From contig CAYJED010000001.1 of NCBI GenBank assembly GCA_964369115.1, positions 67,732-131,731 of the forward strand: a DNA stretch of 64,000 nucleotides, written 5' to 3'. Shown here one piece after another: positions 1-64,000 of the stretch; positions within the stretch are counted from its first letter, which is position 1; each line of letters starts with the position of its first letter. The translations under genes were made by a program, and so were the position numbers. Below the pieces are notes generated by a model that saw only the letters and a program-made list of their open reading frames with translations, did no database searches and was not told the origin of the DNA. The DNA is from an uncultured Candidatus Saccharibacteria bacterium. GTDB lineage: Bacteria; Patescibacteriota; Minisyncoccia; Phycocordibacterales; UBA5272.

Positions 1-1669
1 AAAACGCTTCATGGGGCACTCATATTCAGATAAGGAGGTACAGTCAGACCTTCCTCGTGTTCCGTATGCAATCAAGAAGGGTGATAATGACGGCGTACTT
101 ATCACGCTCGGCGGTAAAGACTCTCGCCCAGAAGAAATTTCTGCGATGATTCTTCAGAAAATTAAAGCAGACGTAGAGGCAAAGCTTGGAGAGACTATCA
201 CAGAAGCGGTGATCACTGTCCCTGCATACTTCAATGACACTCAGCGTCAAGCAACAGTGGATGCTGGTAAAATCGCAGGGCTTGATGTAAAGCGTATTAT
301 TCCAGAACCAACAGCAGCTGCACTTGCGTACGGTTTTAATTCACAGAAAAATGAAAAGCTTGCGGTGTACGATTTCGGAGGAGGAACATTTGATATCTCT
401 ATTCTTGAAGTGGGTGACGGCGTGGTAGAAGTAAAGTCCGTAGACGGAGACTCTCATCTTGGTGGACGTGACATTGATCAGAAATTTGTGCAGCATATTG
501 CAGCAGAATTTAAGAAGGATCAAGGTATTGATATTACGGGAGACGCTCTCGCCCTTCAGCGTCTTGATGAGGCTGCAGAAAAAGCAAAGCATGAGCTTTC
601 AAGTCAGATGGAAACAGAAATCAACCTCCCGTTCATCACTTCAGGAGTAGATGGTCCAAAGCACCTTGTGATGAAAGTGACACGTGCACAGCTTGAAGAA
701 ATTGCAAAAGAATTTGTTGAGCGTTCAATTGAAATTACTAAACGCGCTCTCGAAAGCTCTCCATTCAAAAAAGAAGAAATTCATCAAATCATTATGGTGG
801 GAGGTCAGACTCGTATGCCAATGATTGTTGAAGCTGTTAAGAATCTCTTCGGTAAGGAGCCTAATCGTTCTATTAACCCAGATGAAGTAGTAGCGCTCGG
901 TGCTGCAGTGCAAGCTGGAGTGCTTCAAGGGGATCTCGGTAAAGATATTCTTCTCCTTGACGTGATCCCACTTTCGCTTGGTATCGAAACTATGGGAGGA
1001 GTGGCTACAAAGCTCGTAGAAAAAAATACTACTATTCCAGCATCTAAGTCACAGATATTCTCAACTGCAGCCGACAACCAAACATCTGTAGAAATTCACA
1101 TTACTCAAGGTGAACGTCCGCTTGCAGCTGACAACAAGTCACTTGGTCGCTTTATTCTAGATGGTATTCCACCAGCACCACGTGGCGTTCCTCAAGTGGA
1201 AGTAACATTTGATGTTGATGCTAACGGTATCTTACAAGTAAAAGCAAAAGATAAGACTTCAGGTAAGGAGCAGTCTATTCGTATCGAAGCATCATCTGGT
1301 CTTTCTGATGAAGATATTAAACGTATGCAACAAGATGCTGAAGCTCACGCTGAAGATGATAAAAAGAAGATGGAACTTATCGAAACTAAGAATCTTGCAG
1401 ATCAGATGGTACACACTTCAGAAAAAGCACTTAAGGATGCTGGTGATAAGGTATCTGATGACCTTAAGAAGGAAATCAGTGATGCTATCGAAGAAGTAAA
1501 GAAAGCTCGCGGTGGTGATGATAAGACGGCTATCGAAAGTGCAACACAAAAACTTTCTGAGGCTACTATGAAGATCGGTGAAGCTATGAAAACAGCAAAT
1601 GACAATGCTCAACCTGCTTCAGGGACAGAAGGAGAAGCTTCTCCAGAAAAAGGTGAAACAACTGCATAA
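1..1669 (+). CDS. dnaK: Molecular chaperone DnaK (Hsp70), 5' end cut by window edge
   Basis: ORF 11..1669 translates to the Hsp70 ATPase C-lobe plus substrate-binding domain (e.g. [18 protein letters not shown]-like GGGTFDIS, and the acidic [12 protein letters not shown] tail). The frame is open to position 2. Confidence 0.95.
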
Positions 1670-1694
1670 ATAAAATAAAAAAGTATAGTAAAAA

Positions 1695-1730
1695 TACCAC
1701 TACACATGGTGGTATTTTTGTACTTATACA
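1695..1730 (+). terminator. Rho-independent terminator after dnaK
   Basis: Hairpin aaaataccac/ggtggtatttt followed by a T-run. Confidence 0.5.
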
Positions 1731-1734
1731 AAAA

Positions 1735-1775
1735 CAAAAAACGCAGAGCTTCTCACGAAGCCCTGCGTTGCAGGT
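1735..1775 (-). terminator. Terminator for the minus-strand ORF 1753..2508
   Basis: On the minus strand: acgcagggcttcgtgagaagctctgcgt hairpin followed by tttttgttttt. Confidence 0.4.
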
Positions 1776-2508
1776 CTGAATTCAGACAGCCAATCTCTTC
1801 AAGGTATTTTCTTGCGATGAGTTGTTCTCCGCGCAGGTGTGCAGCAAAGTTATAACTATTTACGTATGCTGCTGCTCGCCGTAGCGGTGCACTAAACCGT
1901 GCGCGCCCGTTGTAGACATCAAAGGAAGGTTGACGTGAAGCAGGGAGACGAAGAGTGGGGATGTGAAGCTTGTATGCAATACGACTCATTTCTTTGTTAA
2001 ACAGTTCTAATAACCCGAAAATGAGTTTACTGCACGGATTTACATCGTTGTTCCACACTCCTTCCGAAATCCTTGCTCGATATTTAAGGTCGATAAAAGG
2101 ATCCTGAAAGATGAGTTCTTGTAACCTGCTTTGAATACGTTTGAACTTTCTTGATTCACGCATAAATTCTTCGTAGGTATACGGAGTTGCTGTTGCTTCA
2201 GCTACACCAACTTCCGTAGTAACTTCATCACCTAAAAATCTGTAAGCAAGAAAGAGGGCAGCCTGAGGAGTTGTTCCGTTAAGAGACAGAGCTTCTCTTT
2301 CCTTTTGAGAAATGAAGTAGTGAGGGGATTTATCCCATGCTTCCTTCAAAAAGTTTTTAGGAAAGGCTTTTCTTTCAACGGTAACTCCCTCAGGGATTAC
2401 AGAAGCGATGATCACTCGAAAGTTCTGTGGGTTTTCATCGTCAAACTCCACCATGAATCCATCTTCTCGTATCCTTGTTTGAAGAGGGTCAACAGCATAC
2501 AGTTTCAT
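1753..2508 (-). CDS. Hypothetical protein (251 aa) encoded antisense between dnaK and dnaJ
   Basis: Long ORF. The preferred start is MKLYAVDP at 2508, with a GGAGG Shine-Dalgarno (SD) about 7 nt upstream (minus-strand cggagg at 2515-2520). No recognisable family. Confidence 0.5.
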   Translation of the reverse strand: MKLYAVDPLQTRIREDGFMVEFDDENPQNFRVIIASVIPEGVTVERKAFPKNFLKEAWDKSPHYFISQKEREALSLNGTTPQAALFLAYRFLGDEVTTEVGVAEATATPYTYEEFMRESRKFKRIQSRLQELIFQDPFIDLKYRARISEGVWNNDVNPCSKLIFGLLELFNKEMSRIAYKLHIPTLRLPASRQPSFDVYNGRARFSAPLRRAAAYVNSYNFAAHLRGEQLIARKYLEEIGCLNSDLQRRAS

Positions 2509-2634
2509 CTCTTGCCTCCGAAGGTGTAAATTGGAAAGATCAACAGGGTTATATATAAATATACAATATATTTTACAAGTAGTCAATTTTAACTCTTTTA
2601 TTCTTAAAGTAAGTATGTTATAACATGTATATCT

Positions 2635-3720
2635 ATGACGAAAAATTATTATGATACGCTTGGTGTTAAAAAAGATGCCTCAAAAGACGAAATTAAGAAG
2701 GCCTTCTATAAACTTGCTGCAAAATATCATCCTGATAAAAAAGATGGAGATGAGGCGAAGTTTAAAGAAATCAATGAAGCTTATCAAACGCTTTCTGACG
2801 ATAAGAAACGTAAAGAATATGATACCTACGGACAAACCTTTAATGGACAAGGTCCGTTTGGTAATGGTTCTGGTTTCGGAGGTTTTGGAGGATTTAATCA
2901 AGGAGATTTCCAAGATATGCAATTTGATTTTGGTGATCTTGGTGACATCTTTGGTGATATGTTTGGGGGAGGTTTTGGTGGCTCACGTCCTAAACGTGGT
3001 CGCGATATTTCACTTGAAATCGATGTTCCGTTTACTGAGGCTGTATTTGGTACTGAGCGTAATGTGCTTATTTCAAAAGTTGCAACATGTGACACCTGTT
3101 CTGGAAAAGGGGCTCGTCCTGGAACTAAGATGAAGACATGTTCAACATGTAATGGTCAAGGAAAAGTTCATGATGTAAAACGAACATTCATGGGTAACTT
3201 CCAAACAGTAAACACCTGTAGTGCGTGTTACGGGGTAGGGCAAGTTCCTGAAGAGAAATGTTCTTCATGTAAAGGTCATGGCGTACTCAATAAGCGTGAA
3301 GAAATAAATATTGCAGTTCCTGCTGGTATTTCAAACGGTGAAATGATTCGTATGACTGGTATGGGTGAAGCTGTGCAGGGTGGTACAACAGGAGATCTTT
3401 ACGTTAAGATTAACGTTATCCCTCATAAGCTTTGGAAACGTGAAGGGAATGATCTTGTTATTACTCACGAAATTAAGCTTACTGATGCGCTTCTTGGAGC
3501 AAAGCATTCTATTGTGGGCCTTGATGGAGATATTTCATTTGAAATTACAGAAGGTGCTTCGACAGGAGAAGTGTTGCGTGTAAAAGGTCGCGGCGTGCCA
3601 CATCTTCATGAAAAAGGTAAACGAGGTGATGTGCTCATTAAGCTCCACATCAGGATGCCTAAAAAACTTTCGAAGAAGGCTGTTGCGTTTATCGAAGGAC
3701 TTAAAGAAGAAGGTCTCTAG
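2635..3720 (+). CDS. dnaJ: Molecular chaperone DnaJ (Hsp40)
   Basis: J-domain with HPD (KYHPDKK), a G/F-rich linker, and four CxxCxGxG zinc-finger repeats ([32 protein letters not shown]). Confidence 0.95.
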
Positions 3721-3721
3721 A

Positions 3722-3760
3722 ATATAAAAATCAGCACAATATGTGCTGATTTTTATATTT
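3722..3760 (+). terminator. Rho-independent terminator after dnaJ
   Basis: aaaaatcagcaca/gtgctgattttt hairpin plus T-run. Confidence 0.5.
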
Positions 3761-3822
3761 AGGAAAATTTGATAGTATACTTTTTAAAGTAGATCTTTAC
3801 AGTAAAGATAAGGAGACTTCTC

Positions 3823-4437
3823 ATGTCTGAAAGTCATTACGTTGGCAGGCAAAGTGAAATTGCAGAAAGTATTTTTAACAGAGAACGCCATGTCACAGAC
3901 CACCTTTCCCCGTCAGAGTTTGCTCAACTCCTAAGAATTAAAACTTCTTCATTAAGAACATTTGCCGTAGAAAGTGGAAGACTAAAACCTTACACTTACT
4001 ACATTGTACCTCCAGGACCTGAAATACACCCAGAGTTTGCTTTGTATCCAGCTGAAGACTTTTTGCATTTTTCTGTTTCTTTCCCCACAAAAGAAGAAAT
4101 GAAAAAGCTTGCTCAGTGTGAACACAAGAAAGCTAACAAAAGTCTAAGTTTTGCTTTTATTCTTGATAAGGTTTTTGAAAGAGAAATAGAGCGAGCATGT
4201 AACAACGTAAAACGTTATGAGTTTTGTCTTCGTCATCTTGACCTTCTTTGCAATATCAGCTATTCGGTTATCTTTGGAATGCTTCGGGATACCAATCAGA
4301 AAATGAGGTATTACAAAAAAGAAGCCGAGTGTTCACATAGTGCTGGTGGGGCAAGATTTTTTTGGACACTTTACCGCATTGCGCAAAGAGAAGTTTCTGT
4401 ACTTTTTAGTGAATTAGCCAAAAGAGGTTCCTTGTGA
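3823..4437 (+). CDS. Hypothetical protein (204 aa)
   Basis: ORF with AAGGAGA SD 8 nt upstream. No recognisable motifs. A terminator hairpin (aaaagaggttcc/gaacctctttttt) overlaps its 3' end. Confidence 0.5.
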   Translation: MSESHYVGRQSEIAESIFNRERHVTDHLSPSEFAQLLRIKTSSLRTFAVESGRLKPYTYYIVPPGPEIHPEFALYPAEDFLHFSVSFPTKEEMKKLAQCEHKKANKSLSFAFILDKVFEREIERACNNVKRYEFCLRHLDLLCNISYSVIFGMLRDTNQKMRYYKKEAECSHSAGGARFFWTLYRIAQREVSVLFSELAKRGSL

Positions 4438-4496
4438 ACCTCTTTTTTCTTGTGTAGAATACAAACATTTATATATAATTTAGATCTAAACAGCTT

Positions 4497-5909
4497 ATGC
4501 TTCCAGTTGCCATTCTTCTTTATACGCTTGTTATGGTTGCTATTGGTATCTATGCTGCACGTAAGGTAAAAAATTCTGAAGACTATGTGCTTGCAGGTCG
4601 CTCACTTCCTTTTTATATGGCGCTTGCTACTGTGTTTGCAACATGGTTTGGAAGTGAAAGTATTATGGGGGTAGGGAGTAAGTTTGCAGAAGGAGGTTTT
4701 TCAAACATCCTGGAAGATCCGTTTGGTGCCGCGCTATGTCTTATCATCGCCGGTATTTTTTTTAACAGAAAGTTATATCGACTTAAATTTCTTACAATTG
4801 GAGATTATTTTAAACATCGTTACAACTCAACAATTGCTATCTTTCTCTCGTCAGTTATCATCGTGAGTTATTTTGGATGGGTGGCTGCGCAATTCTTGGC
4901 GCTTGGTGTAGTGCTTCACACTATTATTCCAGCGCTTTCTGTGAGCTTATGGGTAGTGATTGCAGCAGGGGTGGTATCTCTCTATACCATTTTAGGTGGA
5001 ATGATTTCTGTTGCGCTTCATGACACGATACAGTCTGTCATTATTATTATTGGTCTTATTGCGGTGCTTGTTGCAGTGCTTCCGCTTGTTGGTGGCATTG
5101 AAGGATTTTCTTCTATTATTCCAGAAGGACATCTCAATATTCTTCCGACAGAAGCTGGGTTCTTGCCGTGGATTATGCTCTTTACTGCACTCATGACACA
5201 GGGATTTGGAAGTATTCCTCAACAGGATATTTATCAGCGTGCCATGAGTGCTCGTAATGAACGTGAAAGTATGTGGGCGTCAGTCTTAGGAGGAATCTTT
5301 TATTTCTGTATGGTAATGATTCCTATCTCAATTGCAATGATTGCGGCACATTTGTATCCAAATCTTTTACGTGAAGATTCTCAGCTTCTTATTACCACAC
5401 TTATTACAGAGCACACCAGTCCACTCCTTCAGATATTCTTCTTTGGGGCGCTTATCTCTGCGATTTTATCTACCGCCTCAGCTGCACTGTTGGCTCCCGC
5501 AACACTCCTTGCAGAAAATGTGATTAAACCGTTCTTTAGTGAGATGAACGATAAGGTACGCATGATACTTATTAAAGTTGGTATTGTTCTTGTGGCATTA
5601 GGTGCGGTCTTTCTTGCGTATAATCCAGACGCACACATTTATGAGCTTGTAGGGTCAGCGTACTCAGTGACACTTGTTGCAGGATTTATTCCGCTTGCAT
5701 TCGGGCTCTATGCTAAATGGGTCACAAGCTTTGGAGCATTTTTCTCTATTGTTTCTGGTATAACTTCCTGGCGTATTGCGGAAATGATAGGCACTGAAAT
5801 TCCTCCTACGTTTATTGGGTTTGTGGCATCGTTTATAGGCATTGTTCTTGGGACATATCTTGGTAAGTGGATTGATTACCTTGATACAAAGTACAAACGT
5901 GCAGCCTAA
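4497..5909 (+). CDS. Sodium:solute symporter family (SSF) transporter
   Basis: About 13 predicted TM segments. The N-terminal DYVLAGRSLPFYMALATVFATWFGSESIMGV motif is typical of SSF (PutP/OpuE/choline-type) transporters. Confidence 0.8.
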   Translation: MLPVAILLYTLVMVAIGIYAARKVKNSEDYVLAGRSLPFYMALATVFATWFGSESIMGVGSKFAEGGFSNILEDPFGAALCLIIAGIFFNRKLYRLKFLTIGDYFKHRYNSTIAIFLSSVIIVSYFGWVAAQFLALGVVLHTIIPALSVSLWVVIAAGVVSLYTILGGMISVALHDTIQSVIIIIGLIAVLVAVLPLVGGIEGFSSIIPEGHLNILPTEAGFLPWIMLFTALMTQGFGSIPQQDIYQRAMSARNERESMWASVLGGIFYFCMVMIPISIAMIAAHLYPNLLREDSQLLITTLITEHTSPLLQIFFFGALISAILSTASAALLAPATLLAENVIKPFFSEMNDKVRMILIKVGIVLVALGAVFLAYNPDAHIYELVGSAYSVTLVAGFIPLAFGLYAKWVTSFGAFFSIVSGITSWRIAEMIGTEIPPTFIGFVASFIGIVLGTYLGKWIDYLDTKYKRAA

Positions 5910-5937
5910 TACAGGTGTGCTATAATGATCCACTCAT

Positions 5938-6834
5938 ATGTCTAGTGGATCATTATTTTCATCGCTTCTCTCTGCAACATCTACCTCGATTACAGAGTCT
6001 GTACCACACGGGAAAGTACTTTTTGTGTGTATTTTGGTTGTAGCTATTTTTGAAACTATTCTTTATAGGTATAAGCTTGGAGTTCAAAAAGAATACTCAA
6101 AAAGAAAAACAGATATTCTTTCGTCTGAAGAAGCAGAAAAAGCTTCCCTCCAGTATTTTTCAAAACTTCATATTGTTGGTGTGGTTAGAGCGTGTTACTT
6201 CTTTGCGATTAGTATGACACTTATCAGTGCGTACAATATTCGTGCTTTTAGTTTCTTTGCGCTTGCATTTGGTGCGATTATTATTGCACTTCGTGATGTC
6301 ATCATTTCACTCCTTGCATATCCTCACGTGGTGCTTGGATACGATATCGGGGATGATATTTATGTAAACGGCGTGCTCGGTGAAATTGTGCGCATTAAAC
6401 CACTTTCTACACAGCTTGCCGGTAAAAATAAAAAAGGGGATTTTAATGGACGGCTTCATAATATTCCTAACTCAAGATTCCTTCTTGATATGGTAGAGCG
6501 TCAAGAAATTAAAAATTTAAGTTACAGAAAAAGTGAACTTGAAGTGCTCTTTGTTCCAGAGCAGTATAAGCATACATTTACGGCATGGCTGGAAGAACTT
6601 AAAGAAAAGTTAGACAGCATGTTGCGCAAACGTTCTCTTAAAGAAGTTGGTAACTTTAAAAGTCATGCTGGAATGCGCTATAAGCTTGACTACGACTACA
6701 ACGAAGATGGTTTTCTTATTGTTACTATTTCGTTTATTACAAGTGTAAAAAATGCCGCACTTAAAAAAGAAGAAATTGTATCATATGTCGAGTCTACAAA
6801 AATAAAACAAGAAGGGTTTAGTTTTAAAAAGTAA
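5938..6834 (+). CDS. Mechanosensitive ion channel, MscS family
   Basis: N-terminal TM helices followed by GDDIYVNGVLGEIVRIKPLSTQL...IPNSRFL, matching the MscS beta-domain signature (GDxIxVxGxxGxVxxIxLRxT...IPN). Confidence 0.7.
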   Translation: MSSGSLFSSLLSATSTSITESVPHGKVLFVCILVVAIFETILYRYKLGVQKEYSKRKTDILSSEEAEKASLQYFSKLHIVGVVRACYFFAISMTLISAYNIRAFSFFALAFGAIIIALRDVIISLLAYPHVVLGYDIGDDIYVNGVLGEIVRIKPLSTQLAGKNKKGDFNGRLHNIPNSRFLLDMVERQEIKNLSYRKSELEVLFVPEQYKHTFTAWLEELKEKLDSMLRKRSLKEVGNFKSHAGMRYKLDYDYNEDGFLIVTISFITSVKNAALKKEEIVSYVESTKIKQEGFSFKK

Positions 6835-6865
6835 CCATCTTCACTGTGATATACTTTGATTATCT

Positions 6866-7840
6866 ATGAAAAAAGTTCTCGTTTCAGGTATTCAATCAAG
6901 CGGTCGCATTCATATTGGAAATTACTTTGGTGCGATGCGCCAGAATATAGTGCTCTCACAATCGGATGAATTTGATGCGCATATTTTTATTGCGGATTAT
7001 CATTCGATGACTAGTCTTACTGATGCAGAAGCGCGTCGTAAAAGTAGTTTTGATCTTGCGTGTGCCTACCTTGCATGTGGTCTTGATTCATCTTCAGTCA
7101 CTTTTTTTAGACAATCAGATGTTCCTTCTCATACGGAGCTTGCTTGGATTCTTAACACAGTTACTCCAATGCCAATGCTCGAACTTGCGCATTCCTTTAA
7201 AGATAAACAGGCTCGTGGCCTTGAAGCAAATGTGGGACTCTTTACGTACCCGGTCCTTATGGCGGCAGACATTCTCATGTATAACGCTTCTGTTGTGCCT
7301 GTTGGAAAGGACCAGATTCAGCATATTGAAATGACACGTGAGATCGCGGGAAAGTTTAATCGAGCATATAACACTGAGGCATTCACTGTGCCACAGGAAT
7401 ATGTCATGACTGATGTAGCAATTGTTCCAGGAACTGATGGACAAAAGATGAGTAAGAGTTACGGTAACGTTATTCCACTTTTTGGAACTGACGAAGAAAT
7501 TAAACGTGCTGTTATAGGGGTAGTAACTGATAGTTCTCGTCCAGAGGATAAGAAGAGTCCAGACAGTAATAATATCTACAGAATTCATAAACTCTTTTTA
7601 AATGAAGAAGAAGATAAAGCGCTTCGCGCTCGTTATGAGGAAGGTGGTCTTTCATACAAAGAAGCAAAAGAAGCTTTGCTCGCGTCTATACTTACTTTTA
7701 TTGCTCCTATGCGAGAGAAGTATGAATACTATCAAAGTAATCCAGCCGAAGTAGAAGCTATTTTAGAAGAAGGGGGTAAAAAAGCTCGCGCAAAAGCAGA
7801 TGAAATGATGAAGCGGATTCGTCAGGTGGTAGGGCTATAA
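6866..7840 (+). CDS. trpS: Tryptophanyl-tRNA synthetase
   Basis: Class I aaRS with HIGH-like SGRIHIGNYFG and KMSKS (GQKMSKS). Length 324 aa fits TrpS. Confidence 0.9.
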   Translation: MKKVLVSGIQSSGRIHIGNYFGAMRQNIVLSQSDEFDAHIFIADYHSMTSLTDAEARRKSSFDLACAYLACGLDSSSVTFFRQSDVPSHTELAWILNTVTPMPMLELAHSFKDKQARGLEANVGLFTYPVLMAADILMYNASVVPVGKDQIQHIEMTREIAGKFNRAYNTEAFTVPQEYVMTDVAIVPGTDGQKMSKSYGNVIPLFGTDEEIKRAVIGVVTDSSRPEDKKSPDSNNIYRIHKLFLNEEEDKALRARYEEGGLSYKEAKEALLASILTFIAPMREKYEYYQSNPAEVEAILEEGGKKARAKADEMMKRIRQVVGL

Positions 7841-7881
7841 AATTTTGAATCTCTTTATGTTTTCTGGTATAGTGAGAAGAT

Positions 7882-9291
7882 ATGCGTACCTATACTAAAG
7901 ATATTTCACAATCTGTTGGACAAACTGTTACCCTAAAAACCTGGGTAGATGTTCGTCGTGATCAGGGGAAAATGGTATTTCTTGATCTTCGTGATGTTAC
8001 TGGGCGTGTGCAAGCCGTTGTACTTCCAAATCATACTGAAGCATTAGAAGTAGCTCAAAAGCTTCGCACTGAATGGGTGGTAGAAGTAGAAGGAATTGTG
8101 AACAAGCGCCCAGAAAGAAATATTAAGCAAGGGGTGCTTAATGGAGATGTGGAGCTTGAAGTAACTAAGATTACTGTGCTTAATGAAGCATCAACTCCAG
8201 CGTTTGATCTCTCCACTTCAGGATACGAAGTAGGGGAAGAAGTTCGTCTCGAGAAAAAGTACTTAGATCTTCGTCGTGCGCGTTTGCAGCGAAATATCAT
8301 CATGCGTCACAAGGTGATTAAGGTGGTACGTGATGAACTTGATGCGCAAAACTTTTTTGAAATAGAAACTCCACTTCTTACTAACCCAACACCAGAAGGA
8401 TCTCGTTCATACCTTGTGCCGTCACGTTTATGGCAAGGATCTTTCTATGCACTTCCACAGTCACCACAGCAGTATAAGCAGCTTCTCATGTCTGCTGGAT
8501 TTGAACGCTACTTCCAAATCGCTAAGTGTATGCGTGACGAAGACACTCGTGGAGATCGTCAGCCTGAGTTTACACAGATGGATCTTGAAATGAGTTTTGT
8601 AACTCGCGCGGAAGTGATGAAGATAAACGAAGAGCTTCTCATTAAGCTTGTAACAACCCTTTTCCCAGAGAAGAAAATTCAACAAGTGCCATTCCCTGTG
8701 CTTACCTATAAGGAAGCGATGGAAAAATATAATTCTGATAAGCCAGACCTTCGCGAAGATAAGAATGATCCAGATACCTTAGCATTTTGTTGGGTGGTAG
8801 ATTTTCCATTTTTTGAAAAAACTGGTGAAGATAACGTAGATGATACTGGTGAGTGGACATTTACTCATAATCCATTTTCTCGGCCAACAGATGAACACAT
8901 GACTAATCTCATGGAGAAGAAAAATATTGGAGACATTCTTACAACGCAATATGACGTAGCGCTTAACGGCTATGAAATAGGGGGTGGATCTATTCGTAAC
9001 CATAACCCAGAGGCACTCCGCAGAGTATTTGAAATTATGGGATACAGTCCGGAGCGTATCGAAAAAAACTTTGGTCACATGTTAGAAGCGCTCGGGTCAG
9101 GCACACCTCCTCACGGGGGTATCGCTTGGGGGCTTGATCGTCTCCTTATGATACTTCTTAATGAGCCGAACATTCGTGAAGTAATGGCGTTTCCAAAGAC
9201 AGGGGAAGGAAAAGATCTTCTCATGCAAGCTCCAGCTGAAGCATCACCAAAAACACTTCGTGAGCTCGGTATTGAAGTAAAGAAAAAGTAA
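7882..9291 (+). CDS. aspS: Aspartyl-tRNA synthetase (short form without GAD insertion)
   Basis: N-terminal OB fold, class II motifs QSPQQYKQLLMSAGFERYFQIAKCMRDEDTRGDRQPEFTQMDLEMSF, GGGSIRNH and GTPPHGGIAWGLDRL. At 469 aa it is shorter than typical bacterial AspRS. Confidence 0.9.
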   Translation: MRTYTKDISQSVGQTVTLKTWVDVRRDQGKMVFLDLRDVTGRVQAVVLPNHTEALEVAQKLRTEWVVEVEGIVNKRPERNIKQGVLNGDVELEVTKITVLNEASTPAFDLSTSGYEVGEEVRLEKKYLDLRRARLQRNIIMRHKVIKVVRDELDAQNFFEIETPLLTNPTPEGSRSYLVPSRLWQGSFYALPQSPQQYKQLLMSAGFERYFQIAKCMRDEDTRGDRQPEFTQMDLEMSFVTRAEVMKINEELLIKLVTTLFPEKKIQQVPFPVLTYKEAMEKYNSDKPDLREDKNDPDTLAFCWVVDFPFFEKTGEDNVDDTGEWTFTHNPFSRPTDEHMTNLMEKKNIGDILTTQYDVALNGYEIGGGSIRNHNPEALRRVFEIMGYSPERIEKNFGHMLEALGSGTPPHGGIAWGLDRLLMILLNEPNIREVMAFPKTGEGKDLLMQAPAEASPKTLRELGIEVKKK

Positions 9292-9307
9292 TTGTAATGA
9301 TTAAAAA

Positions 9308-9336
9308 GGTCCGCCAAAAGCGGGCTTTTTTAAGGT
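9308..9336 (+). terminator. Rho-independent terminator after aspS
   Basis: ccgcc-aaaa-gcggg hairpin followed by tttttt. Confidence 0.45.
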
Positions 9337-9362
9337 GTGTAAGTATTGCTTTTTTATAGAAT

Positions 9363-9749
9363 ATGTGGTATAATAATTTCATACCGTTCTCTCATTACAC
9401 CTTCCAAAAAGAGGAGATTCCTGTGACTATTGCTCGAATTGCACAGCTTGTTGTCGAAGATGGTGTTGGAACCATTTTCTGGGCTGACGGCACAAGCACT
9501 TCACTGATCAATACGAAAGAGCTTGGGCAGCACATTGTCCGAACTGCGCTTCAGGAAAAGAAAATTCATTCGGTCGAAGCTGAATATCTGCTCGCTGCGA
9601 TCAAAGAATCTTCCATTCTCACAGAAGCTGAACTACTGCTTGTCGAGGAGGGGCTGTCGGTGCTTAAAAAAATGGCAGAAGAGGGTGTTGTACTTCTTCC
9701 TAACTTCATTCCCGTAGGTGCTGTGCCTGACAAGAAAATGCTTCATTAA
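9363..9749 (+). CDS. Hypothetical protein (about 108-128 aa)
   Basis: ORF. An alternative GTG start at 9424 is preceded by AAGAGGAG. Local GC is higher than the surroundings. Flanked by terminators. Confidence 0.45.
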   Translation: MWYNNFIPFSHYTFQKEEIPVTIARIAQLVVEDGVGTIFWADGTSTSLINTKELGQHIVRTALQEKKIHSVEAEYLLAAIKESSILTEAELLLVEEGLSVLKKMAEEGVVLLPNFIPVGAVPDKKMLH

Positions 9750-9756
9750 AAGAATA

Positions 9757-9797
9757 AAGATCACATCGGCCGCCTCGAAGAGGCGGCCTGTATTTTT
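9757..9797 (+). terminator. Rho-independent terminator
   Basis: ggccgcctcgaagaggcggcc perfect hairpin followed by tgtattttta. Confidence 0.55.
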
Positions 9798-9842
9798 ATA
9801 AACCTGGTTGTTCTTTGCCTATATCTCTGGTATATATAGAGT

Positions 9843-10982
9843 ATGAAGAATATTCTCATTAAAAGCTTTTTGACGCTAATTGTTACTGCGCTTATTTCTA
9901 CAAGTGCACCGGTTTTTGCTTTTGAGAAAGCTGTATGGATTCCATATTGGAGAAAGACAGATGGAGCAAGTAGTACGCTTCAAAACATTAAGTCTGTTAC
10001 TCAGATTAGTCCTTTTGCTTATGAGCTACAAAATGACGGCACTATTACAAATGCCCTTAAAATAGAAAGTGCTCCATGGCCAGATCTTATTAAAGAGGCA
10101 AAAAAGAATAAGGTAAAAATATATCCAAGTATTTTGTCATACCCAAACAATGAAACAGGTAAAAAAGCGGTACTTACACTTCTCTCTGACAAGAAAAAGC
10201 GACAAGCTCATGTGAAAGAAATTGCCGCACTTGTTAAGAAAAATAATTTTGATGGTATCGATATTGATTACGAGGCAAAGCTTGCAGAGACAAAGCCTTA
10301 CTTCGCATCTTTTTTAAGCGAACTTTCTACTGCTCTTAAAAAAGACAAGAAGAAACTTATTTGTACGATTGAGCCACGCACTCCACCAGATAGTCGTTAT
10401 GCAACCACTTCAAAAGAAGTGCTCTCTAAAGTTGAATATGCAAATGATTATAAAGCTATAGGTAAAGCTTGTGATGAGGTCCGTATTATGGCGTATGATC
10501 AGTCAACCGATGACGCAAAACTTGTAAACCAAAATAAGTTACAAGGTAAGCTCTATGCGCCTGTTGCTGATATTGAGTGGGTAAAGAAAGTGGTAACTGT
10601 TGCGCTTTGGGATATTCCAGCAAAGAAAATTTTAATTGGCGTGCCAACTTATGGGTATAAGTATGAAGTTATTAGAGGAACTTCAACAATTCAGTATAGG
10701 AGAATTGGTACAATGAATTATGAGTTTGCTGAAGAGCTTGCGCAAAGCCTTAAGATTACACCAACACGTAACAGTGCAGGAGAGCTTAGTTTTAGTTATT
10801 CATCAAATACAGATAGAGCGTATCCAAATGATACGAAGTTACGCGAGTACTTAGTGTGGTACTCAGATGCGGAAGCGATTAAAGATAAAGTAAAGCTTGC
10901 AAAGCTATATAAACTTGGAGGTGTCTCTGTGTTTCGTGTAGACGGAAGTCATGATCCAAGATTATTTGAGGTGCTGAAATAA
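9843..10982 (+). CDS. Secreted glycoside hydrolase family 18 (chitinase-like / peptidoglycan hydrolase-like)
   Basis: Signal peptide (MKNILIKSFLTLIVTALISTSAPVFA) and the GH18 catalytic motif DGIDIDYE. Confidence 0.75.
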   Translation: MKNILIKSFLTLIVTALISTSAPVFAFEKAVWIPYWRKTDGASSTLQNIKSVTQISPFAYELQNDGTITNALKIESAPWPDLIKEAKKNKVKIYPSILSYPNNETGKKAVLTLLSDKKKRQAHVKEIAALVKKNNFDGIDIDYEAKLAETKPYFASFLSELSTALKKDKKKLICTIEPRTPPDSRYATTSKEVLSKVEYANDYKAIGKACDEVRIMAYDQSTDDAKLVNQNKLQGKLYAPVADIEWVKKVVTVALWDIPAKKILIGVPTYGYKYEVIRGTSTIQYRRIGTMNYEFAEELAQSLKITPTRNSAGELSFSYSSNTDRAYPNDTKLREYLVWYSDAEAIKDKVKLAKLYKLGGVSVFRVDGSHDPRLFEVLK

Positions 10983-11051
10983 TTATTTTTTGTTAACACG
11001 TATTTTATTTTTTTGAGTATTCCAGTCATTAAGGTGTATACTATAAAATAC

Positions 11052-11622
11052 ATGTTAAGAAAAATACCTCACTTATTAGTCGTTACTTTTATTTTTTCAT
11101 TTGTACAAATTGCATATGCTGGAGCGTGTCCTTTTGTTACTCCTGAGGTACCGATTTGTCCAGAGTCCGGTCACATTTATGAGTGCGGAAACCCTCCACA
11201 AGCAGAGGCTGCCTTTTTCGATTTTATGGGTCAAGAAACATGGGTATGCGGTCAGTGTGTGGATGGTGATCTTGGAATGGGGGGGGTTTGATAATCAAAG
11301 TGATTGCTGTGGTAGTGGTTGTCCTATTCAAAATACTGGAACGGTCAATATTTCAACAAATATTACGTCTTCGTGGACGGTAACAGGTCCAAATAATTTT
11401 TCTGGTTCTGGGGTATCTCAATCTGAGCAAGGGTCTCCGGTAGGAAGTTACACTATTACATATGGATCGGTAGATGGATACGTAACACCAGTAAGTGAAA
11501 CATTCACTCTTACTGATCAAGGTACTATTACTTTTTCAGGAACATATGTAGCAAAACCAGTAGTTAATCTTAATTTTAGTTATCAGGAAAAAATTAAGTT
11601 TTTTTTTGCAACTCTCTTTTAA
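11052..11622 (+). CDS. Secreted cysteine-rich protein, interrupted by a frameshift at a G8 tract (two track ORFs fused)
   Basis: Signal peptide MLRKIPHLLVVTFIFSFVQIAYA; many Cys (CPFV, CPESGHIYEC, CGQC, CCGSGC). Frame 0 (ORF 11013..11291) stops 2 codons after the G-run. Frame +1 (ORF 11101..11622) continues as GGFDNQSDCCGSGC... Confidence 0.5.
11279..11286. repeat. Homopolymeric G8 tract
   Basis: gg (11279-11280) plus gggggg (11281-11286). It sits exactly at the frame switch between ORF 11013..11291 and ORF 11101..11622. Confidence 0.9.
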
Positions 11623-11630
11623 AATAATTT

Positions 11631-12185
11631 ATGTCAGAAATAATTACCCCTCAAGAAGAAAATAACAAAGAAGTTACTCCTTCTTTCTTTGCTATATATA
11701 AGAAGACAATTCTTATAACAGTTGGTGTTTTGGTTATCGTAGGTGCTTCAGTGTTTGCTGCAGATTTTATCAACAAGCAAGCAAAAGCAAAAAAACAAGC
11801 CGCTGAAATCACGCAAAAAAAAGCGGACCCTAAAAAAGATTTTGGTAAAGAGATACCTCCGACTCTCCTTGCGACAAGTACACTTATACGAACTACAATT
11901 AATACCCCTGAACAAAGTTACACTATCGCTTATGGTGAAAAGACTCAGTCAACAGTTGTTTTTAGTTCAACCCGATCAGCTAAAGAAAATTATCGTCTAT
12001 ACCGTGAATTTCTTGGGAAAGAAGGTTGGTATGTGGTAAAGATTTATGAAAATGCAGGTGTATATGGAATCTATGCGATAACAAAAATGGAAAAAGAAAC
12101 CGTAAATATTACGATAAGTCGCACATCAACTTCCACAGACGCACTTACTAACAAATCTTCAGTAAGTATCACTCACCTTAAATAA
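11631..12185 (+). CDS. Hypothetical membrane-anchored protein (184 aa)
   Basis: Single N-terminal TM (ILITVGVLVIVGASVFAADFI) followed by a Lys-rich linker. No known motif. Confidence 0.5.
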   Translation: MSEIITPQEENNKEVTPSFFAIYKKTILITVGVLVIVGASVFAADFINKQAKAKKQAAEITQKKADPKKDFGKEIPPTLLATSTLIRTTINTPEQSYTIAYGEKTQSTVVFSSTRSAKENYRLYREFLGKEGWYVVKIYENAGVYGIYAITKMEKETVNITISRTSTSTDALTNKSSVSITHLK

Positions 12186-12233
12186 GGTATAAACAGATAA
12201 CAGCACTCTTTCAGAAAAGAGTGCTGTATACTT

Positions 12234-13061
12234 ATGGGTATGGATTTTACTGTTAAACTTGATCGTTTTGAAGGACCATATACAAAGCTTTTGGAAATGA
12301 TTGAAGGGCGAAAACTTTCTATCACCGAAGTAACACTTGCATCCTTGGCGGATGAGTATATTGCTTATATTAAAACTCTTAAGGAGAACAACCTTGTTGA
12401 TGTTTCTCAGTTTATTGTTGTTGCATCGACTTTGATGCTCATGAAGGCAAAATCTCTTCTTCCTTCGCTTACTTATACAGGTGAAGAAGAAAAACAGGTA
12501 CACGATCTCGAATACAAGCTTGAGTTATATGCGCTTCTCTCTAAAGGGGTTGGAACAATAGCTTCTTTGTACGGCAGTAAACCTCTTTATGGAAGAGATC
12601 ACGGTATTCCTTTTAAAGAAGGGTTATTTGTTCCGGATAGTCGTATAACTCCAGTCTTTTTACAATCAATAGCAGAATTAACGCTCCTTTCTTTTGCTCC
12701 ACCTAAACCTCTTCCTTCTGTACAAGTAGATCAGTCTCTTCGCATTGAAAAAGTAATAGAAGGATTAATGCAACGCATTACTTCACTTGAAGTGGTTAGT
12801 TTGCAGAGTGTTGCAGAAGGGACTGGAACTAAAGAGGAGCAAAAGAAAGTGCTTATCGTTACGTTTATGGCTCTTCTTGAACTTCTTAAGAATGGCATGG
12901 TTCATGCAGAGCAAACAGAAGATGGGGGAGATATTACCATTCTTCCAAAACAAGAAAATAAAAAAGAAGAAAAAATTGAGGTGAAGTCGCTTGGAGACAC
13001 TGCCCCTATTGCTCCACAAGAAGAAGTCTCTTTATCAGAACAACCCGTGGTACAATCATAA
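12234..13061 (+). CDS. scpA: Segregation and condensation protein A
   Basis: FEGPYTKLLEMIEGRKLSITEVTLASLADEYIAYI... and VASTLMLMKAKSLLP match the ScpA N-terminal signature. Immediately upstream of scpB. Confidence 0.8.
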   Translation: MGMDFTVKLDRFEGPYTKLLEMIEGRKLSITEVTLASLADEYIAYIKTLKENNLVDVSQFIVVASTLMLMKAKSLLPSLTYTGEEEKQVHDLEYKLELYALLSKGVGTIASLYGSKPLYGRDHGIPFKEGLFVPDSRITPVFLQSIAELTLLSFAPPKPLPSVQVDQSLRIEKVIEGLMQRITSLEVVSLQSVAEGTGTKEEQKKVLIVTFMALLELLKNGMVHAEQTEDGGDITILPKQENKKEEKIEVKSLGDTAPIAPQEEVSLSEQPVVQS

Positions 13062-13075
13062 GTATCTAAAAAAGT

Positions 13076-13582
13076 ATGCTCGAAAAAGTTATTACACTTC
13101 TCTTTCTTTCCGGTGAACCAATTCCACTTAAAAAGCTTGGAGACTTTTTGGGAATCTCAAAAGAAGAAATCGTTGAGAATGCACCTTTTCTAAAAAGTAA
13201 GCTTGAAGAAATGGGGCTTACGCTTATGATGAGTAATGACGGAATCGGTATTGTGACTCAAAGCTCTCAAGCAGAAATGATTAAAAGCTGGTCAGAAAAA
13301 GAACTTGAAGGTGAGCTTACACCAGCTCAGCTCCAGGTGCTTACGCTTGTTGCCTACCTGGGATACCCTACACGAGAACAGATCTCATATATTCGTGGTG
13401 TGCAATCCTCACAATCAATTCGCACTCTTACTGTAAGAGGTCTTATTACCCGTGTTGGAGAAGTATGTTCTCTTACTGGTGCATCTTTAAAGCAGTTAGG
13501 TATCACTAAAGTTGAAGAATTACCTGAGTATGAAAAAATGCACAATGACCTTCTTGAAAAACTCAAAGCTCGTGAGCTGTAA
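13076..13582 (+). CDS. scpB: Segregation and condensation protein B
   Basis: About 168 aa winged-helix protein (LSGEPIPLKKLGDFLGISKEEI; second wHTH TREQISYIRGVQSSQSIRTLTVRGLI) directly downstream of scpA. Confidence 0.75.
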   Translation: MLEKVITLLFLSGEPIPLKKLGDFLGISKEEIVENAPFLKSKLEEMGLTLMMSNDGIGIVTQSSQAEMIKSWSEKELEGELTPAQLQVLTLVAYLGYPTREQISYIRGVQSSQSIRTLTVRGLITRVGEVCSLTGASLKQLGITKVEELPEYEKMHNDLLEKLKAREL

Positions 13583-13593
13583 TTGTACAGCCT

Positions 13594-14544
13594 ATGAAAA
13601 AACTTTCGTTTTCTAAAAAAGAATACGTTGAGCCATTTTTTATTTACAGTCTTTCTGTGCTTAGCATTGTTTTTCTTTCATTTTTGCATGTAGCTCCAAT
13701 TTCAAAACAAACAGAAAATTATGAGCAAAAAATTTTGAACGAACTTGCTCAACCTACACATATTTTTAGTTCTGGTTCTTTTAATGATGTAGAAATAGAA
13801 GCAAAAGCATATGTTGTATACGATCTTGTTGAAGGTCGTGTGATTGCAGGTAGAAATGAAAACGAAACTCTTCCTCTTGCAAGTATTACTAAAGTTATGA
13901 CAGCTGTAACAGCTTTGCTTCATTTACCTAAAAATCAATCTGTAGTAATTACTCCTGATATTATTGATGGTAGTTATGATCTTGGTTTAAAAAATAAACA
14001 AGTATGGGAGCTTGGAGAGCTCCTTAAGTACGTTCTTATTTTTTCTTCAAACGATGGAGCTGAAGCTATTGCAAAAGTATATGGAGGGAGGGATAAATTT
14101 GTAGATCAGATGAATGCTGACGCTGAAGCGTTAGGGTTTAAGTTTATCTTTACTGACCCTTCGGGACTTGATCATGGTAATTCTCTTGGAGGTAAAGGTT
14201 CAGCCCTTGATGCTGCTAAACTTCTTGGAATTGCAAAAAGAGAATTTCCAGATATTTTGGATGCCACTACAAAAAAGAGACAGAGTGTGTACGCTGGAAA
14301 TACAAAACTTACGGGAGTTCCAAACACCAATCAGTCGATAGAAGAATTATTTGGGGCTGAGGGGTCAAAAACGGGCTTTACAGACCTTGCTGGGGGAAAT
14401 CTTGGGGTAATTGTCGATGTGAGCCTTGGAAGACCTGTGGCAATTGTTGTGCTCGGCTCTTCTAGAGAGGGAAGATTTAAGGATGTGAAAACACTTTACG
14501 AAACCCTTAAAAAGAGCCTTAATGTACCCACAGAAGCAAATTAA
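13594..14544 (+). CDS. D-alanyl-D-alanine carboxypeptidase (peptidase S11, PBP5/6-like)
   Basis: Signal anchor. SxxK (SITK), SxN (SSND) and KTG (KTGFT) motifs in the correct order. Confidence 0.85.
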   Translation: MKKLSFSKKEYVEPFFIYSLSVLSIVFLSFLHVAPISKQTENYEQKILNELAQPTHIFSSGSFNDVEIEAKAYVVYDLVEGRVIAGRNENETLPLASITKVMTAVTALLHLPKNQSVVITPDIIDGSYDLGLKNKQVWELGELLKYVLIFSSNDGAEAIAKVYGGRDKFVDQMNADAEALGFKFIFTDPSGLDHGNSLGGKGSALDAAKLLGIAKREFPDILDATTKKRQSVYAGNTKLTGVPNTNQSIEELFGAEGSKTGFTDLAGGNLGVIVDVSLGRPVAIVVLGSSREGRFKDVKTLYETLKKSLNVPTEAN

Positions 14545-14567
14545 CTTCATGCTATACTTTAGTTTAT

Positions 14568-15644
14568 ATGATGATGTTTGCGCTTGATCCGTTTAAGGTA
14601 CTTCTTCCAGCCGTTGTTTCTTTTCTTATTGGACTTTTTATTGCTCCGTCGATTATTGGTTTTTTAAATAAACGACAACTTTGGAAGAAAAAAAATGTTA
14701 CAAAGACAATAGATGGAAAAGAGGCAACTATTACTGCAACGCTTCACAATGATGAAAAAGCACCGGTCCCGCGACTTGGTGGCCTTGTGGTGTGGATTTC
14801 GGTAACGCTTACCGCGCTTTTGTTTTGGATTGTTTCAAAAGTATATCCAACAGTTTTTACTGAAAAGTTAGATTTTATTTCTCGTAACCAAACATGGCTT
14901 CCTCTTTTTGCTATGATTGTCGGTGCTTTTGTGGGTGCGCTTGATGACCTTCTTGTTGTTGAAGCTTTTAAAGGGAGATTAAATAGTTATATAGGTGGAG
15001 GGCTTTCTTTCCCTGTGCGACTTATAGCTGTTTCATCTCTTGGGATTTTTGCGGGGTGGTGGTTTTTTGCAAAACTAGGAGTTAATCATGTCTACGTTCC
15101 TTTTCACGGCGATGTTGCTCTCGGAGGGCTTCTTTTCATTTTATTCTTTGTAGTGGTAACGCTGGCAACTTTTTCAACGGGCGTTATAGACGGAATTGAT
15201 GGTCTCTCAGGCGGGGTAATGTCTGCCGTGTTTACAGCTTACGGGATGATTGCTTATAGTCAGGGTCAGGTAAATATCGCTTCATTTTGTTTTGTTGTTG
15301 TAGGGGCTATCCTTGCATTTCTTTGGTTTAATATACCTCCGGCATCTTTTTATTTAAGTGAAACAGGGATGTTGGCACTTTCACTTTCACTTTCAGTGGT
15401 TGCTTTTCTTACTGATGCTGTTCTTTATCTTCCTATCATTGCACTTCCGCTTATGGTGACAACTCTTTCGGTAATCTTGCAATTAAGTTGGAAAAAGTTT
15501 TTTAAACGCAAACTCTTTTTGGTTGCGCCACTTCATCATCATTTCCAAGCTCTTGGATGGGCTTCATCTAAAGTAACAATGCGTTACTGGATAGTATCAT
15601 ATATGTGTGCAATGCTTGGAGTAATTACAGCTCTTGTAAGCTAG
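14568..15644 (+). CDS. mraY: Phospho-N-acetylmuramoyl-pentapeptide transferase
   Basis: Polytopic membrane protein with the MraY-type GVIDGIDGLSGG (NxxDGxDGL) motif. Sits upstream of ftsW and murG. Confidence 0.85.
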   Translation: MMMFALDPFKVLLPAVVSFLIGLFIAPSIIGFLNKRQLWKKKNVTKTIDGKEATITATLHNDEKAPVPRLGGLVVWISVTLTALLFWIVSKVYPTVFTEKLDFISRNQTWLPLFAMIVGAFVGALDDLLVVEAFKGRLNSYIGGGLSFPVRLIAVSSLGIFAGWWFFAKLGVNHVYVPFHGDVALGGLLFILFFVVVTLATFSTGVIDGIDGLSGGVMSAVFTAYGMIAYSQGQVNIASFCFVVVGAILAFLWFNIPPASFYLSETGMLALSLSLSVVAFLTDAVLYLPIIALPLMVTTLSVILQLSWKKFFKRKLFLVAPLHHHFQALGWASSKVTMRYWIVSYMCAMLGVITALVS

Positions 15645-15658
15645 TTAAACATACTTTT

Positions 15659-16759
15659 ATGTTTAAGAACGTTGATAAAATATTATTTTTTTCAGTACTC
15701 CTTCTACTCTTGAGTGGTCTTGTTATTTTTGGATCAGCTGCACTTGGTGTGCTTGCTGTTAACGAGGTAAAGTTTTTTGCTGTTGTAAAAACACAGCTTA
15801 TTTATGCTCTTTTGGGTGGAACTGTTGCTTTATGTATCGGAGCTTCTATTCCTTACTCTTTCTATAAGAAGTATACATTCATTATTTTTACAACTTCAAT
15901 TCTCTTAACTTTATGTGTTTTTGTTCCTGGTCTTTCTGTGTATCACGGTGGAGCACATCGATGGATTGATATTGGACCTTTTTCGCTTCAGCCAAGCGAG
16001 ACACTAAAGTTTGCTTTTGTCATTATTATTGCATATTGGTGCAGTATGTATCGAAATCTATTTAAAGATTGGCGATACGGTTTTCTTGCGTATATGATAG
16101 GTCTTGGAATTGTTACCATTGTCCTTCTTGCTCAACCTGACTTTGGGACCTATATGGTGATAGCTGGAGCATCATTTGCTGTTTATTTTGTTGGAGGTGC
16201 TCGTAAGCGCCACATTCAATACCTTATCTCTTGTACTGTTGTAGGGTTTATTCTTCTTGTGCTTGCTCGTCCATACATGCTTGAGCGTGTAAAAACTTTT
16301 TTTAATAGCGCACACGATCCAAGAGGCTCTTCTTGGCAATTAAATCAGTCACTTATTGCACTTGGAAGTGGAGGTCTAACAGGACGAGGATTTGGACAAA
16401 GTGTTCAGAAATTTAACTACCTTCCAGAGCCAATCGGAGACTCTGTATTTGCTGTTTTAGGGGAGGAGGTTGGTTTTTTGGGGGCGCTGTATCTTGTTCT
16501 ACTTTATGCTATAGTGACAGTACGTGGGTATATTATTGCAAAGGTTTCAGAGGATCAATTTGCTCGCCTTTTAGCAGTAGGAATTTCAACAATTGTACTT
16601 ATTCAAGTGACTCTTAATATGGGGTCAATGCTTGGAATATTGCCACTTACGGGAGTACCTCTACCACTTGTTTCTCATGGTGGTACAGCGCTCCTTGTGA
16701 CACTTTTCCAATTTGGAGTACTTCTTAATATTTCAAAATACTCAAAACATTATTTATGA
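15659..16759 (+). CDS. ftsW: SEDS-family peptidoglycan glycosyltransferase FtsW/RodA
   Basis: GSGGLTGRGFGQSVQKF..LPEPIGDSVFAVLGEEVGFLGALYL is the SEDS signature. Start chosen at ATG 15659 (MFKNVDK), after the mraY stop. Confidence 0.85.
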   Translation: MFKNVDKILFFSVLLLLLSGLVIFGSAALGVLAVNEVKFFAVVKTQLIYALLGGTVALCIGASIPYSFYKKYTFIIFTTSILLTLCVFVPGLSVYHGGAHRWIDIGPFSLQPSETLKFAFVIIIAYWCSMYRNLFKDWRYGFLAYMIGLGIVTIVLLAQPDFGTYMVIAGASFAVYFVGGARKRHIQYLISCTVVGFILLVLARPYMLERVKTFFNSAHDPRGSSWQLNQSLIALGSGGLTGRGFGQSVQKFNYLPEPIGDSVFAVLGEEVGFLGALYLVLLYAIVTVRGYIIAKVSEDQFARLLAVGISTIVLIQVTLNMGSMLGILPLTGVPLPLVSHGGTALLVTLFQFGVLLNISKYSKHYL

Positions 16760-17865
16760 AAATTGTAATTACAGGAGCAGGGGGAGGGCATTTTTATCCG
16801 CTTATTGCCGTAACGGAACGTGTCAGAAAGCAAGCTTTTATACAAAAAATTCTTCAACCAGAAGTATATTTTTTTTCTGATAAATCATATGATGACGAGG
16901 CTTTGTTTATTGCTGGTGTAAAGTTTATTGAAATTCCTGCAGGTAAGTTACGAGTATACCCATCGCTTGAAACTATTACTGATTTTTTTAAGACTGTGTA
17001 TGGATGTTTTGTTGCGCTCTTTAAATTGTACTCAGTTTACCCGGATGTTGTTTTTGCAAAAGGCGGGTATGCAAGTTTCCCAACACTGCTCGCTGCCCGT
17101 CTTCTTTCAATTCCTGTTATCGTGCATGAGAGTGACACTGTTCCTGGACGCACAACTGTTTGGGCGGGGAAGTTTGCTACACGAGTTGCTCTTTCTTATC
17201 AAGAAGCAGCTCATGCATACCCAAAAGAAAAAGTAGCTCTCACGGGGCAACCTATTCGTGATGCGATTCTTCCACAAGAGGGGTACAAAAGAGTTTATGA
17301 CAAGAAGGAGCGACCAACCATTCTTATTCTTGGTGGATCTCAGGGGAGCGAAACTATTAATAATACAGTACTTAACATTCTTCCTGCGTTACTTGAGAAT
17401 TATGATGTTGTACATCAGACTGGTGTTGAAAAATTTGATGCTGTAAGCAAGAGAGCTTTAGCTCTTCTCGCTTCTCATTCGTTTAAGGAACATTATTTTG
17501 CTCAAGGGTTTATAGATACTGCACTTTTTTATGGTAAGGTTGATCTCGTGATTACACGTGCCGGCTCTTCAATGTTTGAGATGGGGTTATGGCAATTACC
17601 GATGATTGTGGTCCCTATTCCAGAATCAGTGAGTAGAGATCAAAGAAGTAATGCTTATGCCATGGCTTCTCGGGGTGTCGCTTCTGTTCTTGAAGAAAAT
17701 AACCTTGGCCCAAATATTCTTATGTCAGCTATTACAAGAATATTGGATTCGGAAGAGATTTATTCTAAGATGTCTGAGAGTGGTGAAAAGTTTTCAGATA
17801 GTAGAAATGCCGCGGATACAATTGCCAGGGAACTTATTCGCATAGGTATGAGTCACATTAATTAA
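16756..17865 (+). CDS. murG: UDP-GlcNAc:undecaprenyl-PP-MurNAc-pentapeptide GlcNAc transferase
   Basis: N-terminal ITGAGGGHFYPLIAV (GGTGGH-type) and C-terminal GT28 domain. Conserved mraY-ftsW-murG gene order. Confidence 0.9.
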   Translation: MKIVITGAGGGHFYPLIAVTERVRKQAFIQKILQPEVYFFSDKSYDDEALFIAGVKFIEIPAGKLRVYPSLETITDFFKTVYGCFVALFKLYSVYPDVVFAKGGYASFPTLLAARLLSIPVIVHESDTVPGRTTVWAGKFATRVALSYQEAAHAYPKEKVALTGQPIRDAILPQEGYKRVYDKKERPTILILGGSQGSETINNTVLNILPALLENYDVVHQTGVEKFDAVSKRALALLASHSFKEHYFAQGFIDTALFYGKVDLVITRAGSSMFEMGLWQLPMIVVPIPESVSRDQRSNAYAMASRGVASVLEENNLGPNILMSAITRILDSEEIYSKMSESGEKFSDSRNAADTIARELIRIGMSHIN

Positions 17866-17871
17866 TTTTTT

Positions 17872-19305
17872 ATGGATAAAAAGATTGTCACACGTTTTGC
17901 TCCAAGTCCTACAGGTTTTATGCATGTGGGAGGTGTTCGTACTGCGCTCTACGCATATTTGTTTGCACGTCGACACAACGGAACATTTATTCTTCGTATT
18001 GAAGATACTGATAAAGGAAGAGAGGTAGAAGGTTCTATTCCGCACATTATTGAATCTTTGAAGTGGCTTGGCATTAACTGGGATGAAGGAGTTGATATTG
18101 GAGGTCCCTCTGCTCCTTACTTACAGTCAGAGCGTTTGGAGTCTTACCGAAAGTACGCCAAAATCCTTATTGAAAAAGGGTTTGCTTACCCAGATCCTTA
18201 TACAGAAGAAGAGGTTGCTCTGTTTCGTAAAAAAGCAGAAGAAGAGAAGCGGGTTTTTCTTTTTAGAGATCATCGCCCAGAGCATTTTGGAGTATGGAAT
18301 GGTACAAAACCACTTCGCTTTAAAGTTCCTCAAATTAAGACTTTTGTTTGGAATGATGCAGTTCGTGGAGATTTAACAGCAGGGGAGGAGGCGCTTGATG
18401 ATTTTATCCTTATCAAAGGAGACGGGTATCCTACCTATAACTTTGCCCACATCATTGACGACCTCGAGATGGGGGTAACACATATTATGCGAGCAGATGA
18501 ATTTATAGCATCTACACCGAAGTTCCTTTCTCTTTATGAGGCACTTGAAATTACTCCGCCTATTTTTGTGACGCTTCCACCGATTCTTGCACCAGACGGA
18601 AATAAGAAGCTCGGTAAACGAGATGGTGCGAAAGATATTTTAGAATACAGAGAAGAGGGGTATTTACCTTCTGCGATGGTTAATTTTTTAGCCTTTCTTG
18701 GATGGAATCCTGGAGGGGAGAAAGAGGTAATGACAATGGGTGAACTTATTCAACATTTTAGCATTGAAAGAATTCATAAGTCTGGCGCAATGTTAAGTGA
18801 AGAAAAACTTCTCTGGCTTAATAAAGAACATATAAAAATGCAATCACGTGAAGTTCAAAAGAATTCTGTTCTTACGTATTTACATGGATATGAAGAGGGG
18901 GTTATAGAGAGACTTTTGCCATCAATCATCGATAGAATTTCTTTTTACGGTGAACTTACATCAGTTGAGTCCTCAGAGCTTTCTTTCTTTAAAGAACGTC
19001 CTCTTTTTACTGATGAAACCATTGAACGTGTTACTTGGAAAGATTCTGGTATATCTGAGGCTGGGATGCATTTAACTAAAGTAGCTTCCATTCTTGAAAC
19101 TACTGATTTTTCTTCACCTGAATCACTTAAGGCTTCTATTATGCCGTATGCTGACGAAGTTGGAAGAGGAAATGTGTTGTGGCCACTTCGTATGACATTA
19201 TCTGGTCAGGAAAAGTCTATTGATCCGTTTACAATACTTTACGTGCTTCAAAAAGAAGAGTCCCTAGCTCGTATTTCATCAACTTGTACATTACTCCTTA
19301 GATAG
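17872..19305 (+). CDS. gltX: Glutamyl-tRNA synthetase
   Basis: RFAPSPTGFMHVGGVRTALYAYLFAR...FILRIEDTD (HIGH region) and KLGKRDG (KMSKS-equivalent). Confidence 0.9.
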   Translation: MDKKIVTRFAPSPTGFMHVGGVRTALYAYLFARRHNGTFILRIEDTDKGREVEGSIPHIIESLKWLGINWDEGVDIGGPSAPYLQSERLESYRKYAKILIEKGFAYPDPYTEEEVALFRKKAEEEKRVFLFRDHRPEHFGVWNGTKPLRFKVPQIKTFVWNDAVRGDLTAGEEALDDFILIKGDGYPTYNFAHIIDDLEMGVTHIMRADEFIASTPKFLSLYEALEITPPIFVTLPPILAPDGNKKLGKRDGAKDILEYREEGYLPSAMVNFLAFLGWNPGGEKEVMTMGELIQHFSIERIHKSGAMLSEEKLLWLNKEHIKMQSREVQKNSVLTYLHGYEEGVIERLLPSIIDRISFYGELTSVESSELSFFKERPLFTDETIERVTWKDSGISEAGMHLTKVASILETTDFSSPESLKASIMPYADEVGRGNVLWPLRMTLSGQEKSIDPFTILYVLQKEESLARISSTCTLLLR

Positions 19306-19319
19306 TACACTAAGGTAAT

Positions 19320-20621
19320 ATGGTGAAGTATCGGTACATAGTTGTAACCTTTATCCTTGTAGGGTTTTTCTTTCTCTCTGAAACAGGAAAAGATGTTTCT
19401 TTTACACTTCACGCACAAACAGCTGAACAGTTAAAAGGAGATCTCGATGAGCTTTCTCAAAAAATTAAAGCACTTGATGATGAAATTAAGGCATATAATA
19501 AAAAAATAAGTGAAACTCAAGGTGAAGCAAAAACATTAAAGCAAGCTCTTGCTCAGCTTGAGACAAGAAGGACAGCTCTTAATAAAGATATTGATTACAC
19601 TAAGCTTCGTATACAAAAAGCAGAAGAAAATATTTCTTTTACTGAAGAAAAGATTGAGTCTACAGAAGACACATTAAACAGAACCAAAGCTGCGCTCTCA
19701 GAATCCTTTAGAGCTCTTAAACATAATGAAGAGTCTGTGCCACGTTTTGTGCGTCTTCTTGCGCCAAATGCAAAACTTTCAGATGTGGTTGATATCACCA
19801 AGCGTGAAATGGATGTTAACAAAGCTATAACAGAAAAAGCTGATGCGTTGTCAGATACTAAAGATGTTCTTGCTGTTCAAAAAGCTTCGTACGAGTCACA
19901 TAAGAAAAATCTTCTTTCTCTTAACCAGACACTAAGTAATCAGCGTCAGCTTGTGGATCAAACATCTAAAGATAAAAACTCTCTTCTTGAGAAAACTAAA
20001 AATCAAGAAACAGCATATCAGAAACTTCTTGCTGACAGAAAGAAAAAGAAAAATGACCTCGAAGCAGAAATGTTGGACGTTGAAGCAAAACTTAAGACAG
20101 TTGTTGATGTAAGTAAACTCCCTAAGTATGGAAAAGGGGTTTTGCGGTATCCGGTTGAAAAAGTGGTAATTACCCAATATTTTGGAAACACTCCATTTTC
20201 GAGTAAAAATCCACAGGTATACAACGGATCAGGTCACAATGGTCTTGATTTTGGTGTTCGTGTAGGTACGCCAATCCTTTCAGCAGCTTCTGGTGTGGTT
20301 GTGGGAAGTGGAGATACGGATGCTTCCTGTAATGGTGTCTCTTATGGTAAATGGGTACTTGTTAAGCATCAGAACGGACTTTCTACTCTCTACGCTCATC
20401 TTTCAGTTATAGGAGTAAAGACAGGACAGGAAGTAAAAGAAAGAGAGCAGTTAGGTCTTTCAGGAAATACCGGCTATAGCACCGGTCCACATCTTCACTT
20501 TACTGTATATGCATCAGATGCTGTTCAGGTTCAAAGCTATAGAAGTAAGGTGTGTGGCACCAATATGACTATGCCTGTTGCTCCACGTGCAGGATATCTT
20601 AATCCTCTCAGTTATTTGTAA
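19320..20621 (+). CDS. M23-family metallopeptidase with N-terminal coiled coil (EnvC/LytM-like murein hydrolase)
   Basis: Signal anchor, long coiled coil, and C-terminal M23 motifs HNGLDFG...YAHLS...GNTGYSTGPHLHF. Confidence 0.85.
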   Translation: MVKYRYIVVTFILVGFFFLSETGKDVSFTLHAQTAEQLKGDLDELSQKIKALDDEIKAYNKKISETQGEAKTLKQALAQLETRRTALNKDIDYTKLRIQKAEENISFTEEKIESTEDTLNRTKAALSESFRALKHNEESVPRFVRLLAPNAKLSDVVDITKREMDVNKAITEKADALSDTKDVLAVQKASYESHKKNLLSLNQTLSNQRQLVDQTSKDKNSLLEKTKNQETAYQKLLADRKKKKNDLEAEMLDVEAKLKTVVDVSKLPKYGKGVLRYPVEKVVITQYFGNTPFSSKNPQVYNGSGHNGLDFGVRVGTPILSAASGVVVGSGDTDASCNGVSYGKWVLVKHQNGLSTLYAHLSVIGVKTGQEVKEREQLGLSGNTGYSTGPHLHFTVYASDAVQVQSYRSKVCGTNMTMPVAPRAGYLNPLSYL

Positions 20622-20633
20622 TATACTGTTCTT

Positions 20634-20735
20634 ATGATTACTTTTACTATTCCAGCATTCATTCTTATATTGTTTACTACGTTTTTGGCTGGTGTAGCTT
20701 TTGGGGTGTATTTGATTTTAAATAAGATTAAATAA
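20634..20735 (+). CDS. Possible small hydrophobic peptide (33 aa)
   Basis: MITFTIPAFILILFTTFLAGVAFGVYLILNKIK: one TM helix, 12 nt after the M23 stop. Below the ORF-track cutoff and speculative. Confidence 0.25.
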   Translation: MITFTIPAFILILFTTFLAGVAFGVYLILNKIK

Positions 20736-20767
20736 AATTTTTTTCTGTCTCTTTTTATTTACTAAAG

Positions 20768-20795
20768 ACCCGCAACATCGAGGGTGTTTTTTAAA
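20768..20795 (+). terminator. Possible terminator
   Basis: accc...gggt short stem followed by gtttttt. Confidence 0.3.
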
Positions 20796-21771
20796 GTAAA
20801 TAAAAGGGGAGAAGGGGGTAGGGTTAAACTGAGCTAATCTCTAACTTAATAGGTGCAATTTTCAGAATATAAAGCCCCTATCAAAAAAAGAGAAATTAGA
20901 CTTTGCTTAAAACGGAGTGTTATTAAAAAGTAATTTCAACATGAGATCCATTTATGTTATGAGAAGTATATTAAAAATATTTTTTACACTTTTTATTTTT
21001 TCTAGATTAAGCCAAGTATCTGGTTAAAGAGAAAATCAAACAAGAGTTCCTTAAAGTGTTTATATAAGACTTATTCTGGAGTTTATAGTCGTAAAAGATA
21101 TATTGTGCGACATTAAGCATATAATAAAACCCTGCCTTATATTCCTTTATATATAAGGATTTTTTGAATTGTCTTTTATATCTTTAAAATAAGGAATATT
21201 TTTTTGAGATTAGTACGCCCTACTCTTTTAATTTGAGAAATTGTCCTTACTTACTATCTTTGAGTTGGTTCTGGTTTATGTATACATTAATTAAATATTC
21301 ATTTTTGTTTAGCTTAAAACCTGAAGTTAGTTAATCAAGCTCTACAAAAGCCTCTAAAATGACCGCTAGTAACCCTTAGATAGTAATTAGTGATCTTTCC
21401 TATGTCTAGCCGGTCTTTTAAAGATGTCTTTATATGTACAGATTAATTTACCAATTTATGTAAAGGCTTATGTGATGCCTGTCTTTTACTAATCTTAGTC
21501 TAAGTTTTTCGGTATTAAATAAAAATATTTTTATTTTTTACTAGATAAATTTATATTTGAATGCTTGCAGATGATCATTATGATTAGAGATATTCTAAAA
21601 TAAGAGTATCTATTTTACCCCTTTAATTTAAAGCCCTTTTTAACTATTAGATTAAACAGAATATTATTATATGTGGATAAATAGATATGATTAAGATAGT
21701 GTCCTTGTTAAAAAAACACTCACCTGAATATATTTTAGTGAGTGATTTTTTGTTACATTCATTAACTTTTA

Positions 21772-23040
21772 TTAGTCGCAGTTTGGAGTAAAGGTTGCAA
21801 GGAGTTCTTCTTTGGTGATGATTGTTGCTACATCTGATGTTCTCTCTTTTAGTTCAACCCCTCCCTTTTCAAGCGACTTATCTGAAACAACGATTCGCAT
21901 AGGAATACCTAAGAGATCACTGTCCGCAAACTTTTCTCCAGGACTTGCGCTCTCTCTGTCGTCAAAAAGCACTTCAACTCCACGAGATGTTAAGGTTGTG
22001 TAAAGTTCTTCAGCAAGTTTGTAACTTTCACTTTCTGTATCTTTTGAAAGGCTTACAAGATGAAGTGAGAATGGTGCAATCACTTCTGGCCATACGAGAC
22101 CTTTTTCATCAGCGAGAGTTTCTACAATAACCCCCATAACACGTGCTGGACCTATACCGTATGAACCCATCCATACTGGTTGCTTTTCTCCTTGTTCATT
22201 TGTGTAATGAAGGTCAAGTGCATCTGAAAAGCGAGTTCCAAGATTAAATATATTTCCTACTTCAGATGCTCTTACTATACGAAGTTCATCTTCTTTAACT
22301 CCTAGCTCAGCAAGCACTTCAGGAAGCATAACTTCTTTATTAATTGCTATACGCTTACCATCGTGAATATAAATGTCATCTTCACCCGCTTTACATACAG
22401 TTTGAAATTCATGTGAAAACTTAGAGAACATTCCACCTGAAGCAAAGGTTACATAAGTTAAATCTCCTATACCAAGACGATTAAAGATACGCACATAAGT
22501 CTCTTTTACGGTTTCGTAGTACTTTTCTTGAGCTTGTTTAGAAGTACAGAAAGAGTAAAGATCTTTCATAATAAATTCTCGTGTACGCATGATGCCACTT
22601 TTTGCGCGTGTTTCATTTCTAAATTTTGTTTGAAACTGATAGACGTATTTTGGAAGATCCCGGTAACTTCGAGTAAATTCCTTCACCATTCTTGTCATAG
22701 GTTCTTCATGAGTTACCCCAAGACCAAGCTCGGTATCGTTTTTAAGTTTTGTCTTAAACCATACATCAACTTTATCATCATCCCATCTGTCTGTGCTCTG
22801 CCAAAGTTGCTTATCCTGAAGAGCTGCAAGACTTACTTCATTTCCTCCAATTGCATTCATTTCTTCACGAATGATGTGCATAATATTTTCCAACACCCGT
22901 TTTCCTAATGGGAGAAAAGCATAAACACCTGCCATTTCTTTATGAATATAGCCAGCCTTTAAAAGAAGTTGAGCATTGAGAGATGTTTCGTCGCTTGGAA
23001 TTTCTTTACGTGTTTTTGTGAAAAGATGTGATTGTCGCAT
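21772..23040 (-). CDS. proS: Prolyl-tRNA synthetase (short form lacking INS editing domain)
   Basis: MRQSHLFTKTRKEIPSDETSLNAQLLLKAGYI at the N-terminus, class II core, and C-terminal anticodon-binding domain. 422 aa. Confidence 0.9.
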   Translation of the reverse strand: MRQSHLFTKTRKEIPSDETSLNAQLLLKAGYIHKEMAGVYAFLPLGKRVLENIMHIIREEMNAIGGNEVSLAALQDKQLWQSTDRWDDDKVDVWFKTKLKNDTELGLGVTHEEPMTRMVKEFTRSYRDLPKYVYQFQTKFRNETRAKSGIMRTREFIMKDLYSFCTSKQAQEKYYETVKETYVRIFNRLGIGDLTYVTFASGGMFSKFSHEFQTVCKAGEDDIYIHDGKRIAINKEVMLPEVLAELGVKEDELRIVRASEVGNIFNLGTRFSDALDLHYTNEQGEKQPVWMGSYGIGPARVMGVIVETLADEKGLVWPEVIAPFSLHLVSLSKDTESESYKLAEELYTTLTSRGVEVLFDDRESASPGEKFADSDLLGIPMRIVVSDKSLEKGGVELKERTSDVATIITKEELLATFTPNCD

Positions 23041-23057
23041 ATATCTAAATAGTATAA

Positions 23058-24164
23058 TTATCCCTTAATGTCATTTATGGTGACAATAATAAGAAGGAAA
23101 ATAAGAAGGAAAAATCCAATAATGTTTACCCAAGAATAGTACTTAAACGGAACTTTTCTTCGGATAACACTTTCGATTACCACAACTACAATTCTTCCAC
23201 CGTCAAGAGCTGGGAGTGGGAGAATATTAAAGATTGCTAAGTTAATTGAAAGCACTGCAATGAGTGTAAGGATTGCTGTATACCCATAATCACTTGTCTC
23301 CCCTACAACTTTAGCAATACCAACAGGACCAGAGAGTGAGTCGATAACACTTTCACCTTTAATTGCAGAAGAAAGAACACTTGTAAGACCTTCAACAGTC
23401 ATAACTGTTATCATGTAGGTTCTTTCGACTCCAAGAGCTATAGATTCAAAAAAGTTTACATCAACAGTCCCGATATTATCAAGAGCTATTCCAAGAGCTT
23501 TCTTATCTTTAACAATTCCATACACTGCTGCAACTGTGGTTGTTTTTTCTTGTCCATCAGGAGTAACATGCGTAATGGTAAACGGTGTGTTTTGGTGTAC
23601 ACCAATAAACGTAACTGCAGATGTTGCAGATGAAAGATCTGCTTTTTTGTTTCCGCTTACAACACTTACAAGTGCTGATCCTGGTGCGATACCTGCTTTA
23701 TACGCAGGGCTTTCTTCCGAGACTTCTGTCACAATAAGTTGCGCATTTTTTACGCGTGTACCATATTCTGGGTCGTCGACACTTAAGCGTACTCCGTTAA
23801 AAGAGATACCAATAAAAATAATAACAGCCAAAAGCATGTTCATTGTTACTCCTGCAATAAGTACAAGGAGTTGAGCCCATGCGGGACGGTTACCAAAAGC
23901 ACGAGGATCATCCACCTTCTTTTCTCCCTCACCACCATTCTCACCTAGTATGGATACATACCCTCCAAGAGGAAGTGCGTTTACCGCATAGGTTGTCTCT
24001 CCGACTTTCTTTGAAAATAATCTTGGAGGAAAACCAAAAGCAAATTCATCAACTCTCATGCCGACAAGTTTCGCAACAATGAAATGACCGAATTCGTGCA
24101 CAATAACTAATACCAATAAAATAAGAATAAATAAAAGGATCGCAGATATCGACATAATATACAA
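23058..24164 (-). CDS. rseP: Site-2 protease RseP-like (M50 zinc metalloprotease with PDZ)
   Basis: HEFGHFIVAK (HExxH) within the first TM, a central PDZ-like region, and C-terminal TM segments. Confidence 0.85.
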   Translation of the reverse strand: MYIMSISAILLFILILLVLVIVHEFGHFIVAKLVGMRVDEFAFGFPPRLFSKKVGETTYAVNALPLGGYVSILGENGGEGEKKVDDPRAFGNRPAWAQLLVLIAGVTMNMLLAVIIFIGISFNGVRLSVDDPEYGTRVKNAQLIVTEVSEESPAYKAGIAPGSALVSVVSGNKKADLSSATSAVTFIGVHQNTPFTITHVTPDGQEKTTTVAAVYGIVKDKKALGIALDNIGTVDVNFFESIALGVERTYMITVMTVEGLTSVLSSAIKGESVIDSLSGPVGIAKVVGETSDYGYTAILTLIAVLSINLAIFNILPLPALDGGRIVVVVIESVIRRKVPFKYYSWVNIIGFFLLIFLLIIVTINDIKG

Positions 24165-24298
24165 AGTATACCATATTTAAAGCTTTTTCTTATTTGCGCA
24201 CGTTGACATCTTTTAAGTAACATAGTAGTTTTCTTAGGTGGACAACTTTCGTTCTTTCTGTAACTTTATATCGTTTTTAGAAAAAGGAGTATGACATC

Positions 24299-24838
24299 AT
24301 GTCTTTCAAAATAAAAGCTTCCCTTCTCTTTCTTCTTGCTTTGCACCCTCTTGTTTCTTTTGCTGAAAATTCCAAAGAAGATTTTTCTGTTAATGGTTTT
24401 TTTGTAGAAGCGACAAAAGGGCTCACTACCTGCGTAGCGGTTAAGGTTTCTCGTTTTCCTATCTATATACAAGTAAGAACAAATAGACCAGAAGTATTTT
24501 TTGAAGAAATAAAAGAAGCGAGGCGCTGTGTTCGTGAGGTGCTTAAAATTGCACAAAGTAGTAAGCATACCTCTCGACGTATTTTCTTTGAAGGTTCGCT
24601 TTCTGTAATGGAGGGTGTTTTTCATTTCGGAGAACAACACTCTCTTGTTTGCAAAAAGTACGTAACGGGAAATGGAAGAGAATTGGCCTATGAGTTTTCT
24701 TTCCCTTTTATGTATCAAAAAGAAGTTGACTACTTTGTTCATGAAACACCAATGACAATGTGTTTAAACGAATCTCGTCCCCTTGTGTCACCTCGAGAAG
24801 AAAATAACTTGCAGCACCCTTCAATGCTTCCTGCTTAA
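24299..24838 (+). CDS. Hypothetical secreted protein (179 aa)
   Basis: AAGGAG SD; signal peptide MSFKIKASLLFLLALHPLVSFA. The overlapping antisense ORF 24266..24742 is low-complexity and was rejected. Confidence 0.5.
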   Translation: MSFKIKASLLFLLALHPLVSFAENSKEDFSVNGFFVEATKGLTTCVAVKVSRFPIYIQVRTNRPEVFFEEIKEARRCVREVLKIAQSSKHTSRRIFFEGSLSVMEGVFHFGEQHSLVCKKYVTGNGRELAYEFSFPFMYQKEVDYFVHETPMTMCLNESRPLVSPREENNLQHPSMLPA

Positions 24839-24847
24839 AAACAAAAC

Positions 24848-24888
24848 CCCGCAACCGTCTTTTACGTTGCGGGGTTTTATTGTGTGAG
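24848..24888. terminator. Bidirectional terminator between convergent genes
   Basis: ccccgcaac...gttgcgggg hairpin with flanking A/T runs on both sides. Confidence 0.6.
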
Positions 24889-24905
24889 GTATCTTTAGTG
24901 AGCGA

Positions 24906-25460
24906 CTATTCACCCATTACTTCCTTTTCTTTTTTATTAAAAAGATCTTCTAGTTCTTGGTTTGCTGCATCAACAATTTTCTGCATTTCTTCTCTGTACT
25001 TTCTCTGTTCGTCTTCTCCATAAAGTCCTTCCTTTGCTTCTCTGTCAATGGCTTTGTTATTTTCTTCACGCATTCCACGAATTTTAACGCGAGCATCTTC
25101 AAGTCTGTCTTTGAGAAGCTTTACAAGCTTTGCTCTTGTTTCTGTGGTAAGTGCCGGGAAGTGTACACGAAGCCCTTCTGCATCAGATGAAACCGAAAGC
25201 CCAAGATCTGCTTCATTGATAGCTCTTTCCATTTGTCCTATCACTGATTTATCCCACGGTGCAACGCGAAGCGTGCGAGGATCTTCTACGGTAATACTTC
25301 CGGTATGAGCAATTGGAGTGCGAGATCCATAAAGATCTATGTTAACTAGATCAAGAACAGAAGGTGTTGCTCTCCCTGTTTGAATTGTCTTGTATTCACT
25401 TTTAAGCCATTCTGTAATTGAGGTTTTTTGGGTGACAGCAGAAGAAAAATCGTACGCCAT
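24906..25460 (-). CDS. frr: Ribosome recycling factor
   Basis: MAYDFSSAVTQKTSITEWLKSEYKTIQTGRATPSVLD... is typical RRF. Start taken at the internal ATG 25460 rather than the track's extended 25574. Confidence 0.9.
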   Translation of the reverse strand: MAYDFSSAVTQKTSITEWLKSEYKTIQTGRATPSVLDLVNIDLYGSRTPIAHTGSITVEDPRTLRVAPWDKSVIGQMERAINEADLGLSVSSDAEGLRVHFPALTTETRAKLVKLLKDRLEDARVKIRGMREENNKAIDREAKEGLYGEDEQRKYREEMQKIVDAANQELEDLFNKKEKEVMGE

Positions 25461-25509
25461 AATAATTGTATAAGGTAAATTTAGTAAGAATGTAAAATAT
25501 TGTAGCCCA

Positions 25510-26154
25510 CTATTTGCTTTGTGGCAATAAAAGAGCTGTATACTCCAGAAGCTGTTTTCCTGAGGAAGAAACATCTCCAGCGTATGAAGCTATAGTAATC
25601 ATTCTCTCAAGATAAGGAAACATTTCTTCTTTTTCTTTGCTAGCAGCAACAATGTCAAGCAGAAAAAGTCTCACCCCTTCTCTATTTTTTCTACCCTCCT
25701 CATCAACCTCCTTAAGAAGTTTTTCTATAAAAGGTAACTTCATCCTTTCTGTCGGTGTAGTTATGAGAAATGTTGTACTCAGTGTAAAGCCTTTAGGCTC
25801 TTTTGCGGATGTTACATCAAAGAGACGTGAATAAAGTGTAGGAAGTAGCCCTTCTTTATTTGAAGTGAGAAGTATAAAACGTACACCTGTTTTTGGTTCT
25901 TCAATTATTTTAAGAAAGGCATTTTGCGCTGGGTGAGTGATTGAATGAAAGGAGATGAGTATGGTTTTATTATCATTACTTCCGTTAGCAAAAGTAATGA
26001 TATCTTTTACTGTTTCTATATCAAGAACCGTTTTTTCGTAGAGGCGGTTTGTATGACTTTGTTGTAAAATTTCCCACAGTTCAATTACTTTTTGTTTACG
26101 GTTATCTGAGGTGTGTAAAATTGCGTGATGTTGTATAGTGAGTAAGGAAGACAT
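25510..26154 (-). CDS. DNA polymerase III delta'-like subunit (degenerate AAA+ clamp-loader subunit)
   Basis: AQNAFLKIIEEP (cf. AxNALLKxLEEP) and TLYSRL (cf. TIxSRC). No intact Walker A. 214 aa. Confidence 0.5.
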   Translation of the reverse strand: MSSLLTIQHHAILHTSDNRKQKVIELWEILQQSHTNRLYEKTVLDIETVKDIITFANGSNDNKTILISFHSITHPAQNAFLKIIEEPKTGVRFILLTSNKEGLLPTLYSRLFDVTSAKEPKGFTLSTTFLITTPTERMKLPFIEKLLKEVDEEGRKNREGVRLFLLDIVAASKEKEEMFPYLERMITIASYAGDVSSSGKQLLEYTALLLPQSK

Positions 26155-26191
26155 AGTGGTGTGAGTATATCAAAATGCCACAAAGTATATC

Positions 26192-27205
26192 TTAACGTTT
26201 TGCAAAGATGCTACGTTTATACGTATCTAAATGTTCAAGAGCAATACCTGTTCCTTTTGCCACACAATAAAAAGCATCTGGTGCAAGTACTGCTTTTACT
26301 CCGGTGCGACGTTCTACGAGATCTGGAAAATGTCTAAGCATCGAAGAGCCTCCTGACATGATAATGCCGTTATCGATAATGTCAGATGCGAGTTCAGGAG
26401 GTGTCTCTTGAAGAACATCACGAATTGCTTTAATCATAAGCTTAAGTTCCTTGTCGATGGCTTTTACTATTTCGTTAGTTCTAATTTCAACGGTGCGAGG
26501 GAGTCCTGCAATAAAGTCTCTTCCTTTTACTTTGATTACAAGTTCTTCTTCTACAGGAAGCGCTGAGCCAATTTTAATTTTTATTTCTTCTGCGGTCTGA
26601 TCTCCAATTGCAAGATTGTAAGTCTTTTTTACATAATCAATAATCGCTTGATCTGTTTTTGTGCCAGCACATTTAACTGAAGTACTGCAAACAATTCCTC
26701 CAAGCGAGATAACTGCAACGTCAGTTGTTCCACCTCCAATGTCTACAATCATTCTTCCTTGTGCTTCATGAATTGGGATGCCTGCCCCAATTGCAGCTAG
26801 GATCGGCTCTTTTACAACGTAAGCATTTCTCGCTCCCGCTTTAAGTGCGGCTTCAATAACAGCACGCCTCTCAGTAGAAGTAACTCCAGCAGGAACAGAA
26901 ACCATTACGTCTGGCTTAAAGAGATTAAATCCCCCAAGAGCTTTGTTGATGTAATAACGAAGCATTGCTTCAGTTACACGATAGTCAGCGATCACTCCAT
27001 CACGCATCGGTCTATAGGCAATAATATTGTCTGGAGTCTTTCCAATCATTTCTTTTGCCTCTGTTCCAACGGCCAAAATTTTATTTCCACTTTCTGAAAT
27101 AGCTACAACCGACGGCTCAACAAGCACTACCCCCTTTCCTGGAACATATACAAGCGTGTTTGCGGTCCCTAAGTCAATACCGAGCTTCTTGAAGAAAAAT
27201 CCCAT
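26192..27205 (-). CDS. mreB: Rod shape-determining protein MreB
   Basis: IDLGTANTLVYV...DIGGGTTDVAV actin-fold motifs. 337 aa. Confidence 0.9.
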   Translation of the reverse strand: MGFFFKKLGIDLGTANTLVYVPGKGVVLVEPSVVAISESGNKILAVGTEAKEMIGKTPDNIIAYRPMRDGVIADYRVTEAMLRYYINKALGGFNLFKPDVMVSVPAGVTSTERRAVIEAALKAGARNAYVVKEPILAAIGAGIPIHEAQGRMIVDIGGGTTDVAVISLGGIVCSTSVKCAGTKTDQAIIDYVKKTYNLAIGDQTAEEIKIKIGSALPVEEELVIKVKGRDFIAGLPRTVEIRTNEIVKAIDKELKLMIKAIRDVLQETPPELASDIIDNGIIMSGGSSMLRHFPDLVERRTGVKAVLAPDAFYCVAKGTGIALEHLDTYKRSIFAKR

Positions 27206-27309
27206 AATTTCTTAATTATATCATAGATTTGAAATACAAAACATTTAAAAAAATACTAAATAAAAAGGGTTTTAAGGCACTTTTGATCTATCTTTGATAT
27301 ACTTTTAGT

Positions 27310-29172
27310 ATGTATATCCTCTCGGTTTCACCCTTTGTTGATGGTATCCCTTATGAGGAGCTTTCTTATTTCTCAAAACAAGAAGTTCAGCCGGGTGCTC
27401 TTGTTGAGGTGCTTATACGTAAACGAGTATGTCGGGCGCTTGTTGTAGAAAGCACTCCTCTTCATAAAGAAAAACAATCAATCAAGCAAGCTTCTTTTGT
27501 AACAAAAAAAATTATTAAAGTTATTAAAGATGACTTTCTTCCTCCTCTACTATGGAATGCAATTGCATACAATGCATCATGTGCTCTACGAAAACCTGGC
27601 ACCGTGGCGTATGATCTTATTTCAGAAAAAGCGTTCGCAACACTTTCTCATTTTCCTTTGCCAACATCAGGTAAAGGTTTTGAACTTCTTTTACTTGAAC
27701 AGAGTTATGAGTACAGAATATTGCGCTTCAAAACAACTATTCGAGAAATGTTTTCAAAGAAAAAATCTCTTGCAATCTTTTTTCCGACAGTGGTTGATTT
27801 AGAAAATGCTGTTCATTCAATTTCTAAAGGTATCGACGAGTATGTTGTAGCTCTTCACGGAGGGTTAACAGAAAAACAATACACGACAGCGCTCACTAAA
27901 CTTACCACCACAGAACATCCTGTAGTAATTCTTAGCACCCCTTCACTATTACCATGGCTACGTGAAGATCTTGGTGCAATTATTGTTGAACGTGAACATA
28001 GTCACTATTACTATACTCACGGTGATAATAGTTACGACATGCGACCTTTTCTTGAAGGGTTGGCAAAAGCTGTAAACATCCCATGTGTTCTTTCGTCTCA
28101 CATGATGTCTTTACGCGCTCATATGCTTCATCAAAGAAAGGATGCTCACGAAGTGATGCCCCTTCAGTTTCGTAATGATACTAATCTTACTGTCGTTTCA
28201 ATGACAGAAGAAAATCGAACAAGTAGCCCCTACTTATCTCGTCAGGCACTTTCTATTTTGCATGCAATAAAAAAATATAAACAAGGGCACTATTTTTTGT
28301 ATGCTCATCGTAAAGGCATGTATCCAACCACCGTGTGTAGTGATTGTGGTGAGCTGTTTACGTGTACAGCATGTAAACGCCCTTACGTTCTTCATAAAAT
28401 TGGTGGAGTACGAACCTATGTATGTCATGGGTGTGAATCTATTGTTCAAATTACAGAAGAGACGTCTCTTAACTGCAGGTACTGTGGAGGGTGGCGTATG
28501 GCAACACTTGGCATCGCAACGACAGGTATTGAAGAAGAGCTTTCTCGATTAGGGCTTCCCCTCTTTGTAATTGACGGAGAGCGTACACCAACAAAAGCAA
28601 AAGTGAAGAAGGTTCATAAAGAATGGCTAGATGCGCCGTACGGGATATTGATTGGTACTGAAATGGCACACAATATTGTAACCAAGTGTGACGGTATTAT
28701 TATCCTCTCTTTGGACTCTCTCTTTTCGCTTCCTGAGTACCGTACTGACGAAAAAATAATTAGTTTGGTTACTGAGATGTCTGAAAAAGTAGAACATGAT
28801 GAACATAATGATTCAGCTATCCTTCTTCAAACACGACTTAAACAAAGTCCTGTTATTAAGCACTTAACTACACCATCTTTTCGTGAGGTGTATGCTACGT
28901 TACTTAAAGAGCGTGAACAATTTATGCTACCCCCTTACTTTACGGTTGTTCGGGCATCATATGAAAATCTTTCAGATGATTTACGAAAACGTTTTCAGGA
29001 AGAACTTGAACCACATACTACCGTGTGGTTTGAGCAAGGGAAAGGTGTAACCCTTCTTTTTATTCATATAAAACAAACTGAATGGCACACTAATGATGAA
29101 GCAAGAGAAAAAGTTAAAAGAGTTACAGAGGGTGCCCACCCAACTGTAAATCCTCTTCATTTTTTCATGTAA
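27310..29172 (+). CDS. priA: Primosomal protein N' (PriA)-like, with degenerate helicase motifs
   Basis: N-terminal 3' DNA-binding-like region and a Cys-rich zinc-binding region (CSDCGELFTCTACKRP...CHGCES...CRYCGG). The Walker A position reads PTSGKGF and the DExH position reads IVEREHS. Confidence 0.55.
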   Translation: MYILSVSPFVDGIPYEELSYFSKQEVQPGALVEVLIRKRVCRALVVESTPLHKEKQSIKQASFVTKKIIKVIKDDFLPPLLWNAIAYNASCALRKPGTVAYDLISEKAFATLSHFPLPTSGKGFELLLLEQSYEYRILRFKTTIREMFSKKKSLAIFFPTVVDLENAVHSISKGIDEYVVALHGGLTEKQYTTALTKLTTTEHPVVILSTPSLLPWLREDLGAIIVEREHSHYYYTHGDNSYDMRPFLEGLAKAVNIPCVLSSHMMSLRAHMLHQRKDAHEVMPLQFRNDTNLTVVSMTEENRTSSPYLSRQALSILHAIKKYKQGHYFLYAHRKGMYPTTVCSDCGELFTCTACKRPYVLHKIGGVRTYVCHGCESIVQITEETSLNCRYCGGWRMATLGIATTGIEEELSRLGLPLFVIDGERTPTKAKVKKVHKEWLDAPYGILIGTEMAHNIVTKCDGIIILSLDSLFSLPEYRTDEKIISLVTEMSEKVEHDEHNDSAILLQTRLKQSPVIKHLTTPSFREVYATLLKEREQFMLPPYFTVVRASYENLSDDLRKRFQEELEPHTTVWFEQGKGVTLLFIHIKQTEWHTNDEAREKVKRVTEGAHPTVNPLHFFM

Positions 29173-29214
29173 GTCTTTACAAGACTGTTATTGTAGTGTT
29201 TTTTGTGATAGATT

Positions 29215-29766
29215 ATGTTCATGAAAGTTTCTGATACGGTTGTGCAAATTGATGAAAGTGCACATAATCCTCTTCGTGCTAATGCTCGAGAAGTAACACA
29301 GGAAGAGTTTTCTTCTGTATATCTTAAAGATGTTTTACAAGCGATGAAAAAAGCGCTTATGAGAGAACATGACGGTGTAGCAATTGCTGCGCCTCAAATT
29401 GGTGTTTCGCTTCGTATTTTTGTGGTGGCAGAAAACGCATACAACGAAACCGCAAAGCATAAGCCTCTTGTTTTTATAAATCCTAAAATAGTTAAGCGTT
29501 CGAAAAAGACTGCAATTATGCAAGAAGGATGCCTTTCGGTGAGATGGGTGTACGGCAAGACACGCAGGTCAATTTCTGCAACAGTTGAAGCATACGATGA
29601 AGAAGGTAAGAAATTTACTTTCGGTGCATCTGGTCTCATTGCTCATATATTTCAACACGAGACAGATCATCTAAATGGAGTGTTATTTATTGATCATGGT
29701 TTTGATCTTCAGGAATATACTGAAGAAGAAATAAAAAACGCCGCAAAAGAAAATCATGGAAAATAA
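29215..29766 (+). CDS. def: Peptide deformylase
   Basis: Motifs GIAAPQIG, EGCLS and QHETDHL (HExxH). Confidence 0.9.
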   Translation: MFMKVSDTVVQIDESAHNPLRANAREVTQEEFSSVYLKDVLQAMKKALMREHDGVAIAAPQIGVSLRIFVVAENAYNETAKHKPLVFINPKIVKRSKKTAIMQEGCLSVRWVYGKTRRSISATVEAYDEEGKKFTFGASGLIAHIFQHETDHLNGVLFIDHGFDLQEYTEEEIKNAAKENHGK

Positions 29767-30646
29767 CCCACCTCTCTCTTCTCTTCGTTATGCATTTTTT
29801 GGAACAGGAGCGCTTGCTGAAAGTGTGCTTGCTGCTCTTGTAAAAGCAGGTTATGCCCCTGCTCTTCTTGTGACAAAGCCAGACAGTCTTTCTGGGCGTC
29901 ATATGCAGCTCACTGCACCACATATTAAGGTGTGGGCGGAAATGAAAGGGATTCCTGTATTTCAGCCTGAGTCGCTTAAAAATCTTCCAGAAGATTCCCC
30001 TCTTCATCAGACCTTTGATTGCTTCATTGTGGCATCATATGGAAAAATTATTCCAAAAGATATTTTAGATATCCCTACTCATGGAGTCTTAAACGTACAC
30101 CCATCGCTTCTGCCTCTTTATCGTGGACCATCCCCTATAGAAAGTTTTCTTCTCTCTGGAGAGCTCACTACTGGTGTGACTATTATGAAATTAGATGAGC
30201 TTATGGACCACGGCCCCCTCCTTGCTCAGGTGCCGTTTACAGTTCATGCGCATACAACATCTGGCACTCTTGAGGTAGAATCAGGTCAGCGAGGAGGAGA
30301 GCTTCTTGTATCTGTGCTTCCTCATTATCTAGAAGGAACATTACTTCCAAAAGAGCAAAATCATGCTCGTGCTACGGTATGTAAAAAAATTACCAAAGAT
30401 ATGGGGCAAGTAGCTCTTACTGATGATATCGACGTAGTACGCCGTAAGTATAGAGCGCTTACTCCGTGGCCAGGATTATATTTTTTTATGAAGCATCATG
30501 ATAGAGATATTCGTGTAAAAATAAATGCTATCGAAATGGTGGAAGAAAAAGAGTCACGTATGTTACAGGACTACATCATTGCTGTAACTCCAGAAGGAAA
30601 AAAAGAAATGGACTTTGAAAGTTTTAAACGAGGGTATTTGAAATAA
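29756..30646 (+). CDS. fmt: Methionyl-tRNA formyltransferase
   Basis: Formyltransferase N-domain with NVHPSLLPLYRGPSPI, and the C-terminal Fmt domain. Overlaps the def stop (def-fmt operon). Confidence 0.9.
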   Translation: MENNPPLSSLRYAFFGTGALAESVLAALVKAGYAPALLVTKPDSLSGRHMQLTAPHIKVWAEMKGIPVFQPESLKNLPEDSPLHQTFDCFIVASYGKIIPKDILDIPTHGVLNVHPSLLPLYRGPSPIESFLLSGELTTGVTIMKLDELMDHGPLLAQVPFTVHAHTTSGTLEVESGQRGGELLVSVLPHYLEGTLLPKEQNHARATVCKKITKDMGQVALTDDIDVVRRKYRALTPWPGLYFFMKHHDRDIRVKINAIEMVEEKESRMLQDYIIAVTPEGKKEMDFESFKRGYLK

Positions 30647-30657
30647 AAGATATGAAC

Positions 30658-30692
30658 AAAGAGCGACGCCTACGGCGTCGCTCTTTGTTATT
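30658..30692. terminator. Bidirectional terminator
   Basis: agagcgacgcc-tac-ggcgtcgctct perfect hairpin between convergent fmt and the PPIase gene. Confidence 0.6.
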
Positions 30693-30711
30693 CATCATTT
30701 CCGTCTATCGC

Positions 30712-31377
30712 TTAACGAACAACGATCTCTTGAATGATAACGTCTTCAAGTGGGCGATCATTTGCATTTGTTTTTACATTTTCAATTGCGAGAGCAATAT
30801 CTAATCCTTTTGTTACTTTACCAAAGACTGTATACGCAGGAGGAAGTGGAACACCTGGATTTGCTGTTACGATAAAGAACTGACTTCCATTTGTATTTGG
30901 TCCAGCATTTGCCATAGCGAGTGTCCCTTGCGGGTACTGCTCTTTTCCTGTAAGTTCGTCATTAAACTTATATCCTGGACCCCCTGTCCCCCAAGCAGCT
31001 TGCTGTGCAGGATCTTTACTAAGAGGGTCTCCTGCCTGAATCATAAATCCTTTGATAACTCGATGGAAGCGCACCCCATCATAAAAATCTTTTGAAGCAA
31101 GGGTTCCGAAGTTTTTTACTGTGTTTGGAGTTATTGTTCCAAACTCAACTTCGATTGTTCCTTTGTTGGTAATGATACTTGCACCTGTATATACTTTTTC
31201 TTCCATAGGTTTCTGTGAGACTTGATTAGTAGTTGTAGATGTTGTTGTTTCTTGCTGAACTGGAGCGGTAGTTGTGTTTTCTTTTTCTTCTACAGGTTTA
31301 AGCATGTATGCAAGTCCTGCAAGAAAAATAATAATAACGAGAACCACCCCATAGGTTACCTTGGTGTCGTTTGACAT
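30712..31377 (-). CDS. Cyclophilin-type peptidyl-prolyl cis-trans isomerase, membrane-anchored
   Basis: N-terminal TM, low-complexity T/Q-rich linker, then a cyclophilin core (FHRVIKGFMIQAGDP, GGPGYKFNDE, MANAGPNTNGSQFFI). Confidence 0.85.
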   Translation of the reverse strand: MSNDTKVTYGVVLVIIIFLAGLAYMLKPVEEKENTTTAPVQQETTTSTTTNQVSQKPMEEKVYTGASIITNKGTIEVEFGTITPNTVKNFGTLASKDFYDGVRFHRVIKGFMIQAGDPLSKDPAQQAAWGTGGPGYKFNDELTGKEQYPQGTLAMANAGPNTNGSQFFIVTANPGVPLPPAYTVFGKVTKGLDIALAIENVKTNANDRPLEDVIIQEIVVR

Positions 31378-31395
31378 ATTTCTCAGATTCTCTTT

Positions 31396-31758
31396 TTAAA
31401 TAAGTTTTTTAAATAACGCCTTTACCTTGTGAGCACTCCTTCTCATAATAGATCGTTCTTTATCTTTATGTGAAGAAAGCTCTCTTAGAAGCATGTCTTT
31501 CAATGTGTCGATTGATTTATAGAGATCATCTTGAGTTGTTCTCAGTGATGAGTCCTTTCCTCTTATATGAAGAAGAGCTTCTGCTTGAAATACTTGTCCA
31601 TGAGTATGATGATTTGTTGTTTTTGAAAGTTCAACACTAAGTTTTGCACTTGTGTCATCAGATACAACAAGTTTTTCAAGTGAACGCATCTTTTCAAGTG
31701 TATACGCACGAATCGAATCAGTAATTTCCATATGGACACCAGTGATTATGATATGCAT
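31396..31758 (-). CDS. hpf: Ribosome hibernation promoting factor / RaiA family
   Basis: MHIIITGVHMEITDSIRAYTLEKMRSLEKL... and ...DLYKSIDTLKDMLLRELSSHKDK match the HPF short form. Start taken at ATG 31758. Confidence 0.75.
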   Translation of the reverse strand: MHIIITGVHMEITDSIRAYTLEKMRSLEKLVVSDDTSAKLSVELSKTTNHHTHGQVFQAEALLHIRGKDSSLRTTQDDLYKSIDTLKDMLLRELSSHKDKERSIMRRSAHKVKALFKKLI

Positions 31759-31906
31759 AGATCGTTGAAATATATTTAGCTTACTAATACCTTTAGTATA
31801 TAACAACTACAAAAAGTTACTAACAACTTTTTCTTTATACGTTTATGCACAGTTTTTTGTCTTTATATAGATTCTGATACAGCCTTTATTGGTATAATAA
31901 ACACAT

Positions 31907-32563
31907 ATGACAAAGCAACAAGTATCACAAAAAGAAATCTTTAAGTTTGGTTGGTCAAAGACCCGTCAGCACGCATGGTTTGTTGTTCTTGCAGGTCTTA
32001 TTACACTTATTGCAAGTGGTGCCGTAAGTTCACTGCCAGTTATTAATGTTATTGTTAGTGTTTTTGTTGGAGTAGCAATTACTTCTATTTCTCTTCTCGT
32101 TGTAAGAGATCATCATTTTGACTTTTCAAGTCTTTTTACTCCTCTTCTCTCGTATAAAAGAGTGCTTAAGTTTGCTGTAATGCATGCGTTTTATTCACTA
32201 CCAGTAATTATTGGTATAGTTCCTTTTATGCTTGGAGTGACGATGCAACATCGCCCACTCGCTATCGTTGGAGCGCTTCTCCTTATTCCTCTCTTCTACT
32301 TTATAGTTCGTTTCACTTTCTACCCATTTGTGGCAGTAGAGAACGAAAATATGTCGATTGCAAACCTTATCGAAACTTCGTTTAAGGTAACAAAAGGATA
32401 TTTTGGAAGTATTGTTCTTTTTATTGTGCTCGCTATCCTTCTTAATATTCTCGGTGCTATTTTCTTTGGGGTTGGTATCTTTATTACTATCCCTGTTACT
32501 CTCTTTGCTTGTGCTCATCTGTATACAAAGATTGCAGGTCATCACGAAGCACACACCTCTTAA
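31907..32563 (+). CDS. Hypothetical polytopic membrane protein (DUF975-like architecture)
   Basis: Six hydrophobic segments. No catalytic motif recognised. Confidence 0.45.
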   Translation: MTKQQVSQKEIFKFGWSKTRQHAWFVVLAGLITLIASGAVSSLPVINVIVSVFVGVAITSISLLVVRDHHFDFSSLFTPLLSYKRVLKFAVMHAFYSLPVIIGIVPFMLGVTMQHRPLAIVGALLLIPLFYFIVRFTFYPFVAVENENMSIANLIETSFKVTKGYFGSIVLFIVLAILLNILGAIFFGVGIFITIPVTLFACAHLYTKIAGHHEAHTS

Positions 32564-32580
32564 GCTTAGTTAAGCTTAAA

Positions 32581-32620
32581 GAAAAAACCACAAATTTTCG
32601 TTTGTGGTTTTTTCTTTTAT
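32581..32620 (+). terminator. Rho-independent terminator
   Basis: aaaaccacaaa-ttttcg-tttgtggtttttt hairpin plus T-run. Confidence 0.55.
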
Positions 32621-32821
32621 GTATACATGTTCACACATGCACTTCTTGCAGAAAAGTATATTTTTGTGTATGATTATAAATACCAGATTTAATTTATCTG
32701 GATGTTTTTAACTGGTAATAGATAGATTCTTGCGTAAATTAGCAGTAAAAAATATAGTAAAGGCCTTCTGCTTATTATATGTAAACAAAAATCTGTTAAT
32801 ATTTTTTGCAAAAAACAATAT

Positions 32822-32893
32822 TCCGCGATAGCTCAGCGGTAGAGCAGCGCGCTGTTAACGCGTTGGTCGTAGGTTCGATCCCTACTCGCGGAG
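32822..32893 (+). tRNA. tRNA-Asn (anticodon GTT)
   Basis: Cloverleaf read by hand: acceptor tccgcga/tcgcgga, D arm gctc-agcggta-gagc, anticodon stem gcgcg/cgcgt with loop ctGTTaa, T arm gtagg-ttcgatc-cctac, discriminator G. No encoded CCA. Confidence 0.85.
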
Positions 32894-32895
32894 CA
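32877..32895 (+). repeat. 19-nt tRNA 3'-end core (gatccctactcgcggagca), copy 1 of a direct repeat (att-like)
   Basis: Identical 19-mers recur at 46886-46904 and 48309-48327. Degenerate copies lie at 49547-49560 and about 46727-46745. Confidence 0.8.
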
Positions 32896-34570
32896 TAGTA
32901 GAAAAAACATCTCTTTTAAGGGATGTTTTTTCATTTAACCCTTGTGTATCAAAGTTTAATTTAGGTTCGAACTCTGGAAAATTCACTCTCATACCTTTTA
33001 CTCCATCAATGAGTGCTTGTGTTGCTTTTGACCAAGTAATACAAAGGTTTTCTTCGTCCCAAACTAGGTTCGAACCCAGTGCAAAAAGCACCTTCCTTTT
33101 GTGATCTAATGACCCATTTTTAAGCACTTCTGCAATTGATTCAGAGAAACCGACAATCTCGTTTAACTTAGACATCCAGTCAATATCATCTGCATTTTTC
33201 TTCTTTGAGACATGCTTGTAACGCTGTTCAATATCAGCAAGGTCGGCATTGTATTCGTCGTTAGTTATTTGTTGATTACGAAGCATTGCACGTGCGTGAA
33301 GTTTCTCTTCGTTGTACTTCTTTTTATCTTCTTCAATATTTATTTCTGCAGTAAGAGCATCCTGAAAATCACCATCTTTAAGTTGATATAAATTCGCCTT
33401 TGACCAATCAGCAAGATCAGAGGATATAGGAAAGTCAGAAATCGCAACAGAAATCAGTTCCTTAGTTATGTTTTTCTCAGTAATAGACTTATACGACTGA
33501 CGAGACTTCTTCTTACGATTGTCGTAGTGATATGAATACTCAAGAAGTTTAGGAGAAACCATTTGAGGTATATCAGTGCCACATGTAGGACAAATGGTAG
33601 ACAGAGTACAAGAAAACTTACGCTTACAGTCACATATGACCTGTAATTTAACGTCCTGAGCCAAAACATGTCCCAGTGGAGACCTTACGAGACCAGAATA
33701 CAGAGTCTTGTGATCCTGAACTTTAGGAAGCGAATGCTGACCAAGTAGACGTAGAATCTTCACATGTTCAGACTCGGTTATAATACGAGGTAGAGATTTG
33801 TGAAGTTCGTAACGCTCACCACCATAAAAGAAGAAACCTGCATAAATAGGATCCTTGAGAATCTCATAGATACGAGACCTCATGATAGGCATACCACCAC
33901 TTCTACCTCGTGCGACAGTAGTAAGGCCAAGTTCACCAACTGCGTAGTCGTACAACTTACCACCAGTAAAACCTCCTTCAAGAAACTTTCTTAATAAAAG
34001 ATTTATTTTATTCAAACGAACCTTATCAACCTTCCATTTACGATTACCTTTCTCTTCAGACTTATCATTAAGAAAACCAAGAGTAGCAACACCGTGAGGA
34101 AAACCCAAAGATGCTTTCTTAGTCTGACCTCTTTTAACATTCACAGAAAGATCACGAACGAATTGATTAGCAGAACCAAACTCAACCGACATCAAAATAG
34201 TGTTCTCACTACTGTGATAAATCTTGTTGGGAGTAATAATGCACTTAATGGTCCCACGCTGTAGCATGTCCATTATAACCCCACCATCAATCATGTTACG
34301 GGCCAAGCGATCAATTTTCCAACATACAATGCTGTCATATTTACCATTCTTAATATCTTTAATCATTTGAGTAAAAACAGGTCTCTTGTTGGACATCTTA
34401 CCTGACTTAGACTCTTTGAGGACATCAAGAATCTTAATACCAAACTGACTCGCTATCTTTTTATTTTCATCAACTTGAGAGTCGATAGATAACATTTGCC
34501 TTTCTTCTGACTCAGAAGACTTACGATTGTAATTCACTGCTTTCAACTCACCATAATTTATTTCATACAT
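32882..34570 (-). CDS. Large serine recombinase (integrase)
   Basis: N-terminal resolvase catalytic domain (AVNYNRKSSESEERQMLSIDSQ; WKIDRLARN), recombinase domain, Cys-rich zinc ribbon (CDCKRKFSC...CPTCG) and coiled coil. The last codons overlap the tRNA 3' end. Confidence 0.85.
   Translation of the reverse strand: MYEINYGELKAVNYNRKSSESEERQMLSIDSQVDENKKIASQFGIKILDVLKESKSGKMSNKRPVFTQMIKDIKNGKYDSIVCWKIDRLARNMIDGGVIMDMLQRGTIKCIITPNKIYHSSENTILMSVEFGSANQFVRDLSVNVKRGQTKKASLGFPHGVATLGFLNDKSEEKGNRKWKVDKVRLNKINLLLRKFLEGGFTGGKLYDYAVGELGLTTVARGRSGGMPIMRSRIYEILKDPIYAGFFFYGGERYELHKSLPRIITESEHVKILRLLGQHSLPKVQDHKTLYSGLVRSPLGHVLAQDVKLQVICDCKRKFSCTLSTICPTCGTDIPQMVSPKLLEYSYHYDNRKKKSRQSYKSITEKNITKELISVAISDFPISSDLADWSKANLYQLKDGDFQDALTAEINIEEDKKKYNEEKLHARAMLRNQQITNDEYNADLADIEQRYKHVSKKKNADDIDWMSKLNEIVGFSESIAEVLKNGSLDHKRKVLFALGSNLVWDEENLCITWSKATQALIDGVKGMRVNFPEFEPKLNFDTQGLNEKTSLKRDVFSTMLRE
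32902..32931 (+). terminator. Terminator hairpin downstream of the tRNA
   Basis: aaaaaacatc / gatgtttttt perfect 10-bp stem with a 10-nt loop. Confidence 0.45.
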
Positions 34571-35407
34571 ATATTTTTCATATTAATTAGTTTGTAAACA
34601 AAAATGAGGTAACGACGTTTAACTTTAAGTTGCTACACCAAGTCGTCATTACCTCGTTTTTATCGACAAAATTTGAGTCATTTCCGCCCCACTTGTTCCG
34701 TTCTCTGTCTTCTTACGGTTCTTATGGTTCGTATCTGCTCAATCTTGTTACTTGGTGTAGCATTTGTATTTGTCACTTAACTCTCGAATCTTTGCAAGTA
34801 TTAAGTGATTCCAATTGATAGGAAAGGAGCACAGCCCCCCTTACCCCCCAAGGAAACTTTTAGTAATCTAGGGGGAGATGTTGAAACTTGTATCCGTTTT
34901 CTCTCGGAGTTTCTTAGTATCATTCTTTGCTACACATGTAGCATTGTTACTCCGCTATTCGTTGATACTTTTCCATCGGTACGAATAACTTATTTAGAGG
35001 CGATTCCACGTTGATGAGGGATCCTCGCACTCCGCAATTTAACCAAAGGGCCTTACTCGAAGGGTGGCTTGCGGAATTAGCCCGACCAGTCCTTCTCGTG
35101 TGAATAGAGTCAATTTCTTGACTCTGGTTTGATTACCAAAATTGATAATAAAACCAGAATTAAGAAGCAAGTACTTTTACTTTTAAGTGTTCTGCTGTTA
35201 CCACTAGTAATGCGTTACCAATCTCTTGAACATCGTCGTCAGACAATGGATCGCAAAAATTACAACCAAAGGATTTATTCAATGCTGTTCTGAGATCTTG
35301 AATTGATTTGATTGATAACTTCATAATAAAAACACCATAGTGTTACTATGGTTATATCAACATATGAAAAATGCCTACAGTCAGTTATCTGTAGACAGTT
35401 AAGTGAC

Positions 35408-36148
35408 TCAAGAATCTTTCCTGTATTTCTTCTGTCTGATTATTTTATCTACCCGAGTGTAGTCCCAGTCAAGATTAAATCTCTTGTTTATTTTCCCAGC
35501 AATCGCTTTAGTAGAAAGTCCAATGTTATTTTTAATAAGATTGTAAATTGAAAGAAGGTCTTCTTTGGTTTTTCTTATTGTTAACATTTTACTTTTAGGG
35601 TCTCGTAACTTTATCTGCATTGGTTCAATTGTATCTTTGTATCTCTTATCCAAAATATCCTTAAGTTCAGTCAGAGAAGTGTAAGGATCAATAAGTATTG
35701 CGATAGGATAAGTTTTAGAATACTCGTTTGATAATGAGAAATTCTTTTTAGAGTCGTTATTTATATTGTAGATTCCGTAAGATTTACCAAAATTAAAAGA
35801 ATCATATCCACCAAAGACAACGTACTCAGAAAACAAAGTAAGCCAAGTGTCTGAGTCAAAACCAAACTGATTACATAGTTTGGCAATAACATCAAAGAAT
35901 TTTGTAGTATCCAATCTCTCAGGTATATCAAAATTAGTATGAGCAAAAACTTCGTCTGAATCTTTTGAATCAGTAGATGTTGGGTATTCTTCAATTCCTT
36001 TTTCTGGTATATCAAATTCCTTTCTGATCTTCGTAACTTCAGACTGAAACTCGTCTGTATACACAACGTGCTCAAAATACGTAGCCATTCGATTGTCGGC
36101 CTGCACATCACTTCTATATCTAAAGTATTTCTTCTTATCGTTTTTCAT
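35408..36148 (-). CDS. Hypothetical protein (about 246 aa) on the island
   Basis: ORF with start taken at MKNDKKKYF (36148). No recognisable family. Its start region overlaps a GTTGCTACACC motif copy. Confidence 0.45.
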   Translation of the reverse strand: MKNDKKKYFRYRSDVQADNRMATYFEHVVYTDEFQSEVTKIRKEFDIPEKGIEEYPTSTDSKDSDEVFAHTNFDIPERLDTTKFFDVIAKLCNQFGFDSDTWLTLFSEYVVFGGYDSFNFGKSYGIYNINNDSKKNFSLSNEYSKTYPIAILIDPYTSLTELKDILDKRYKDTIEPMQIKLRDPKSKMLTIRKTKEDLLSIYNLIKNNIGLSTKAIAGKINKRFNLDWDYTRVDKIIRQKKYRKDS

Positions 36149-36188
36149 GGTGTAGCAACCGAAATAAAGTAAACACATTATAACATTT

Positions 36189-36222
36189 TTGACACTAAAA
36201 AATTACTCGAAAATGATATAAT
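36189..36222 (+). promoter_or_regulatory. Putative promoter (TTGACA ... TGATATAAT) directly abutting ORF 36229
   Basis: TTGACA at 36189-36194 and an extended -10 TGATATAAT at 36214-36222. The spacer is longer than optimal. Would give a leaderless transcript. Confidence 0.3.
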
Positions 36223-36228
36223 TTATAG

Positions 36229-36504
36229 ATGGAATTTAGCAACAAACCAATTGATGTGCTGAAAGAGATAAGTCTAGAACCCCTTAAAGAAACAAAGGTT
36301 CCTTTGGTGCGAGGTTACCGAGGAAGATTTGTAACTGGTAACCAAGAAAGTGTTGGCAATAAAGGTGGTCGTCCACGCAAACTCACACGTGCTGAACTGA
36401 TTGAAAATCCTGAGAAGTTACAAAGAATTATAGAGAGATCCGAAAATGGTGACACTGACGCACTGATCATACTAATAAACCTTATGGAGGGAAAAATAAA
36501 ATAA
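36229..36504 (+). CDS. Small basic protein with AT-hook-like GRPRK motif (possible DNA-binding regulator or recombination directionality factor)
   Basis: 91 aa; NKGGRPRKLTRAELIENPEKLQRIIE resembles an AT-hook plus HTH. No SD. Its first 20 nt are duplicated at 36505-36525. Confidence 0.4.
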   Translation: MEFSNKPIDVLKEISLEPLKETKVPLVRGYRGRFVTGNQESVGNKGGRPRKLTRAELIENPEKLQRIIERSENGDTDALIILINLMEGKIK

Positions 36505-36904
36505 TCCAATTGATGTGCTGAAAGTAGAGACTGATATAACAGTAAGAAACTCGGTGAAAACAGATTCAAAAAAATTGAATAGTAATTTCTGTACAGAAAT
36601 CGAGACCGTATAAACACGGATAAAACTCGGTGAAATTAATAGTGGCTCTAATTGATATACAGAAAGTGAGACCATCTAAACTTGGAATAAACTTGGTAAA
36701 AAATTACAGTAACCCAATTGATATAGTGAAAGTGAGCCCAGTTATAACAGGAGAAAACTCGGTGAAATACTGAAAGTTTAGATTGAAATAACAAATTAAA
36801 ACTCGACAAAAACAAATTCATAAATATAGTAGCCAGAATTTCAGTACTGAAATTGACACCGTTAGAATACGGTGAAAACTCGGTGAAAATTACTTCTGTG
36901 ATCC
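36505..36904. repeat. Non-coding tandem array of about 5 structured repeat units (64-144 nt)
   Basis: The constant 14-mer AAACTCGGTGAAA occurs at 36548, 36624, 36757 and 36876, with variants at 36690 and 36799. Each unit has an [A/T-rich palindromic arm]-GAAAG-TGAGNCC head, e.g. perfect palindromes tttctgtacagaaa (36585-36598) and aatttcagtactgaaatt (36838-36855). Each unit also has a short hairpin with compensatory stem changes (ccgt/acgg, caccgt/acggtg, actg/cagt, cca/tgg). No ORF. Confidence 0.8.
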
Positions 36905-37168
36905 AAGTAGAATGTACTTAGCCAAGAATTTTAGGCCTCCGATAAGTACAAGGTACCCGAGGAGAGCCAGAAAAAATTCATAGTGAAAACCGTCTGTGAT
37001 CCAAATGTAAATACTGAAAATTAGTCCAACCCAAAATGGTATTCCAAGTATAAAATAGATAACCTTAAAGGATCTATAAAGCGGTGTATTTTTTGTATCT
37101 GTAGTCATAATGATGAAATACAGAGTACCTACGTAAAAACAAAATAGGCACCCCATAGAGGTGCTCAC
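36890..37168 (-). CDS. Possible small membrane protein (about 70-92 aa)
   Basis: Hydrophobic ORF with 2-3 predicted TM helices. No SD identified. Confidence 0.3.
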   Translation of the reverse strand: MSTSMGCLFCFYVGTLYFIIMTTDTKNTPLYRSFKVIYFILGIPFWVGLIFSIYIWITDGFHYEFFLALLGYLVLIGGLKFLAKYILLGSQK

Positions 37169-37286
37169 ATATCAATAACTTTCGTTACCAATCATGTTTC
37201 CTCATAGGATGCCTATGCTGTGCACGATTGGTAACGAAATAAGCACATTAAAATGCTGATTTTGAAAAACTTATTGATATGTGAGC
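37163..37286. repeat. Long nested inverted repeat (imperfect hairpin/cruciform of about 124 nt)
   Basis: Outer 16-bp perfect IR gctcacatatcaataa (37163-37178) / ttattgatatgtgagc (37271-37286). Inner 14/15 IR ctttcgttaccaatc (37179-37193) / gattggtaacgaaa (37226-37239). Central catagg / cctatg (37203-37217). A 30-nt asymmetric insert lies in the right arm. Confidence 0.8.
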
Positions 37287-37364
37287 AAGTACATAATACC
37301 ACAAAACATTGATATCTCATAGGGTATTAGACGTAAGTTGTTCACAAGTGCCTTAACTTGGTGC

Positions 37365-37393
37365 TTGACAAAGTTAAAGTAAAGGTATATACT
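37365..37393 (+). promoter_or_regulatory. Putative sigma70-type promoter upstream of the fic gene
   Basis: TTGACA (37365-37370), 17-nt spacer, TATACT (37388-37393). Confidence 0.45.
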
Positions 37394-37422
37394 TTAACTA
37401 TAAAAATAAATAAGTAAAAGAA

Positions 37423-38586
37423 ATGAACTTCAAATCAGGTACAAAATATAAGGCAGAAACACCAAGCGGACAGAAATATACCGCCTTTTTACCTGAACTT
37501 ATAAATAAAGAATTCACTTGGAAAGATCCGCAGATAGACCTACTACTTGAACAGGCCCGAGGTTGGATTGGTGAACTTAATGCCTATTCTAAATTAGTCC
37601 CTAACGTTGAATATTTTATTCAATCTCACGTAGCAAAAGAAGCCGAACAATCTAGTAGAATTGAGGGCACTAAAACTACTCTCGAAGAACTGTACCTAGA
37701 TATTGCAGACCTTACAGACAGTGAAAAAGTAAATGACCAAGAAGAAGTTAAGAACTACATTAAAGCACTCAATGAATCTGTAAAAGAATTAACTAGTGAA
37801 AGTGGCCTACCTTTGTGTACGAGACTTGTATGTGACACACATAAAATACTTCTATCGGGTGTTCGTGGGTATTCTCGCAATCCAGGTAAAATAAGAAAAA
37901 TACAAAATAAGATCGGAGGCGGACACGGCACTTTTGAAGATGCCGTGTTTATTCCACCGTCACCAGATAAAGTAGACGACCTGCTAAAGGATCTAGAAAA
38001 CTTTTGGAATAACAATGACTTACATATACCAAACCTTATAAAGACTGCATTGTCACACTACCAGTTTGAAACCATTCACCCATTCGAAGATGGTAACGGT
38101 CGTACAGGTCGCTTGATAATCATTCTTCAACTTATCTCATATAAGATGCTCGAGAAACCAACTCTCTACCTATCAGACTATTTCGAAAAGAATCGTCCCG
38201 CATACTACGATGCCCTATCAAGGGTACGTGAGTCACACGACATAGAGCACTGGATTAAGTTTTTCTTGATCGGAGTGGCCGACACTGCAAAGAAAGGTAA
38301 AGAAACACTAGAGAAGATAATCGACTTACGAATTAAGTACGAAACACTTATTAGTGGAGGTATCGGAGCAAAGAGACAAAAACTTGCACGAGAACTCATT
38401 GTGGCCCTCTTCGAGAAACCAGTGGTAACCGCAAAAGATGTTGAAAGCATATTAAATATTACTAAACCAACTGCCCACTCCCTCGTCGATGATCTAGAGC
38501 GAGTCGGAATACTAAAAGAAAAAACAGGGTTGTCTCGTAACAGAATATTCACCCTACACGAGTACTTAGCATTATTTAATAACTAA
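37423..38586 (+). CDS. Fic/DOC family protein (putative AMPylating toxin) with N-terminal inhibitory motif
   Basis: Canonical Fic motif HPFEDGNGRTGR and an upstream SxxxEG-type inhibitory helix motif (SSRIEGT). The C-terminal part is HTH-like. Confidence 0.85.
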   Translation: MNFKSGTKYKAETPSGQKYTAFLPELINKEFTWKDPQIDLLLEQARGWIGELNAYSKLVPNVEYFIQSHVAKEAEQSSRIEGTKTTLEELYLDIADLTDSEKVNDQEEVKNYIKALNESVKELTSESGLPLCTRLVCDTHKILLSGVRGYSRNPGKIRKIQNKIGGGHGTFEDAVFIPPSPDKVDDLLKDLENFWNNNDLHIPNLIKTALSHYQFETIHPFEDGNGRTGRLIIILQLISYKMLEKPTLYLSDYFEKNRPAYYDALSRVRESHDIEHWIKFFLIGVADTAKKGKETLEKIIDLRIKYETLISGGIGAKRQKLARELIVALFEKPVVTAKDVESILNITKPTAHSLVDDLERVGILKEKTGLSRNRIFTLHEYLALFNN

Positions 38587-38592
38587 AAACAT

Positions 38593-40575
38593 ATGGAAAA
38601 CTTCAATCAAAAAACTTCAATGATCTGGAACGTAGCCGACATACTACGTGGTGGATGGAAACAACACGAATACCAAGATGTAATCTTGCCACTTGTGGTG
38701 CTTAAGAGACTGGACTCTATTCTTACAGATACCAAACAAGCAGTACTCAACAAAAACGATGAGTATCAAGGAAAAATCAATGATTTAGACCCAATCCTAA
38801 AACGTACTTCAAAAGTAGAGTTCTACAACATATCAGCATATGACTTCAAACTACTTCTTAGTGATCCAAAGAATATTGCAAAAAACTTCAGACTCTACAT
38901 AACTGGATTCAGTAAGAATATTCAAGATATATTCGAGAAATTCAACTTCAATGTGCAACTAGAAAGACTGGAGGGTGGTGACATGTTGTTCTTGGTAATT
39001 CAAGAGTTAAACAAGATAGACCTACACCCATCAAAAGTAGATAACTATCAAATGGGACACATCTTCGAAGAACTCCTTCGTAAGTTCTCTGAAATGTCTA
39101 ACGAGACCGCTGGAGAGCACTACACACCAAGAGATGTAATCAATACAATGGTTGAGATACTCTTGTCTCCAGATGCAAAGGAACTAAAAAAGCCACATGT
39201 TATCAAAAAAATATACGATCCTGCTTGTGGTACAGGTGGAATGCTTACAACTGCAAAAGATTACATTATCGACAAAGTAAACAAAGAAGCAGATATATTC
39301 CTGTACGGTCAAGAACTAAACTCAGTCACATACGCTATAGCAAAATCAGACATCCTTATAAAGGGTGAAAATCCAGACTTGATACGTGGAGGAGAAAAGG
39401 ATCACTCACTTGCAAGTACGCTTTCCAACGATCAATTCTTTGGAGAGGTATTTGACTATGGAATTTCAAATCCTCCATACGGAGTAGACTGGAAGAAAGA
39501 TAAAGATGCAGTAGATCGTGAAGCATCACGTGGATACGCAGGCAGATTCGGAGCAGGTACGCCTCGTATATCAGATGGTCAGTTGCTATTCATGGAGCAT
39601 CTTGTCTCAAAAATGAAACCAGAAAGTGATGGAGGTTCTCGTATTGCAGTAGTTCATAATGGGTCACCTCTCTTCACTGGTGATGCAGGTAGCGGAGAAA
39701 GTGAAATACGTAGATGGATACTTGAGAAAGATTTACTAGAAACAATAGTGGCACTCCCTGATCAACTTTTCTATAACACAGGTATCAATACATACCTTTG
39801 GTTCGTATCAAATAGAAAATCAAAAGAAAGAAAAGGTAAAGTACAACTCATAGATGCACGTAACTTCTACAAGAAGATGCGTAAGAGTCTCGGCAATAAA
39901 CGCCACGAGATAGATACAGATTCTCAAAAGAAAATATTTGATCTATACAATTCATTTGAAGAAAATGAGCATTCAAAGATATTCAATACTACCGACTTTG
40001 CATACCGACAAATACAAATTGAAAGACCTCTAAAACTTTCATTTGATTTCAACGATGAAAAAATAAAAGAACTGCTAGTGCTATTTTCTACAGATACAGA
40101 TAAATCAGGTATCAAGTCGTTCATAGAATCCTTCAAGGGAGAAACTTATAACGACAGAAAGAAACTTGAGGATATTATAACCAAGCGTTCAAAAGAGTTC
40201 ATCACTGGAAAACTTGGAGCGGGAGTAATAAAGAAGTTTATTTTACTCTCTGGGACCAAAGATGAGAATGCAGAAACCTGTGTGGACAAAGATGGTAACC
40301 CTGAAGCCGATGGTGACTTACGTGATCACGAGAATGTGCCCTACGGCACCGACGTGAAGGAATACTTCGACAAAGAAGTAAAACCTTATATTAGTGATGC
40401 ATGGATCAATGAATCGGTCCGAGACCACAAGGATAATCAGGTGGGTGTAGTTGGCTACGAAATACCCTTCACAAGATACTTCTATAAGTATGAAGCACCG
40501 AGAAGTCTTGAAGCAATAGAAAAAGATATTGAAGAGGTCGAAAATGAACTTCTAACCTTGCTTAAGCAATTATAA
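38593..40575 (+). CDS. hsdM: Type I restriction-modification system methyltransferase subunit
   Basis: HsdM N-terminal domain, SAM-binding region and NPPYG catalytic motif (ISNPPYGVDW). 660 aa with a C-terminal extension. Confidence 0.9.
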   Translation: MENFNQKTSMIWNVADILRGGWKQHEYQDVILPLVVLKRLDSILTDTKQAVLNKNDEYQGKINDLDPILKRTSKVEFYNISAYDFKLLLSDPKNIAKNFRLYITGFSKNIQDIFEKFNFNVQLERLEGGDMLFLVIQELNKIDLHPSKVDNYQMGHIFEELLRKFSEMSNETAGEHYTPRDVINTMVEILLSPDAKELKKPHVIKKIYDPACGTGGMLTTAKDYIIDKVNKEADIFLYGQELNSVTYAIAKSDILIKGENPDLIRGGEKDHSLASTLSNDQFFGEVFDYGISNPPYGVDWKKDKDAVDREASRGYAGRFGAGTPRISDGQLLFMEHLVSKMKPESDGGSRIAVVHNGSPLFTGDAGSGESEIRRWILEKDLLETIVALPDQLFYNTGINTYLWFVSNRKSKERKGKVQLIDARNFYKKMRKSLGNKRHEIDTDSQKKIFDLYNSFEENEHSKIFNTTDFAYRQIQIERPLKLSFDFNDEKIKELLVLFSTDTDKSGIKSFIESFKGETYNDRKKLEDIITKRSKEFITGKLGAGVIKKFILLSGTKDENAETCVDKDGNPEADGDLRDHENVPYGTDVKEYFDKEVKPYISDAWINESVRDHKDNQVGVVGYEIPFTRYFYKYEAPRSLEAIEKDIEEVENELLTLLKQL

Positions 40576-40579
40576 TTAT

Positions 40580-41782
40580 ATGAAAGAAGAAACAAAAAAT
40601 ATAATATGCCCTGAATGCGGAACATCAATATCAATCGATGATGCTTTAACGCACCAGATTGAAAACAAACTCAAGAAAGAATATGAGGACAAAGAAAAAT
40701 CAATAAGAGAATCTATTGAAAAAGAATCTTCAAAGAAACTTGAGCAAGATAAGGTAGAAATGGAAAAGAAATTAAAAGCACAGGTCCTAAAAGATACTGA
40801 GGCAGAAAAGGTAGCATCCAATGAAAAAAATAAACTCCTTGAAGAACAACTTGCTGATAAAGAGGCAAAACTAAAAGAAGCACGTCAGAATGAAGTTGCT
40901 CTCATAAAAGAGAAGCAGAAACTAAAGGATGATCAGGAGGCATTCGAATTAGAAAAGACACGCCAACTTGCAGAGGAAAGAAAGCAAATAGAAGAAGATG
41001 CTTCAAGGAAAGCCACTGATGCAAAGCAATCTGAAATCGATCAACTTAACAAGAAACTATCTGATGCTACAAAAGCAAAAGATGAATTAGCAAGAAAACT
41101 AGAACAAGGGTCACAGCAGACCCAAGGCGAGGTCCAAGAACTGGCCCTAGAAGAACTCCTTAAGGAGGCATTCATCTATGACGACGTATCTCCTGTTGGA
41201 AAAGGTGTTACTGGTGCAGACGTTATACAAACTGTCAAAACAAAGTCTGGTGTTGAATGCGGGAAAATAATCTGGGAATCAAAGAAAACTAAAACATGGA
41301 CCGAGGGATGGATACAGAAATTGAAAGATGACCAGAGACAGGTTAAAGCAGATCTTGCGGTTATTGTTACATCTGCTATGCCTCAAGGAACTAGTGGTAT
41401 CACCCAGAAAGATGGTGTATGGATTTGTGATATCAAATTGGCTCTATCAATAGCAACACTACTGAGACACTCACTTGAGACAGTAGCCAGAGAAAAGTCT
41501 ATGTCTGTAGGTAAGAATGAGAAAGTTGAAATCCTATACGCATACCTCACAGGCACAGAGTTCAAACAAAGAATCGAAGTGATAGTAGAGACATTTTCTA
41601 GTATGAAAACTTCTCTTGATAAAGAGAAACTTTACTTCACCAAAACTTGGGCAGAAAAAGAGAAACAAATAGATCGAGTTATACAAAATACTGTAGGCAT
41701 CTACGGTGATCTTAGCGGTGTCGTTCAATTGCAAAAAATTGAGTCACTTGAATTACCAAGCGGAGTAGATAAAGAAGAATAA
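40580..41782 (+). CDS. Zn-ribbon + long coiled-coil + C-terminal putative PD-(D/E)xK-like domain protein (DUF2130-like) embedded in the R-M operon
   Basis: CPECGTSI zinc ribbon, about 200 aa of K/E-rich coiled coil, and a C-terminal GADVIQTV...KIIWESKKTK segment compatible with D...ExK nuclease core motifs. Confidence 0.55.
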   Translation: MKEETKNIICPECGTSISIDDALTHQIENKLKKEYEDKEKSIRESIEKESSKKLEQDKVEMEKKLKAQVLKDTEAEKVASNEKNKLLEEQLADKEAKLKEARQNEVALIKEKQKLKDDQEAFELEKTRQLAEERKQIEEDASRKATDAKQSEIDQLNKKLSDATKAKDELARKLEQGSQQTQGEVQELALEELLKEAFIYDDVSPVGKGVTGADVIQTVKTKSGVECGKIIWESKKTKTWTEGWIQKLKDDQRQVKADLAVIVTSAMPQGTSGITQKDGVWICDIKLALSIATLLRHSLETVAREKSMSVGKNEKVEILYAYLTGTEFKQRIEVIVETFSSMKTSLDKEKLYFTKTWAEKEKQIDRVIQNTVGIYGDLSGVVQLQKIESLELPSGVDKEE

Positions 41783-41783
41783 T

Positions 41784-43070
41784 ATGCAAACACTCAAACT
41801 CACAAAAAAATATGAGACATACCCTGAATACAAAGATTCGGGTGTTGAGTGGTTGGGTATGATTCCGAAAGATTGGAAATACAAAAAACTAAAATCATTT
41901 TTCTCACTAAGTAATGAAAAAGTTGCTGAGAATCCAGAAATCACAACCATTCTTTCTGTCTCAGGTTACAGAGGTGTAGAAATTAGAAAAAATACTGAGA
42001 CTTTTGATGGACAAATGCCATCAGAAAATGTTGATGCATATAGAATTGTAAGAAAAAACCAACTAGTAGTTAATACTATGTGGCTTAACTTTACTGGACT
42101 GGGTGTATCAAATTATGAAGGGTACGTTAGTCCTGCATATAGGGCGTACAACATATCGAAAGAAATGCTCCCAGAATATGTAAATCATTTAATGAGATCT
42201 ACTGCTTATGTTCAAAAATATTCTAGTCTATTATACGGAATGCGACCAAATTCTCTTCAGGTGAAGCCGTATGATTTCGAAAAGATTGAAATATTGTATC
42301 CAGATATAAAAGAACAAAAACGTATTTCAATGTACCTTGATAAAAAAACTACTCTCATTGATCAGATAATAGAAAGAAAAGAAGCACTAATTGTTATCTT
42401 ACGGGAAAAAAGAAATGCTACGATAAGCAAGCAAATAGTTGAAAATACTGGAAAAGATTGGAAAGTTAAAAAAATTAAGCACCTAGTTAAATCAATTGAA
42501 TCTGGAATATGGGGAGACAATCCATTATCTAATAAAGATGACATTAAGTGTTTACGTATTGCTGATTTTGATTATGACAACTTCAGTTACTCTACAGTTG
42601 AAACAATAAGGAATAATTCAAACCTACAGGAAAGAAAGGTTCTCAGAAAAGGAGATATTCTTATGGAAAAATCTGGTGGCGGTGAAAAGACTCCAGTCGG
42701 TCGTGCGATATTGTTTTCCTCTGACGAAAGAATGGTTTGTGCAAACTTTATAGATAAAGTACGTGTTGATAAAGAAAAAATACTCCCAGAGTTCTTAGTC
42801 CTATACCTATCGGTGCTTTATGCAGGTAGAGTAAACACAAAATATATTAAACAAAACACTGGTATCCAGAATATGGATATTAAAGAATACTTTGGAGAGA
42901 ATATTTCCTACCCTGATATTAAAACCCAGAAAAATTTAACGGAATTTGTTAACGCTAAGATTAGTGCTTTTAACAAAGCAATTTCTGATGTAGAAAAAAC
43001 CATTGAAACATTAAAGGAGTTCAAGACTTCTCTTATTTCCAATGCAGTAACAGGAAAAATCAAAGTATAA
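41784..43070 (+). CDS. hsdS: Type I R-M specificity subunit
   Basis: Two target-recognition-domain halves separated and followed by conserved coiled-coil regions. 428 aa. Placed between hsdM and hsdR. Confidence 0.85.
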   Translation: MQTLKLTKKYETYPEYKDSGVEWLGMIPKDWKYKKLKSFFSLSNEKVAENPEITTILSVSGYRGVEIRKNTETFDGQMPSENVDAYRIVRKNQLVVNTMWLNFTGLGVSNYEGYVSPAYRAYNISKEMLPEYVNHLMRSTAYVQKYSSLLYGMRPNSLQVKPYDFEKIEILYPDIKEQKRISMYLDKKTTLIDQIIERKEALIVILREKRNATISKQIVENTGKDWKVKKIKHLVKSIESGIWGDNPLSNKDDIKCLRIADFDYDNFSYSTVETIRNNSNLQERKVLRKGDILMEKSGGGEKTPVGRAILFSSDERMVCANFIDKVRVDKEKILPEFLVLYLSVLYAGRVNTKYIKQNTGIQNMDIKEYFGENISYPDIKTQKNLTEFVNAKISAFNKAISDVEKTIETLKEFKTSLISNAVTGKIKV

Positions 43071-43074
43071 ATAT

Positions 43075-43707
43075 ATGGCAAAAATTGAGATAAACAAAAC
43101 ACACATAGACGCACTAAAGAAACAGAAAAGGACTGTGGGTCTTTTGCAATTTCAAAATAGAGACGATCAAAACTTTTCAAAATGGTATTCACTTACAGAA
43201 AACTTGATAATTAAATCTTTTGGACAAAAGTCTAATCAACTTGGGCAACTTACATCCCTATATCATAAAATGCCAAGAACCGAAGACTTAAAGTATGAAT
43301 TTGATAGAGGTAGATTGGATATAAAAGATTGTAAAGAAAAATTAAAAGACTTGCTTGAAAACTTAATAGCCGAACTGGAATTGGATCTTGCTTCTGAAAA
43401 TGAAGACACAAAAGATAAGCCAACCAAAAAAGGTACATCTATAAAGATCAAAAATAGTCAAACGCAAACGCAAACCATAAATATTACACTGACAATAGAT
43501 CAAATAATTAATAGAATTAAAGAAACAGAATCAGACCCACAAAGAGTCTCGGAAGCAGAAGTAAAATTAAAAGAATTAGATTCTGAATTAAAATCAAAAT
43601 CTCCAGTATGGTCGAAAGTAAAAGACGCTCTAATATGGTTACTGAATTTCGGAAGAGACACATTTTTACAGGTCTTACCCATTATCTTAGAAAGATACAA
43701 ACAGTAA
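43075..43707 (+). CDS. Hypothetical protein (210 aa) between hsdS and hsdR
   Basis: ORF with tight spacing to its neighbours (4-5 nt gaps). Predicted helical; no known motifs. Confidence 0.5.
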   Translation: MAKIEINKTHIDALKKQKRTVGLLQFQNRDDQNFSKWYSLTENLIIKSFGQKSNQLGQLTSLYHKMPRTEDLKYEFDRGRLDIKDCKEKLKDLLENLIAELELDLASENEDTKDKPTKKGTSIKIKNSQTQTQTINITLTIDQIINRIKETESDPQRVSEAEVKLKELDSELKSKSPVWSKVKDALIWLLNFGRDTFLQVLPIILERYKQ

Positions 43708-43708
43708 T

Positions 43709-46690
43709 ATGAAAACACTAACAAACACAAAAGAATCAGGATTCGAAGAGTTCATACAAAATGAACTTGAGAAGATGCATGGATACAAAATCCGCTCATC
43801 ACATCTCTATGACAAGAAACTCTGTATGGATACAGAACTTGTTATTGAGTTCATAGAAAAAACCCAACCTCAAGCATGGGAGAAACTTTCTGAACAGTAT
43901 GGAGAGAACGTAAAGGCAAAAGTTCTGCAGAGAATAGACGAGGAAGTAGACTCACGTGGGATACTCTCAGTATTTCGTGAGGGCATCACAGATAGAGGTG
44001 TGCGTTTCAAACTTGCATTCTTACAACCACAGAATGATTTGAATCCAGAACTAATGCAGGAATATGCTGGGAATATTTTGAGCGTGACTCGCCAAGTGAA
44101 GTACAGTGAGCAGAATGAGAACTCGCTCGACGTGGTCCTATTTATAAATGGATTACCAGTATTCACTCTCGAACTTAAGAATCAATTCACAGGTCAGAAT
44201 GTTATACACGCTATCCATCAATACAAAACAAGTCGAGACCAAAAGGAGAAACTTTTGTCGTTTAAGCGATGCATCACACACTTTGCAGTTGATACAGATC
44301 AAGTGTATATGACAACTCGTCTTACTGGACTCACTACGTACTTTTTACCTTTCAACAAAGGAGACAAAGGTTCATCTGGTAACCCGACAGCACCTGAGGG
44401 TAAATACAAAACTCATTACTTGTGGGAAGAGATTTTCTCAAAGGATATGGTGTTTGATTTGATTGGAAATTTCATACAAGATGTCACTGAAGAAAAAGTA
44501 GATAAGAATGGAAAGAAGCGAAAAGAAGAGAAACTTATCTTCCCTCGATATCATCAACTAGATACTGTGAACCGAATACTAACTCATGTAAAAGCAAATG
44601 GGACTGGTAATAACTACCTCATACAACACAGTGCAGGATCAGGGAAAAGTAATACTATCGCTTGGACCGCACACCGTTTGGCGGAATTACACGATCAAAG
44701 CAATAAACCGATTTTTGATGGGGTTATAGTGGTTACCGACCGAAGAGTGCTAGATAGCCAGTTGTCGGCCACTGTGGACAGTTTTAGCCAAGTTGGAGGG
44801 GTCGTAAAGCACGTAGAGAGTTCTGCTGACCTCAAAGGAGCACTTGAGGGTGGAGTTAAGATCATTACGAGTACTCTACAGAAATTCCCAGTTATCGTTA
44901 GTTCTATAGAAAAGACTGAGGGTAGAAAATTTGCTGTTATCGTTGATGAAGCACACTCGTCACAGTCAGGAGAAAGTTCAGCGGATTTGAGACAGGTGCT
45001 TACTCTTGATGATGCTGTAACGCAAGAAGAAAAAGAAGAGAAGTTATTTAAGACAGTCGAAGATCTTCTTAATGAAAGAATGAAATCAAGAAAGGTTACT
45101 TCACCGAACCTGAGTTTTTTTGCATTTACGGCTACACCAAAACAAAAGACAATTGAACTCTTTGGAACTCAAGATGTGGTTACAGGTAAATTCATCCCTT
45201 TTTCTCTTTATTCAATGAAACAAGCGATTGAAGAAAAGTTCATCTTAGATGTGCTTAAAAACTACACAACCTACGAAACATACTTCGGTCTCTTAAAGAA
45301 GATTGAAGATGACCCAGAGTTCAATAAGAAAAAGGCACAGAGACTACTAATTGGATATGTAGAAAGAAATGAACATGCGATCTTGAAAAAGGTAGCAATC
45401 ATGACTGAGCATTTCGAACAGAAGATCTCAAAACTAATTGGAGGTAAAGCCAAGGCAATGATAGTAACTAAATCACGTTTACATGCCGTGAGATATAAAC
45501 TTGCCTTCGATGCTTACTTAAAGGAAAAAGGTTATGAGCATAAATCCCTTGTTGCTTTCTCTGGTAGTGTTGTTGATCCTGATACAAAACTTGAATATAC
45601 AGAAACTCAAATGAATCATATTCCAGAAAGCCAAACTGCTGAAGAATTCAAGAAAGATGAGTACAAATTCTTAATTGTTGCAGAGAAGTTTCAGACTGGA
45701 TTTGATCAACCGTTACTATCTGCAATGTATGTAGATAAGAAATTAGGAGGCGTAAATGCTGTGCAGACTCTTTCTCGTTTGAACCGCACAACATACGGAA
45801 AAGAAGATACTTTTGTACTAGACTTCTTTAACAAGACAGACGATATCAAGGAAGCATTCCAACCGTACTATACTACTACCGTACTTTCTGAAGCGACAAA
45901 TCCTAACTTATTACATAACCTCGAAAGAGAAGTTCGTGGGTTCAAGTTGTTTACCGACTTTGAGTTGAATGGATTTGTGGAAGAACTCTTTGGAGGTGCA
46001 ACCCCAGACAAACTAAATCACATAATAGATGTGATAGTTGAAAGAGCATTATCCGAAAAAGATGCGGAAGAAATTGAAAGTTTCAAGTCAGTAATTTATG
46101 ACTACTTGAAGAAGTATTCATTTATCTCACAGATCGTAACCTTTGAGGACCCTCAACTAGAGAAGTTGTATATATTCCTAAAGTTCTTGATAAAGAAACT
46201 TCCAAGACGAGAAAACCCTCTGCCAGTAGAGGTCCTTGAGGCAATTGATATGGAAACATACAAGATAGATAAAAAAGGAGAAACTGATGTGATGCTTGAA
46301 AATAAAGATGGAGAACTAGACCCTATGACTGGTGGAGGTGGTAAAAAAACTGGAGGAGATGAAGAGGAAGATGCATTATCTAAGATAATTAAGGAGATAA
46401 ATGAACGATACGGAACAAACTTTAGCGATAATGACAAAGTTATACTTAATGACCTAAGTGCAAAACTACTAAAGAGTACAATTCTTCAAGGTTCAATACA
46501 AAACAACAGTAAGGATTCTGCGAAGTTGAAGTTCGATCAACTCTTCCAAGACGAACTAGTTGGGATGCTTGATAACCACTTTAACCTCTACCAGAAACTG
46601 GACCAAAGCCCAGAATTAAAGAAATTCGTACAGGAGAAAGTCTTTGAACATGTGGTAAAGAAGATGAACACCAATAAAACAAAGGATTAA
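43709..46690 (+). CDS. hsdR: Type I restriction enzyme R subunit
   Basis: N-terminal nuclease domain, SF2 helicase motifs (HSAGSGKSNT Walker A; VIVDEAHSSQ DEAH box), C-terminal domain. 993 aa. Confidence 0.9.
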   Translation: MKTLTNTKESGFEEFIQNELEKMHGYKIRSSHLYDKKLCMDTELVIEFIEKTQPQAWEKLSEQYGENVKAKVLQRIDEEVDSRGILSVFREGITDRGVRFKLAFLQPQNDLNPELMQEYAGNILSVTRQVKYSEQNENSLDVVLFINGLPVFTLELKNQFTGQNVIHAIHQYKTSRDQKEKLLSFKRCITHFAVDTDQVYMTTRLTGLTTYFLPFNKGDKGSSGNPTAPEGKYKTHYLWEEIFSKDMVFDLIGNFIQDVTEEKVDKNGKKRKEEKLIFPRYHQLDTVNRILTHVKANGTGNNYLIQHSAGSGKSNTIAWTAHRLAELHDQSNKPIFDGVIVVTDRRVLDSQLSATVDSFSQVGGVVKHVESSADLKGALEGGVKIITSTLQKFPVIVSSIEKTEGRKFAVIVDEAHSSQSGESSADLRQVLTLDDAVTQEEKEEKLFKTVEDLLNERMKSRKVTSPNLSFFAFTATPKQKTIELFGTQDVVTGKFIPFSLYSMKQAIEEKFILDVLKNYTTYETYFGLLKKIEDDPEFNKKKAQRLLIGYVERNEHAILKKVAIMTEHFEQKISKLIGGKAKAMIVTKSRLHAVRYKLAFDAYLKEKGYEHKSLVAFSGSVVDPDTKLEYTETQMNHIPESQTAEEFKKDEYKFLIVAEKFQTGFDQPLLSAMYVDKKLGGVNAVQTLSRLNRTTYGKEDTFVLDFFNKTDDIKEAFQPYYTTTVLSEATNPNLLHNLEREVRGFKLFTDFELNGFVEELFGGATPDKLNHIIDVIVERALSEKDAEEIESFKSVIYDYLKKYSFISQIVTFEDPQLEKLYIFLKFLIKKLPRRENPLPVEVLEAIDMETYKIDKKGETDVMLENKDGELDPMTGGGGKKTGGDEEEDALSKIIKEINERYGTNFSDNDKVILNDLSAKLLKSTILQGSIQNNSKDSAKLKFDQLFQDELVGMLDNHFNLYQKLDQSPELKKFVQEKVFEHVVKKMNTNKTKD

Positions 46691-46763
46691 AGACTATTTT
46701 CCTCTATCACAGCAATTCGCACATCGTCCCACACTCGGAGCAAAAAGTAAAATCCTCAGGTTT

Positions 46764-46808
46764 CATGCCTGAGGATTTTACTTTTTGTTTCAATCGAAGC
46801 AAGTGACC
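46764..46808 (+). terminator. Strong rho-independent terminator after hsdR
   Basis: aaagtaaaatcctcagg-tttcatg-cctgaggattttacttt perfect 17-bp stem followed by ttgtttc. Confidence 0.65.
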
Positions 46809-46904
46809 TGCGTCACTTGCGTGTAGGGTCGAATAGGGCTCGCGAATCTGCTTCGAGGAGTTTACGACGAGGCAGATTTGTGAGAGATCCCTACTCGCGG
46901 AGCA
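46809..46904 (+). repeat. Structured arm plus 19-nt tRNA-3' core, copy A (att-like junction)
   Basis: gcaagtgac-ctgc-gtcacttgc hairpin, then aatctgcttcg...cgaggcagatt hairpin, ending in gatccctactcgcggagca (46886-46904). Confidence 0.7.
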
Positions 46905-46908
46905 AAGG

Positions 46909-46937
46909 TTGACAATAACCAAATTATAATGTATAAT
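46909..46937 (+). promoter_or_regulatory. Consensus sigma70-type promoter
   Basis: TTGACA (46909-46914), 17 nt, TATAAT (46932-46937). Confidence 0.5.
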
Positions 46938-46967
46938 ATGGTTATTGTTCTATTTTAGGAGTTTCGT

Positions 46968-47180
46968 ATGTATATGGGAAAGTTTGTTTGCGGAAATCCT
47001 GTTTGCAAAAAAGTTTTTGCTGGCAGTGACGATGGATTCTCTGTGAGTGAGTGTCCGCACTGTGGTGCTGGCGCAAACTCTGTTCACCCTGAACCGGAAC
47101 GCACTGACCGAGGTATTGAGCAAGTTGACTACGATGCTCGTAAGGAGCTGTACCAACAGCAACGTTTCGCTGGTTGGTAA
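46968..47180 (+). CDS. Small zinc-ribbon protein (70 aa)
   Basis: AGGAG SD. CGNPVCKK ... CPHCG two CxxC pairs. Confidence 0.5.
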   Translation: MYMGKFVCGNPVCKKVFAGSDDGFSVSECPHCGAGANSVHPEPERTDRGIEQVDYDARKELYQQQRFAGW

Positions 47181-47183
47181 ATT

Positions 47184-47220
47184 ACCGCCCGAGCAAAAAA
47201 ACTGCTTCGGTGGTTTTTTT
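47184..47220 (+). terminator. Terminator hairpin (paralogous to 48664-48702)
   Basis: accgcccgagca-aaaaaac-tgcttcggtgg followed by ttttttt. Confidence 0.5.
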
Positions 47221-47500
47221 GCTTTTATACTCCACTTTCTTCAATAATCGCCTGTCGAACATCTTCCCAGGTTCGGAGCCAAGAGAGACGAGACGCCATG
47301 AAAATGGCGTTTTGTCCTTTTATACCAAGGTAATTAGTAGGTTCTAACCTTTTCATTATCTCCTTTTGCGCTTTTAATTCGTTTTCAATCAAAATAAATG
47401 GATGCGCCTTCTCAATTATGAGCTTTTTATCTTTTAAAGTTAGGTTCGAGCCAATTGTTGAAAATATCGTTCGCTTCTTTTTGAGGTCTCCTGTATTGAA

Positions 47501-48115
47501 ATGATGGAAAGCAAAGGCACAAAAATTAAAGGCCCTCTCTGTAGGGTTGTCTACGGTTCTCTTGCTATCATGGTCATTTCAGTTATTTACAAGATATTTT
47601 TTGATCCAAACTGGCAAGTTCTTTTCTCTGCATCTGTCGCATACGCAAGTTTATTTAATAGGACTATTACTCAACATCTCCCGAAACTCTTCTCTAAGAG
47701 TGATGGTAAAGTTGCCACGACTGAATATTTAATTGATAAAGTTGTACTAGAAAGTATAAATGTATGTAACGCAAATGGTTTATTCTTTAATCAGGCAGTA
47801 TTGGTGTCTGAAGATTCATCACAAATAATTACAATCCCGAACGAGAGAATAAACGATATAGACTCATATCTTAATGAGTTAAAATTAAGCGATTTTAAAC
47901 ATAACAACATTGCTATCGCTATGGCAGGCTCATATGATTGGAAACAATTCTTGTGGAGTGGTGTAAAGCATTACGAGGCATTAATAATTGAAGTCTACTT
48001 ATCTAAAGGAGTGAAAAAGTATAGTTTTTGCCAAACTATTGATAATGATTCGGGCTTATACAAGCCAAGTGAACGAGGGTTAATATATCAAGGTTCTGTA
48101 GCAATCAAAGGGTAA
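47501..48115 (+). CDS. Hypothetical protein (204 aa)
   Basis: ORF with an N-terminal hydrophobic segment. No family recognised. Weak SD. Confidence 0.4.
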   Translation: MMESKGTKIKGPLCRVVYGSLAIMVISVIYKIFFDPNWQVLFSASVAYASLFNRTITQHLPKLFSKSDGKVATTEYLIDKVVLESINVCNANGLFFNQAVLVSEDSSQIITIPNERINDIDSYLNELKLSDFKHNNIAIAMAGSYDWKQFLWSGVKHYEALIIEVYLSKGVKKYSFCQTIDNDSGLYKPSERGLIYQGSVAIKG

Positions 48116-48219
48116 GTGAAAGATTTGCTCCAATCAAAAGTTCTGAACCTGTGTACCGTTCGGAGCATTAATACAAAAAGCCACAAGTTCATTCTTGTGG
48201 CTTTTTGTATTAACTTTTC

Positions 48220-48327
48220 AACGAAGCAAGTGACCTACTTCACTTGCATGTAAGATCGAATACGGGGTCGAGGTTCTACTTCGAGCAAAGCGAGGTAGAA
48301 TCGTGACCGATCCCTACTCGCGGAGCA
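48220..48327 (+). repeat. Structured arm plus 19-nt tRNA-3' core, copy B
   Basis: gcaagtga-cctact-tcacttgc hairpin, ctacttcg...cgaggtag hairpin, ggggtcg...cgatccc pairing, ending in gatccctactcgcggagca (48309-48327). Confidence 0.7.
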
Positions 48328-48330
48328 CTA

Positions 48331-48359
48331 TTGACAAAAGCATTATATATTGTTATACT
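48331..48359 (+). promoter_or_regulatory. Consensus sigma70-type promoter (paralogue of 46909-46937)
   Basis: TTGACA (48331-48336), 17 nt, TATACT (48354-48359). The downstream 5'UTR is similar to the one at 46938-46967. Confidence 0.5.
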
Positions 48360-48395
48360 GCTTTTGTTCTTTCATCAGTATACAGGAGTTACAAA

Positions 48396-48665
48396 ATGTT
48401 TCGTTTCAGTTCGAAGGTCAAACCGCCTTACAACAACAGAAAAGAACATGCAAAATGGAAGAAAAAGTTCGCTTTCTTTCCGGTCGTTATCAGCAGAACA
48501 GGAACCACAGAAACTAAGGTCCTATTTTGCTTCTACGAGGAGCGTGTCTACTGCGACCCCATGGGTGCTTCTGTGTATGGTGGTGATACGGTAACCGAAC
48601 GTCGTCTGCCGGGTTCAACAGAAGTCTGTGAAGTTGATCGACATGATGGTGACCCATTGCTCTAA
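48396..48665 (+). CDS. Small hypothetical protein (about 89 aa)
   Basis: AGGAG SD 7 nt upstream of ATG 48396. Lys-rich N-terminus, C-terminal Cys residues. Confidence 0.45.
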   Translation: MFRFSSKVKPPYNNRKEHAKWKKKFAFFPVVISRTGTTETKVLFCFYEERVYCDPMGASVYGGDTVTERRLPGSTEVCEVDRHDGDPLL

Positions 48666-48702
48666 CCGCCAAGCAAGAAACTGCTTCGGCGGTTTCTTGT
48701 TT
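48664..48702 (+). terminator. Terminator hairpin (paralogous to 47184-47220)
   Basis: accgccaagca-agaaac-tgcttcggcgg followed by tttcttgtttt. Confidence 0.5.
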
Positions 48703-48810
48703 TACACTTCATCCCTCAAACTTTTCATATTCATCATCCCCACCCTCATACCCGAGTACTCCCTCATCAGTTCGGTAAAGAAGGTTTGTGGGGAGCACAT
48801 AAAATCTTAA

Positions 48811-48839
48811 GTCCACCATTTCGGTGGACTTTTGATTTT
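48811..48839 (+). terminator. Hairpin plus T-run
   Basis: gtccacc-atttc-ggtggac followed by ttttgatttt. Confidence 0.4.
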
Positions 48840-48897
48840 AGTGCTCAGTGAGAGTAAAGCCAACTGCTTGGCTTTTCTTTTTGATATACTTATATAA

Positions 48898-49429
48898 TGA
48901 ATACTTACGTGGCTCTACTCCGTGGAATAAATGTAGGAGGTAATAACAAAATTGAAATGACAAAACTCAAAGTCCTTTTTGAGTCACTCGGCTACACGAA
49001 TGTTGTTACTTACATCAATTCAGGCAACGTAATATTTGAGACAAGAAAAAAGATGTCAGTCGGCTGACAAGTGAAATTGAAAAAGGTATAAAAAAGAAAT
49101 TCAAGCTAGATATTCCAGTTGTACTACGTACACAACAAAGTATTGAGAAAGTGTGTAAGAACATCCCACCAGATTGGGTAAATGATAAAGATAATAAAAC
49201 TGATGTAATGTTTCTGTGTGATGAGTTTGCAAGTAAGAAAACTCTAAAAATAATTTCTACTAACCCAAAAATTGATTCGTTACTGTATGTTGATGGGGCT
49301 ATTGTTTGGCATCTAAAAAAGAAGGATTACGAAAAGAGTAAAATGAATGACATTATCGGTACAGAAGTATACAAAAATATGACTATACGAAACATCAATA
49401 CTGTTCGGAAACTTGCAACATTGATGTAA
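48898..49429 (+). pseudogene. DUF1697-family gene disrupted by a -1 frameshift in an A6 run
   Basis: N-terminal part MNTYVALLRGINVGGNNKIEMTKLKVLFESLGYTNVVTYINSGNVIFETRKK stops at TGA 49065-49067. The downstream frame (track ORF 49151..49429, open from about 49063) continues LTSEIEKGIKKKFKLDIPVVLRTQQSIEK... One extra A in aaaaaa (49046-49051) would fuse them. Confidence 0.7.
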
Positions 49430-49440
49430 AAGAAACTATC

Positions 49441-49560
49441 TCTTTTTCTGTACTCACCCAGTCCAAAGTTCTGAACTCGTCCACTAGAGGGATCGAATAC
49501 GGGGTCGAGATTATACTTCGAGCGAAGCGAGGTAGAATCATGACCCGACCCCTACTCGTA
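49441..49560 (+). repeat. Structured arm plus degenerate tRNA-3' core, copy C
   Basis: gggatcgaatacggggtcgag...cgaggtagaatcatgacccgacccctactcgta. ggggtcg/cgacccc pairing. The core is degenerate at 3 positions. Confidence 0.55.
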
Positions 49561-49976
49561 GAAATGAGCGATCATTGTCCTTACAAACCATTCAAGCTGA
49601 TGCTTGCCTCGATCTGTAAGCACCTCGGCGAGTTTGTCGATCTGTGGATGCAACAGAAGATTGTCATGCTCCAAAAAACTGTCGCAACGCATTGCCGTAG
49701 CAACCCGATGTGAAGAAACTCGCCAAGCATTGCAAGAATCTCAATCATGCCTTGGTCAGCGAAGAGGACATCATGATCCCCGATGAAAAGTAACCAATAC
49801 TGTGTGGTTAGATTTCACATTTAAATAAGACTTTTGGTCAAGATTTGTCTTGTGACATAAGAGGCTCGGTACATGATGTCATAAACCATAAGACCAAAGG
49901 AGTAGCTTTAGTCTATAGTCATCCAAATACCAGTGAACACAACCCGGGCCCCGTTTCGACGGGTGCTTTTTCTTTT

Positions 49977-50228
49977 TTAGCGATGTGTGCACCCAGCCCA
50001 ACAGCAAGGTCTCTTTTTTCCTTGTAATAAATCATTGTGCAATCTTTCTATTCGACCCTTCCTCGTATCTTCTTTCTTTGCGGAGTCTATAAAACAGAGC
50101 CATTCATTTCTAGCAAGTGGAGTAATGTTTTCCCAGGAAGTGTACATTTTTTCAGAAGAGAGAAGTCTTTCTTTTACATCTGTTGGAATTTTGTGAACAA
50201 CTCCATCCGAAAGAGGTCTTTTTATCAT
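49977..50228 (-). CDS. YdeI/OmpD-associated family-like small protein (83 aa)
   Basis: The C-terminal NEWLCFIDSAKKEDTRKGRIERLHNDLLQGKK resembles the conserved YdeI C-terminal motif (..W...AK..eTR.rRi...). Only the C-terminal domain is present. Confidence 0.45.
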   Translation of the reverse strand: MIKRPLSDGVVHKIPTDVKERLLSSEKMYTSWENITPLARNEWLCFIDSAKKEDTRKGRIERLHNDLLQGKKRPCCWAGCTHR

Positions 50229-50291
50229 ACTGTAAGTGTAACAGATTCTTGATATACTTTTTGTATTATTAGTTAATCATATAAATAACCT

Positions 50292-51038
50292 ATGCTTTAT
50301 TTTCTACTTAGTGCACTCGTTGTTATTATTGTAAGTATTCGTCAAATAAATCAGTATGAACGTGGAGTTAAGTTTACTCTCGGAAAGTTTTCTTCTGTAA
50401 TGGAACCAGGATGGAGGATTGTCGTTCCTGTCTTTCAGTCGTATCAAAAAATTGATATTCGCATTAAGGCGGTAGATGTTCCAGACCAGAATGCGATCAC
50501 GAAAGATAATGTTTCCGTAAAAGTAAATGCAGTTATTTACTACAAGGTTAGCGACGCACAAAAATCAATCATTGAAGTAGAAGATTTTAGATATGCTATT
50601 TCGCAATATGCCCAGACCACAATGAGAAACATTGTAGGAGAAGTAACGCTCGACGAGCTTCTTTCAAGTCGAGATAAAATTGCAGATAGAATCAGAGAAA
50701 TTGTTGATAAGGAGACAGATGCCTGGGGTCTTGTGGTTCAGAATGTTGAACTTAAAGATGTAAGTCTTCCTCCTGATATGGAAAGAACCATTGGTAAACA
50801 AGCGGAAGCTGAAAGAGAAAAAAGGGCTGTAATCATTAATTCTGAAGGAGAATTGGCAGCATCGGAAAATCTTGCAAAAGCAGCGGAGATGCTTGCAAGT
50901 ACTCCTGGAGCACTCCACCTTCGAACTTTGCAGTCTATCAATGATATGTCTTCTGATCAGTCAAATACAGTGGTGTACATGGTTCCAGTGGAAGCTCTTA
51001 AAGCTCTTGAAGGTTTTACAAAACTTGGCAAAGCCTAA
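50292..51038 (+). CDS. SPFH/band-7 (stomatin-like) protein
   Basis: N-terminal TM, SPFH domain (ERGVKFTLGKF...AITKDNVSVKVNAVIYYKV), then an EA-rich coiled coil. Confidence 0.85.
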   Translation: MLYFLLSALVVIIVSIRQINQYERGVKFTLGKFSSVMEPGWRIVVPVFQSYQKIDIRIKAVDVPDQNAITKDNVSVKVNAVIYYKVSDAQKSIIEVEDFRYAISQYAQTTMRNIVGEVTLDELLSSRDKIADRIREIVDKETDAWGLVVQNVELKDVSLPPDMERTIGKQAEAEREKRAVIINSEGELAASENLAKAAEMLASTPGALHLRTLQSINDMSSDQSNTVVYMVPVEALKALEGFTKLGKA

Positions 51039-51220
51039 AAAAATTAACATAAAAACAATCGCACGATCGTGTGTTTGTTTTACTTTGTAGGTATACTTAA
51101 ACATAATGATAAAAATTGTTGCTGTAATAATGATTGTGCCAATTCTAATTATTATAAGCGCGCTTTCTATGTCTTACAATGCAAAAAAACAAAATGCAGG
51201 AAAGGATACAACAAGCTCTC

Positions 51221-51955
51221 TTAAGGTTTTAGAGAAGGAAGGTGTGGTTCAATAAGTTTTGAAAACCAAAGTTTGTATCCTTTATCGTTAGGATGTGTCT
51301 TGTCAGTTGCGTAAAGTCCTCCCTCAGAAAGAAGCCCTTCATCTTTTTCATCCTGGTATAGTGAAATAAAAGTTACAGAATGAGTATTGCTTATTTCTTT
51401 TGCTATAGCTTGAAATTTCTGAGAGCGTTTTTTATATATATAAGATAAAGGAAAAGGGAAAATCGGAGAATTTCCAACATTAGGGGGTGTAATGTAGACA
51501 AGTTTTTCCGCACGATGTTTTGCTTCTTTAAATAAATCAGTAAGACATCTTTTAATGTGAGTAAAACTTCGCATAGTAACGATATCCATCCCTCCACAAA
51601 AAATAATAATAAGATTGTACTTATTTGTGTCTTCTTTCAGAATACGAGAACATTCAGAAATTCCAATAGCATCTTTTCCTTGAAGTGTAAAAGAATCGGT
51701 GCGATAGTGTTGTTTAATTTGTCTCCCTAGTGTTGTTTCTTGAGACCTTGCGCCAACACCACGAACAATACTGTCACCTATAAAAAGTATTGAAATTGAA
51801 GTAGTTTTGGAAAATCTCGGATACTCCTCTTTTTGTAAAAGTGTTGTTAATTTACTTTCTTTTTTTGTTTTAAGTGAAAAATAAGTTACCCATACTGTTA
51901 CCCATAGAACATAGGTAAAAATATAAATTATTAAAAAAATAATTACTTGTTCCAT
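51221..51955 (-). CDS. SGNH/GDSL-family hydrolase, membrane-anchored
   Basis: N-terminal TM, block I GDSIVRG, and a C-terminal DxxH-like segment (DKTHPND). Confidence 0.7.
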   Translation of the reverse strand: MEQVIIFLIIYIFTYVLWVTVWVTYFSLKTKKESKLTTLLQKEEYPRFSKTTSISILFIGDSIVRGVGARSQETTLGRQIKQHYRTDSFTLQGKDAIGISECSRILKEDTNKYNLIIIFCGGMDIVTMRSFTHIKRCLTDLFKEAKHRAEKLVYITPPNVGNSPIFPFPLSYIYKKRSQKFQAIAKEISNTHSVTFISLYQDEKDEGLLSEGGLYATDKTHPNDKGYKLWFSKLIEPHLPSLKP

Positions 51956-52542
51956 GACTGTATAGCTGTTAAGAAAATGTTTTTAGTGAATGTTTTCTTC
52001 TTCATGTCAAAATAAAGAGCTACAGCTGGAGCGCTCACTTTTGGATAATGCTTTTCTTTTCCAAAAACGGTAAAGCCTAACATCGTATAGAAACGAACGT
52101 GTTTTGGGTTAACTGAGATACAAAGATAACGCACGTTCTCTTCTGTGGCTTCTTTAAAAACTTTACCAAAAAGAGGTACTTGAGCAAAAAGTGACTCTTT
52201 AGCACTCATTACACTACATACGATATCTTTATCGATCGCAAGTTGAACAACTTCAGCAACTAACCCCCCTTGTCTCAATGGAATAATTTCTTCTTTGTAT
52301 AACTCCTCCATCGGAAGCGAATCATCATTTTTACTTAGAATAAGACTCACGGTTCCATACATTATCTCTTTGTGTAGTGCAATAAAACGAAAAGCGTTTT
52401 CATTTTCAAAAAAAGAAACTATTGATGACGCTTCGATCTCTTTAATATATCCTTCCCCTTCATATACTTTTGTTACAAGTGTTGCTGCTTGTTTTTTTTC
52501 ATTCAAGGTTACCGCCTGTCTACAAAAAAATGATTCAAACAT
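51943..52542 (-). CDS. GNAT-fold acyltransferase (possible acyl-ACP-dependent N-acyltransferase)
   Basis: 199 aa with an LRQGGLVAEVVQLAI motif (GNAT motif A-like). Lies directly downstream of an ACP gene on the same strand. Confidence 0.45.
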   Translation of the reverse strand: MFESFFCRQAVTLNEKKQAATLVTKVYEGEGYIKEIEASSIVSFFENENAFRFIALHKEIMYGTVSLILSKNDDSLPMEELYKEEIIPLRQGGLVAEVVQLAIDKDIVCSVMSAKESLFAQVPLFGKVFKEATEENVRYLCISVNPKHVRFYTMLGFTVFGKEKHYPKVSAPAVALYFDMKKKTFTKNIFLTAIQSWNK

Positions 52543-52547
52543 ATAAA

Positions 52548-52844
52548 CTATTGATAATTCTTAGTAAGAAAAAAATGTGAAAGAAAATTAGGATTTTTCT
52601 CAAATTTTTTCATTGCAAGATCAACTATGTCGCCAACTGTATCAAGCAATACAACATCCTCGTAATCAATTTCATGATCAAGCTCCTTTTCAAAAGTAAC
52701 TAAAAGTTCAAAAAGAATAATGGAATCACCGTGTAGCTGTAAGATTTTTGTCGAAGTGTCAAGATTTTCGACATTTGGAATAACTGAACGAATTATTGAT
52801 AAAACTTTTTCCTCAGTAAACTTTTTTAATTGAGATGCTTCCAT
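52548..52844 (-). CDS. Acyl carrier protein-like
   Basis: 98 aa acidic protein with LHGDSIILFELLVTFEKEL (GxDS(L/I) phosphopantetheine-attachment-like motif). Confidence 0.6.
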   Translation of the reverse strand: MEASQLKKFTEEKVLSIIRSVIPNVENLDTSTKILQLHGDSIILFELLVTFEKELDHEIDYEDVVLLDTVGDIVDLAMKKFEKNPNFLSHFFLTKNYQ

Positions 52845-52867
52845 GAAATATATCTTAAAGTGTAGGC

Positions 52868-53398
52868 TTATTTTTTTGGAATTGCAACAAAACTAACCAC
52901 ATAACCTTCTATTTTATAGGTTTTTATAAAGGCAGGGACAGGTTTTCCGCTCCTTTCTATCGTTATGCATTCTCTCCTAAAGAGTGTCTTTTTGGGGTGA
53001 ATAAGCAAACCTTCACCGTACGACTTCCCTACCGCTTCTTTTACACTCCAATAGAGAGTAGCGAGCGCTTCTTTATCTTCATTATTTTCTATGTCCAAGA
53101 CTTCTTCGTTCACACAAAATTTTTTAGAAAGAGATAGGGTTTTTATATCTATCTTTTCTATATCTATACCAAGATTAAAGTTACCTTTTGAAAATGCTAT
53201 ACATATATATTCGTCTTTATGAGAAATGCTTAACGAATAGATATTTTTTTTTACTGATAGAAATGGCTTATTATTTTTATTTTTTACGATATAGCAATCT
53301 TTCAAATCAGGATGCTTTTTTGTTAGATAGTTTTGAATTAAAGAATGAGAATAGATGTTCTTATCTTTCAGACGTAGTACGTAAATATAACACTTCAT
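52868..53398 (-). CDS. 4'-phosphopantetheinyl transferase (Sfp/AcpS superfamily)
   Basis: NKPFLS...SISHKDEYICIAFSKGNFNLGIDIEKI and WSVKEAVGK match PPTase motifs (GKPxL, ..SHS.., GxDxE, WxxKEA). Confidence 0.6.
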   Translation of the reverse strand: MKCYIYVLRLKDKNIYSHSLIQNYLTKKHPDLKDCYIVKNKNNKPFLSVKKNIYSLSISHKDEYICIAFSKGNFNLGIDIEKIDIKTLSLSKKFCVNEEVLDIENNEDKEALATLYWSVKEAVGKSYGEGLLIHPKKTLFRRECITIERSGKPVPAFIKTYKIEGYVVSFVAIPKK

Positions 53399-53492
53399 TA
53401 AGTAAAGTATACACTTCTGTGGTTTGTTGTATGAAATTTTTTATACACATGAAATATTTACTTTTTTTAATAACCTGACCTATACTCTGAGT

Positions 53493-54212
53493 ATGCTCAC
53501 AGTGCATAATCTCAAAAAATATTTTGGAACTAAAAAAGCCGTAGATGGCGTAAGTTTTTCTATTAAATCAGGTGAAATATTTTCTCTTATTGGGCCAAAC
53601 AGTGCCGGTAAATCAACAATCGTTAAAACTATTATCGGTCTTCTTGAACCAACAAATGGGTCGGTAACTATAGATGGTCATGATGTTATTAAGAAACCAG
53701 AGGTTACAAAGGCTTTAGTTGGATATATTCCAGATGAACCTTCTGTGTGGAGCTATATGACAGGAGAAGAGTTTTTACACCTCACACAGGCGCTTTTCGG
53801 TATTAAAGAAAGTGAAAGAAAGAAAGAAATCCCTAAGCTTCTCGAAACCTTTTCTTTGACAGGAATTGAAAAGCAGTCATTTGATGAATATTCAAGAGGA
53901 AATAAGCAAAAGTTTAGTATTCTCTCCGCCCTCTCTCATTCCCCTAAACTTCTTGTGGTGGATGAACCGATTGTAGGTCTTGATCCAATAAGTGCTGATA
54001 TTGCAAAAAAGCTTTTTAAGGAATATGCGGAGCAAGGAGGTGCTGTGCTTCTCGTAACTCATACACTTTCAGTGGCTGAAGAAATTTCTACACACATTGG
54101 TTTTCTTAAAAATGGACAACTTGTTGCAACTGGCACCCTTGAAGGGTTGCGTAAAACAGCTGAAGTAGAAGATGATGCTTCTCTTGAAACTATTTATAAG
54201 ACGCTTGCCTAA
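53493..54212 (+). CDS. ABC transporter ATP-binding protein
   Basis: Walker A GPNSAGKST, signature LSGGNKQKF-like, Walker B LLVVDEP. Start chosen at MLTVHNLKKYFG. Confidence 0.85.
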   Translation: MLTVHNLKKYFGTKKAVDGVSFSIKSGEIFSLIGPNSAGKSTIVKTIIGLLEPTNGSVTIDGHDVIKKPEVTKALVGYIPDEPSVWSYMTGEEFLHLTQALFGIKESERKKEIPKLLETFSLTGIEKQSFDEYSRGNKQKFSILSALSHSPKLLVVDEPIVGLDPISADIAKKLFKEYAEQGGAVLLVTHTLSVAEEISTHIGFLKNGQLVATGTLEGLRKTAEVEDDASLETIYKTLA

Positions 54213-54225
54213 TGTACTCTTATAT

Positions 54226-55896
54226 ATGTTCTGTCAACTTTTAGCATTTGAACTACAGAGAATTGGTAAATTCTTTAAAGAGAGAACTCTTGCAAAGACT
54301 ATTACTTCTCTTTTATTTGTTCTTGTTTTCTTTTTTGTTGGCTCTACGTTGTATTTCTTTTTCTGGGCAGCTTTTAAGTATATTTCTATTGAAGCGGTTA
54401 TAGATATACGACATGCACTTACATTATTTATGTATGAAGCGTTACTCCTAGCTCTTCTTTTTTTAGGAATTGTAAGTGCAGCAATTTCGCTTTTGTTTAA
54501 TTTATTTAAAGGTGGATCTAATACGTGGATTATTTCTTCACCTTCATATAATGTGTTTCCAAAACTCCTCTTTGTTCGAAGTGTTGCGACGTCCTTTGTC
54601 CCTCTCTTTGTTGTATTTCTTCCAGCAATGCTTGCTTTTGTTAAAGTTAATAAAATCTCCCTTGTTGCTCTTCCTTCTATAATTCTTAGCTTGCTTCTTT
54701 TTATTGTTACGGTGAACGCTTTAACATTTATCTTTATAATTACGCTTAGCACCTTATATTACAAGGTTTTGAAGCATTTCTACCTCACCACAACACTTCC
54801 TGGTATTGTGACTCTCTTTGTTCTTTTTGTGATCGGTGTCACTGTTACTGTCTGGAAGTCTGTTGCCTCACTTGATTTTGTGACTCTCTTTAAGGCAGAC
54901 ACCTATACTGATATCTTGCCTACGGTTATGGTAAGTAAAGAATTCTTTTTCCTTCCAACACATCCACTCGCTCTTCATATAACAAGCTGGCAAACAGGTA
55001 ACACACAAAGCATGGTGCTTAGCTTCTTAACGCTCGCTCTTCTTACTGTGACAAGTCTCTTCCTTATGTTAAAAATTTCTCCACGTTTTTTCCAGTTATG
55101 GAAAGTCTTGCAAGAAGGACGAGGTCGTAGTACTAAAGTAAATTCTTCGCTTTTTTCTTCATATACATTTAGCGGAAGTCAGAATAGTATTTTATTTAAA
55201 AAAGAAATGCTTGTGTTTAGTCGTGATATGAGGGGGTTGCTTTGGTTCCTTTTCCTTCTTTTTATTTGGGTGCTTCAAATAGGTGCAAATCTTGTTATTG
55301 GAAATAATATAGGGAGGTATCAGCCAGATCTTATAAGTAAAATTGCGATACTACAGACCATACAGTTTATTATCGCTATTTACTTTATTAGCTCCTTTAC
55401 ACTTCGTTTCCCCTTCCCTTCCTTTAGTGTTGAGAAAAGAACCGGATGGATATTTGGAACCGCTCCACTTAATATGCGTACCATTTTCCTTGGGAAATAT
55501 ATCTTTTACACTACTTTTTTTGTAGCAATAGGATTTCTCATGAGTAACTTAAATAGTATTGTTCTTTCTCTTACGGCCATACAGGCAACTGCTGCTACAA
55601 CGCTTCTTGTTGTAAGTACACTATTTATTGTTACTGTGGGGCTTTGTGCAGGTTTTATTTGGAAGAGTAAAGAAAGTGATGACCCAGAAACTGTCACCAC
55701 AAGTATGCCAGGTCTTTTCTTTACAGCTTTCTCTCTTTTGTACGGGGCAGTTGGCTCTTACACTCTTTATCTTTTTACAAAAGATGGAGCAGTCTCACAC
55801 ATTTCATTCTTTCTCTTTGGAAGTCTCACTCTTGGATCTGCTCTTCTTCTCTTTGTAATAAGAAAAATTACAAAAGTAAAATTTTTGGAAGCCTAA
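54226..55896 (+). CDS. ABC transporter permease-like polytopic membrane protein
   Basis: More than 12 hydrophobic segments. Immediately downstream of the ATPase gene. No specific family recognised. Confidence 0.55.
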   Translation: MFCQLLAFELQRIGKFFKERTLAKTITSLLFVLVFFFVGSTLYFFFWAAFKYISIEAVIDIRHALTLFMYEALLLALLFLGIVSAAISLLFNLFKGGSNTWIISSPSYNVFPKLLFVRSVATSFVPLFVVFLPAMLAFVKVNKISLVALPSIILSLLLFIVTVNALTFIFIITLSTLYYKVLKHFYLTTTLPGIVTLFVLFVIGVTVTVWKSVASLDFVTLFKADTYTDILPTVMVSKEFFFLPTHPLALHITSWQTGNTQSMVLSFLTLALLTVTSLFLMLKISPRFFQLWKVLQEGRGRSTKVNSSLFSSYTFSGSQNSILFKKEMLVFSRDMRGLLWFLFLLFIWVLQIGANLVIGNNIGRYQPDLISKIAILQTIQFIIAIYFISSFTLRFPFPSFSVEKRTGWIFGTAPLNMRTIFLGKYIFYTTFFVAIGFLMSNLNSIVLSLTAIQATAATTLLVVSTLFIVTVGLCAGFIWKSKESDDPETVTTSMPGLFFTAFSLLYGAVGSYTLYLFTKDGAVSHISFFLFGSLTLGSALLLFVIRKITKVKFLEA

Positions 55897-55951
55897 TAAA
55901 CAAATAGAACAAAAGCTTGATTGATTTTTCTTAGCATGCTAAGATTTCGAC

Positions 55952-56425
55952 ATGAAATCGTCTGATGAAGCTCACAGTGTGTGCAAAAAAGACTCCTTTG
56001 ATGGGAGTCTTATGCATACCGTACATACGCTTTATTTTCTTGTACAAAAAAGACTTCAAGAAAAACTTTCGTCTTCCCCTATTTCTTTTTCACAGTTTCT
56101 TGTTCTTGCGGGTTTTTCTTGTTATGGAGATACGCCTGTAAAACAGGTGTCTCTTGCTGAAAGCTTGCTCCTTACTGAAGCAACATTAAGTAGACACATT
56201 AAAGTTTTAAGTGAAAAAGGCCTTCTCATTAAAAGAAAAGATGAAGACAATAAAAAGCTTTCGATGCTTAAATTAAGCGAAAAAGGAAAACGTATTTTTG
56301 AAAAAACTCTTAGTATTGTTAATAAAGAGCTGGAACACTACTTCTCACCTCTTTCACAAGAAGAAAAAGAAAAAGTGATACTGCTTTTCTCCACCACAAT
56401 AATTTTTCTCCATAAGAAAGAATGA
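55952..56425 (+). CDS. MarR-family transcriptional regulator
   Basis: Winged HTH region LAESLLLTEATLSRHIKVLSEKGLLIKRKDEDNKKLSMLKLSEKG. Confidence 0.75.
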   Translation: MKSSDEAHSVCKKDSFDGSLMHTVHTLYFLVQKRLQEKLSSSPISFSQFLVLAGFSCYGDTPVKQVSLAESLLLTEATLSRHIKVLSEKGLLIKRKDEDNKKLSMLKLSEKGKRIFEKTLSIVNKELEHYFSPLSQEEKEKVILLFSTTIIFLHKKE

Positions 56426-58125
56426 TCCGGTTATGGAAGATTGTGCTGCATTACTTACTAATTACTACCACCATGAATCAACACTTTAAAAAAAGTATTA
56501 CTCTTATTAAAGAAATTTATACTAGGCTTAAAAAAATTATTCACGAATATAGTGTCTGGTACAAAGAACAGTCACGTAAAAAGCAAAGTATCATCGTTCT
56601 ACTTGCTTTAGTTGTGTTTATCATTATTTTAAAAATGTTATTTGGTGGATCTTCAGAAGTAAAAGAAGAAGAAAAAACTGTTCGAGAGGTAGAAGTTGCG
56701 TCACTTACATCTCTTTCTGGTAATGAAAATAGTCTTCTACTTGTTGGTAATGTTACTTCTCTTAGTGAAGCGACAATTCGTGCAGAAACAAGTGGTCGCC
56801 TTACTCGGGTATATAGAAAGCTTGGTGACACTGTAGTTGCTGGTCAAACTATTGCTGAGTTTGAAAACAGTGGTGAACGCGCTTCAGTGCTTCAAGCGGA
56901 AGGTGCATACGAACAAGTAAAAGCAGGAAGAGATATCGCTCTCCTTAATAGTGGTCAAGCGGGAAGCAGTCTCTCAGAAATAAAAAACCAAGCACTGAGT
57001 GCTATCTCGGGCTCATACAGTACGCTTGATGATGCTATACGAGGAAAGACTGATCAGGCATACTCTGACCCAACATTTGAACAGCTAAAGCTTCTTCTTT
57101 TTGTTCCTGACGCAACACTCTCTATCTCTCTTGAATCAAAACGTAAAGCAATTGAGATGCTTCTTAAAAAGCGTGCAGAAAAAAATAAAACTCTCACCGA
57201 ATCAAGCGATTTTGTGTCTGAGCTTACCTTAGTACAAAATGAACTTGAGACTGTTAAAGTATACCTTGATGATCTTTTTAGTGCATATAGTAAAGCTCTT
57301 CCAAATAATAATTTTACACAAAGTACGTTAGATACTAATAAGCTTAGTGTTCAAGCTGCTCGACAAGCAGTTATTGGAAGTCTTAATTCTATTGCTTCTA
57401 CTCGTCTATCTCTCTCTCAAAGCATTACAGCAAGTAAGGTTGCTGGAAGCGGTCAAACAGAAAAATCTGGATCTATACTTTCTGCTGAAGCTCAAGTAAA
57501 ACAAGCTTTGGGAGCATATAATGCAGCACTTTCTCGTCTTGAAAAAACAATTATTCGAAGCCCGATTACAGGAACACTTAATTCTCTTAGTATTCAAACA
57601 GGTGATTATGTAAGTAGTTTTACACAAGTTGCAGTTGTCTCTAATAACGGATCACTTGAAATTGTTTCTTTTGTTACAGAAGATGACGCTCGTCGTATTA
57701 AGCCATTTAATGAAGTGCTTATTAATGGTACCTATCCTGGTGTTGTGTCGCGTATTGCGTCAGCACTCGATCCTGTTACAAAGAAAATAGAAGTTCGTGT
57801 TTCTCTTAAAGAAAGAACTTCTACGCTTGTAAACGGCCAGTCAGTGCGAGTAAAAATTATTGGTTCAAAAAATGAAAACATAGCAGGTATTAAAAAAGAT
57901 ACCCCTCTTATTATTCCAATTGCTGCTCTTAAGCTTACCCCACGTGGAGCAAATGTATTTACAGTAAGCACCACAAGCACTCTTATTGCTGTTCCAGTTA
58001 AAGAAGGTGCTATTTTGGGTGACCAAATTCAAATCCTTGAAGGACTGGCTGGTGATGAAATTCTTGTAAAAGATGCCCGCGGCCTTAAGGAAGGAATGCA
58101 GGTTTCTGTTAAGGAAGAAAAATAA
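56422..58125 (+). CDS. Efflux RND periplasmic adaptor (membrane fusion protein, HlyD family)
   Basis: N-terminal TM, coiled-coil hairpin region, lipoyl/beta-barrel motifs (RSPITGTLNSLSIQTGDYVS). Overlaps the marR stop and precedes the RND pump. Confidence 0.8.
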   Translation: MIRLWKIVLHYLLITTTMNQHFKKSITLIKEIYTRLKKIIHEYSVWYKEQSRKKQSIIVLLALVVFIIILKMLFGGSSEVKEEEKTVREVEVASLTSLSGNENSLLLVGNVTSLSEATIRAETSGRLTRVYRKLGDTVVAGQTIAEFENSGERASVLQAEGAYEQVKAGRDIALLNSGQAGSSLSEIKNQALSAISGSYSTLDDAIRGKTDQAYSDPTFEQLKLLLFVPDATLSISLESKRKAIEMLLKKRAEKNKTLTESSDFVSELTLVQNELETVKVYLDDLFSAYSKALPNNNFTQSTLDTNKLSVQAARQAVIGSLNSIASTRLSLSQSITASKVAGSGQTEKSGSILSAEAQVKQALGAYNAALSRLEKTIIRSPITGTLNSLSIQTGDYVSSFTQVAVVSNNGSLEIVSFVTEDDARRIKPFNEVLINGTYPGVVSRIASALDPVTKKIEVRVSLKERTSTLVNGQSVRVKIIGSKNENIAGIKKDTPLIIPIAALKLTPRGANVFTVSTTSTLIAVPVKEGAILGDQIQILEGLAGDEILVKDARGLKEGMQVSVKEEK

Positions 58126-58140
58126 TTTAACTTACCTCGT

Positions 58141-61100
58141 ATGCAATCATTTTGGATTTTCTTTCTTAAAAAAAGAGCCTTTACCTATATGGTTATGGTG
58201 TCACTTATTGTGACTGGTTTTTATTCACTTCTTGCTATTCCAAAAGAGTCTGCACCTGAAGTGATTGTCCCTGTTGGAATTGTGACCACAGTTCTTCGTG
58301 GTGGAAGTGGTGAAGATGTTGAAAAGCTTGTTACAAATAAACTTGAACAAGAAATTATAAATGCAGAAAATATCGATAAAGTTACTTCATCTTCTCAGGA
58401 AGGTGTGTCGGTTATTACAGCTCAATTTAATGCATCAGCTGATATAGATGAGTCAATTCAAGCACTTAAAGACGCGGTCGATAAAGCAAAAGGTGAGCTT
58501 CCAGCTGACGCTGAAGAACCTTTTGTAACAAAGATTAATTTCTCAGAACAACCAATTCTTGTTCTTTCTATTTCCTCAGATATTTCACCAAAAGGGCTTA
58601 CTATTTTAGGTGATGATCTTGAAAAAGAACTAAAGAAAGTTAAAGGAGCAAGCGATGTTTCTATCTCTGGGGTACGTAAACGTGAAGCGCAGGTAGTTAT
58701 TAGAAAAGACAAGCTTGCAAATTATGGCCTGTCCCTTAATCAAGTAATTGGGGCTCTTCAGTCTGCAAATGCATCCTTCCCTATCGGAAACATTACTGTA
58801 AGCAACATTGATTACCCTATTAAGTTTTCTGGATCAATTGAGGATCCGATAGAAATACCTGAAATAAGTCTTACTGCACAAAATGGAACACTTGTATACT
58901 TGCGTGATATTGCATTTATTACAGATGGTCTTGAAGCACCTAAAACCTTTTCTCGCATTTCAGTCGATTCAGAACCTTCGGAAAACGCTCTCACCTTAAA
59001 CATTTTTAAAAAATCAGGAAGCGATATTACAGAAGTTGGAAAAGAAGTTAAGGCAAAAATAGAAGAACTTAAAGGTTCACTTCTTCTTGGGGCTAATGTT
59101 GTTGTTTCTTTTGATGGAGCAAGTGATGTAGAAAAAGATTTAAAGAAACTTACTCGTGTTGGCATGGAAACAGTGCTTCTTGTGATGCTTGTACTTTTCC
59201 TTACTATTGGGTGGCGTGAATCTATTGTAGCCGGACTCTCTATTCCGCTCTCATTTGTAATTGCATTTATTGGGCTTTATATTTCTGGAAATACAATTAA
59301 CTTCATTTCGCTCTTCTCACTTATTTTAGCTATTGGAATTCTTGTTGATTCGGGAATTGTGGTAGCTGAAGCAATTCATACGCGATTTAAAAAATACGGA
59401 GATATTGAAGAGGCAGCAAGAGCTTCTCTTAAGGAGTATGCTTGGCCTCTTATTGCAGGAACAATGACTACGGTAGCCGTGTTTGCTCCCCTCTTTTTCC
59501 TTTCTGGTGTTACGGGGCAATTTATTTCTTCTATTCCATTTACAATTATCTTTGTTCTCATCGCTTCAATTTTCGTAGCTCTTGGTATGGTGCCTCTCTT
59601 AGCAATTCTCTTAAGTAAAAGAGAAGAAAAAGAAAGTAAATTTACAGAGCTCCAGGAGCACTGGTTTATGAAATCACAAATATGGTACAAGACATTTTTG
59701 AGTGGAATGCTTAAAAGTAAAAAGAAACAGGATCGCTTTTTAAACAGTCTTGCTGTCGGGTTTATTATCTCCATACTTCTCCCTGTAACAGGACTTCTTA
59801 AAGTACAGTTCTTCCCTCAGGATGATCAGTCGTTTGTGTATGTAAGTATTGAGAAGCCTCAAGGTACACCTCTTACAGAAACAGATAAATCTGTTCGTGA
59901 AGTAGAGGAGCTTCTTTATGAAGAAGAGTATGTCACTTCTTTTGTAACTACTGTTGGAGCATCATCTGCATTCTCTGGAAACGGTTCAAGTGGTGGAGGT
60001 AAGCTTGCAAATATTACTGTTCTACTTACTGATGAGCGAGAAAAAACCTCTTCAGAGATTATGGATGATTTAAGAAAGAAGTTATCTGTAGTAAAAAGTG
60101 CTACGGTAAAAGTTGAGCAAGGAAACAGTGGACCACCAACTGGTGCACCGGTGGTTATCACCTTTAAAGGGGATGACATGGAAGCGCTTTCTCTCCTTGC
60201 CGATCAGGCAGAAAGAATACTCACAAGTATTCCTCTTGCGCGAGATGTGGAAACATCTCTTCGTGATAATGGTACTCAGTTTGAGCTCATTATCGACAGA
60301 GCAAAAGCGTCTCAGTATGGAATTACCGCTGCTCAAGTTGCACAAACTCTTCGTATTGCGGTTTCTGGAAGTATTGCTACTACCATTAAAAAACAAGGTG
60401 AAGACATCGATATCTTGGTTAAAACAGATCTTAATCCAAACTTCATAAATCCAGAAGATACCATCAAGACAACAATTGATGCGCTTAACCAGCTCACTAT
60501 TGAAACCCCTTCTGGGTCTGTGCTCCTTGGGTCTCTTGTAAAAGTAAAACTTTCAGAAAGTAGAGCTGTTATAGAGCATGAGGAAGGTAAACGTATCGCA
60601 CGAGTAACTTCTCAGCTTTCTCTTGGTGCAACCGCAATTGAAGTTGTTCAAGAGTTCAAGAAAAGAGAAAAAGAGCTCACTATCCCGTCCGGAGTTGAAA
60701 TTAAGTATGGTGGAGAAAATGAAGAAGTAGAAAAGACATTTAAAGAAATGTTCCTTGCTCTCATTGTCGGAATGGTGGGCATGCTTGCAATTCTTGTACT
60801 TGAATTTAATTCATTTAGATTCTCATTCTACCTCCTCTTTACTATTCCTCTCTCACTTATTGGAGTGCTCAGCGGTCTTACTATCACTGGTCAGGCGTTG
60901 TCATTTTCTTCCATGCTCGGACTTATTGCTCTTGCTGGTGTGATTATTAATCACGCTATTATTCTTCTCGACTCAATACTGCGTCGCCTTGAAGAAGAGA
61001 AAACAAAAGACGTGCATGCTGATCTTCATGATGTGATTGTGGAATCATCGGCAATTCGACTTCGTCCAATTGCGCTTACTACAATTACTACTGTTGTAGG

Positions 61101-61272
61101 TATGATTCCGCTCGCTGGAGTATCAGCACTATGGGGACCACTTGCATTTGCTATTATGTTTGGACTAACGTTTGCAATGATTCTTACTCTTGTACTTATC
61201 CCTATGTTTTTCTACAGGTACCCAGGTAAATATAAGCATTTGAAACAACCAGAAGATCTTACTCAATTCTAA
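58141..61272 (+). CDS. RND efflux transporter (AcrB/HAE1-like permease)
   Basis: 1043 aa, 12 TM helices with two large periplasmic loops, and the typical N-terminal MxxFFIxRPxFAxVLxL-like start (FFLKKRAFTYMVMVSLIVTGF). Confidence 0.9.
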   Translation: MQSFWIFFLKKRAFTYMVMVSLIVTGFYSLLAIPKESAPEVIVPVGIVTTVLRGGSGEDVEKLVTNKLEQEIINAENIDKVTSSSQEGVSVITAQFNASADIDESIQALKDAVDKAKGELPADAEEPFVTKINFSEQPILVLSISSDISPKGLTILGDDLEKELKKVKGASDVSISGVRKREAQVVIRKDKLANYGLSLNQVIGALQSANASFPIGNITVSNIDYPIKFSGSIEDPIEIPEISLTAQNGTLVYLRDIAFITDGLEAPKTFSRISVDSEPSENALTLNIFKKSGSDITEVGKEVKAKIEELKGSLLLGANVVVSFDGASDVEKDLKKLTRVGMETVLLVMLVLFLTIGWRESIVAGLSIPLSFVIAFIGLYISGNTINFISLFSLILAIGILVDSGIVVAEAIHTRFKKYGDIEEAARASLKEYAWPLIAGTMTTVAVFAPLFFLSGVTGQFISSIPFTIIFVLIASIFVALGMVPLLAILLSKREEKESKFTELQEHWFMKSQIWYKTFLSGMLKSKKKQDRFLNSLAVGFIISILLPVTGLLKVQFFPQDDQSFVYVSIEKPQGTPLTETDKSVREVEELLYEEEYVTSFVTTVGASSAFSGNGSSGGGKLANITVLLTDEREKTSSEIMDDLRKKLSVVKSATVKVEQGNSGPPTGAPVVITFKGDDMEALSLLADQAERILTSIPLARDVETSLRDNGTQFELIIDRAKASQYGITAAQVAQTLRIAVSGSIATTIKKQGEDIDILVKTDLNPNFINPEDTIKTTIDALNQLTIETPSGSVLLGSLVKVKLSESRAVIEHEEGKRIARVTSQLSLGATAIEVVQEFKKREKELTIPSGVEIKYGGENEEVEKTFKEMFLALIVGMVGMLAILVLEFNSFRFSFYLLFTIPLSLIGVLSGLTITGQALSFSSMLGLIALAGVIINHAIILLDSILRRLEEEKTKDVHADLHDVIVESSAIRLRPIALTTITTVVGMIPLAGVSALWGPLAFAIMFGLTFAMILTLVLIPMFFYRYPGKYKHLKQPEDLTQF

Positions 61273-61274
61273 AA

Positions 61275-61312
61275 ACAAAAAGACCGTAGATATCTACGGT
61301 CTTTTTGTTTTT
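61275..61312 (+). terminator. Rho-independent terminator after the RND operon
   Basis: aaaagaccgtagat-atc-tacggtcttttt hairpin followed by gttttt. Confidence 0.6.
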
Positions 61313-61360
61313 AGATGATTAAACTTACGTTATACTATCTTCAAATCTAGTAAGCATTTT

Positions 61361-62017
61361 ATGCAAAAAGAAAATACTTTCTTATCTTCTAAAAATCTTT
61401 TCAGGTGCGGTGCACTCATTTTTGTTCTTCTTATAAGCTATTCTTATTTTGCAGATATACGTTCCGAATATAACAGCATAAACTCTTTTGAAGAATGTAA
61501 AAAGGGAGGTTACCCCATTATGGAAAGTTATCCTGAGGTATGTAAAATGCCCGGAAAGCAGTTTGTGAATGAAGAGCAAGTAAAGCATATAGAAAAAGAA
61601 AATAGGCAGGCTCGTTTACATGAAGACACTTCTTTTATTTCTGGAAACTATTTTTTGGATGGAGAACGTATTTACTTTCATGGCGGTGTAGCAACAACTT
61701 CTTTAAAAAGTATTGAAAAATTAATTATCGCAACATCCTCATACAAAAAAGCAGACATTACAAAAGATACTACTCTTGATACAGTTTTCTTGGTTAAGGC
61801 TTATGATAAGCGGGAGATTGTAACAGGTCTATATCTAGGTGTTGCTATAGGTCTTTCAGAAGGACAAACAGGATTAAGTCTTCGCTTCCTTTCAAAAGAT
61901 GCTTCGTACTCTCTTTCTTCTATTACTCGTGATACTATTACTCTTACAAATACTCTAAGCAGTTCTACATTACGAAAATTTACTATCATTAATAACGCTA
62001 TAGAAGAAATCAAATAA
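61361..62017 (+). CDS. Hypothetical membrane-anchored/secreted protein (218 aa)
   Basis: N-terminal hydrophobic anchor (CGALIFVLLISYSYF). No known motif. Confidence 0.45.
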   Translation: MQKENTFLSSKNLFRCGALIFVLLISYSYFADIRSEYNSINSFEECKKGGYPIMESYPEVCKMPGKQFVNEEQVKHIEKENRQARLHEDTSFISGNYFLDGERIYFHGGVATTSLKSIEKLIIATSSYKKADITKDTTLDTVFLVKAYDKREIVTGLYLGVAIGLSEGQTGLSLRFLSKDASYSLSSITRDTITLTNTLSSSTLRKFTIINNAIEEIK

Positions 62018-62034
62018 TTACTTTTAATTACTTT

Positions 62035-62283
62035 ATGCACGCAGCTCGTAAAATTCTCCACATTATTGCAGCAATTATACTTCTTACCCTTGGTCTTTTT
62101 GGGCTTGTACTTCCTATTTTAAATGGAATAGTACTTCTTATCCTCGGACTTATTCTTCTTTCATTTGAAAGTAGGTATGTAGAGCGAAAGCTTTTTTTAC
62201 TTACACAAAAGAATGCTCTTCTTCATAAGTGGCATGTATATTTAGAAAAAAAGATGCGAGAAGTTTTTAGAGTAGAGAAATAA
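62035..62283 (+). CDS. Small inner-membrane protein (YbaN/DUF454-like)
   Basis: 82 aa with two TM helices (ILHIIAAIILLTLGLFGLVLPILNGIVLLILGLILL), resembling the PGPGW/YbaN family. Confidence 0.45.
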   Translation: MHAARKILHIIAAIILLTLGLFGLVLPILNGIVLLILGLILLSFESRYVERKLFLLTQKNALLHKWHVYLEKKMREVFRVEK

Positions 62284-62285
62284 AA

Positions 62286-62846
62286 CTACTCAAGAGGTGC
62301 TTCAGATTCATTTCCAATATTTACTTGAGCTTCCTCAGAAAGATCATTCTCTACAGAAGTACCCGAAGATGAAGTTGATTCATCTGTTTTTTCTGAAGAA
62401 CGTATAAAGAGTGGATCTTCCATTCCTTTAAATAGATTTTTCTGATTAGAAAATCCAGTGATTTGCATACTGCTTATTTTCTTTGCGGTAAGCGATCTTG
62501 GATAACCGCCAAGTTCTGGATCTGTCTTTTGTAGAATAAACACAATAGCACCGTCTTTTCCTATACCCCAAGTACCCTGCCCCAAGCTTACATCTTGACC
62601 GTTAATGGTCGCACTAAAATCAAGAGTCGTATCTTCTTCAAGAATAAGGCGTGTCGTATACTCGCACCCCTTTTTACATTCATAGTATCCAGAAAAAACT
62701 GAAAGAGCAGAAACTCCGAAGCTTTTACCCTTTGCTCCTTGAGAAATTCCTTGTGCTACAAGGTCAGTTGCTCCTGCGTTTTTAAAATAATACCCCGCTC
62801 CACCAATGAGGAGCAAGGTAACAAATATAATGAGACCTTTATACAT
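62286..62846 (-). CDS. Hypothetical membrane-anchored secreted protein
   Basis: ORF with start taken at MYKGLIIFVTLLLIGGAGYYF (signal anchor). Acidic S/T-rich C-terminus. Confidence 0.45.
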   Translation of the reverse strand: MYKGLIIFVTLLLIGGAGYYFKNAGATDLVAQGISQGAKGKSFGVSALSVFSGYYECKKGCEYTTRLILEEDTTLDFSATINGQDVSLGQGTWGIGKDGAIVFILQKTDPELGGYPRSLTAKKISSMQITGFSNQKNLFKGMEDPLFIRSSEKTDESTSSSGTSVENDLSEEAQVNIGNESEAPLE

Positions 62847-63024
62847 AACTGTAGGTAAGTATACTCCATAGCCCCCTCCTTTCTCTAGTGGAAAAGCTCT
62901 TTCTCTCAAAGTAAGGTATATGCATTTTGCCTTAGGTGTGGTATAATATACGTATCTACAAAGGCCTCGCTGGCCATTTATTGTTTCTATTTTTATTGTC
63001 TTTTTAAGTTTAAACGTATTTTAT

Positions 63025-64000
63025 ATGGCATTTGAAAAACAAATTCCTCAAGCCGGTGAAGCTGTTCTTCGTTTCGAAGATGTGTGTTTTAATTACGGTG
63101 AAAATAAGCCGATCTTATTTGAAACCAACTTTGTGGTGCGTCGTGGTGCAAAGCTTACCTTGATGGGTCAGAATGGTGCTGGTAAATCAACGCTTTTTTC
63201 TATGATTATGGGGGAGCTTCAAATAGAAGAAGGTCGTATTATTTTAGGGCAAGGACTTAAAGTTGCGATTGCAAAGCAGTTTATACCACACACTAAATGG
63301 TCTCTTGCTGTAAGAGATTTTCTTCAAGAAGGGTTTAAAGAAAAGGTGTACGATATCGACAAACGTGCAGTAAGTGTTTTTGAGCAAGTTGCACTTAACG
63401 TTCCTCTTGATCGTCCTATAAAAGACCTCTCTGGAGGCCAGAAAGGGCGTCTCCTTATTGCGCAAGCACTCATTCAGGAACCAGACATCCTCCTTCTTGA
63501 TGAACCTACCAACAATCTCGATAAAGCGGGTATTCAACTTCTTACAGATTTTATGAAGGAGTATACAAAGACAGTAATTGTGATTTCTCACGACGCTGAC
63601 TTCCTTAATGCCTTCACTCATGGGGTTCTCTATGTAAACACCCAAACCTACCAGGTAGAACAGTATGTAGGTAACTACTTTAAGGTAGTAGAAGAAATTA
63701 AGCGCGCTGTAGAAAAAGCAGAACGTGCAAATGCTCAACTTGAAAAAGAAATTCAAAACAATAAAGACAAAGTAAACTTCTTTGCGCTTAAAGGAGGAAA
63801 AATGCGTAAACTTGCAGCTAAACTTAAAGATGAAGTTGAGGAGCTTGAGGAAAGTAAGGTGGAAGTACGTAAAGAAGATCGCACCATTAGACCCTTTACT
63901 ATCCCCTGCCAAGAAGATATCGGAAGTGTGATTGTGGAATTTTCTTCAGTTGAAGTGCTTCATGATGGCAAACCTGTTAAGCGTAACGTTTCAGTTGAGC
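63025..64000 (+). CDS. ABC-F family ATPase (two-ABC-domain translation factor-like), 3' end cut by window
   Basis: Manual translation from ATG 63025: Walker A GQNGAGKST, signature LSGGQKGRL, Walker B LLLDEPTNNLD, H-loop SHD, then a charged linker (KAERANAQLEKE...). The antisense track ORF 63244..63912 was rejected. Confidence 0.8.
   Translation, partial: MAFEKQIPQAGEAVLRFEDVCFNYGENKPILFETNFVVRRGAKLTLMGQNGAGKSTLFSMIMGELQIEEGRIILGQGLKVAIAKQFIPHTKWSLAVRDFLQEGFKEKVYDIDKRAVSVFEQVALNVPLDRPIKDLSGGQKGRLLIAQALIQEPDILLLDEPTNNLDKAGIQLLTDFMKEYTKTVIVISHDADFLNAFTHGVLYVNTQTYQVEQYVGNYFKVVEEIKRAVEKAERANAQLEKEIQNNKDKVNFFALKGGKMRKLAAKLKDEVEELEESKVEVRKEDRTIRPFTIPCQEDIGSVIVEFSSVEVLHDGKPVKRNVSVE

Follow-up and report, generated by a model that had tools for sequence, protein, structure and literature searches.

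The closest precedents for the locus described here are the ssrA-specific islands of Dehalococcoides, the SCC elements of staphylococci and the tycheposons of Prochlorococcus. SCC elements are mobilised by two recombinases (CcrAB), or by CcrC, and their target is a protein gene, rlmH. The phage-type large serine integrases (phiC31, Bxb1, A118/LI, SprA of SPbeta) usually recognise protein-gene or intergenic targets at which a single prophage is established, and the distal DNA motif is said, in work by Rutherford et al. from 2013, to be displaced outward in attP by about 5 bp relative to attB. Integrons (IntI/attI/attC) depend on a tyrosine recombinase whose substrate is attC folded as a single strand, and their cassettes are usually promoterless and expressed from Pc. 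The Dehalococcoides islands employ DsiB, a serine recombinase of the CcrB family (McMurdie et al. 2011, PMC3146451), and a large serine recombinase is present in 27 of 937 tycheposons (Hackl et al., bioRxiv 10.1101/2020.12.28.424599).

The locus analysed here lies in a stretch of 64,000 nucleotides, hereafter the window, in which a preliminary description had recognised a tRNA-Asn-anchored island built by serial site-specific insertion; this part of the interpretation stands, the reading of the exact copies of the tRNA end as insertion scars does not. We consider it about 75% probable, judging from sequence comparisons, that the 3' end of tRNA-Asn is the att site of a serine-integrase family, that an element (E1) integrates there, that recombinase-less cassettes share its arms and that structured modules (M) provide extra attB sites. 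The order in the window is tRNA, E1, M_a, E2a, decayed E2b, M_b, E3a and M_c disrupted by a DUF1697 segment, with the following features:

32822-32894, + strand: tRNA-Asn (GTT), chromosomal integration target (ARAGORN and Rfam RF00005, 70 bits)
32877-32895, + strand: B arm (T-loop, T-stem, acceptor 3' strand) with the 7-bp core CGGAGCA (32889-32895), an exact 19-mer, attL of E1
32882-34570, - strand: large serine recombinase, 562 aa, convergent with the tRNA (Resolvase domain PF00239, E 2.7e-18)
32896-46742, no strand: E1, 13,847 bp, recombinase module and defence cargo (missing from the empty site in L093)
36508-36888, no strand: iteron-like unit of ~52 nt, five copies at a spacing of 66-76 nt, inside E1 (repeat search; TRF period 66)
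37423-38586, + strand: SoFic-type Fic protein, defence cargo of E1 (Pfam Fic_N and Fic; PADLOC SoFic 1.9e-114)
38593-46690, + strand: type I R-M operon of HsdM, DUF2130, HsdS, a 210-aa ORF and HsdR (Pfam; PADLOC)
46715-46742, + strand: P arm of E1 with core, the true attR of E1 (E1-like element of L097 terminates in an identical arm; L093 junction)
46743-46904, + strand: M_a, with terminator hairpin, 9-bp hairpin, long imperfect palindrome and exact 19-mer at 46886-46904 (alignments, covariation)
46905-47280, + strand: cassette E2a, 376 bp, with promoter 46909-46937 (12/12), 70-aa CxxC..CxxC ORF 46968-47180, terminator, and P arm with core CGGAGCC 47255-47280 (promoter scan, ORF, P-arm family)
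47281-48167, no strand: E2b, remnant of a second serine-recombinase element, with ~270 nt of recombinase 3' end 47275-47544 (-), 204-aa ORF 47501-48115 (+), and P arm with core 48140-48167 (recombinase fragment and P arm)
48168-48327, + strand: M_b, with terminator, hairpin, palindrome and exact 19-mer at 48309-48327 (CM 121 bits)
48328-48797, + strand: cassette E3a, 470 bp, with promoter 48331-48359 (11/12, TG), 89-aa ORF 48396-48665, terminator, and diverged P arm with core GGGAGCA 48770-48797 (promoter scan, ORF)
48798-48862, + strand: 5' part of M_c, a palindromic terminator severed from the rest (colinear with the intact M_c of L091, 90%)
48858-49488, + strand: inserted segment with disrupted DUF1697 gene, replacing the M_c hairpin; P-arm-like end 49464-49489
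49490-49565, + strand: 3' part of M_c with degenerate 19-mer 49547-49565, right border of the array (CM 65 bits)

The locus resembles integrons in that a resident recombinase beside a fixed site is followed by co-oriented, mostly single-gene cassettes which end in a conserved recombination sequence and whose content is strain-dependent, but it differs in its serine recombinase, a 26-28-nt half-site of duplex type, a promoter and terminator in each cassette and a tRNA gene as platform. With the phage serine integrases the E1 recombinase shares its domain organisation, short att sites, a small common core and a motif offset of ~5 bp; unlike in these, the target is a tRNA 3' end, the recombinase gene 3' end is the P' arm and overlaps the tRNA, and non-autonomous cassettes use the same sites. 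SCC units are much larger, and promoter-ORF mini-cassettes and putative extra attB modules with a defined structure are features of this locus, not of SCC; common to both are serine-recombinase insertion at the 3' end of a housekeeping gene and composite tandem islands including recombinase-less pseudo-elements (summarised in PMC3146451). In Dehalococcoides a large serine recombinase is encoded on the reverse strand beside the left junction, where the 3' end of tmRNA, a tRNA-like gene, is located, an arrangement comparable to that of E1; as in the window, tandem islands with variable cargo lie downstream of the target, and likewise some units have no integration module and are read as cis-mobilisable (PMC3146451). 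There, however, insertion is into the ssrA T-loop and every boundary has a 20-bp direct repeat, the integration module has six genes including a second small recombinase, and unit length is in the kilobase range (PMC3146451). The locus described here has instead a crossover in the last bases of tRNA-Asn with a 7-bp core, a single recombinase, structured M modules and single-gene cassettes of 0.4-1 kb that carry promoters. Tycheposons are also tRNA-anchored islands arising from repeated integration, in which newer elements push older ones inward and remnants and partial tRNAs are scattered, but they overwhelmingly carry tyrosine recombinases, partial tRNA copies flank each element, replication modules are present, and sub-kilobase cassette arrays with a conserved recombinase arm are not described (10.1101/2020.12.28.424599).

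The 19-mer GATCCCTACTCGCGGAGCA, the 3' end of tRNA-Asn, has exactly three exact copies in the 64-kb window (starts 32877, 46886 and 48309, all + strand), against 0.01 expected by chance and with three copies in 0 of 100 shuffles, which confirms the direct repeats described earlier. Both degenerate copies that had been proposed are real as well: GACCCCTACTCGTA at 49547-49560 closes a third repeat unit (M_c) on its 3' side, a unit which is intact in L091, a 98%-identical relative, and the copy near 46727-46745 (..TCCCACACTCGGAGCA) ends at 46742 and turns out to be the most important among the tRNA-end copies. Other short tRNA-3'-like ends ('..CGGAGCA/C') are found at 47274-47280, 48161-48167 and 48791-48797.

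An empty site is provided by L093, a related metagenome contig, in which a tRNA-Asn identical to that of the window (as also in L086 and L089) is followed directly by M_a, at 90% identity over 229 nt, so that window position 32895 is joined to 46743. Because L093 joins the tRNA end to 46743, the far end of E1 is the degenerate copy at 46742, and the only duplicated sequence is CGGAGCA, which is the sole identity common to the left and right junctions of E1. L097 and L098 are modular relatives, with the same recombinase, identical last 57 nt and different cargo. The boundaries of E1 and its empty site can be taken as demonstrated by these alignments; L093 and the other empty-site contigs are short, of metagenomic origin and not isogenic with the window, their genomes being diverged to the extent that the flanking protein is about 45-52% identical. 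No excised circle or circular contig was found. Domain searches agree with the gene content first described (a Resolvase-domain recombinase, Fic and type I R-M), and PADLOC recognised MTase_I (1.7e-258), Specificity_I (2.3e-70) and REase_I (6.6e-43) in the R-M operon; E1 is a discrete 13.85-kb island for anti-phage defence that encodes a large serine recombinase of its own.

The identification of a large serine recombinase adjoining the tRNA is borne out by PF00239, the YxRxSxxxQ motif, four invariant Cys, a PHROG match to 'integrase' (1e-38) and the nearest solved structures, which are the serine integrases SprA of SPbeta and TP901-1 integrase; the stop and last four codons of its gene lie inside tRNA-Asn. 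The right ends of cassettes and of recombinase elements have the same P arm (CTTCAATAAT..GTCGAACATC.TCCCA..TTCGGAGC), the E2a arm being a member of this family, and YCGAACWTCNTCCCA-N4-6-GGAGCM was found 29 times in element orientation vs once in the opposite one and never in shuffles, with occurrences in 21 of 79 loci. In L017, L021, L023, L036, L040 and L056 the P arm lies directly against the recombinase 3' end, an attP-type junction. The distance from the TCGA motif to the core end is 23-26 nt in the P arm vs 18-21 nt in the tRNA, and in the right arm of E1 a TCGA-like motif stands off from the core by 5 bp more than the motif of the tRNA does, which is the geometry expected of a serine-integrase attP and attB; we regard both the conserved P arm and this offset as well documented across the loci. 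The right half-sites on the element and chromosome sides look alike (A-rich, then a hairpin), which, as regards directionality, counts against the mechanism proposed below.

According to the mechanism we propose, the tRNA-Asn 3' end would be the attachment site for a large serine-integrase family of Paceibacteria (CPR; ultra-small bacteria). The E1 recombinase would pair the attP of a circular element, made up of the 26-28-nt P arm (..TTCGMACATCGTCCCA..), CGGAGCA and the 3' end of the recombinase's own gene, with a chromosomal attB made up of the tRNA T-loop, T-stem and acceptor strand, CGGAGCA and the tRNA terminator. Exchange would occur inside the 7-bp core, probably at GA, as suggested solely by a local dyad and by the 7 bp that the junctions have in common. 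No more than a few terminal tRNA bases would be swapped, and therefore the tRNA would stay intact with a 7-bp duplication only. Small units consisting of a promoter, one ORF, a terminator and a P arm, and having no recombinase, would presumably be mobilised in trans and could enter any tRNA-type left arm, whether that of the tRNA itself, of an M-module 19-mer or of a resident element's left junction, the last of these giving directly abutting arrays. Such arrays require something like attL use, which is at odds with canonical serine integrases, since these are not known to target attL. The M modules, structured ~160-nt units that are probably shared horizontally, are not insertion scars and would offer additional attB-type sites; their role as landing sites is the weakest part of the model.

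The small genes and pseudogenes noted earlier in the distal part are indeed present, as the E2a and E3a ORFs, the E2b remnant and the DUF1697 gene (E 2.3e-24), of which a 56-aa N-terminal piece was matched. M_a is occupied by E2a and M_b by E3a, and near-consensus sigma-70 promoters begin 4-5 nt past the 46886 and 48309 19-mers (12/12 and 11/12 matches). The P arm of E3a may have lost its function; an ORF 53% identical to that of E3a, with a near-identical promoter, is found in a different context in L094. When the left side of the left E2 junction is joined to the right side of its right junction, the tRNA-terminator junction of L089 results. A promoter directly past the core occurs in the window and in L010, L012, L019, L028, L084, L090, L093 and L097. 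Arrays of small segments spaced by 0.44-1.07 kb, each ending in the same arm, are carried by six relative loci. L097 has an E1-like element followed by cassettes of 1.08 and 0.43 kb, L032 has four arms spaced by 517, 1071 and 1022 bp, and in L007, L010, L012 and L045 the spacing is 438-783 bp. One cassette gene is common to the arrays of L007 and L026, and the existence of cassette arrays may be considered established from these sequences.

On the reading of the preliminary description, each exact or degenerate 19-mer would be a displaced tRNA 3' end, the attR of the element to its left; the 19-mer would contain the crossover, in the manner of classical tRNA islands, and the elements would be 32896-46904, 46905-48327 and 48328-49560. 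Three exact direct copies are far above chance, and the 19-mers are perfectly conserved with the ~100 nt 5' of them only about 80% alike, but this reading is already contradicted by empty sites, since L093, which has no E1, retains 46743-46904 behind its tRNA. Both distal 19-mers are the last 19 nt of units of about 160 nt that are homologous over their full length, the structure of which is well supported by alignment, and in L089 an M_b-like module, flanked by no cargo, immediately follows tRNA-Asn; L097 has an E1-like element whose right arm is identical and is not followed by a 19-mer, no second copy of the own tRNA 3' end was found within 10 kb in about 35 related loci, and the TCGA spacing in the 19-mer is attB-type, not attP-type. 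We consider displaced tRNA ends highly improbable. Nor are the intervals of 14, 1.4 and 1.2 kb single elements, each small one being a cassette plus a decayed element or pseudogene plus M, and because several attB-type sites would exist, it does not follow in general that the newest element lies closest to the tRNA, which is still plausible for E1, absent from L093. A greater, though still small, chance is given to M serving mainly as a structured, tRNA-like transcript or as an insulator that separates the transcription of neighbouring cassettes, the 19-mer being conserved for RNA function: several of the base pairs retained throughout are G-U pairs on the + strand alone, the + strand folds with energy z-scores of -5.2 and -3.5, and M lies between a terminator and the next promoter. 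However, M matches no Rfam family, not even tRNA below threshold, it is preceded by a terminator and has no promoter, and those of its 19-mers seen in the window (two), in L090 (one) and in L093 (one) are exactly at cassette joins; such a function would in any case be compatible with a landing-pad role.

It is also quite unlikely that the mobile unit runs from 19-mer to 19-mer (promoter, ORF, P-arm relic, terminator, hairpin, palindrome), with M as a recombination site like the integron attC. M_a is 90% identical across genomes in which the flanking protein is only about 45% identical, so that M either moves horizontally or is strongly selected; compensatory changes keep the hairpin and palindrome, an Asn-type M lies behind tRNA-Lys in L092, and the number of M modules varies between close strains (one in L091 vs three in the window). 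Against this, the arrays of L097, L032, L010, L012, L007 and L045 abut as P arm, core and next unit with no M, cassette right ends have the arm of recombinase elements, L089 has M and no cassette, and serine recombinases use short duplex sites for which a folded arm is unnecessary; M can also ride passively in composite units with a core on the left and P arm and core on the right, and such a block, 46743-48797 in the window, is absent in L091. That the small units are deletion remnants of full-size recombinase elements, with array size changing by homologous recombination or slippage between repeated ends, is unlikely. This origin is demonstrated for E2b, the reading frame of the DUF1697 gene is disrupted, and in L090 the terminator and TTTCAATCA are duplicated on either side of the M core, as tandem duplication would yield; yet eight genomes have between them at least ten different small units of 0.37-1.1 kb that follow one compact design, in which a promoter just past the core is followed by one or two ORFs, a terminator and the conserved P arm; random deletion would not yield this, and the window and L093 have different cassettes at the same site. 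The model with mobile cassettes and M as additional landing sites is preferred.

M modules were detected by CM search in six sequences only, all of one lineage cluster, and in 0 of 79 GTDB loci. The 3' part of M_c with its flank is 98% identical to L091, which has no DUF1697 segment and has 24 nt of hairpin at that position.

Relatives of the E1 recombinase number 592 in species genomes, and among 79 sampled loci 27 abut tRNA-Asn and 11 other tRNAs (38 in total), always convergently, with three further loci at an intron-split tRNA-Asn; the association with tRNAs across the family is therefore well founded on the sampled sequences. A serine recombinase at a tRNA had been called unusual, and it is uncommon in the literature, yet within this CPR family, which is very large, it is the norm, and precedents exist in the Dehalococcoides ssrA islands and some tycheposons. 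The translated E2b fragment matches recombinase C-termini (E 5e-8 to 4e-13) and shows 97% identity to the 3' end of the recombinase of L100, a contig of the same species in which this gene is intact (568 aa) and adjoins tRNA-Asn; E2b is a remnant of the element type of L100 and L102. Same-species contigs with 98-99% identical left flanks differ in what they carry, with E1 in the window, an E1-like element in decay in L099 and another type of recombinase element in L100 and L102; the tRNA-Asn locus is an insertion hot spot inside one species.

The locus is a serine-integrase hot spot at tRNA-Asn, made up of an intact defence island, non-autonomous mini-cassettes, a decayed second element and structured modules carrying the tRNA end, which are arranged in the window as follows:

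32822-32894: tRNA-Asn(GTT), as called in agreement by ARAGORN and Rfam
32896-46742: E1, a 13,847-bp element with a large serine recombinase, SoFic and a type I R-M system
46743-46904: M_a, a structured module (M) ending in the tRNA-type 19-mer
46905-47280: E2a, a 376-bp cassette with a family-typical arm, coding a 70-aa protein with two CxxC pairs
between E2a and M_b: E2b, a decayed element, in which 47275-47544 (minus strand) codes the C-terminal ~90 residues of a serine recombinase
48168-48327: M_b, a second module
48328-48797: E3a, a 470-bp cassette with a diverged arm, coding an 89-aa protein
48798-48862 and 49490-49565: M_c, a third module, split

The 19-mer GATCCCTACTCGCGGAGCA, which comprises the end of the T-loop, the 3' strands of the T-stem and acceptor stem, the discriminator G and two trailer bases, occurs exactly at three sites in the window (32877, 46886 and 48309), all on the plus strand, with 0.01 expected by chance. 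This bears out the recurrence behind tRNA-Asn reported in the preliminary description, and both degenerate copies listed there (49547-49560 and about 46727-46745) are present, as is the gene content described (a Resolvase-domain protein, Fic and type I R-M). The further proposal that exact 19-mers are the footprints of serial insertion did not hold, however: the two distal copies are the final 19 nt of ~160-nt units which can be aligned end to end, and a related empty site (L093) keeps M_a directly behind the tRNA without E1. The exact 19-mers are therefore sites present beforehand and not footprints. A short ..CGGAGCA/C end, resembling a degenerate tRNA 3' end, directly precedes each M, and no GC or skew signal delimiting the island was found in the window.

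In L093 the left gene is ~45% identical to the 218-aa protein encoded left of the tRNA in the window, and a tRNA-Asn 100% identical to the window's directly abuts a stretch that matches window 46724-46949 at 90% identity, covering M_a and the beginning of the following unit; since everything between 32895 and 46743 is missing there, E1 is a discrete insertion of 13,847 bp. On the right it ends in the degenerate copy at 46715-46742, and CGGAGCA alone is common to both junctions, so that E1 has defined limits with a 7-bp duplication, and a displaced tRNA fragment of tens of nucleotides, expected at the far end of such an island, is replaced by 7 bp shared with the tRNA end. A second relative (L089), found through homologues of the 218-aa protein, is syntenic and diverged (52% identity); its identical tRNA-Asn is directly followed by a terminator almost identical to window 48168-48213 and then by a hairpin, a palindrome and a slightly degenerate 19-mer, that is, by an M without cargo on either side. 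Joining the left half of the 46904 junction to the right half of the 48167 junction gives GATCCCTACTCGCGGAGCA followed by TTAATACAAAAAGCC, which is exactly the tRNA-terminator junction of L089. Terminal overlap indicating excised circular contigs was seen in none of 21 whole-contig loci.

Within E1, the Fic protein matches SoFic in PADLOC (1.9e-114) and the R-M genes comprise HsdM, DUF2130, HsdS, a 210-aa ORF and HsdR, while for the 256-, 91- and 210-aa proteins Pfam, PHROG and PADLOC give no significant family, except for a weak PDC-S35 match of the 210-aa ORF. Between the 91-aa ORF and the SoFic gene, five iteron-like copies of ~52 nt with 66-76-nt spacing were observed (36508-36888), and the sequence beside them (36902-37227) is 71-74% conserved in the E1-like elements of L097 and L098.

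The 562-aa Resolvase-domain protein of E1 is convergent with tRNA-Asn and overlaps it. PF00239 matches residues 12-149 (E 2.7e-18), and among 29 homologues the catalytic motif YxRxSxxxQ (Y14, R16, S18, Q25) is invariant, as are C313, C315, C327 and C330, which lie at the position expected for the zinc ribbon. PF07508 is annotated on many homologues and PF13408 on related ones (precomputed annotations), with PF07508 below the Pfam threshold in the window recombinase itself, and the nearest solved structures are SPbeta SprA, which aligns to residues 9-250, and TP901-1 integrase. With its resolvase domain, four cysteines and length >400 aa, the protein is a large serine recombinase. It is the sole recombinase of E1, tyrosine recombinases are absent from 32.8-49.6 kb, and no candidate recombination directionality factor (RDF) was identified. 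Serine integrases cleave with a 2-bp stagger at the centre of the site, act unidirectionally on attP and attB, and require an RDF for excision.

The C-terminus ..VFSTMLR is kept throughout the family and is coded by the complement of the tRNA end and the tRNA terminator. At 32882-32960 the ORF crosses the terminator hairpin, with its stop inside the T-stem of the tRNA. In the reconstructed E1 circle (junction 46700-46742) the ORF gains 16 residues (..STMLRVWDDVRIAVIEENSL*) compared with the integrated form, and this longer ORF could tie expression or activity of the recombinase to its integration state.

More than 500 homologues were found at E < 1e-10, the named ones belonging to Parcubacteria, Paceibacterota or Nomurabacteria. 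In a scan restricted to one genome per species (592 stretches, 79 loci examined) the recombinase stop lay within or beside tRNA-Asn in 27 of the 79 loci and beside other tRNAs (Ser, Gln, Leu, Trp, His) in 11 more distant ones (29-36% identity), always in convergent orientation where a tRNA was associated. In three further loci (L019, L032, L084) tRNA-Asn is split by a group-I-intron-like insert and was overlooked by ARAGORN, which is consistent with a 2026 paper on group I introns in tRNA-Asn genes of Patescibacteria (PMC13011429), and many other contigs among the 79 terminate at the tRNA. This association across the sampled loci makes a serine recombinase at a tRNA the norm for the clade. The split tRNAs lie about 200 nt past the recombinase stop. 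No second copy of a locus's own tRNA 3' end (a 19-mer with at most two mismatches, or an exact 13-mer) was found within 10 kb in the 79 loci, a first hint that this family does not leave long direct repeats.

What marks the element ends instead is a half-site of 26-28 nt to the left of the core CGGAGCA, here called the P arm. Such arms were compared for E1, E2a, E2b, E3a, the cassettes of L090 and L097 and six attP-type junctions, in which an arm abuts the recombinase 3' end without a tRNA (L017, L021, L023, L036, L040, L056). They align without gaps to the consensus ..TYGAACWTCSTCCCANNNNCGGAGCM and, counted from the core end, carry TCGA at -26..-23 and TCCC at -16..-13, compared with -21..-18 and -17..-14 for the same two motifs in the tRNA-side (B) arm. 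In left half-sites, TCGA thus stands 5 bp further out in the element arm than in the tRNA arm, with the proximal motif in place. An outward displacement of the distal motif was reportedly described by Rutherford and colleagues in 2013, for the LI/A118 integrase, as the hallmark difference between attP and attB half-sites. Judged by sequence, the arms have this attP/attB geometry of serine integrases.

The strict arm motif was found 29 times in element orientation and once in the opposite one, in 21 of 79 loci, and never in shuffled sequence. Where a terminator-like hairpin comes after it, the motif lies at the distal limit of the element, for example of 7.5 kb in L027 (complete chromosome CP060229 of Nomurabacteria) and of 8.5 kb in L014. 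The right half-sites on the element and chromosome sides are alike (A-rich, then a hairpin), and inspection by eye for dyad symmetry found nothing convincing as a mirror image of the left arms in them.

Directly after the 19-mers of M_a and M_b stand sigma-70 promoters with an extended -10 (12/12 and 11/12 matches, respectively), the two best matches in 46.6-49.7 kb, each with a ribosome-binding site, one small ORF and a terminator behind it. The small genes and pseudogenes noted in the preliminary description are present in the distal part. The cassettes end in non-palindromic P arms of 26-28 nt. Arm-terminated small units lie beside recombinase elements in many genomes. In L097 an E1-like element has an 88% identical recombinase and different cargo, namely an AAA_15/21 protein and a type III-like methylase/helicase; its terminal arm does not differ from that of E1, and two further units abut directly without M, the first (1.08 kb) consisting of promoter, ORF, terminator and arm and the second (0.43 kb) having the same design. 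Four arms are spaced 517, 1071 and 1022 bp apart in L032, and repeated arms are spaced 492 bp apart in L010, 783 bp in L012, 746 bp in L007 and 438 bp in L045. The promoter begins 0-6 nt from the core in the window and in L010, L012, L019, L028, L084, L090, L093 and L097; core-adjacent promoters gave 26 matches compared with 4 in shuffled sequence, several of them being duplicate assemblies of window sites and a few lacking a P arm. The arrays of L007 and L026 have one cassette gene in common (68% aa identity), and a homologue of the E3a ORF (53%) stands in another context in L094, preceded by a near-identical promoter. No significant Pfam, PHROG or PADLOC family was found for the 70-, 89-, 204- and 171-aa cassette proteins.

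Each M consists, in order, of a terminator hairpin, a 9-bp hairpin, a long imperfect palindrome and the 19-mer, with the outer stem of the palindrome pairing with the first 14 nt of the 19-mer. A common fold accommodates seven copies (the three of the window, including the split one, and those of L089-L093) with 93% of cells paired, and 11 of its 41 pairs are changed on both sides; these values are reached in none of 500 shuffles, and pairing in slid controls is 38-51%. Covariation is seen in the variable inner stems; pairing with the 19-mer keeps the outer stem invariant. Several conserved plus-strand G-U pairs hint at a role of M in single-stranded form or as RNA. Rfam contains no counterpart: the tRNA was the sole match both at gathering thresholds and at E up to 10, apart from hairpin-driven chance matches to M. 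Local alignment of the 5' part of M to the tRNA body was not above shuffles (p about 0.03-0.3) except for GTAGGKTCGA. In 97 loci (1.38 Mb), searches with nhmmer and a covariance model found M in the window and in L089-L093 only, while the M-core pattern had no match in IMG/VR viral contigs and four in JGI metagenomes, giving four more loci.

Three observations point to horizontal spread of M, namely the conservation of M_a between the window and L093 (90% nucleotide identity, with a neighbouring protein at about 45% aa), an M-like module with an Asn-type 19-mer GATCCCTACTCGCGGATCA behind tRNA-Lys(CTT) in L092 (107-346), and a change in copy number between close strains, from one in L091 to three in the window. 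The M 19-mers give tRNA-type left arms, and a cassette is inserted at them twice in the window and also in L090 and L093; the modules probably serve as additional insertion sites, although they are absent from most arrays, including those of L097 and L032. In L092 the terminator of tRNA-Lys itself forms a long palindrome, of which the acceptor end of this tRNA is a part.

Replacement from strain to strain is seen at this tRNA. The E2b fragment matches the C-termini of the family (E 5e-8 to 4e-13) and shares 97% identity with the 3' end of a recombinase gene that abuts tRNA-Asn in L100 and is intact there (568 aa); the left flank of L100 is 98.9% identical to that of the window over 12.9 kb. 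Near-identical left flanks mean that the same species holds E1 (window), a diverged E1-like element with broken genes (L099) or a full E2b-type element (L100, L102). The junction between E2a and E2b consists of arm, CGGAGCC and recombinase 3' end and is thus of attP type, as expected from a unit inserting at the left junction of another. In L091, with a right flank 98% identical to the window, M_c is intact and the space from tRNA-Asn to M_c is filled by one element of 11.8 kb, whose serine recombinase is of a third kind (31% identical). In the window, a 630-bp segment with a disrupted DUF1697 gene takes the place of the M_c hairpin, and its right end is an arm joined at GA inside the T-loop-like GGGATCGAAT of M, which suggests crossover at the GA of this motif, that is, use of a secondary site. 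At 49464-49500 the P-arm-like end is joined as ..CACTAGAGG-GA-TCGAATAC.

These arrangements can be accommodated by a mechanism in which crossover would occur by a 2-bp stagger inside CGGAGCA, the GA dinucleotide being suggested by the dyad CTACT-N10-AGTAG at the left junction of E1 and by the GA join in M_c. Cassettes would be moved in trans by the resident recombinase, with left junctions and M 19-mers as targets, and composite blocks may travel together. As the right half-sites are alike, a block with a core on its left and an arm and core on its right could act as one unit; the block 46743-48797, which is just what L091 lacks, would carry M inside.

How far this locus resembles known systems depends on the feature compared. 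A classical Islander-type tRNA island has a tyrosine integrase, restores the split tRNA and leaves a displaced tRNA fragment at its far end, whereas here the recombinase belongs to the serine class, E1 at its far side has 7 bp in common with the tRNA end, and the 19-mers sit in M, present without E1. In integrons an IntI-type tyrosine recombinase acts with attI, and attC is an imperfect palindrome recombined as a folded single strand. Co-oriented, mostly single-gene cassettes beside a recombinase (window, L097, L032, L010, L012, L007, L045) resemble this arrangement in function only, since 32.8-49.6 kb holds no tyrosine recombinase and the cassettes end in a non-palindromic arm; each defining molecular feature of integrons that was tested is absent here. 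The nearest described systems are the ssrA islands of Dehalococcoides, SCC composite islands and the minority of tycheposons with serine recombinases. In the ssrA islands a CcrB-like serine recombinase lies at the left junction, islands stand in tandem, some units have no recombinase, and crossover in the T-loop yields a 20-bp repeat (PMC3146451). Like them and SCC, the present locus joins a conserved single-copy gene at its 3' end, has a recombinase gene beside this left junction, and shows tandem accretion that includes recombinase-less units; unlike E1, with one recombinase and a 7-bp core, those systems pair CcrA with CcrB or DsiA with DsiB and have boundary repeats of ~15-20 bp. In Prochlorococcus a minority of tycheposons use a large serine recombinase at tRNAs (bioRxiv 10.1101/2020.12.28.424599). 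In the full-text literature, as far as its incomplete coverage goes, no account was found of CPR serine recombinases at tRNA-Asn, of serine-recombinase cassette arrays or of M; one paper describes a type I R-M genomic island in a Patescibacteria MAG and leaves its integration unaddressed.

We tentatively propose, with a probability of about 0.4, that the system is a serine-recombinase counterpart of the integron in Paceibacteria, in which the tRNA-Asn 3' end and horizontally spreading structured landing pads bearing its last 19 nt would allow the recombinase to capture, stack and release both self-expressed single-gene cassettes of 0.4-1 kb, each with one 26-28-nt half-site, and whole defence islands. 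With interchangeable right half-sites, any stretch from a core to the P arm that follows could be mobile as a unit, M-bearing blocks included.

CPR bacteria have tiny genomes and, to our knowledge, few recognised routes of gene exchange. An integrase family aimed at tRNA-Asn, with relatives in ~590 species-level genomes and cargo that varies between strains (R-M, SoFic, Pycsar-like, AAA_15/21), would be a main entry point for defence and small accessory genes, and if sub-kilobase cassettes move in trans, this would be cassette capture built on a serine and not a tyrosine recombinase. For annotation, long tRNA-fragment repeats cannot delimit such islands, since the true far junction has just 7 bp in common with the tRNA and an exact copy of the tRNA end may be a site that existed beforehand. 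With their defined arm of 26-28 nt, the numerous natural attP/attB pairs are possible orthogonal integrase tools.

Other defence cargo was seen on related elements (L098 from JGI 3300078828, L097 and L100 were compared), including a Pycsar-like cyclase with PycTM, an N6_N4 methylase with a ResIII helicase, AAA_15/21 proteins and, in L086, Prim-Pol/AAA_25; with cargo so varied, the integration module is thus a general carrier of defence genes in the clade. Housekeeping neighbours in the window's genome include ProRS, RseP, RRF, MreB, Def and Fmt. Logan contig breaks (32847/32849, 46867, 48788) were considered as signs of population heterogeneity and not used, since k-mer sharing of tRNA and repeats explains them equally. 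The ERR4405439/40 short-read assemblies (L002, L003, L005, L096) break inside the tRNA (32847/32849) and at the right junction of E3a (48788-48816), which fits strain heterogeneity and k-mer sharing equally. An extra 1.14 kb, absent from the window, is present at window position 32620-32630 in L099-L103 (left flank 98-99% identical); it contains a 355-aa ORF on the minus strand, lying between the 218-aa gene and tRNA-Asn. In L090 (1039-1674) the array abuts an ABC-type ATPase ~59% identical to that of window 53424-54212; window 49561-53400, with OmdA, Band_7 and four minus-strand ORFs, is absent between the two, and the variable region may reach further right than 49560.

Follow-up and report, generated by a model that had tools for sequence, protein, structure and literature searches.

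A tandem array of hairpin-bearing repeats inherited with the gene of a small basic protein on a serine-recombinase island of an uncultured Saccharibacterium

A tandem array of repeat units occupies positions 36506-36898 of the window, that is, the whole stretch of 64,000 nucleotides from an uncultured Candidatus Saccharibacteria bacterium analyzed here, and lies directly behind a gene for a basic protein of 91 amino acids. Comparison across 12 independent loci demonstrates that the array belongs to this gene and that gene and repeats form one inherited module. We tentatively favor the view that the array is a multi-site recognition element of the 91-aa protein, acting like the pac site of a satellite-like island.

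Structure of the repeat array

The array comprises five units and one decayed unit, each unit being laid out as a 17-nt head, a hairpin of 4-7 bp, the box AAAACTCGGTGA and a spacer of ~13 nt. A 52-nt core was recovered five times by repeat search, at 36508, 36584, 36650, 36716 and 36837, with start-to-start spacings of 76, 66, 66 and 121 nt. The copies are 62-81% identical to the reference copy over 52 nt, and TRF assigned a period of 66 nt to the array. The spacing of 121 nt is occupied by the sixth, decayed unit at ~36765-36811. A preliminary description of this DNA had placed five units here; the array is real and at that place, with small corrections to the coordinates and with the decayed unit added to the five.

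The box is a 13-mer with exact copies at 36547, 36623, 36755 and 36876, and with the variants AAACTTGGTAAAA at 36689 and AAACTCGACAAAA at 36799. It had been reported as a 14-mer, of which the repetition stands, whereas the length is shorter and the coordinates were off by 0-2 nt. When the whole 64-kb window was scanned with up to two mismatches, all matches fell within the array, and the four exact copies observed compare with ~0.002 expected by our own arithmetic. The heads conform to the consensus AATTGATAYRTTGMAAA or AATTTCnGTnCnGAAAT (17 nt). The two perfect palindromes quoted earlier, TTTCTGTACAGAAA (36586-36599) and AATTTCAGTACTGAAATT (36837-36854), were confirmed, but a symmetric head had been ascribed to every unit and only two of the five heads are palindromic, the remaining three being AATTGATnnnnnGAAAG. 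The hairpin is a short stem-loop, variable in its stem sequence, with an A-rich loop of 5-6 nt.

All units are on the plus strand. Unit 1 (36506-36569; 63.3 bits with the covariance model) has the head AATTGATGTGCTGAAAG, an ACTG/CAGT hairpin and the box AAACTCGGTGAAA, and unit 2 (36582-36645; 62.4 bits) combines the palindromic head AATTTCTGTACAGAAAT with a CCGT/ACGG hairpin and the box. Unit 3 (36648-36711; 59.1 bits) consists of the head AATTGATATACAGAAAG, a CCA/TGG hairpin and the variant box AAACTTGGTAAAA. The head of unit 4 (36714-36777; 68.4 bits) is AATTGATATAGTGAAAG, followed by a CC.G/C.GG hairpin with an A·A mismatch and the box; the orthologue of this unit in locus L004 has a perfect CCAG/CTGG stem. 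The decayed unit (36765-36811), found by repeat search, is without a proper head and carries the box AAACTCGACAAAA. Its orthologue in L003 retains an exact box, those in L003 and L012 give partial covariance-model matches, and L011 is without it. Unit 5 (36835-36898; 62.6 bits), with the palindromic head AATTTCAGTACTGAAATT, a CACCGT/ACGGTG hairpin and the box, ends at the stop of a convergent small membrane-protein ORF.

The array had been called ORF-free, and in substance this holds: the ORFs that overlap it are mechanical only, and no frame is retained across the loci. Further readings of the units were tried and rejected. Coding repeats or a read-through extension disagree with periods that, at most loci, are not divisible by 3 and with boxes in different frames. 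Tandem promoters, with TTGATA of the head as -35 and the A-rich loop as -10, would be satisfied on both counts by 7 of 52 units. The head was also dismissed as an RNA hairpin, roughly a quarter to a half of heads being palindromic.

Linkage of the array to the 91-aa gene

Homologues of the 91-aa gene were compared at 12 independent loci. All 12 carry 3-6 same-strand units, the first of which begins 1-4 nt past the stop codon of the homologue. This arrangement extends over homologous proteins with identity down to 41%. The preliminary description had taken a lack of homologous arrays in related islands, together with a lack of transcription and of protein binding, as a mark of decayed duplications; such arrays are present at 12 of 12 loci, and the covariance model found no strong units outside these arrays in 137 kb. 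Genes flanking the gene-array module differ between loci on either side. The 252-aa, 54-aa and recombinase genes are present in the related island L017, where the small gene is absent and the number of units is zero, and L004 has an array, yet neither the 246-aa gene nor a recombinase upstream. The suggested tie of the array to the serine recombinase is not supported by these two loci, and that to Fic is not supported either, the cargo varying between islands while the array stays. What did gain from the comparison is the earlier proposal of the protein at 36229-36504, then described as an "AT-hook" protein, as the binding partner to test: the array is strictly linked to its gene. Because the repeats accompany the 91-aa gene at all 12 loci, they are most likely recognized by the 91-aa protein.

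A link to the 246-aa protein was considered and rejected, since L017 has the protein without an array and L004 the array without the adjacent gene. A tmRNA beside the L004 module was not confirmed by ARAGORN.

Orthologous units are 82-96% identical, as against 71-83% at third codon positions of the adjacent gene in the same comparisons, and they keep their "variable" parts between islands. Spacers vary in sequence and are kept in length, which results in a period of 65-66 bp. The number of units ranges from 3 to 6 among loci, and units 2 and 3 are fused in L004. Scans of IMG/VR, GTDB species genomes and JGI metagenomes with a two-box DNA pattern returned 2 + 3 + 20 + 29 stretches; two of the candidates, L001 and L002, were rejected on reading as unrelated tandem duplications. 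The covariance model R1 gave zero matches in L018-L068.

A unit within the coding sequence

A further unit (unit 0), which the preliminary description had not seen, is embedded in the 91-aa gene itself, in its 5' coding region (36247-36265, plus strand), where the repeat search found a head copy, CCAATTGATGTGCTGAAAG. This 19-mer is identical to the start of unit 1 (36506-36524). Beyond the head, unit 0 is decayed in the lineage of the window, with E = 0.036 in nhmmer and a weak full-length covariance match (36247-36297, E = 0.15); the long-form homologues L007, L009 and L013-L016 have it in full. Five of these loci translate the box of the complete unit 0 to KLGKP, and L013 translates it to ENSVK, a reading found also in more distant homologues. 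Translation of the in-ORF box in two frames indicates conservation at the level of the nucleotides, not of the peptide. The in-ORF stems covary as well (TCTGT/ACAGA, CTCCTGT/ACAGGGG, CGCTG/CAGCG and GCTGT/ACAGC), and in 10 of 10 loci the in-ORF head is closer to the array heads of its own locus than to those of other loci (0.81 vs 0.71). Taken across loci, these comparisons establish selection at the nucleotide level, including within the ORF. Whatever the function of the array, unit 0 is a clean example of selection on the nucleic acid that overrides protein sequence, the box being conserved in two frames and the stems covarying through amino-acid changes. With this extra unit in the 5' coding region, 4-7 sites over ~650 bp would be available to the 91-aa protein.

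The 91-aa gene and its product

The gene at 36229-36504 (plus strand), whose product is the proposed partner of the repeats, was characterized by homologue alignment, AF2 and hhalign. An extended -10 promoter element, TGATATAAT (36214-36222, plus strand), was read from the sequence 6 nt 5' of the ATG at 36229, and both element and spacing recur in L003, L006, L007 and L009. From so short a distance we infer a transcription start that would leave the mRNA of the 91-aa gene leaderless or nearly so. A search for a terminator-like site between the gene and the array found none, which implies that the array is on the same mRNA; gene and units appear to be co-transcribed.

The N-terminal half of the protein is predicted to be disordered and contains an RGxRGRF...GGRPRK segment, and three helices are predicted for the C-terminal part (AF2, pLDDT ~85 for residues 54-86). 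The invariant motif of the family is RGRFxxGNxESVGNKGGRPR. With hhalign, this motif and the C-terminal helices matched a DUF5681 protein with a probability of 97.3% over 63 columns, and the motif matched the N-terminal part of GP3_package and PHROG "terminase small subunit" proteins with 95.7-96.9%; this relationship had also been unseen in the preliminary description. The own Pfam match of the protein to DUF5681 is below the cut-off (E = 0.012). These profile alignments establish that the 91-aa protein is related, at the level of a motif, to DUF5681 and to the N-termini of small terminases. The similarity spans a basic motif of 33-63 residues plus helices, and the oligomerization and TerL-binding core of real small terminases is absent. 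To our knowledge, no function has been established for DUF5681.

Fold searches for both proteins examined, the 91-aa protein among them, yielded no significant match. No match was obtained when the 91-aa protein and two distant relatives were compared by tblastn with 50,697 phage records, and protein-pattern scans of IMG/VR, GTDB species genomes and JGI metagenomes found no relative. A candidate from L010 was rejected as a mere GGRPRK coincidence.

Covariation of the hairpin stems

Mini-hairpins with compensatory substitutions had been noticed in the single array, and the observation extends to all 12 loci, which together provide 52 distinct units; at least 12 stem sequences occur among them. 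Stem halves of the same unit pair at -3.80 kcal/mol, compared with -1.84 ± 0.23 for swapped halves (none of 5000 permutations reached the observed value). The covariation score is 0.314, compared with 0.158 ± 0.023 after shuffling (none of 500 reached the observed value), and slid controls gave at most 0.124. The hairpins are weak, and none is present in 8 of the 52 units.

Neither strand nor G·U signals distinguished RNA from DNA as the active form. RNAalifold predicted a consensus structure for the units on neither strand, and the folding energy of the whole array is unexceptional (z = -0.9 on the plus strand and -1.6 on the minus strand). Mismatches of the G·U and A·C types number 15 and 19, without an excess of G·U, and hairpin energies are alike on both strands (-3.89 vs -3.95); neither wobble pairs nor folding energy gave a signal for either strand. 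Rfam had no match to the array at the gathering score, its sole match at E up to 10 was a chance hit to MIR841 (E = 9.3), and the arrays of six relatives matched nothing in Rfam.

The covariation favors a single-stranded state. A site in duplex DNA would leave the covariation of stem halves unexplained, which points to RNA or to single-stranded DNA; by nucleic-acid thermodynamics, stems of 4-7 bp form in RNA and hardly in duplex DNA.

The host island

The module sits on a serine-recombinase island of 15.4 kb at tRNA-Asn, limited by the 20-nt repeat CGATCCCTACTCGCGGAGCA of the tRNA-Asn 3' end. Its cargo consists of defense genes and differs between related islands. Beside this freely exchanged cargo, the island family keeps a minimal backbone of the serine recombinase, the 246-aa protein, the 54-aa protein, a c4-like RNA and the protein-repeat module, to which lysis genes are added in some cases; islands of the relatives have holin- and endolysin-like genes beside the module. 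No phage structural, terL or capsid gene was found in the 15.4 kb, and no helper phage in IMG/VR and the 50,697 phage records. The array was considered as a target of the c4-like RNA and rejected: no convincing complementarity was seen on reading, and the c4 allele varies independently of the array. Small integrative islands with anti-phage systems are common.

Discussion

On comparative evidence we propose, tentatively, that the array is a cis-acting recognition element of the 91-aa protein encoded directly 5' of it, with the head, stem-loop and box of each ~65-nt unit as the recognition features. By loading cooperatively onto the unit sites of island DNA, the protein would single out the 15.4-kb island, once excised or while replicating, for a helper function. 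The likeliest such function would be initiation of packaging by the terminase of a helper phage, so that the island would possess a pac-type site together with its own minimal specificity factor. We infer all three elements of this proposal: binding of the units by the protein, DNA as the target, and packaging or mobilization as the outcome.

In phage SPP1, the three direct-repeat sets of the pac site extend over the promoters and the start of terS (PMC4737164). More generally, a pac site is located in terS or 5' of it, and SaPIs bring a TerS of their own (bioRxiv 10.1101/2024.04.22.590561). As in pacL-pacC-pacR of SPP1/SF6, gene 3 of P22 and the TerS and pac of SaPIs, direct repeats are found here in or beside the gene of the putative recognition protein, including its 5' end: one unit is part of the 5' coding sequence, and 3-6 follow the stop (12 of 12 loci). 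The basic GNxxxxGNKGGRP motif is common to the 91-aa protein and to proteins with a small-terminase domain, and the host element resembles satellites in its size and in being without structural genes. In contrast to a pac site with its small terminase, the protein has only 91 aa, its oligomerization and TerL-binding core is missing, and terL is not nearby: neither an adjoining terL among the island genes nor a helper phage to supply one was found. No pac site known to us has units of ~65 nt, a run of 3-6 such units behind the gene or a covarying hairpin in each unit. Several observations count against the pac reading, namely the stem covariation, the small size of the protein, the lack of a fold match and of terL, capsid genes and a helper phage; co-transcription of the units with the gene would fit a role in RNA equally well.

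Such a role is the main rival reading, in our view somewhat less likely than the pac reading. One leaderless transcript would carry both gene and array, and the units would fold as hairpins between a single-stranded head and box and be bound by the Arg/Gly-rich protein; the 5' coding unit could then provide translational autoregulation, and the 3' units could act as a cis sponge or an assembly scaffold, or be cut to RNAs of ~65 nt. This explanation accounts for the covariation of at least 12 stems, with zero exceedances in both permutation tests, and for its persistence in the ORF despite amino-acid changes. It also agrees with units that are co-oriented with the gene and abut it, with a conserved extended -10 and no terminator in between, with the disordered N-terminal half carrying RGxRGRF...GGRPRK, and with stems of 4-7 bp, feasible in RNA and hardly in duplex DNA. 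An analogy is offered by nut and N of phage lambda, where a small, largely disordered, Arg-rich protein is likewise paired with an A-loop hairpin of variable stem beside a conserved linear box, one site being close to the start of the transcript that encodes the protein. However, the module has 3-6 tandem copies, a box unlike boxA and a protein unrelated to N, and read-through would meet neither terminators nor an operon, since the genes that follow are convergent. The RNA explanation is further weakened by the missing RNAalifold consensus and the unexceptional whole-array z, by the lack of a G·U excess, the equal strand energies and the hairpin-free units (8 of 52), and by the absence of an Rfam match. 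A DNA site is rather suggested by the length of the conserved linear head and box, by palindromy in some of the heads and by spacers of constant length, and the sole protein relatives are of the DNA-packaging type. An elaborated version, possible if somewhat doubtful, is an undescribed protein-RNA module in which a terminase-derived mini-protein would bind its co-transcribed repeats, 3-6 structured copies of ~65 nt and one more that serves at the same time as coding sequence in its ORF, giving a self-titrating regulatory circuit or an RNA-scaffolded particle that marks the satellite-like defense island for mobilization. Of the functions raised in the preliminary description, tandem small RNAs and a replication or transfer origin keep some probability.

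An iteron-type replication origin or a centromere-like site of the excised island, with the 91-aa protein recruiting host or helper machinery, seems to us improbable. Phased, tandem, same-orientation repeats do follow a DNA-binding-type gene directly, with one copy inside it, and the variation from 3 to 6 units and the fusion of units 2 and 3 in L004 are as unequal recombination would give. In its order of a basic disordered N-terminus and a folded C-terminus, the protein may be reminiscent of small centromere-binding proteins. Besides the SaPI/PLE ori, two known sites would be comparable. On the F plasmid, sopC consists of 12 repeats of 43 bp after sopB, and the lambda ori lies in gene O; in both, as here, tandem same-orientation repeats, each with an inverted repeat, are placed after or in the gene of the binding protein. 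Yet genes for an initiator or a partition NTPase (Rep, primase, helicase, ParA, ParM or TubZ) are absent from the conserved backbone, and no DnaA box (TTATCCACA-like, at most one mismatch) was found in or beside the array, between 35655 and 39265. The period of 65-66 bp is about three times that of usual iterons, the units are far more divergent (62-81% alike), and the stem covariation is left unexplained: sopC and iterons keep one inverted-repeat sequence, whereas here it changes from unit to unit with compensation.

Far less credible still is a guide-RNA or antitoxin-type array, whether CRISPR-like, of the TIGR stem-loop kind or similar to the type III ToxI RNA, and this reading is already largely refuted. 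In its favor, the units are structured and tandem, adjoin a small gene and are part of a mobile element with defense cargo. Against it, Pfam, PADLOC, NCBIfam, PDB profile and fold searches found no Cas, Nop/Tas, ToxN, AbiQ, CptN or TenpN protein. That the array is not CRISPR-like had already been stated, and this was borne out: near-identical repeats of 23-50 nt with unique spacers of similar length are replaced by units 62-81% alike with only ~13 nt of non-repeat sequence, neighboring genes encode no Cas domain (Pfam, PADLOC), and no spacer turnover is seen between relatives. As the "variable" parts are inherited between islands, spacer-like acquisition is not indicated. Type III toxin-antitoxin systems have near-identical repeats of 34-45 nt placed 5' of the toxin gene, a terminator between them and a ToxN-type endoRNase. 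The module shares with ToxI, CptI, TenpI and antiQ the short structured units with A-rich segments, co-transcription with a small gene and a defense-carrying element, but has none of that arrangement: the gene is 5' of the array without a terminator, the units are too divergent, and no ToxN, AbiQ, CptN or TenpN endoRNase gene is among the neighbors. TIGR stem-loop arrays, found in phages and parasitic bacteria, have variable yet consistently palindromic segments (PMC12045711). Tandem units with sequence-variable palindromic segments, poor overall conservation, an adjoining compact protein gene and location on mobile elements are common to TIGR arrays with TasA and to the present array. In contrast to TIGR, the halves here are 4-7 nt set 5-6 nt apart, the conserved head and box are long (17 and 12 nt), unit content is inherited, and no Nop-domain (Tas) protein is encoded beside the array; what varies is a stem of 4-7 nt, complementary to itself, and a linker of 13 nt, as opposed to dual spacers of 8-12 nt or spacers of 30 nt. 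Equally remote is the notion that the units are decaying copies of the start of the 91-aa gene and have no function, which the conservation pattern already contradicts. The units do resemble the translated N-terminus (IDxLK...ITGENSVK vs IDTLQ...ITxEKLGKP), and 29 of 46 units have an open homologous frame, which is explained by conserved, stop-free blocks. However, the array is present at 12 of 12 loci with proteins down to 41% identical, head and box nucleotides are conserved across that range and in two frames, stem changes are compensatory, and the units evolve no faster than synonymous sites.

If the array is a packaging or recognition signal, as we tentatively favor, it would give a direct experimental handle on the mobilization of islands in uncultivated bacteria, and a minimal specificity factor, with its origin in a terminase N-terminus, would be defined in the 91-aa protein. 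If the units act as RNA instead, gene and array would represent a type of protein-RNA repeat module that is new.

Tandem array downstream of the 91-aa gene

Five tandem units with a common 52-nt core occupy positions 36506-36898 (+) of the window, directly after the gene for a small basic protein of 91 aa (36229-36504, +). The cores start at 36508, 36584, 36650, 36716 and 36837, with spacings of 76, 66, 66 and 121 nt, and show 62-81% identity to the reference copy; TRF assigned the array a period of 66 nt. A sixth, decayed unit at ~36765-36811 occupies the 121-nt gap. The 13-mer box AAACTCGGTGAAA is exact at 36547, 36623, 36755 and 36876, with variants at 36689 and 36799, and all its matches with at most two mismatches in the window lie inside the array. 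Perfect palindromes, as claimed in the preliminary description, make up two of the heads (36586-36599 and 36837-36854), and the remaining three read AATTGATnnnnnGAAAG. The array as outlined there was borne out, except that its coordinates were off by 0-2 nt and the box had been taken for a 14-mer. The head of unit 1, CCAATTGATGTGCTGAAAG (36506-36524), recurs at 36247-36265 inside the upstream ORF, a copy that the preliminary description had missed. An additional small inverted repeat lies in the linker that follows unit 1, ATTCAAAAAAATTGAAT in the window (36560-36583) and ATTCAAAAATTTTGAAT in the related locus L003 (2187-2210), retained only in the clade with short-form homologues of the protein.

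The array matches no Rfam family. CRISPR was ruled out, in agreement with the preliminary description, as both spacers and cas genes are absent. TIGR systems are characterized by dual 8-12-nt spacers and a Nop-domain protein (PMC12045711), neither of which is present. Type III antitoxins were also rejected, given the wrong order of gene and repeats, the lack of a ToxN-type protein and the excessive divergence of the units. In layout the array is reminiscent of pac/terS arrangements and sopC-type arrays, and in make-up its unit recalls nut sites, but it has the defining features of none of the three.

Anatomy of the repeat unit

The unit anatomy was derived from 52 distinct units. One clade has the 17-nt head AATTGATAYRTTGMAAA, the other AATTGATnnnnnGAAAG or AATTTCnGTnCnGAAAT, and the head forms no consistent hairpin. 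It is followed by 4-5 variable nucleotides, a 4-7-bp hairpin closing an A-rich loop of 5-6 nt (TAAAAC, TTATAA, ATAAAC), the box AAAACTCGGTGA and a spacer of ~13 nt, variable in sequence and constant in length, resulting in a period of 65-66 nt.

At least 12 different stem sequences were found, and the hairpin is absent in eight of the 52 units. Its mean folding energy is -3.9 kcal/mol, compared to -1.35 for shuffled sequences. The 5' and 3' stem halves of the same unit pair at -3.80 versus -1.84 ± 0.23 for halves swapped between units, a value reached by none of 5000 permutations. The covariation score, computed on the model-based alignment, is 0.314 versus 0.158 ± 0.023 (0 of 500 shuffles reached 0.314; slid controls gave at most 0.124). 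Because the units are related to one another, the shuffles overstate significance. The two inner stem pairs occur as GC16/UA12/AU10 and GC21/UA11, and stem mismatches include 15 of the G·U and 19 of the A·C type. The compensatory changes around the A-rich loop noted earlier are thus upheld across units by both covariation and own-versus-swapped pairing. RNAalifold reported no consensus structure on either strand, the whole array folds no better than shuffled sequence (z = -0.9 and -1.6 for the plus and minus strands), and both strands fold equally well. We conclude that base-pairing within the units is under selection; the data are compatible with RNA of either strand or with single-stranded DNA.

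Linkage to the 91-aa gene

A search of 5.8 billion clustered proteins yielded 11 homologues of the 91-aa protein (41-93% identity). Twelve independent loci were fetched for comparison, and all of them carry 3-6 units on the strand of the gene, the first unit starting 1-4 nt past the stop codon. Altogether nhmmer and R1, a covariance model built for the unit, detected 53 units at E <=0.001, all co-oriented with the gene, and no strong units elsewhere in the 137 kb searched. The search of other genomes suggested in the preliminary description yielded homologous arrays in all 12 loci, and the suggested comparison of array length revealed differing unit numbers among relatives; for instance, units 2 and 3 are fused in L004, and the decayed unit is missing from L011. 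Identity between orthologous units amounts to 82-96%; in the same comparisons, the neighbouring gene reaches 71-83% at its third codon positions.

The genes flanking this module differ between loci. Cargo types include Fic with type I restriction-modification (RM), methyltransferase with helicase, and AlwI-type RM, while the downstream neighbour is a small transmembrane (TM) gene, alone or with a gene for a 311-335-aa protein, or unrelated same-strand genes (L015, L016). In L017, where the 246-aa, 54-aa and recombinase genes all have homologues, both the 91-aa gene and the units are missing. L004 has neither the 246-aa gene nor the recombinase upstream of its module. Since units occur in every gene-bearing locus despite variable flanks, and are missing where the gene is missing, the array can be assigned to the 91-aa gene rather than to Fic, the recombinase or the 246-aa protein. 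The links to Fic and the serine recombinase proposed earlier are unsupported, given the swapped cargo and the loci L017 and L004, respectively.

The 91-aa protein and the unit inside its gene

The protein has the invariant core R-G-x-R-G-R-F-V-x-G-N-x-E-S-V-G-N-K-G-G-R-P-R and three C-terminal helices in the structure model (pLDDT ~85). Fold searches and comparisons with PHROG, PADLOC and NCBIfam gave no match, and only 23 relatives emerged when 1.84 billion representative proteins were searched exhaustively with a profile. The distant ones are DUF5681 proteins, among them P0041, whose score of 36.9 bits exceeds the cut-off; the hhalign alignment to the DUF5681 family spans 63 columns at 97.3% probability. 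In other distant relatives (P0044, P0049 and P0051) the motif precedes a GP3_package domain or a PHROG 'terminase small subunit' domain (hhalign 95.7-96.9%). The 91-aa protein thus appears to correspond to the basic arm and first helices found in front of small-terminase cores, here existing on their own, with the core itself absent.

The extended -10 element TGATATAAT (36214-36222) ends 6 nt upstream of the ATG, with TTGACA at 36189 (region 36189-36231), an arrangement kept in L003, L006, L007 and L009. As this gap is too short for a Shine-Dalgarno sequence, the mRNA is probably leaderless. No terminator-like site was found between the gene and the array.

Long-form homologues (108-110 aa; L007, L009, L013-L016) contain a full unit within the 5' coding part. 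Its box encodes KLGKP in five loci and, through a different frame on the same nucleotides, ENSVK in L013; ENSVK/ENSVE also occurs in the more distant homologues P0033-P0035 and P0037. The in-ORF stems covary via amino-acid changes (TCTGT/ACAGA, CTCCTGT/ACAGGGG, CGCTG/CAGCG, GCTGT/ACAGC), and the N-terminal half of the protein, encoded by this unit, is predicted to be disordered. On these grounds the nucleic-acid element can be regarded as primary and its translation as incidental. This fits the higher identity of units than of third codon positions and the resemblance of in-ORF heads to array heads of their own locus (0.81, versus 0.71 for other loci; 10 of 10 loci), a comparison confounded by phylogeny.

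The island and its neighbouring elements

The array resides in a 15.4-kb island delimited by two direct copies of the 20-nt sequence CGATCCCTACTCGCGGAGCA, one at 32876-32895 (the tRNA-Asn 3' end) and the other at 48308-48327. A large serine recombinase (32882-34570, -) and a 256-aa orphan protein (35408-36178, -) precede the 91-aa gene, and the array is followed by a small two-TM ORF (36890-37108, -), a c4-2-like RNA (37142-37216, -), SoFic (37423-38586, +) and a type I RM operon (+) enclosing DUF2130 and PDC-S35-like genes. A 204-aa ORF weakly matches a Mycoplasma ICE protein family. No phage structural genes or terminase large subunit were found in the island.

The backbone is conserved with differing defence cargo across metagenomes (L003, L006, L007, L009, L011, L017): Fic with type I RM; HTH_17, N6_N4 methyltransferase, ResIII helicase and SMC-like ATPase; or D12 methyltransferase, RE_AlwI and an AlbA_2 protein. 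One backbone bearing such different cargo marks a family of cargo-swapping islands. L011 is a mosaic, because its window-like gene and array (96% identical) are joined to the other c4 allele and different cargo.

The conserved two-TM gene is convergent with the array and is preceded on the same strand by the 311-335-aa protein gene in L007 (4250-5412), L009 (6573-7744) and L012 (767-1949), the L012 protein carrying PG_binding_1. The two resemble a holin/endolysin pair, and the island contains no virion genes. The 246-256-aa orphan protein (homologues P0012-P0030, 48-99% identity) is better conserved than the 91-aa protein. It is helical throughout, its C-terminal three-helix bundle being modelled with confidence, and has no Pfam, PHROG, PADLOC, PDB or fold match; its gene is invariably followed by the 54-aa ORF and the recombinase, and it could be an island regulator. 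Upstream of the 252-aa version in L017 (7800-7990), an island without the array, CCTGTTATTTC occurs three times within ~70 nt, and these copies may be operator-like direct repeats. A GC-rich, structured-looking stretch in L004 (5560-5800), flanked by host genes on one side and the 100-aa gene on the other at the apparent island end, reads as tmRNA-like, but ARAGORN found neither tmRNA nor tRNA.

The c4-2-like RNA (RF02944, 31.2 bits, E = 4e-4) scores below the gathering score of 41 and ends with an intrinsic terminator (37164-37148). Two upstream segments on the same strand (region 37142-37287) are complementary to its variable loops, forming the inverted repeats 37162-37182/37267-37287 and 37180-37196/37223-37239, and resemble a1/b1 of the P1/P7 c4 system. 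Two 'specificity alleles' were distinguished (window, L003 and L004 versus L006 and L011), with an invariant scaffold and a ~30-nt variable part that changes in concert with its upstream complement.

Possible roles of the module

The repeats are likely the cognate cis-element of the 91-aa protein. How they would act is a more tentative matter. We tentatively favour recognition at several sites on DNA, the array serving as a kind of pac site for a satellite-like island, given that all relatives of the protein are of the packaging type. In known systems, pac sites are located within and next to terS, sometimes as direct repeats spanning the promoter and gene start (PMC4737164; bioRxiv 10.1101/2024.04.22.590561), and certain satellites carry a gene for a specificity factor of their own (bioRxiv 10.1101/2024.04.22.590561). 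Also in line with this are the satellite size of the island, its lack of structural genes, the holin-/endolysin-like genes in relatives and the fixed-length spacers, which suggest helical phasing.

The weak point of a pac-like role is that a duplex DNA site leaves the stem covariation unexplained. For this reason, action of the units as RNA is only slightly less probable, in line with the apparent co-transcription of gene and array, the disordered Arg/Gly-rich region of the protein and the covariation of in-ORF stems. A role as origin or centromere is less likely than either: no initiator or NTPase gene and no DnaA boxes were found, and the array period is three times that of iterons. Whether pac-like or RNA-based, the array is a real, conserved and rare element, new to the libraries searched, and its partner protein is clear.

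What the first reader, a model, noticed from the sequence alone, without database searches (positions are those of the whole stretch)
37157..37289. 124-nt triple-nested inverted repeat between the repeat array and the fic promoter
The outer stem is a perfect 16-bp IR, the inner stem a 14/15-bp IR, and the centre a catagg/cctatg IR (coordinates in features). The right arm carries a 30-nt insertion containing its own small stem.

Such a long, almost perfect palindrome in a compact genome is rare. It could be a cruciform-forming recombination or transfer site (oriT/att), a strong bidirectional terminator, an sRNA, or an operator for the downstream Fic module, whose putative promoter lies at 37365-37393.
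Basis: seen in the sequence. Interest (0 to 1): 0.6.

Follow-up and report, generated by a model that had tools for sequence, protein, structure and literature searches.

The report
Structured leader RNA before toxic genes
The long nested palindrome is the DNA copy of a roughly 150-base, tightly folded RNA with its own promoter and terminator, and it belongs to an undescribed RNA family of ultra-small (Patescibacteria) bacteria that sits directly in front of restriction-modification and membrane-protein genes and probably keeps them switched off.

Summary
The inverted repeat is real: outer arms 37162-37182/37267-37287, inner arms 37180-37196/37223-37239, centre CATAGG/CCTATG, fold z about -8.5.

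It is not tied to fic. It is a promoter-to-terminator unit on the minus strand, 37286 to 37135. I found 21 distinct full-length homologues, all from metagenomes and Patescibacteria MAGs. Each has:
- an extended -10 promoter 6 nt before the hairpin base;
- a U-tract terminator;
- a co-oriented gene starting 20-54 nt downstream. Twelve of 22 are R-M methyltransferases; the rest are small membrane or secreted proteins, here a 72-aa two-helix protein.

The long hairpin keeps 97.9% pairing, with compensatory changes in 16 of 32 pairs. G·U pairs outnumber A·C 51 to 2, so selection acts on the minus-strand RNA.

Without its 5' arm, the 3' half refolds in all 21 sequences into a second conserved shape (P1+P2). 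The two shapes exclude each other. The start codon is usually buried in a hairpin.

An Rfam c4-2 match (31 bits, below threshold) is not reproduced in homologues, so this is a new family.

Best reading: a self-locked attenuator leader for toxic cargo genes. The trigger is unknown.

The parts
37293..37320 (-). Promoter of the RNA: extended -10 (T37301 G37300 n TATTAT 37298-37293) with a weak -35-like ATGAGA (37320-37315)
   Evidence: Promoter scan. The motif TTTTGnTAnAnT lies 6 nt before the hairpin base in all 21 homologues.
37135..37286 (-). The RNA itself (~150 nt), from the predicted start G37286 to the end of the U-tract
   Evidence: CM R1 hit at 136.6 bits; the plus strand scores only 14.9 bits. 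Alignment A1.
37270..37286 (-). 5' arm segment b1 (GCUCACAUAUCAAUAAG); pairs with b'
   Evidence: Helix 1 has 14 pairs, 7 with compensatory change, 99% of cells paired.
37240..37269 (-). Insertion in the 5' arm with its own small hairpin. Its sequence varies between homologues, but a hairpin is present in W-type relatives.
   Evidence: read from the alignment.
37223..37239 (-). 5' arm segment a1 (UUUCGUUACCAAUCGUG); pairs with a'
   Evidence: Helix 2 has 13 pairs, 9 with compensatory change, 96% of cells paired.
37197..37222 (-). Conserved apical cap CACAGCAUAGGCAUCCUAUGAGGAAA. It contains the central CAUAGG/CCUAUG hairpin (37203-37217) and the 5' strand of the alternative helix P1 (37200-37216).
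37163..37196 (-). 3' arm core a'-b'. It pairs with a1/b1 in fold A, or folds on itself as hairpin P2 (37167-37197, GAAA loop) in fold B.
   Evidence: P2 is the predicted MFE in all 21 sequences, mean z = -2.8, with 5 compensatory pairs.
37135..37164 (-). Intrinsic terminator: stem GCACCUC/GGGGUGC (37164-37148) followed by CUAUUUUGUUUUU. The stretch 37144-37161 is also the 3' strand of the alternative helix P1.
   Evidence: Terminator scan. The stem is invariant in all 21 sequences. P1 counts.
37121..37132 (-). Box X2 (GUAGGUACUCUG) just after the U-tract; complementary to the terminator 3' half Y (GGGGUGCCUAU)
   Evidence: Duplex energy -15.1 kcal/mol, matched by no later window. The same holds in 19 of 21 loci.
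36890..37108 (-). Downstream gene: a 72-aa protein that reads as two hydrophobic helices (holin-like). Its AUG (37108-37106) is base-paired in the predicted fold of the spacer.
   Evidence: Conserved at 67-71% identity in two other protein clusters. Start-codon pairing. An endolysin-like gene lies next to it in L004.

Best explanation
The palindrome is the DNA image of a ~150-nt RNA transcribed from the minus strand (37286 to 37135). The RNA is also the 5' leader of the gene that follows.

An extended -10 promoter starts transcription exactly at the base of a long hairpin. In this hairpin a 75-nt 5' arm (b1, insertion, a1) base-pairs with a 34-nt core (a'-b') under a conserved 26-nt cap. A GC-rich hairpin plus U-tract then ends most transcripts.

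Transcripts that read through carry box X2. X2 pairs either with the terminator's 3' half or with the start-codon region, so the AUG is normally buried.

The 5' arm works as a built-in antisense lock. Without it, the 3' half refolds into a different conserved shape: a long-range helix P1 plus hairpin P2. The two shapes cannot coexist.

I infer that the element is a multi-layer OFF switch (attenuator plus translational lock) for genes that are dangerous to express. Here that gene is a holin-like membrane protein; in relatives it is a restriction-modification operon. I also infer that a change between the two folds sets how much read-through and translation occurs. That change could come from processing of the 5' arm or from a trans-acting factor.

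Shown here: the RNA, its strand, both folds, and the promoter, terminator and gene arrangement. Inferred: the regulatory logic and the trigger.
For: Conservation and arrangement
- 21 distinct full-length homologues plus 2 truncated ones, in Patescibacteria MAGs and metagenomes.
- All have the extended -10 motif 6 nt upstream of the hairpin base and an invariant terminator.
- Every locus with downstream sequence has a co-oriented ORF starting 20-54 nt after the U-tract.

Fold A (long hairpin)
- 97.9% of cells paired, 16 of 32 pairs with compensatory change, 83 such cells, 0 of 500 shuffles as good. Slid controls give 32-48%.

Strand
- G·U 51 cells in 11 pairs against A·C 2 cells in 2 pairs.
- The sense strand is more stable in 20 of 21 sequences.

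Fold B (P1+P2)
- It is the MFE of the 3' half in all 21 sequences.
- The core alone has mean z = -2.8, while the 5' arm alone has z near 0.
- P2: 89.6% paired, 5 compensatory pairs.
- P1: 94.7% paired, 4 compensatory pairs, and correlated complementary insertions in L041 and L066.
- Window versus L022: the U-to-C change in b' breaks a fold-A pair but restores a P2 pair.

Downstream control
- Fold A is favoured by 8-22 kcal/mol in the full-length RNA.
- The start codon is paired in 21 of 22 spacers.
- X2 is complementary to Y in 19 of 21 loci.
- Downstream genes: 12 of 22 are R-M methyltransferases (for those scanned against Pfam, the rest by reading the N-termini). The others are small membrane or secreted proteins.
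Against: - No expression data. The promoter, transcript ends and termination are predictions.
- Both folds end in a helix followed by the U-tract, so it is unclear which state allows read-through.
- No ligand, protein or trans-RNA trigger was identified.
- Thermodynamically the OFF state always wins.
- P1 is mostly invariant sequence, so its covariation support is thin: 8 cells.
- The sequences fall into a few clades, so cell counts overstate the number of independent events.
- The RNA could equally be an abundant stand-alone sRNA that merely sits upstream of genes.
Confidence: 0.5

Rival explanations
1. A stand-alone, trans-acting antisense RNA of the c4 type. The primary transcript would be an inactive pro-RNA. 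Removing the 5' arm (by RNase P, RNase III or self-cleavage) would release the 3' domain (P1+P2). That domain would then repress transcripts carrying sequences like the 5' arm, for example nascent copies of the same or a related element, giving autoregulation or immunity.
For: - Rfam c4-2 (clan CL00128) hit on the minus strand at 37216-37142: 31.2 bits, E = 1e-4 in a 521-nt search, with matching P1, UAUG/CUAU loop, GAAA-capped hairpin and U tail.
- The c4 locus of phage P1 also has segments upstream of c4 (a1, b1) that are complementary to c4, and a 73-aa gene right after it.
- c4 RNAs are processed from longer precursors (PMC5320573).
- Fold B is conserved.
Against: - The score is below the gathering threshold (41 bits).
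- Homologues L009, L003 and L073 give no c4-2 hit even at E <= 10 in 6 kb, and none reaches the gathering score in 13 loci.
- Only one internal hairpin is present, not two.
- In fold B almost nothing is single-stranded, since the P2 loop is 4 nt.
- No a2/b2-type target was found within ±8 kb in any locus.
- The 3' end lacks a CCA-like tail.
Confidence: 0.22
2. A DNA-level site: a cruciform or att/oriT recombination or transfer site, a palindromic operator for the divergent fic promoter, or a MITE.
For: - A long near-perfect palindrome lies in an island that has a serine recombinase next to a tRNA gene.
- L009 shows a recombination breakpoint inside the element's conserved 3' end.
- The element sits at the border between conserved backbone and variable cargo.
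Against: - G·U against A·C asymmetry (51:2) and sense-strand stability are not expected for duplex or cruciform DNA, or for symmetric protein binding.
- Orientation relative to the promoter, the U-tract and the downstream gene is fixed in all loci.
- The element occurs without fic and without the recombinase.
- There is one copy in the window.
- No GTTRRRY/RYYYAAC attC cores are present (read).
- No relaxase was seen among the scanned neighbours.
Confidence: 0.05
3. A single-stranded-DNA element that folds only when the island is single-stranded, such as a single-strand origin or a single-strand promoter used during transfer or transformation.
For: - The folding is strand-specific, and G·T wobbles are tolerated in ssDNA.
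- The island backbone carries a replication module: a DnaD-like loader in L001 and an iteron-like array.
- Single-strand origins likewise conserve structure plus a few loop motifs (own knowledge).
Against: - The conserved extended -10 box lies outside the hairpin, at a fixed 6-nt distance, and there is a conserved U-tract. Neither has a role in an sso.
- Tight coupling to the next start codon.
- Many loci are ordinary R-M operons with no replication genes nearby.
Confidence: 0.05
4. Nothing more than a strong promoter-proximal 5' stabilising hairpin plus an ordinary terminator, with no switching function.
For: The hairpin starts at +1, which would block 5'-end-dependent decay. The terminator is canonical. 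A precedent is the upstream helix of pAD1 par RNAI, cited in PMC3874152.
Against: - This does not explain the conservation of the cap sequence across Patescibacteria classes.
- It does not explain the second conserved fold of the 3' half, which the 5' arm lacks.
- It does not explain the X2 box complementary to both the terminator and the start region.
Confidence: 0.1

Closest known systems
c4 antisense RNA family (Rfam clan CL00128: C4 RF01695, c4-2 RF02944, c4-a1b1 RF03163) of phages P1/P7
   Same: - A short RNA made from its own promoter, directly upstream of the genes it precedes.
- A long closing helix P1 enclosing internal hairpin(s).
- Upstream segments complementary to the interior of the RNA (a1/b1 in P1).
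- A small gene right after it (icd, 73 aa; here 72 aa).
- A sub-threshold c4-2 match in the window.
   Different: - The Rfam threshold is not met, and homologues do not match at all.
- One internal hairpin instead of two.
- The upstream complement is 30+ bp and forms a stable hairpin, instead of two 7-8-nt boxes.
- No downstream a2/b2 target over the ribosome-binding site.
- Found in Patescibacteria rather than Proteobacteria and their phages.
Antisense-RNA-driven transcription attenuation in plasmid rep leaders (pT181, pIP501/pAMbeta1) - own knowledge
   Same: The leader has mutually exclusive pairings of consecutive segments that decide whether a terminator just before the gene is used. It belongs to a mobile element.
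   Different: Those systems have a separate countertranscript gene on the opposite strand. Here no antisense promoter was found, and the 'antisense' is the RNA's own 5' arm.
Lambda late leader PR'-6S RNA-tR' in front of the holin gene S (Q antitermination) - own knowledge
   Same: A constitutive-looking promoter, a short terminated leader RNA, then immediately a lysis-type gene. In L004-L008 the following genes are an endolysin-like gene plus the 2-TM protein.
   Different: No Q-like protein or qut site was identified. The lambda leader is not a conserved long hairpin. Most relatives here precede R-M genes, not lysis genes.
5' UTR locks of type I toxin mRNAs (hok fold-back inhibition; pAD1 par RNAI upstream helix; reviewed in PMC3874152)
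   Same: The mRNA of a small hydrophobic or toxic product is kept inert by intramolecular helices. These bury the 5' end and the start region, and activation needs processing or refolding.
   Different: No antitoxin antisense RNA gene. The element carries its own terminator before the ORF. It also precedes large R-M operons.
Known regulators of R-M systems: C proteins, methyltransferase autorepression, reverse-promoter antisense RNAs of EcoRI/Eco29kI (PMC3874152, PMC3141266)
   Same: The presumed purpose is the same: tight control of a toxic R-M operon carried on mobile DNA.
   Different: The review holds no mention of riboswitches and only one each of 'leader', 'terminator' and 'attenuat'; none of the passages shown describes a cis-acting structured leader for an R-M system.

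Membership tests
c4-2 RNA (Rfam RF02944) | Score at or above the curated gathering threshold (41 bits) | tested here: not met
   31.2 bits in the window. No hit at gathering score in the window or in 13 homologous loci.
c4-2 RNA (Rfam RF02944) | The match is reproduced in homologues of the element | tested here: not met
   L009, L003 and L073 give no c4-2 hit at E <= 10 in a 6-kb search. None was found in a 59-kb search either.
c4-2 / C4 RNA | Closing helix P1 enclosing two hairpins (P2, P3) | tested here: not met
   P1 is present, with 94.7% of cells paired. Only one internal hairpin, P2, is predicted, in all 21 sequences.
C4 antisense RNA (RF01695) system of P1/P7 | [quoted passage not shown] | tested here: not met
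   No consistent complement to the core beyond the RNA's own 5' arm within ±8 kb in any locus. P1 reference annotation.
C4 antisense RNA system | Upstream boxes (a1/b1) complementary to the RNA's interior | tested here: met
   The 5' arm b1/a1 pairs with b'/a'. The pairing is 13-17 bp per box, against 7-8 nt in P1.
C4 antisense RNA system | Maturation by RNase P at the 5' end of P1 | not testable with these tools
   Needs cleavage assays or 5'-end mapping. Literature basis: PMC5320573.
Intrinsic (rho-independent) terminator | GC-rich stem-loop followed by a U-run on the transcribed strand | tested here: met
   Minus strand 37164-37148: 7 pairs, 5 of them GC, then CTATTTTGTT. Invariant in 21 homologues. 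No T-run follows the hairpin on the plus strand.
MITE / dispersed repeat | Many dispersed copies per genome, in no fixed relation to genes | tested here: not met
   One copy in the 64-kb window. At most two were seen per contig or MAG. Every locus with downstream sequence has the element 20-54 nt upstream of a co-oriented ORF.
Integron attC site | R''/R' core sites (RYYYAAC ... GTTRRRY) at the base of the hairpin, with an IntI tyrosine recombinase nearby | tested here: not met
   The hairpin base is GCWSACA/UGUSWGC. The only recombinase nearby is a serine recombinase.
Operator of the Fic module | Co-occurrence with fic in related loci | tested here: not met
   The element is present without fic in L001 and in all the L-type and other R-M loci.
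Cis-regulatory attenuator leader | Promoter, mutually exclusive conserved folds and a terminator, all directly upstream of a co-oriented gene | tested here: met
   The dependence of read-through on the fold is not shown.
Cis-regulatory attenuator leader | A signal (ligand, protein, RNA or ribosome) that switches the folds | tested here: inconclusive
   No conserved leader peptide: AUG after GAGGAAAC in only 9 of 21 sequences. No antisense promoter. No trans target. No conserved neighbouring protein was noted by reading the ORFs.

The most novel reading that the evidence does not exclude
The element is a self-masked 'pro-RNA' cassette used by mobile elements of Patescibacteria. The 5' arm keeps a c4-like 3' domain inert. 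After processing (possibly autocatalytic), the freed parts would pair with the matching arms of nascent leaders from the same or a related element. That would drive the nascent leaders into the strongly terminating P1 fold. The result would be RNA-only feedback, and incompatibility or immunity between elements, controlling R-M and lysis genes with no protein regulator.
Probability: 0.15. Interest if true: 0.8.

Novelty: new variant of a known kind. Interest (0 to 1): 0.62.

Why it matters
Patescibacteria make up a large share of bacterial diversity, yet almost nothing is known about how they regulate genes.

This is a strongly supported structured RNA family that is absent from Rfam 15. It occurs in several Patescibacteria lineages and lies directly in front of restriction-modification operons and lysis-type membrane proteins on mobile islands.

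If it controls those genes, it would be an RNA-based way of taming toxic defence cargo, beside the protein and reverse-promoter antisense regulators that the review I consulted describes for R-M systems (PMC3874152).

It has two conserved, mutually exclusive folds and a built-in antisense arm. That makes it a compact natural example of a self-locked RNA switch, and it can be tested now that Saccharibacteria can be manipulated genetically (title and abstract of PMC10633639, listed; paper not read).

Tried and rejected
- **BLAST.** blastn of 36880-37420 against the phage and plasmid collections found nothing.
- **Viral contigs.** Two pattern scans found nothing.
- **Rfam at gathering thresholds.** Only a tRNA was found in the window.
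- **Rfam at permissive thresholds.** The c4-2 lead from the window was not reproduced in the homologous loci.
- **Trans targets.** I searched ±8 kb of every locus for a second site complementary to the core, like a2/b2 of phage P1. Only scattered 9-13-nt chance matches turned up.
- **Array as target.** The ATATCAAT similarity between the window's b1 arm and the neighbouring repeat array looked like possible target sites. L001 keeps the array motif with a different b1, so I dropped the idea.
- **Leader peptide.** The AUG after GAGGAAAC is present in only 9 of 21 sequences, and that position covaries as part of helix a1:a'.
- **Internal promoter.** No conserved -10 box exists in the 5' arm that could make a 5'-truncated RNA (read).
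- **Antisense promoter.** None was found inside the element.
- **K-turn in the cap.** The internal-loop sequence does not fit a K-turn (read).
- **TIGR array.** The neighbouring array has a ~66-nt period, against 36-nt TIGR units, and no Nop-domain protein is nearby.
- **Hypervariable specificity arms.** The flanking genes are equally diverged (the small protein is 67-71% identical), so ordinary divergence under a structural constraint is enough to explain the arms.
- **Pseudoknot combining both folds.** Rejected on geometry: a 1-nt linker would have to span a ~33-bp helix.
- **Host organism.** The exact-sequence look-up returns no organism names.

Full report
**Observation.** The nested inverted repeat exists as described.
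- The repeat finder gives outer arms 37162-37182 / 37267-37287 (21 nt, 95%) and inner arms 37180-37196 / 37223-37239 (17 nt, 94%).
- The centre holds CATAGG/CCTATG, and one arm carries a ~30-nt insertion.
- Either strand folds far better than shuffled sequence: z = -8.5 and -8.9, with 0 of 200 shuffles as good.
- The arms occur only once in the window.

**Context in the window.**
- A tRNA gene (32822-32893) abuts a 562-aa serine recombinase gene.
- Next come a 256-aa and a 91-aa protein with no Pfam match, and a ~66-nt-period repeat array.
- The palindrome follows. On the plus strand beyond it lie fic and a type I R-M operon: hsdM, DUF2130, hsdS, a 210-aa ORF, hsdR.
- The scan for signals was the first pointer away from fic. 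On the minus strand it found an extended -10 promoter (37320-37293) just upstream of the hairpin, and an intrinsic terminator (stem 37164-37148, then CTATTTTGTT) just after it.
- Downstream on that strand is a 72-aa ORF (37108-36890) that reads as two hydrophobic helices.

**Relatives.**
- The 72-aa protein has three relatives in the protein database (100%, 71% and 67% identity). Their contigs all carry the same element upstream.
- A pattern built from the invariant parts found real copies only in Patescibacteria/CPR MAGs: Saccharibacteria, Nomurabacteria, Parcubacteria, Minisyncoccia and unclassified bins. One further copy is in a MAG labelled Flavobacteriaceae. Ten metagenome contigs also carry it.
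- No copies were found in viral contigs, nor in the phage and plasmid collections.
- This gives 21 distinct full-length sequences of 141-155 nt, plus two truncated at contig ends.
- The window's organism could not be named. Its closest RNA relative, L022, is from a Patescibacteria MAG.

**It is an RNA of the minus strand.**
- All 21 sequences have TTTTGnTAnAnT placed 6 nt before the first paired base. All end in GCACCUC...GGGGUGCCUAUUUUGUUUUU.
- RNAalifold predicts the long hairpin from the alignment.
- On the named structure, 97.9% of 667 cells form pairs. Sixteen of 32 pairs show compensatory change (83 cells). No shuffle out of 500 reaches these values, and sliding the partner by 1-3 columns drops pairing to 32-48%.
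- The helices tolerate G·U (51 cells, 11 pairs) but almost never A·C (2 cells). The sense strand is more stable than its complement in 20 of 21 sequences. Duplex DNA, a cruciform or a symmetric protein site would not produce this asymmetry.
- Covariance model R1 finds one copy in the window at 37135-37286 (-), 136.6 bits.

**It is a leader.**
- Every locus with downstream sequence has a co-oriented ORF starting 20-54 nt after the U-tract.
- Twelve of 22 are DNA methyltransferases of R-M systems: N6_N4_Mtase, type III Mod followed by a helicase, and EcoRI-type methylase followed by a GmrSD/HNH protein. One search covers those scanned against Pfam; the others I assigned by reading the N-termini.
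- The rest are small membrane or secreted proteins. In L004-L008 an endolysin-like PG_binding_1 protein precedes the 2-TM protein, which makes the window's 72-aa protein holin-like.
- The element occurs without fic, so it is not a Fic operator.
- Two copies lie on one 130-kb contig (L066 and L068), each in front of a different R-M system.

**Two mutually exclusive conserved folds.**
- The permissive Rfam scan matched c4-2 RNA on the minus strand (37216-37142, 31.2 bits, threshold 41). It pairs AUAGGCAUCC...GAGG in the cap with CCUC...GGGGUGCCUAU in the terminator region.
- That long-range helix, P1, is 94.7% paired across the family. It is mostly invariant: 4 compensatory pairs, 8 cells. L041 and L066 carry correlated complementary insertions, UGUG with CACA/ACAC.
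- When the 5' arm is left out, all 21 sequences fold by minimum free energy into the same shape: P1 plus one hairpin, P2, formed by the core pairing with itself.
- The core alone folds well (mean z = -2.8), whereas the 5' arm, its near-complement, does not (z near 0). P2 relies on G·U pairs that become C·A in the other arm.
- P2 is 89.6% paired, with 5 compensatory pairs.
- Between the window and L022, a U-to-C change in b' creates one of the two A·C mismatches of fold A, yet restores a G-C pair in P2.
- P1 cannot coexist with the long hairpin, because a 1-nt linker would have to cross about 33 bp.
- In the full-length RNA the long hairpin wins by 8-22 kcal/mol.
- So the 5' arm acts as a built-in antisense lock on a 3' domain that has a shape of its own.

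**Beyond the terminator.**
- The 10-12 nt after the U-tract (box X2; window 37132-37121) are strongly complementary to the terminator's 3' half in 19 of 21 loci. Duplex energies are -10 to -17 kcal/mol, with essentially no equal in the next 400 nt.
- X2 also pairs with the start region. The AUG is base-paired in 21 of 22 predicted spacer folds.
- In the methylase loci the second codon varies only among CCU, CUU and UCU, which keeps pairing through G·U.
- Four consecutive boxes (cap X1, terminator Y, X2, start region Y2) are therefore alternately complementary. This is the layout of a classical attenuator.

**Mechanism: shown and inferred.**
- Shown: the RNA and its strand, the promoter/terminator/gene arrangement, both folds, and the start-codon hairpin.
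- Inferred: most transcripts stop at the terminator, read-through transcripts are translationally locked, and a change between folds sets the output.
- I could not identify the trigger. There is no conserved leader peptide (AUG after GAGGAAAC in 9 of 21 sequences), no antisense promoter, no second target site and no conserved neighbouring protein that I could see.
- P1 places its helix directly against the U-run, while the small terminator hairpin leaves a 4-nt spacer. Fold B may therefore be the stronger terminator, which would make the 5' arm an anti-terminator. This is conjecture.

**Comparison with known systems.**
- The c4 family is the nearest named relative. In phage P1 the 77-nt c4 RNA has a long P1 helix and two hairpins. 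It is cut from a precursor by RNase P. It has upstream a1/b1 boxes and downstream a2/b2 targets over the icd ribosome-binding site.
- The present RNA shares the closing helix, the upstream complement and the position before a small gene.
- It fails the Rfam threshold, and its homologues do not match at all. It has one internal hairpin, almost no single-stranded loop, and no downstream target.
- I therefore do not file it as a c4-2 member. A distant relationship, or convergent 'pro-RNA' logic, stays open.
- Functionally it also resembles three other things: plasmid rep-leader attenuators, the lambda PR'-tR' late leader in front of the holin gene, and the 5' UTR locks of type I toxin mRNAs.
- In the passages of the R-M regulation review that I read, RNA-based control takes the form of antisense RNAs from reverse promoters (EcoRI, Eco29kI). 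The term counts were 0 for 'riboswitch' and 1 each for 'leader', 'terminator' and 'attenuat', which gives no sign of a structured cis leader (PMC3874152).

**Verdict.** The 'sRNA' option is right, on the opposite strand from fic. The DNA-site, operator and bidirectional-terminator readings are not supported. The element founds a new, well-supported RNA family of Patescibacteria mobile islands, and its regulatory trigger remains to be found.

Noticed in passing
window 36507-36895 (also L001 6280-6660): Repeat array with a period of about 66 nt. Each unit has conserved flanks (AATTGATAT..GAAAGTGAGACC and AAAACTCGGTGAAA on the + strand) around a small hairpin of variable sequence. It lies between the 72-aa gene and the 256-aa gene, and it is conserved in L001 in front of the homologous 246-aa gene. 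It looks iteron-like. It does not fit TIGR arrays (36-nt units, Nop-domain protein).
   Followed up: partly
window 32822-34570; L001, L004: The island sits at a tRNA gene, which is overlapped by the end of a 562-aa serine recombinase gene. Its cargo differs between relatives. The window, L004 and L064 carry Fic plus type I R-M. L001 carries N6_N4 methylase, ResIII, PycTM and a cyclase (Pycsar-like). The RNA element marks the border between backbone and cargo.
   Followed up: partly
L009 1-595 versus window 37290-36800 (minus strand): L009 carries an L-type version of the RNA, fused to sequence that reads the same as the window from the terminator region onward (the 72-aa protein is 100% identical). 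This implies a recombination breakpoint inside the element's conserved 3' end.
   Followed up: partly
L034 and L036 (same MAG); L066 and L068 (same 130-kb contig): More than one copy of the element occurs per genome, each in front of a different R-M system. In L034 and L036 the copies sit at contig ends, as if the repeat had broken the assembly.
   Followed up: no
window 36890-37108 (-); L075, L076: The conserved 72-aa two-helix ORF was not called as a gene in the near-identical public contigs L075 and L076. In L004-L008 it directly follows an endolysin-like PG_binding_1 gene, which suggests a holin-endolysin pair.
   Followed up: partly
window 38593-46690 (+): The type I R-M operon has two extra genes: a DUF2130 gene between hsdM and hsdS, and an unannotated 210-aa ORF before hsdR. 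Fic is the first gene of the operon.
   Followed up: no
L016 2131-2363 (-), 3290-3790 (+): In the Nomurabacteria MAG, a group I intron (78 bits) and three tRNA genes lie within about 4 kb of the RNA element.
   Followed up: no
window 34570-35160; L001 7839-8558: L001 encodes a DnaD-like helicase loader (phrog_5708, E = 1.5e-62) in the island backbone. No ORF of 90 aa or more is listed in the window between 34570 and 35408, so that gene may be lost or decayed here.
   Followed up: no
L041 5905-6213, L035, L065 (upstream of the element): Several L-type loci share backbone genes upstream and divergent from the RNA: a ~455-aa protein, a DUF5659 protein, and a variable 250-740-aa protein with a similar N-terminus. 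This suggests a second type of mobile element that uses the same leader.
   Followed up: partly
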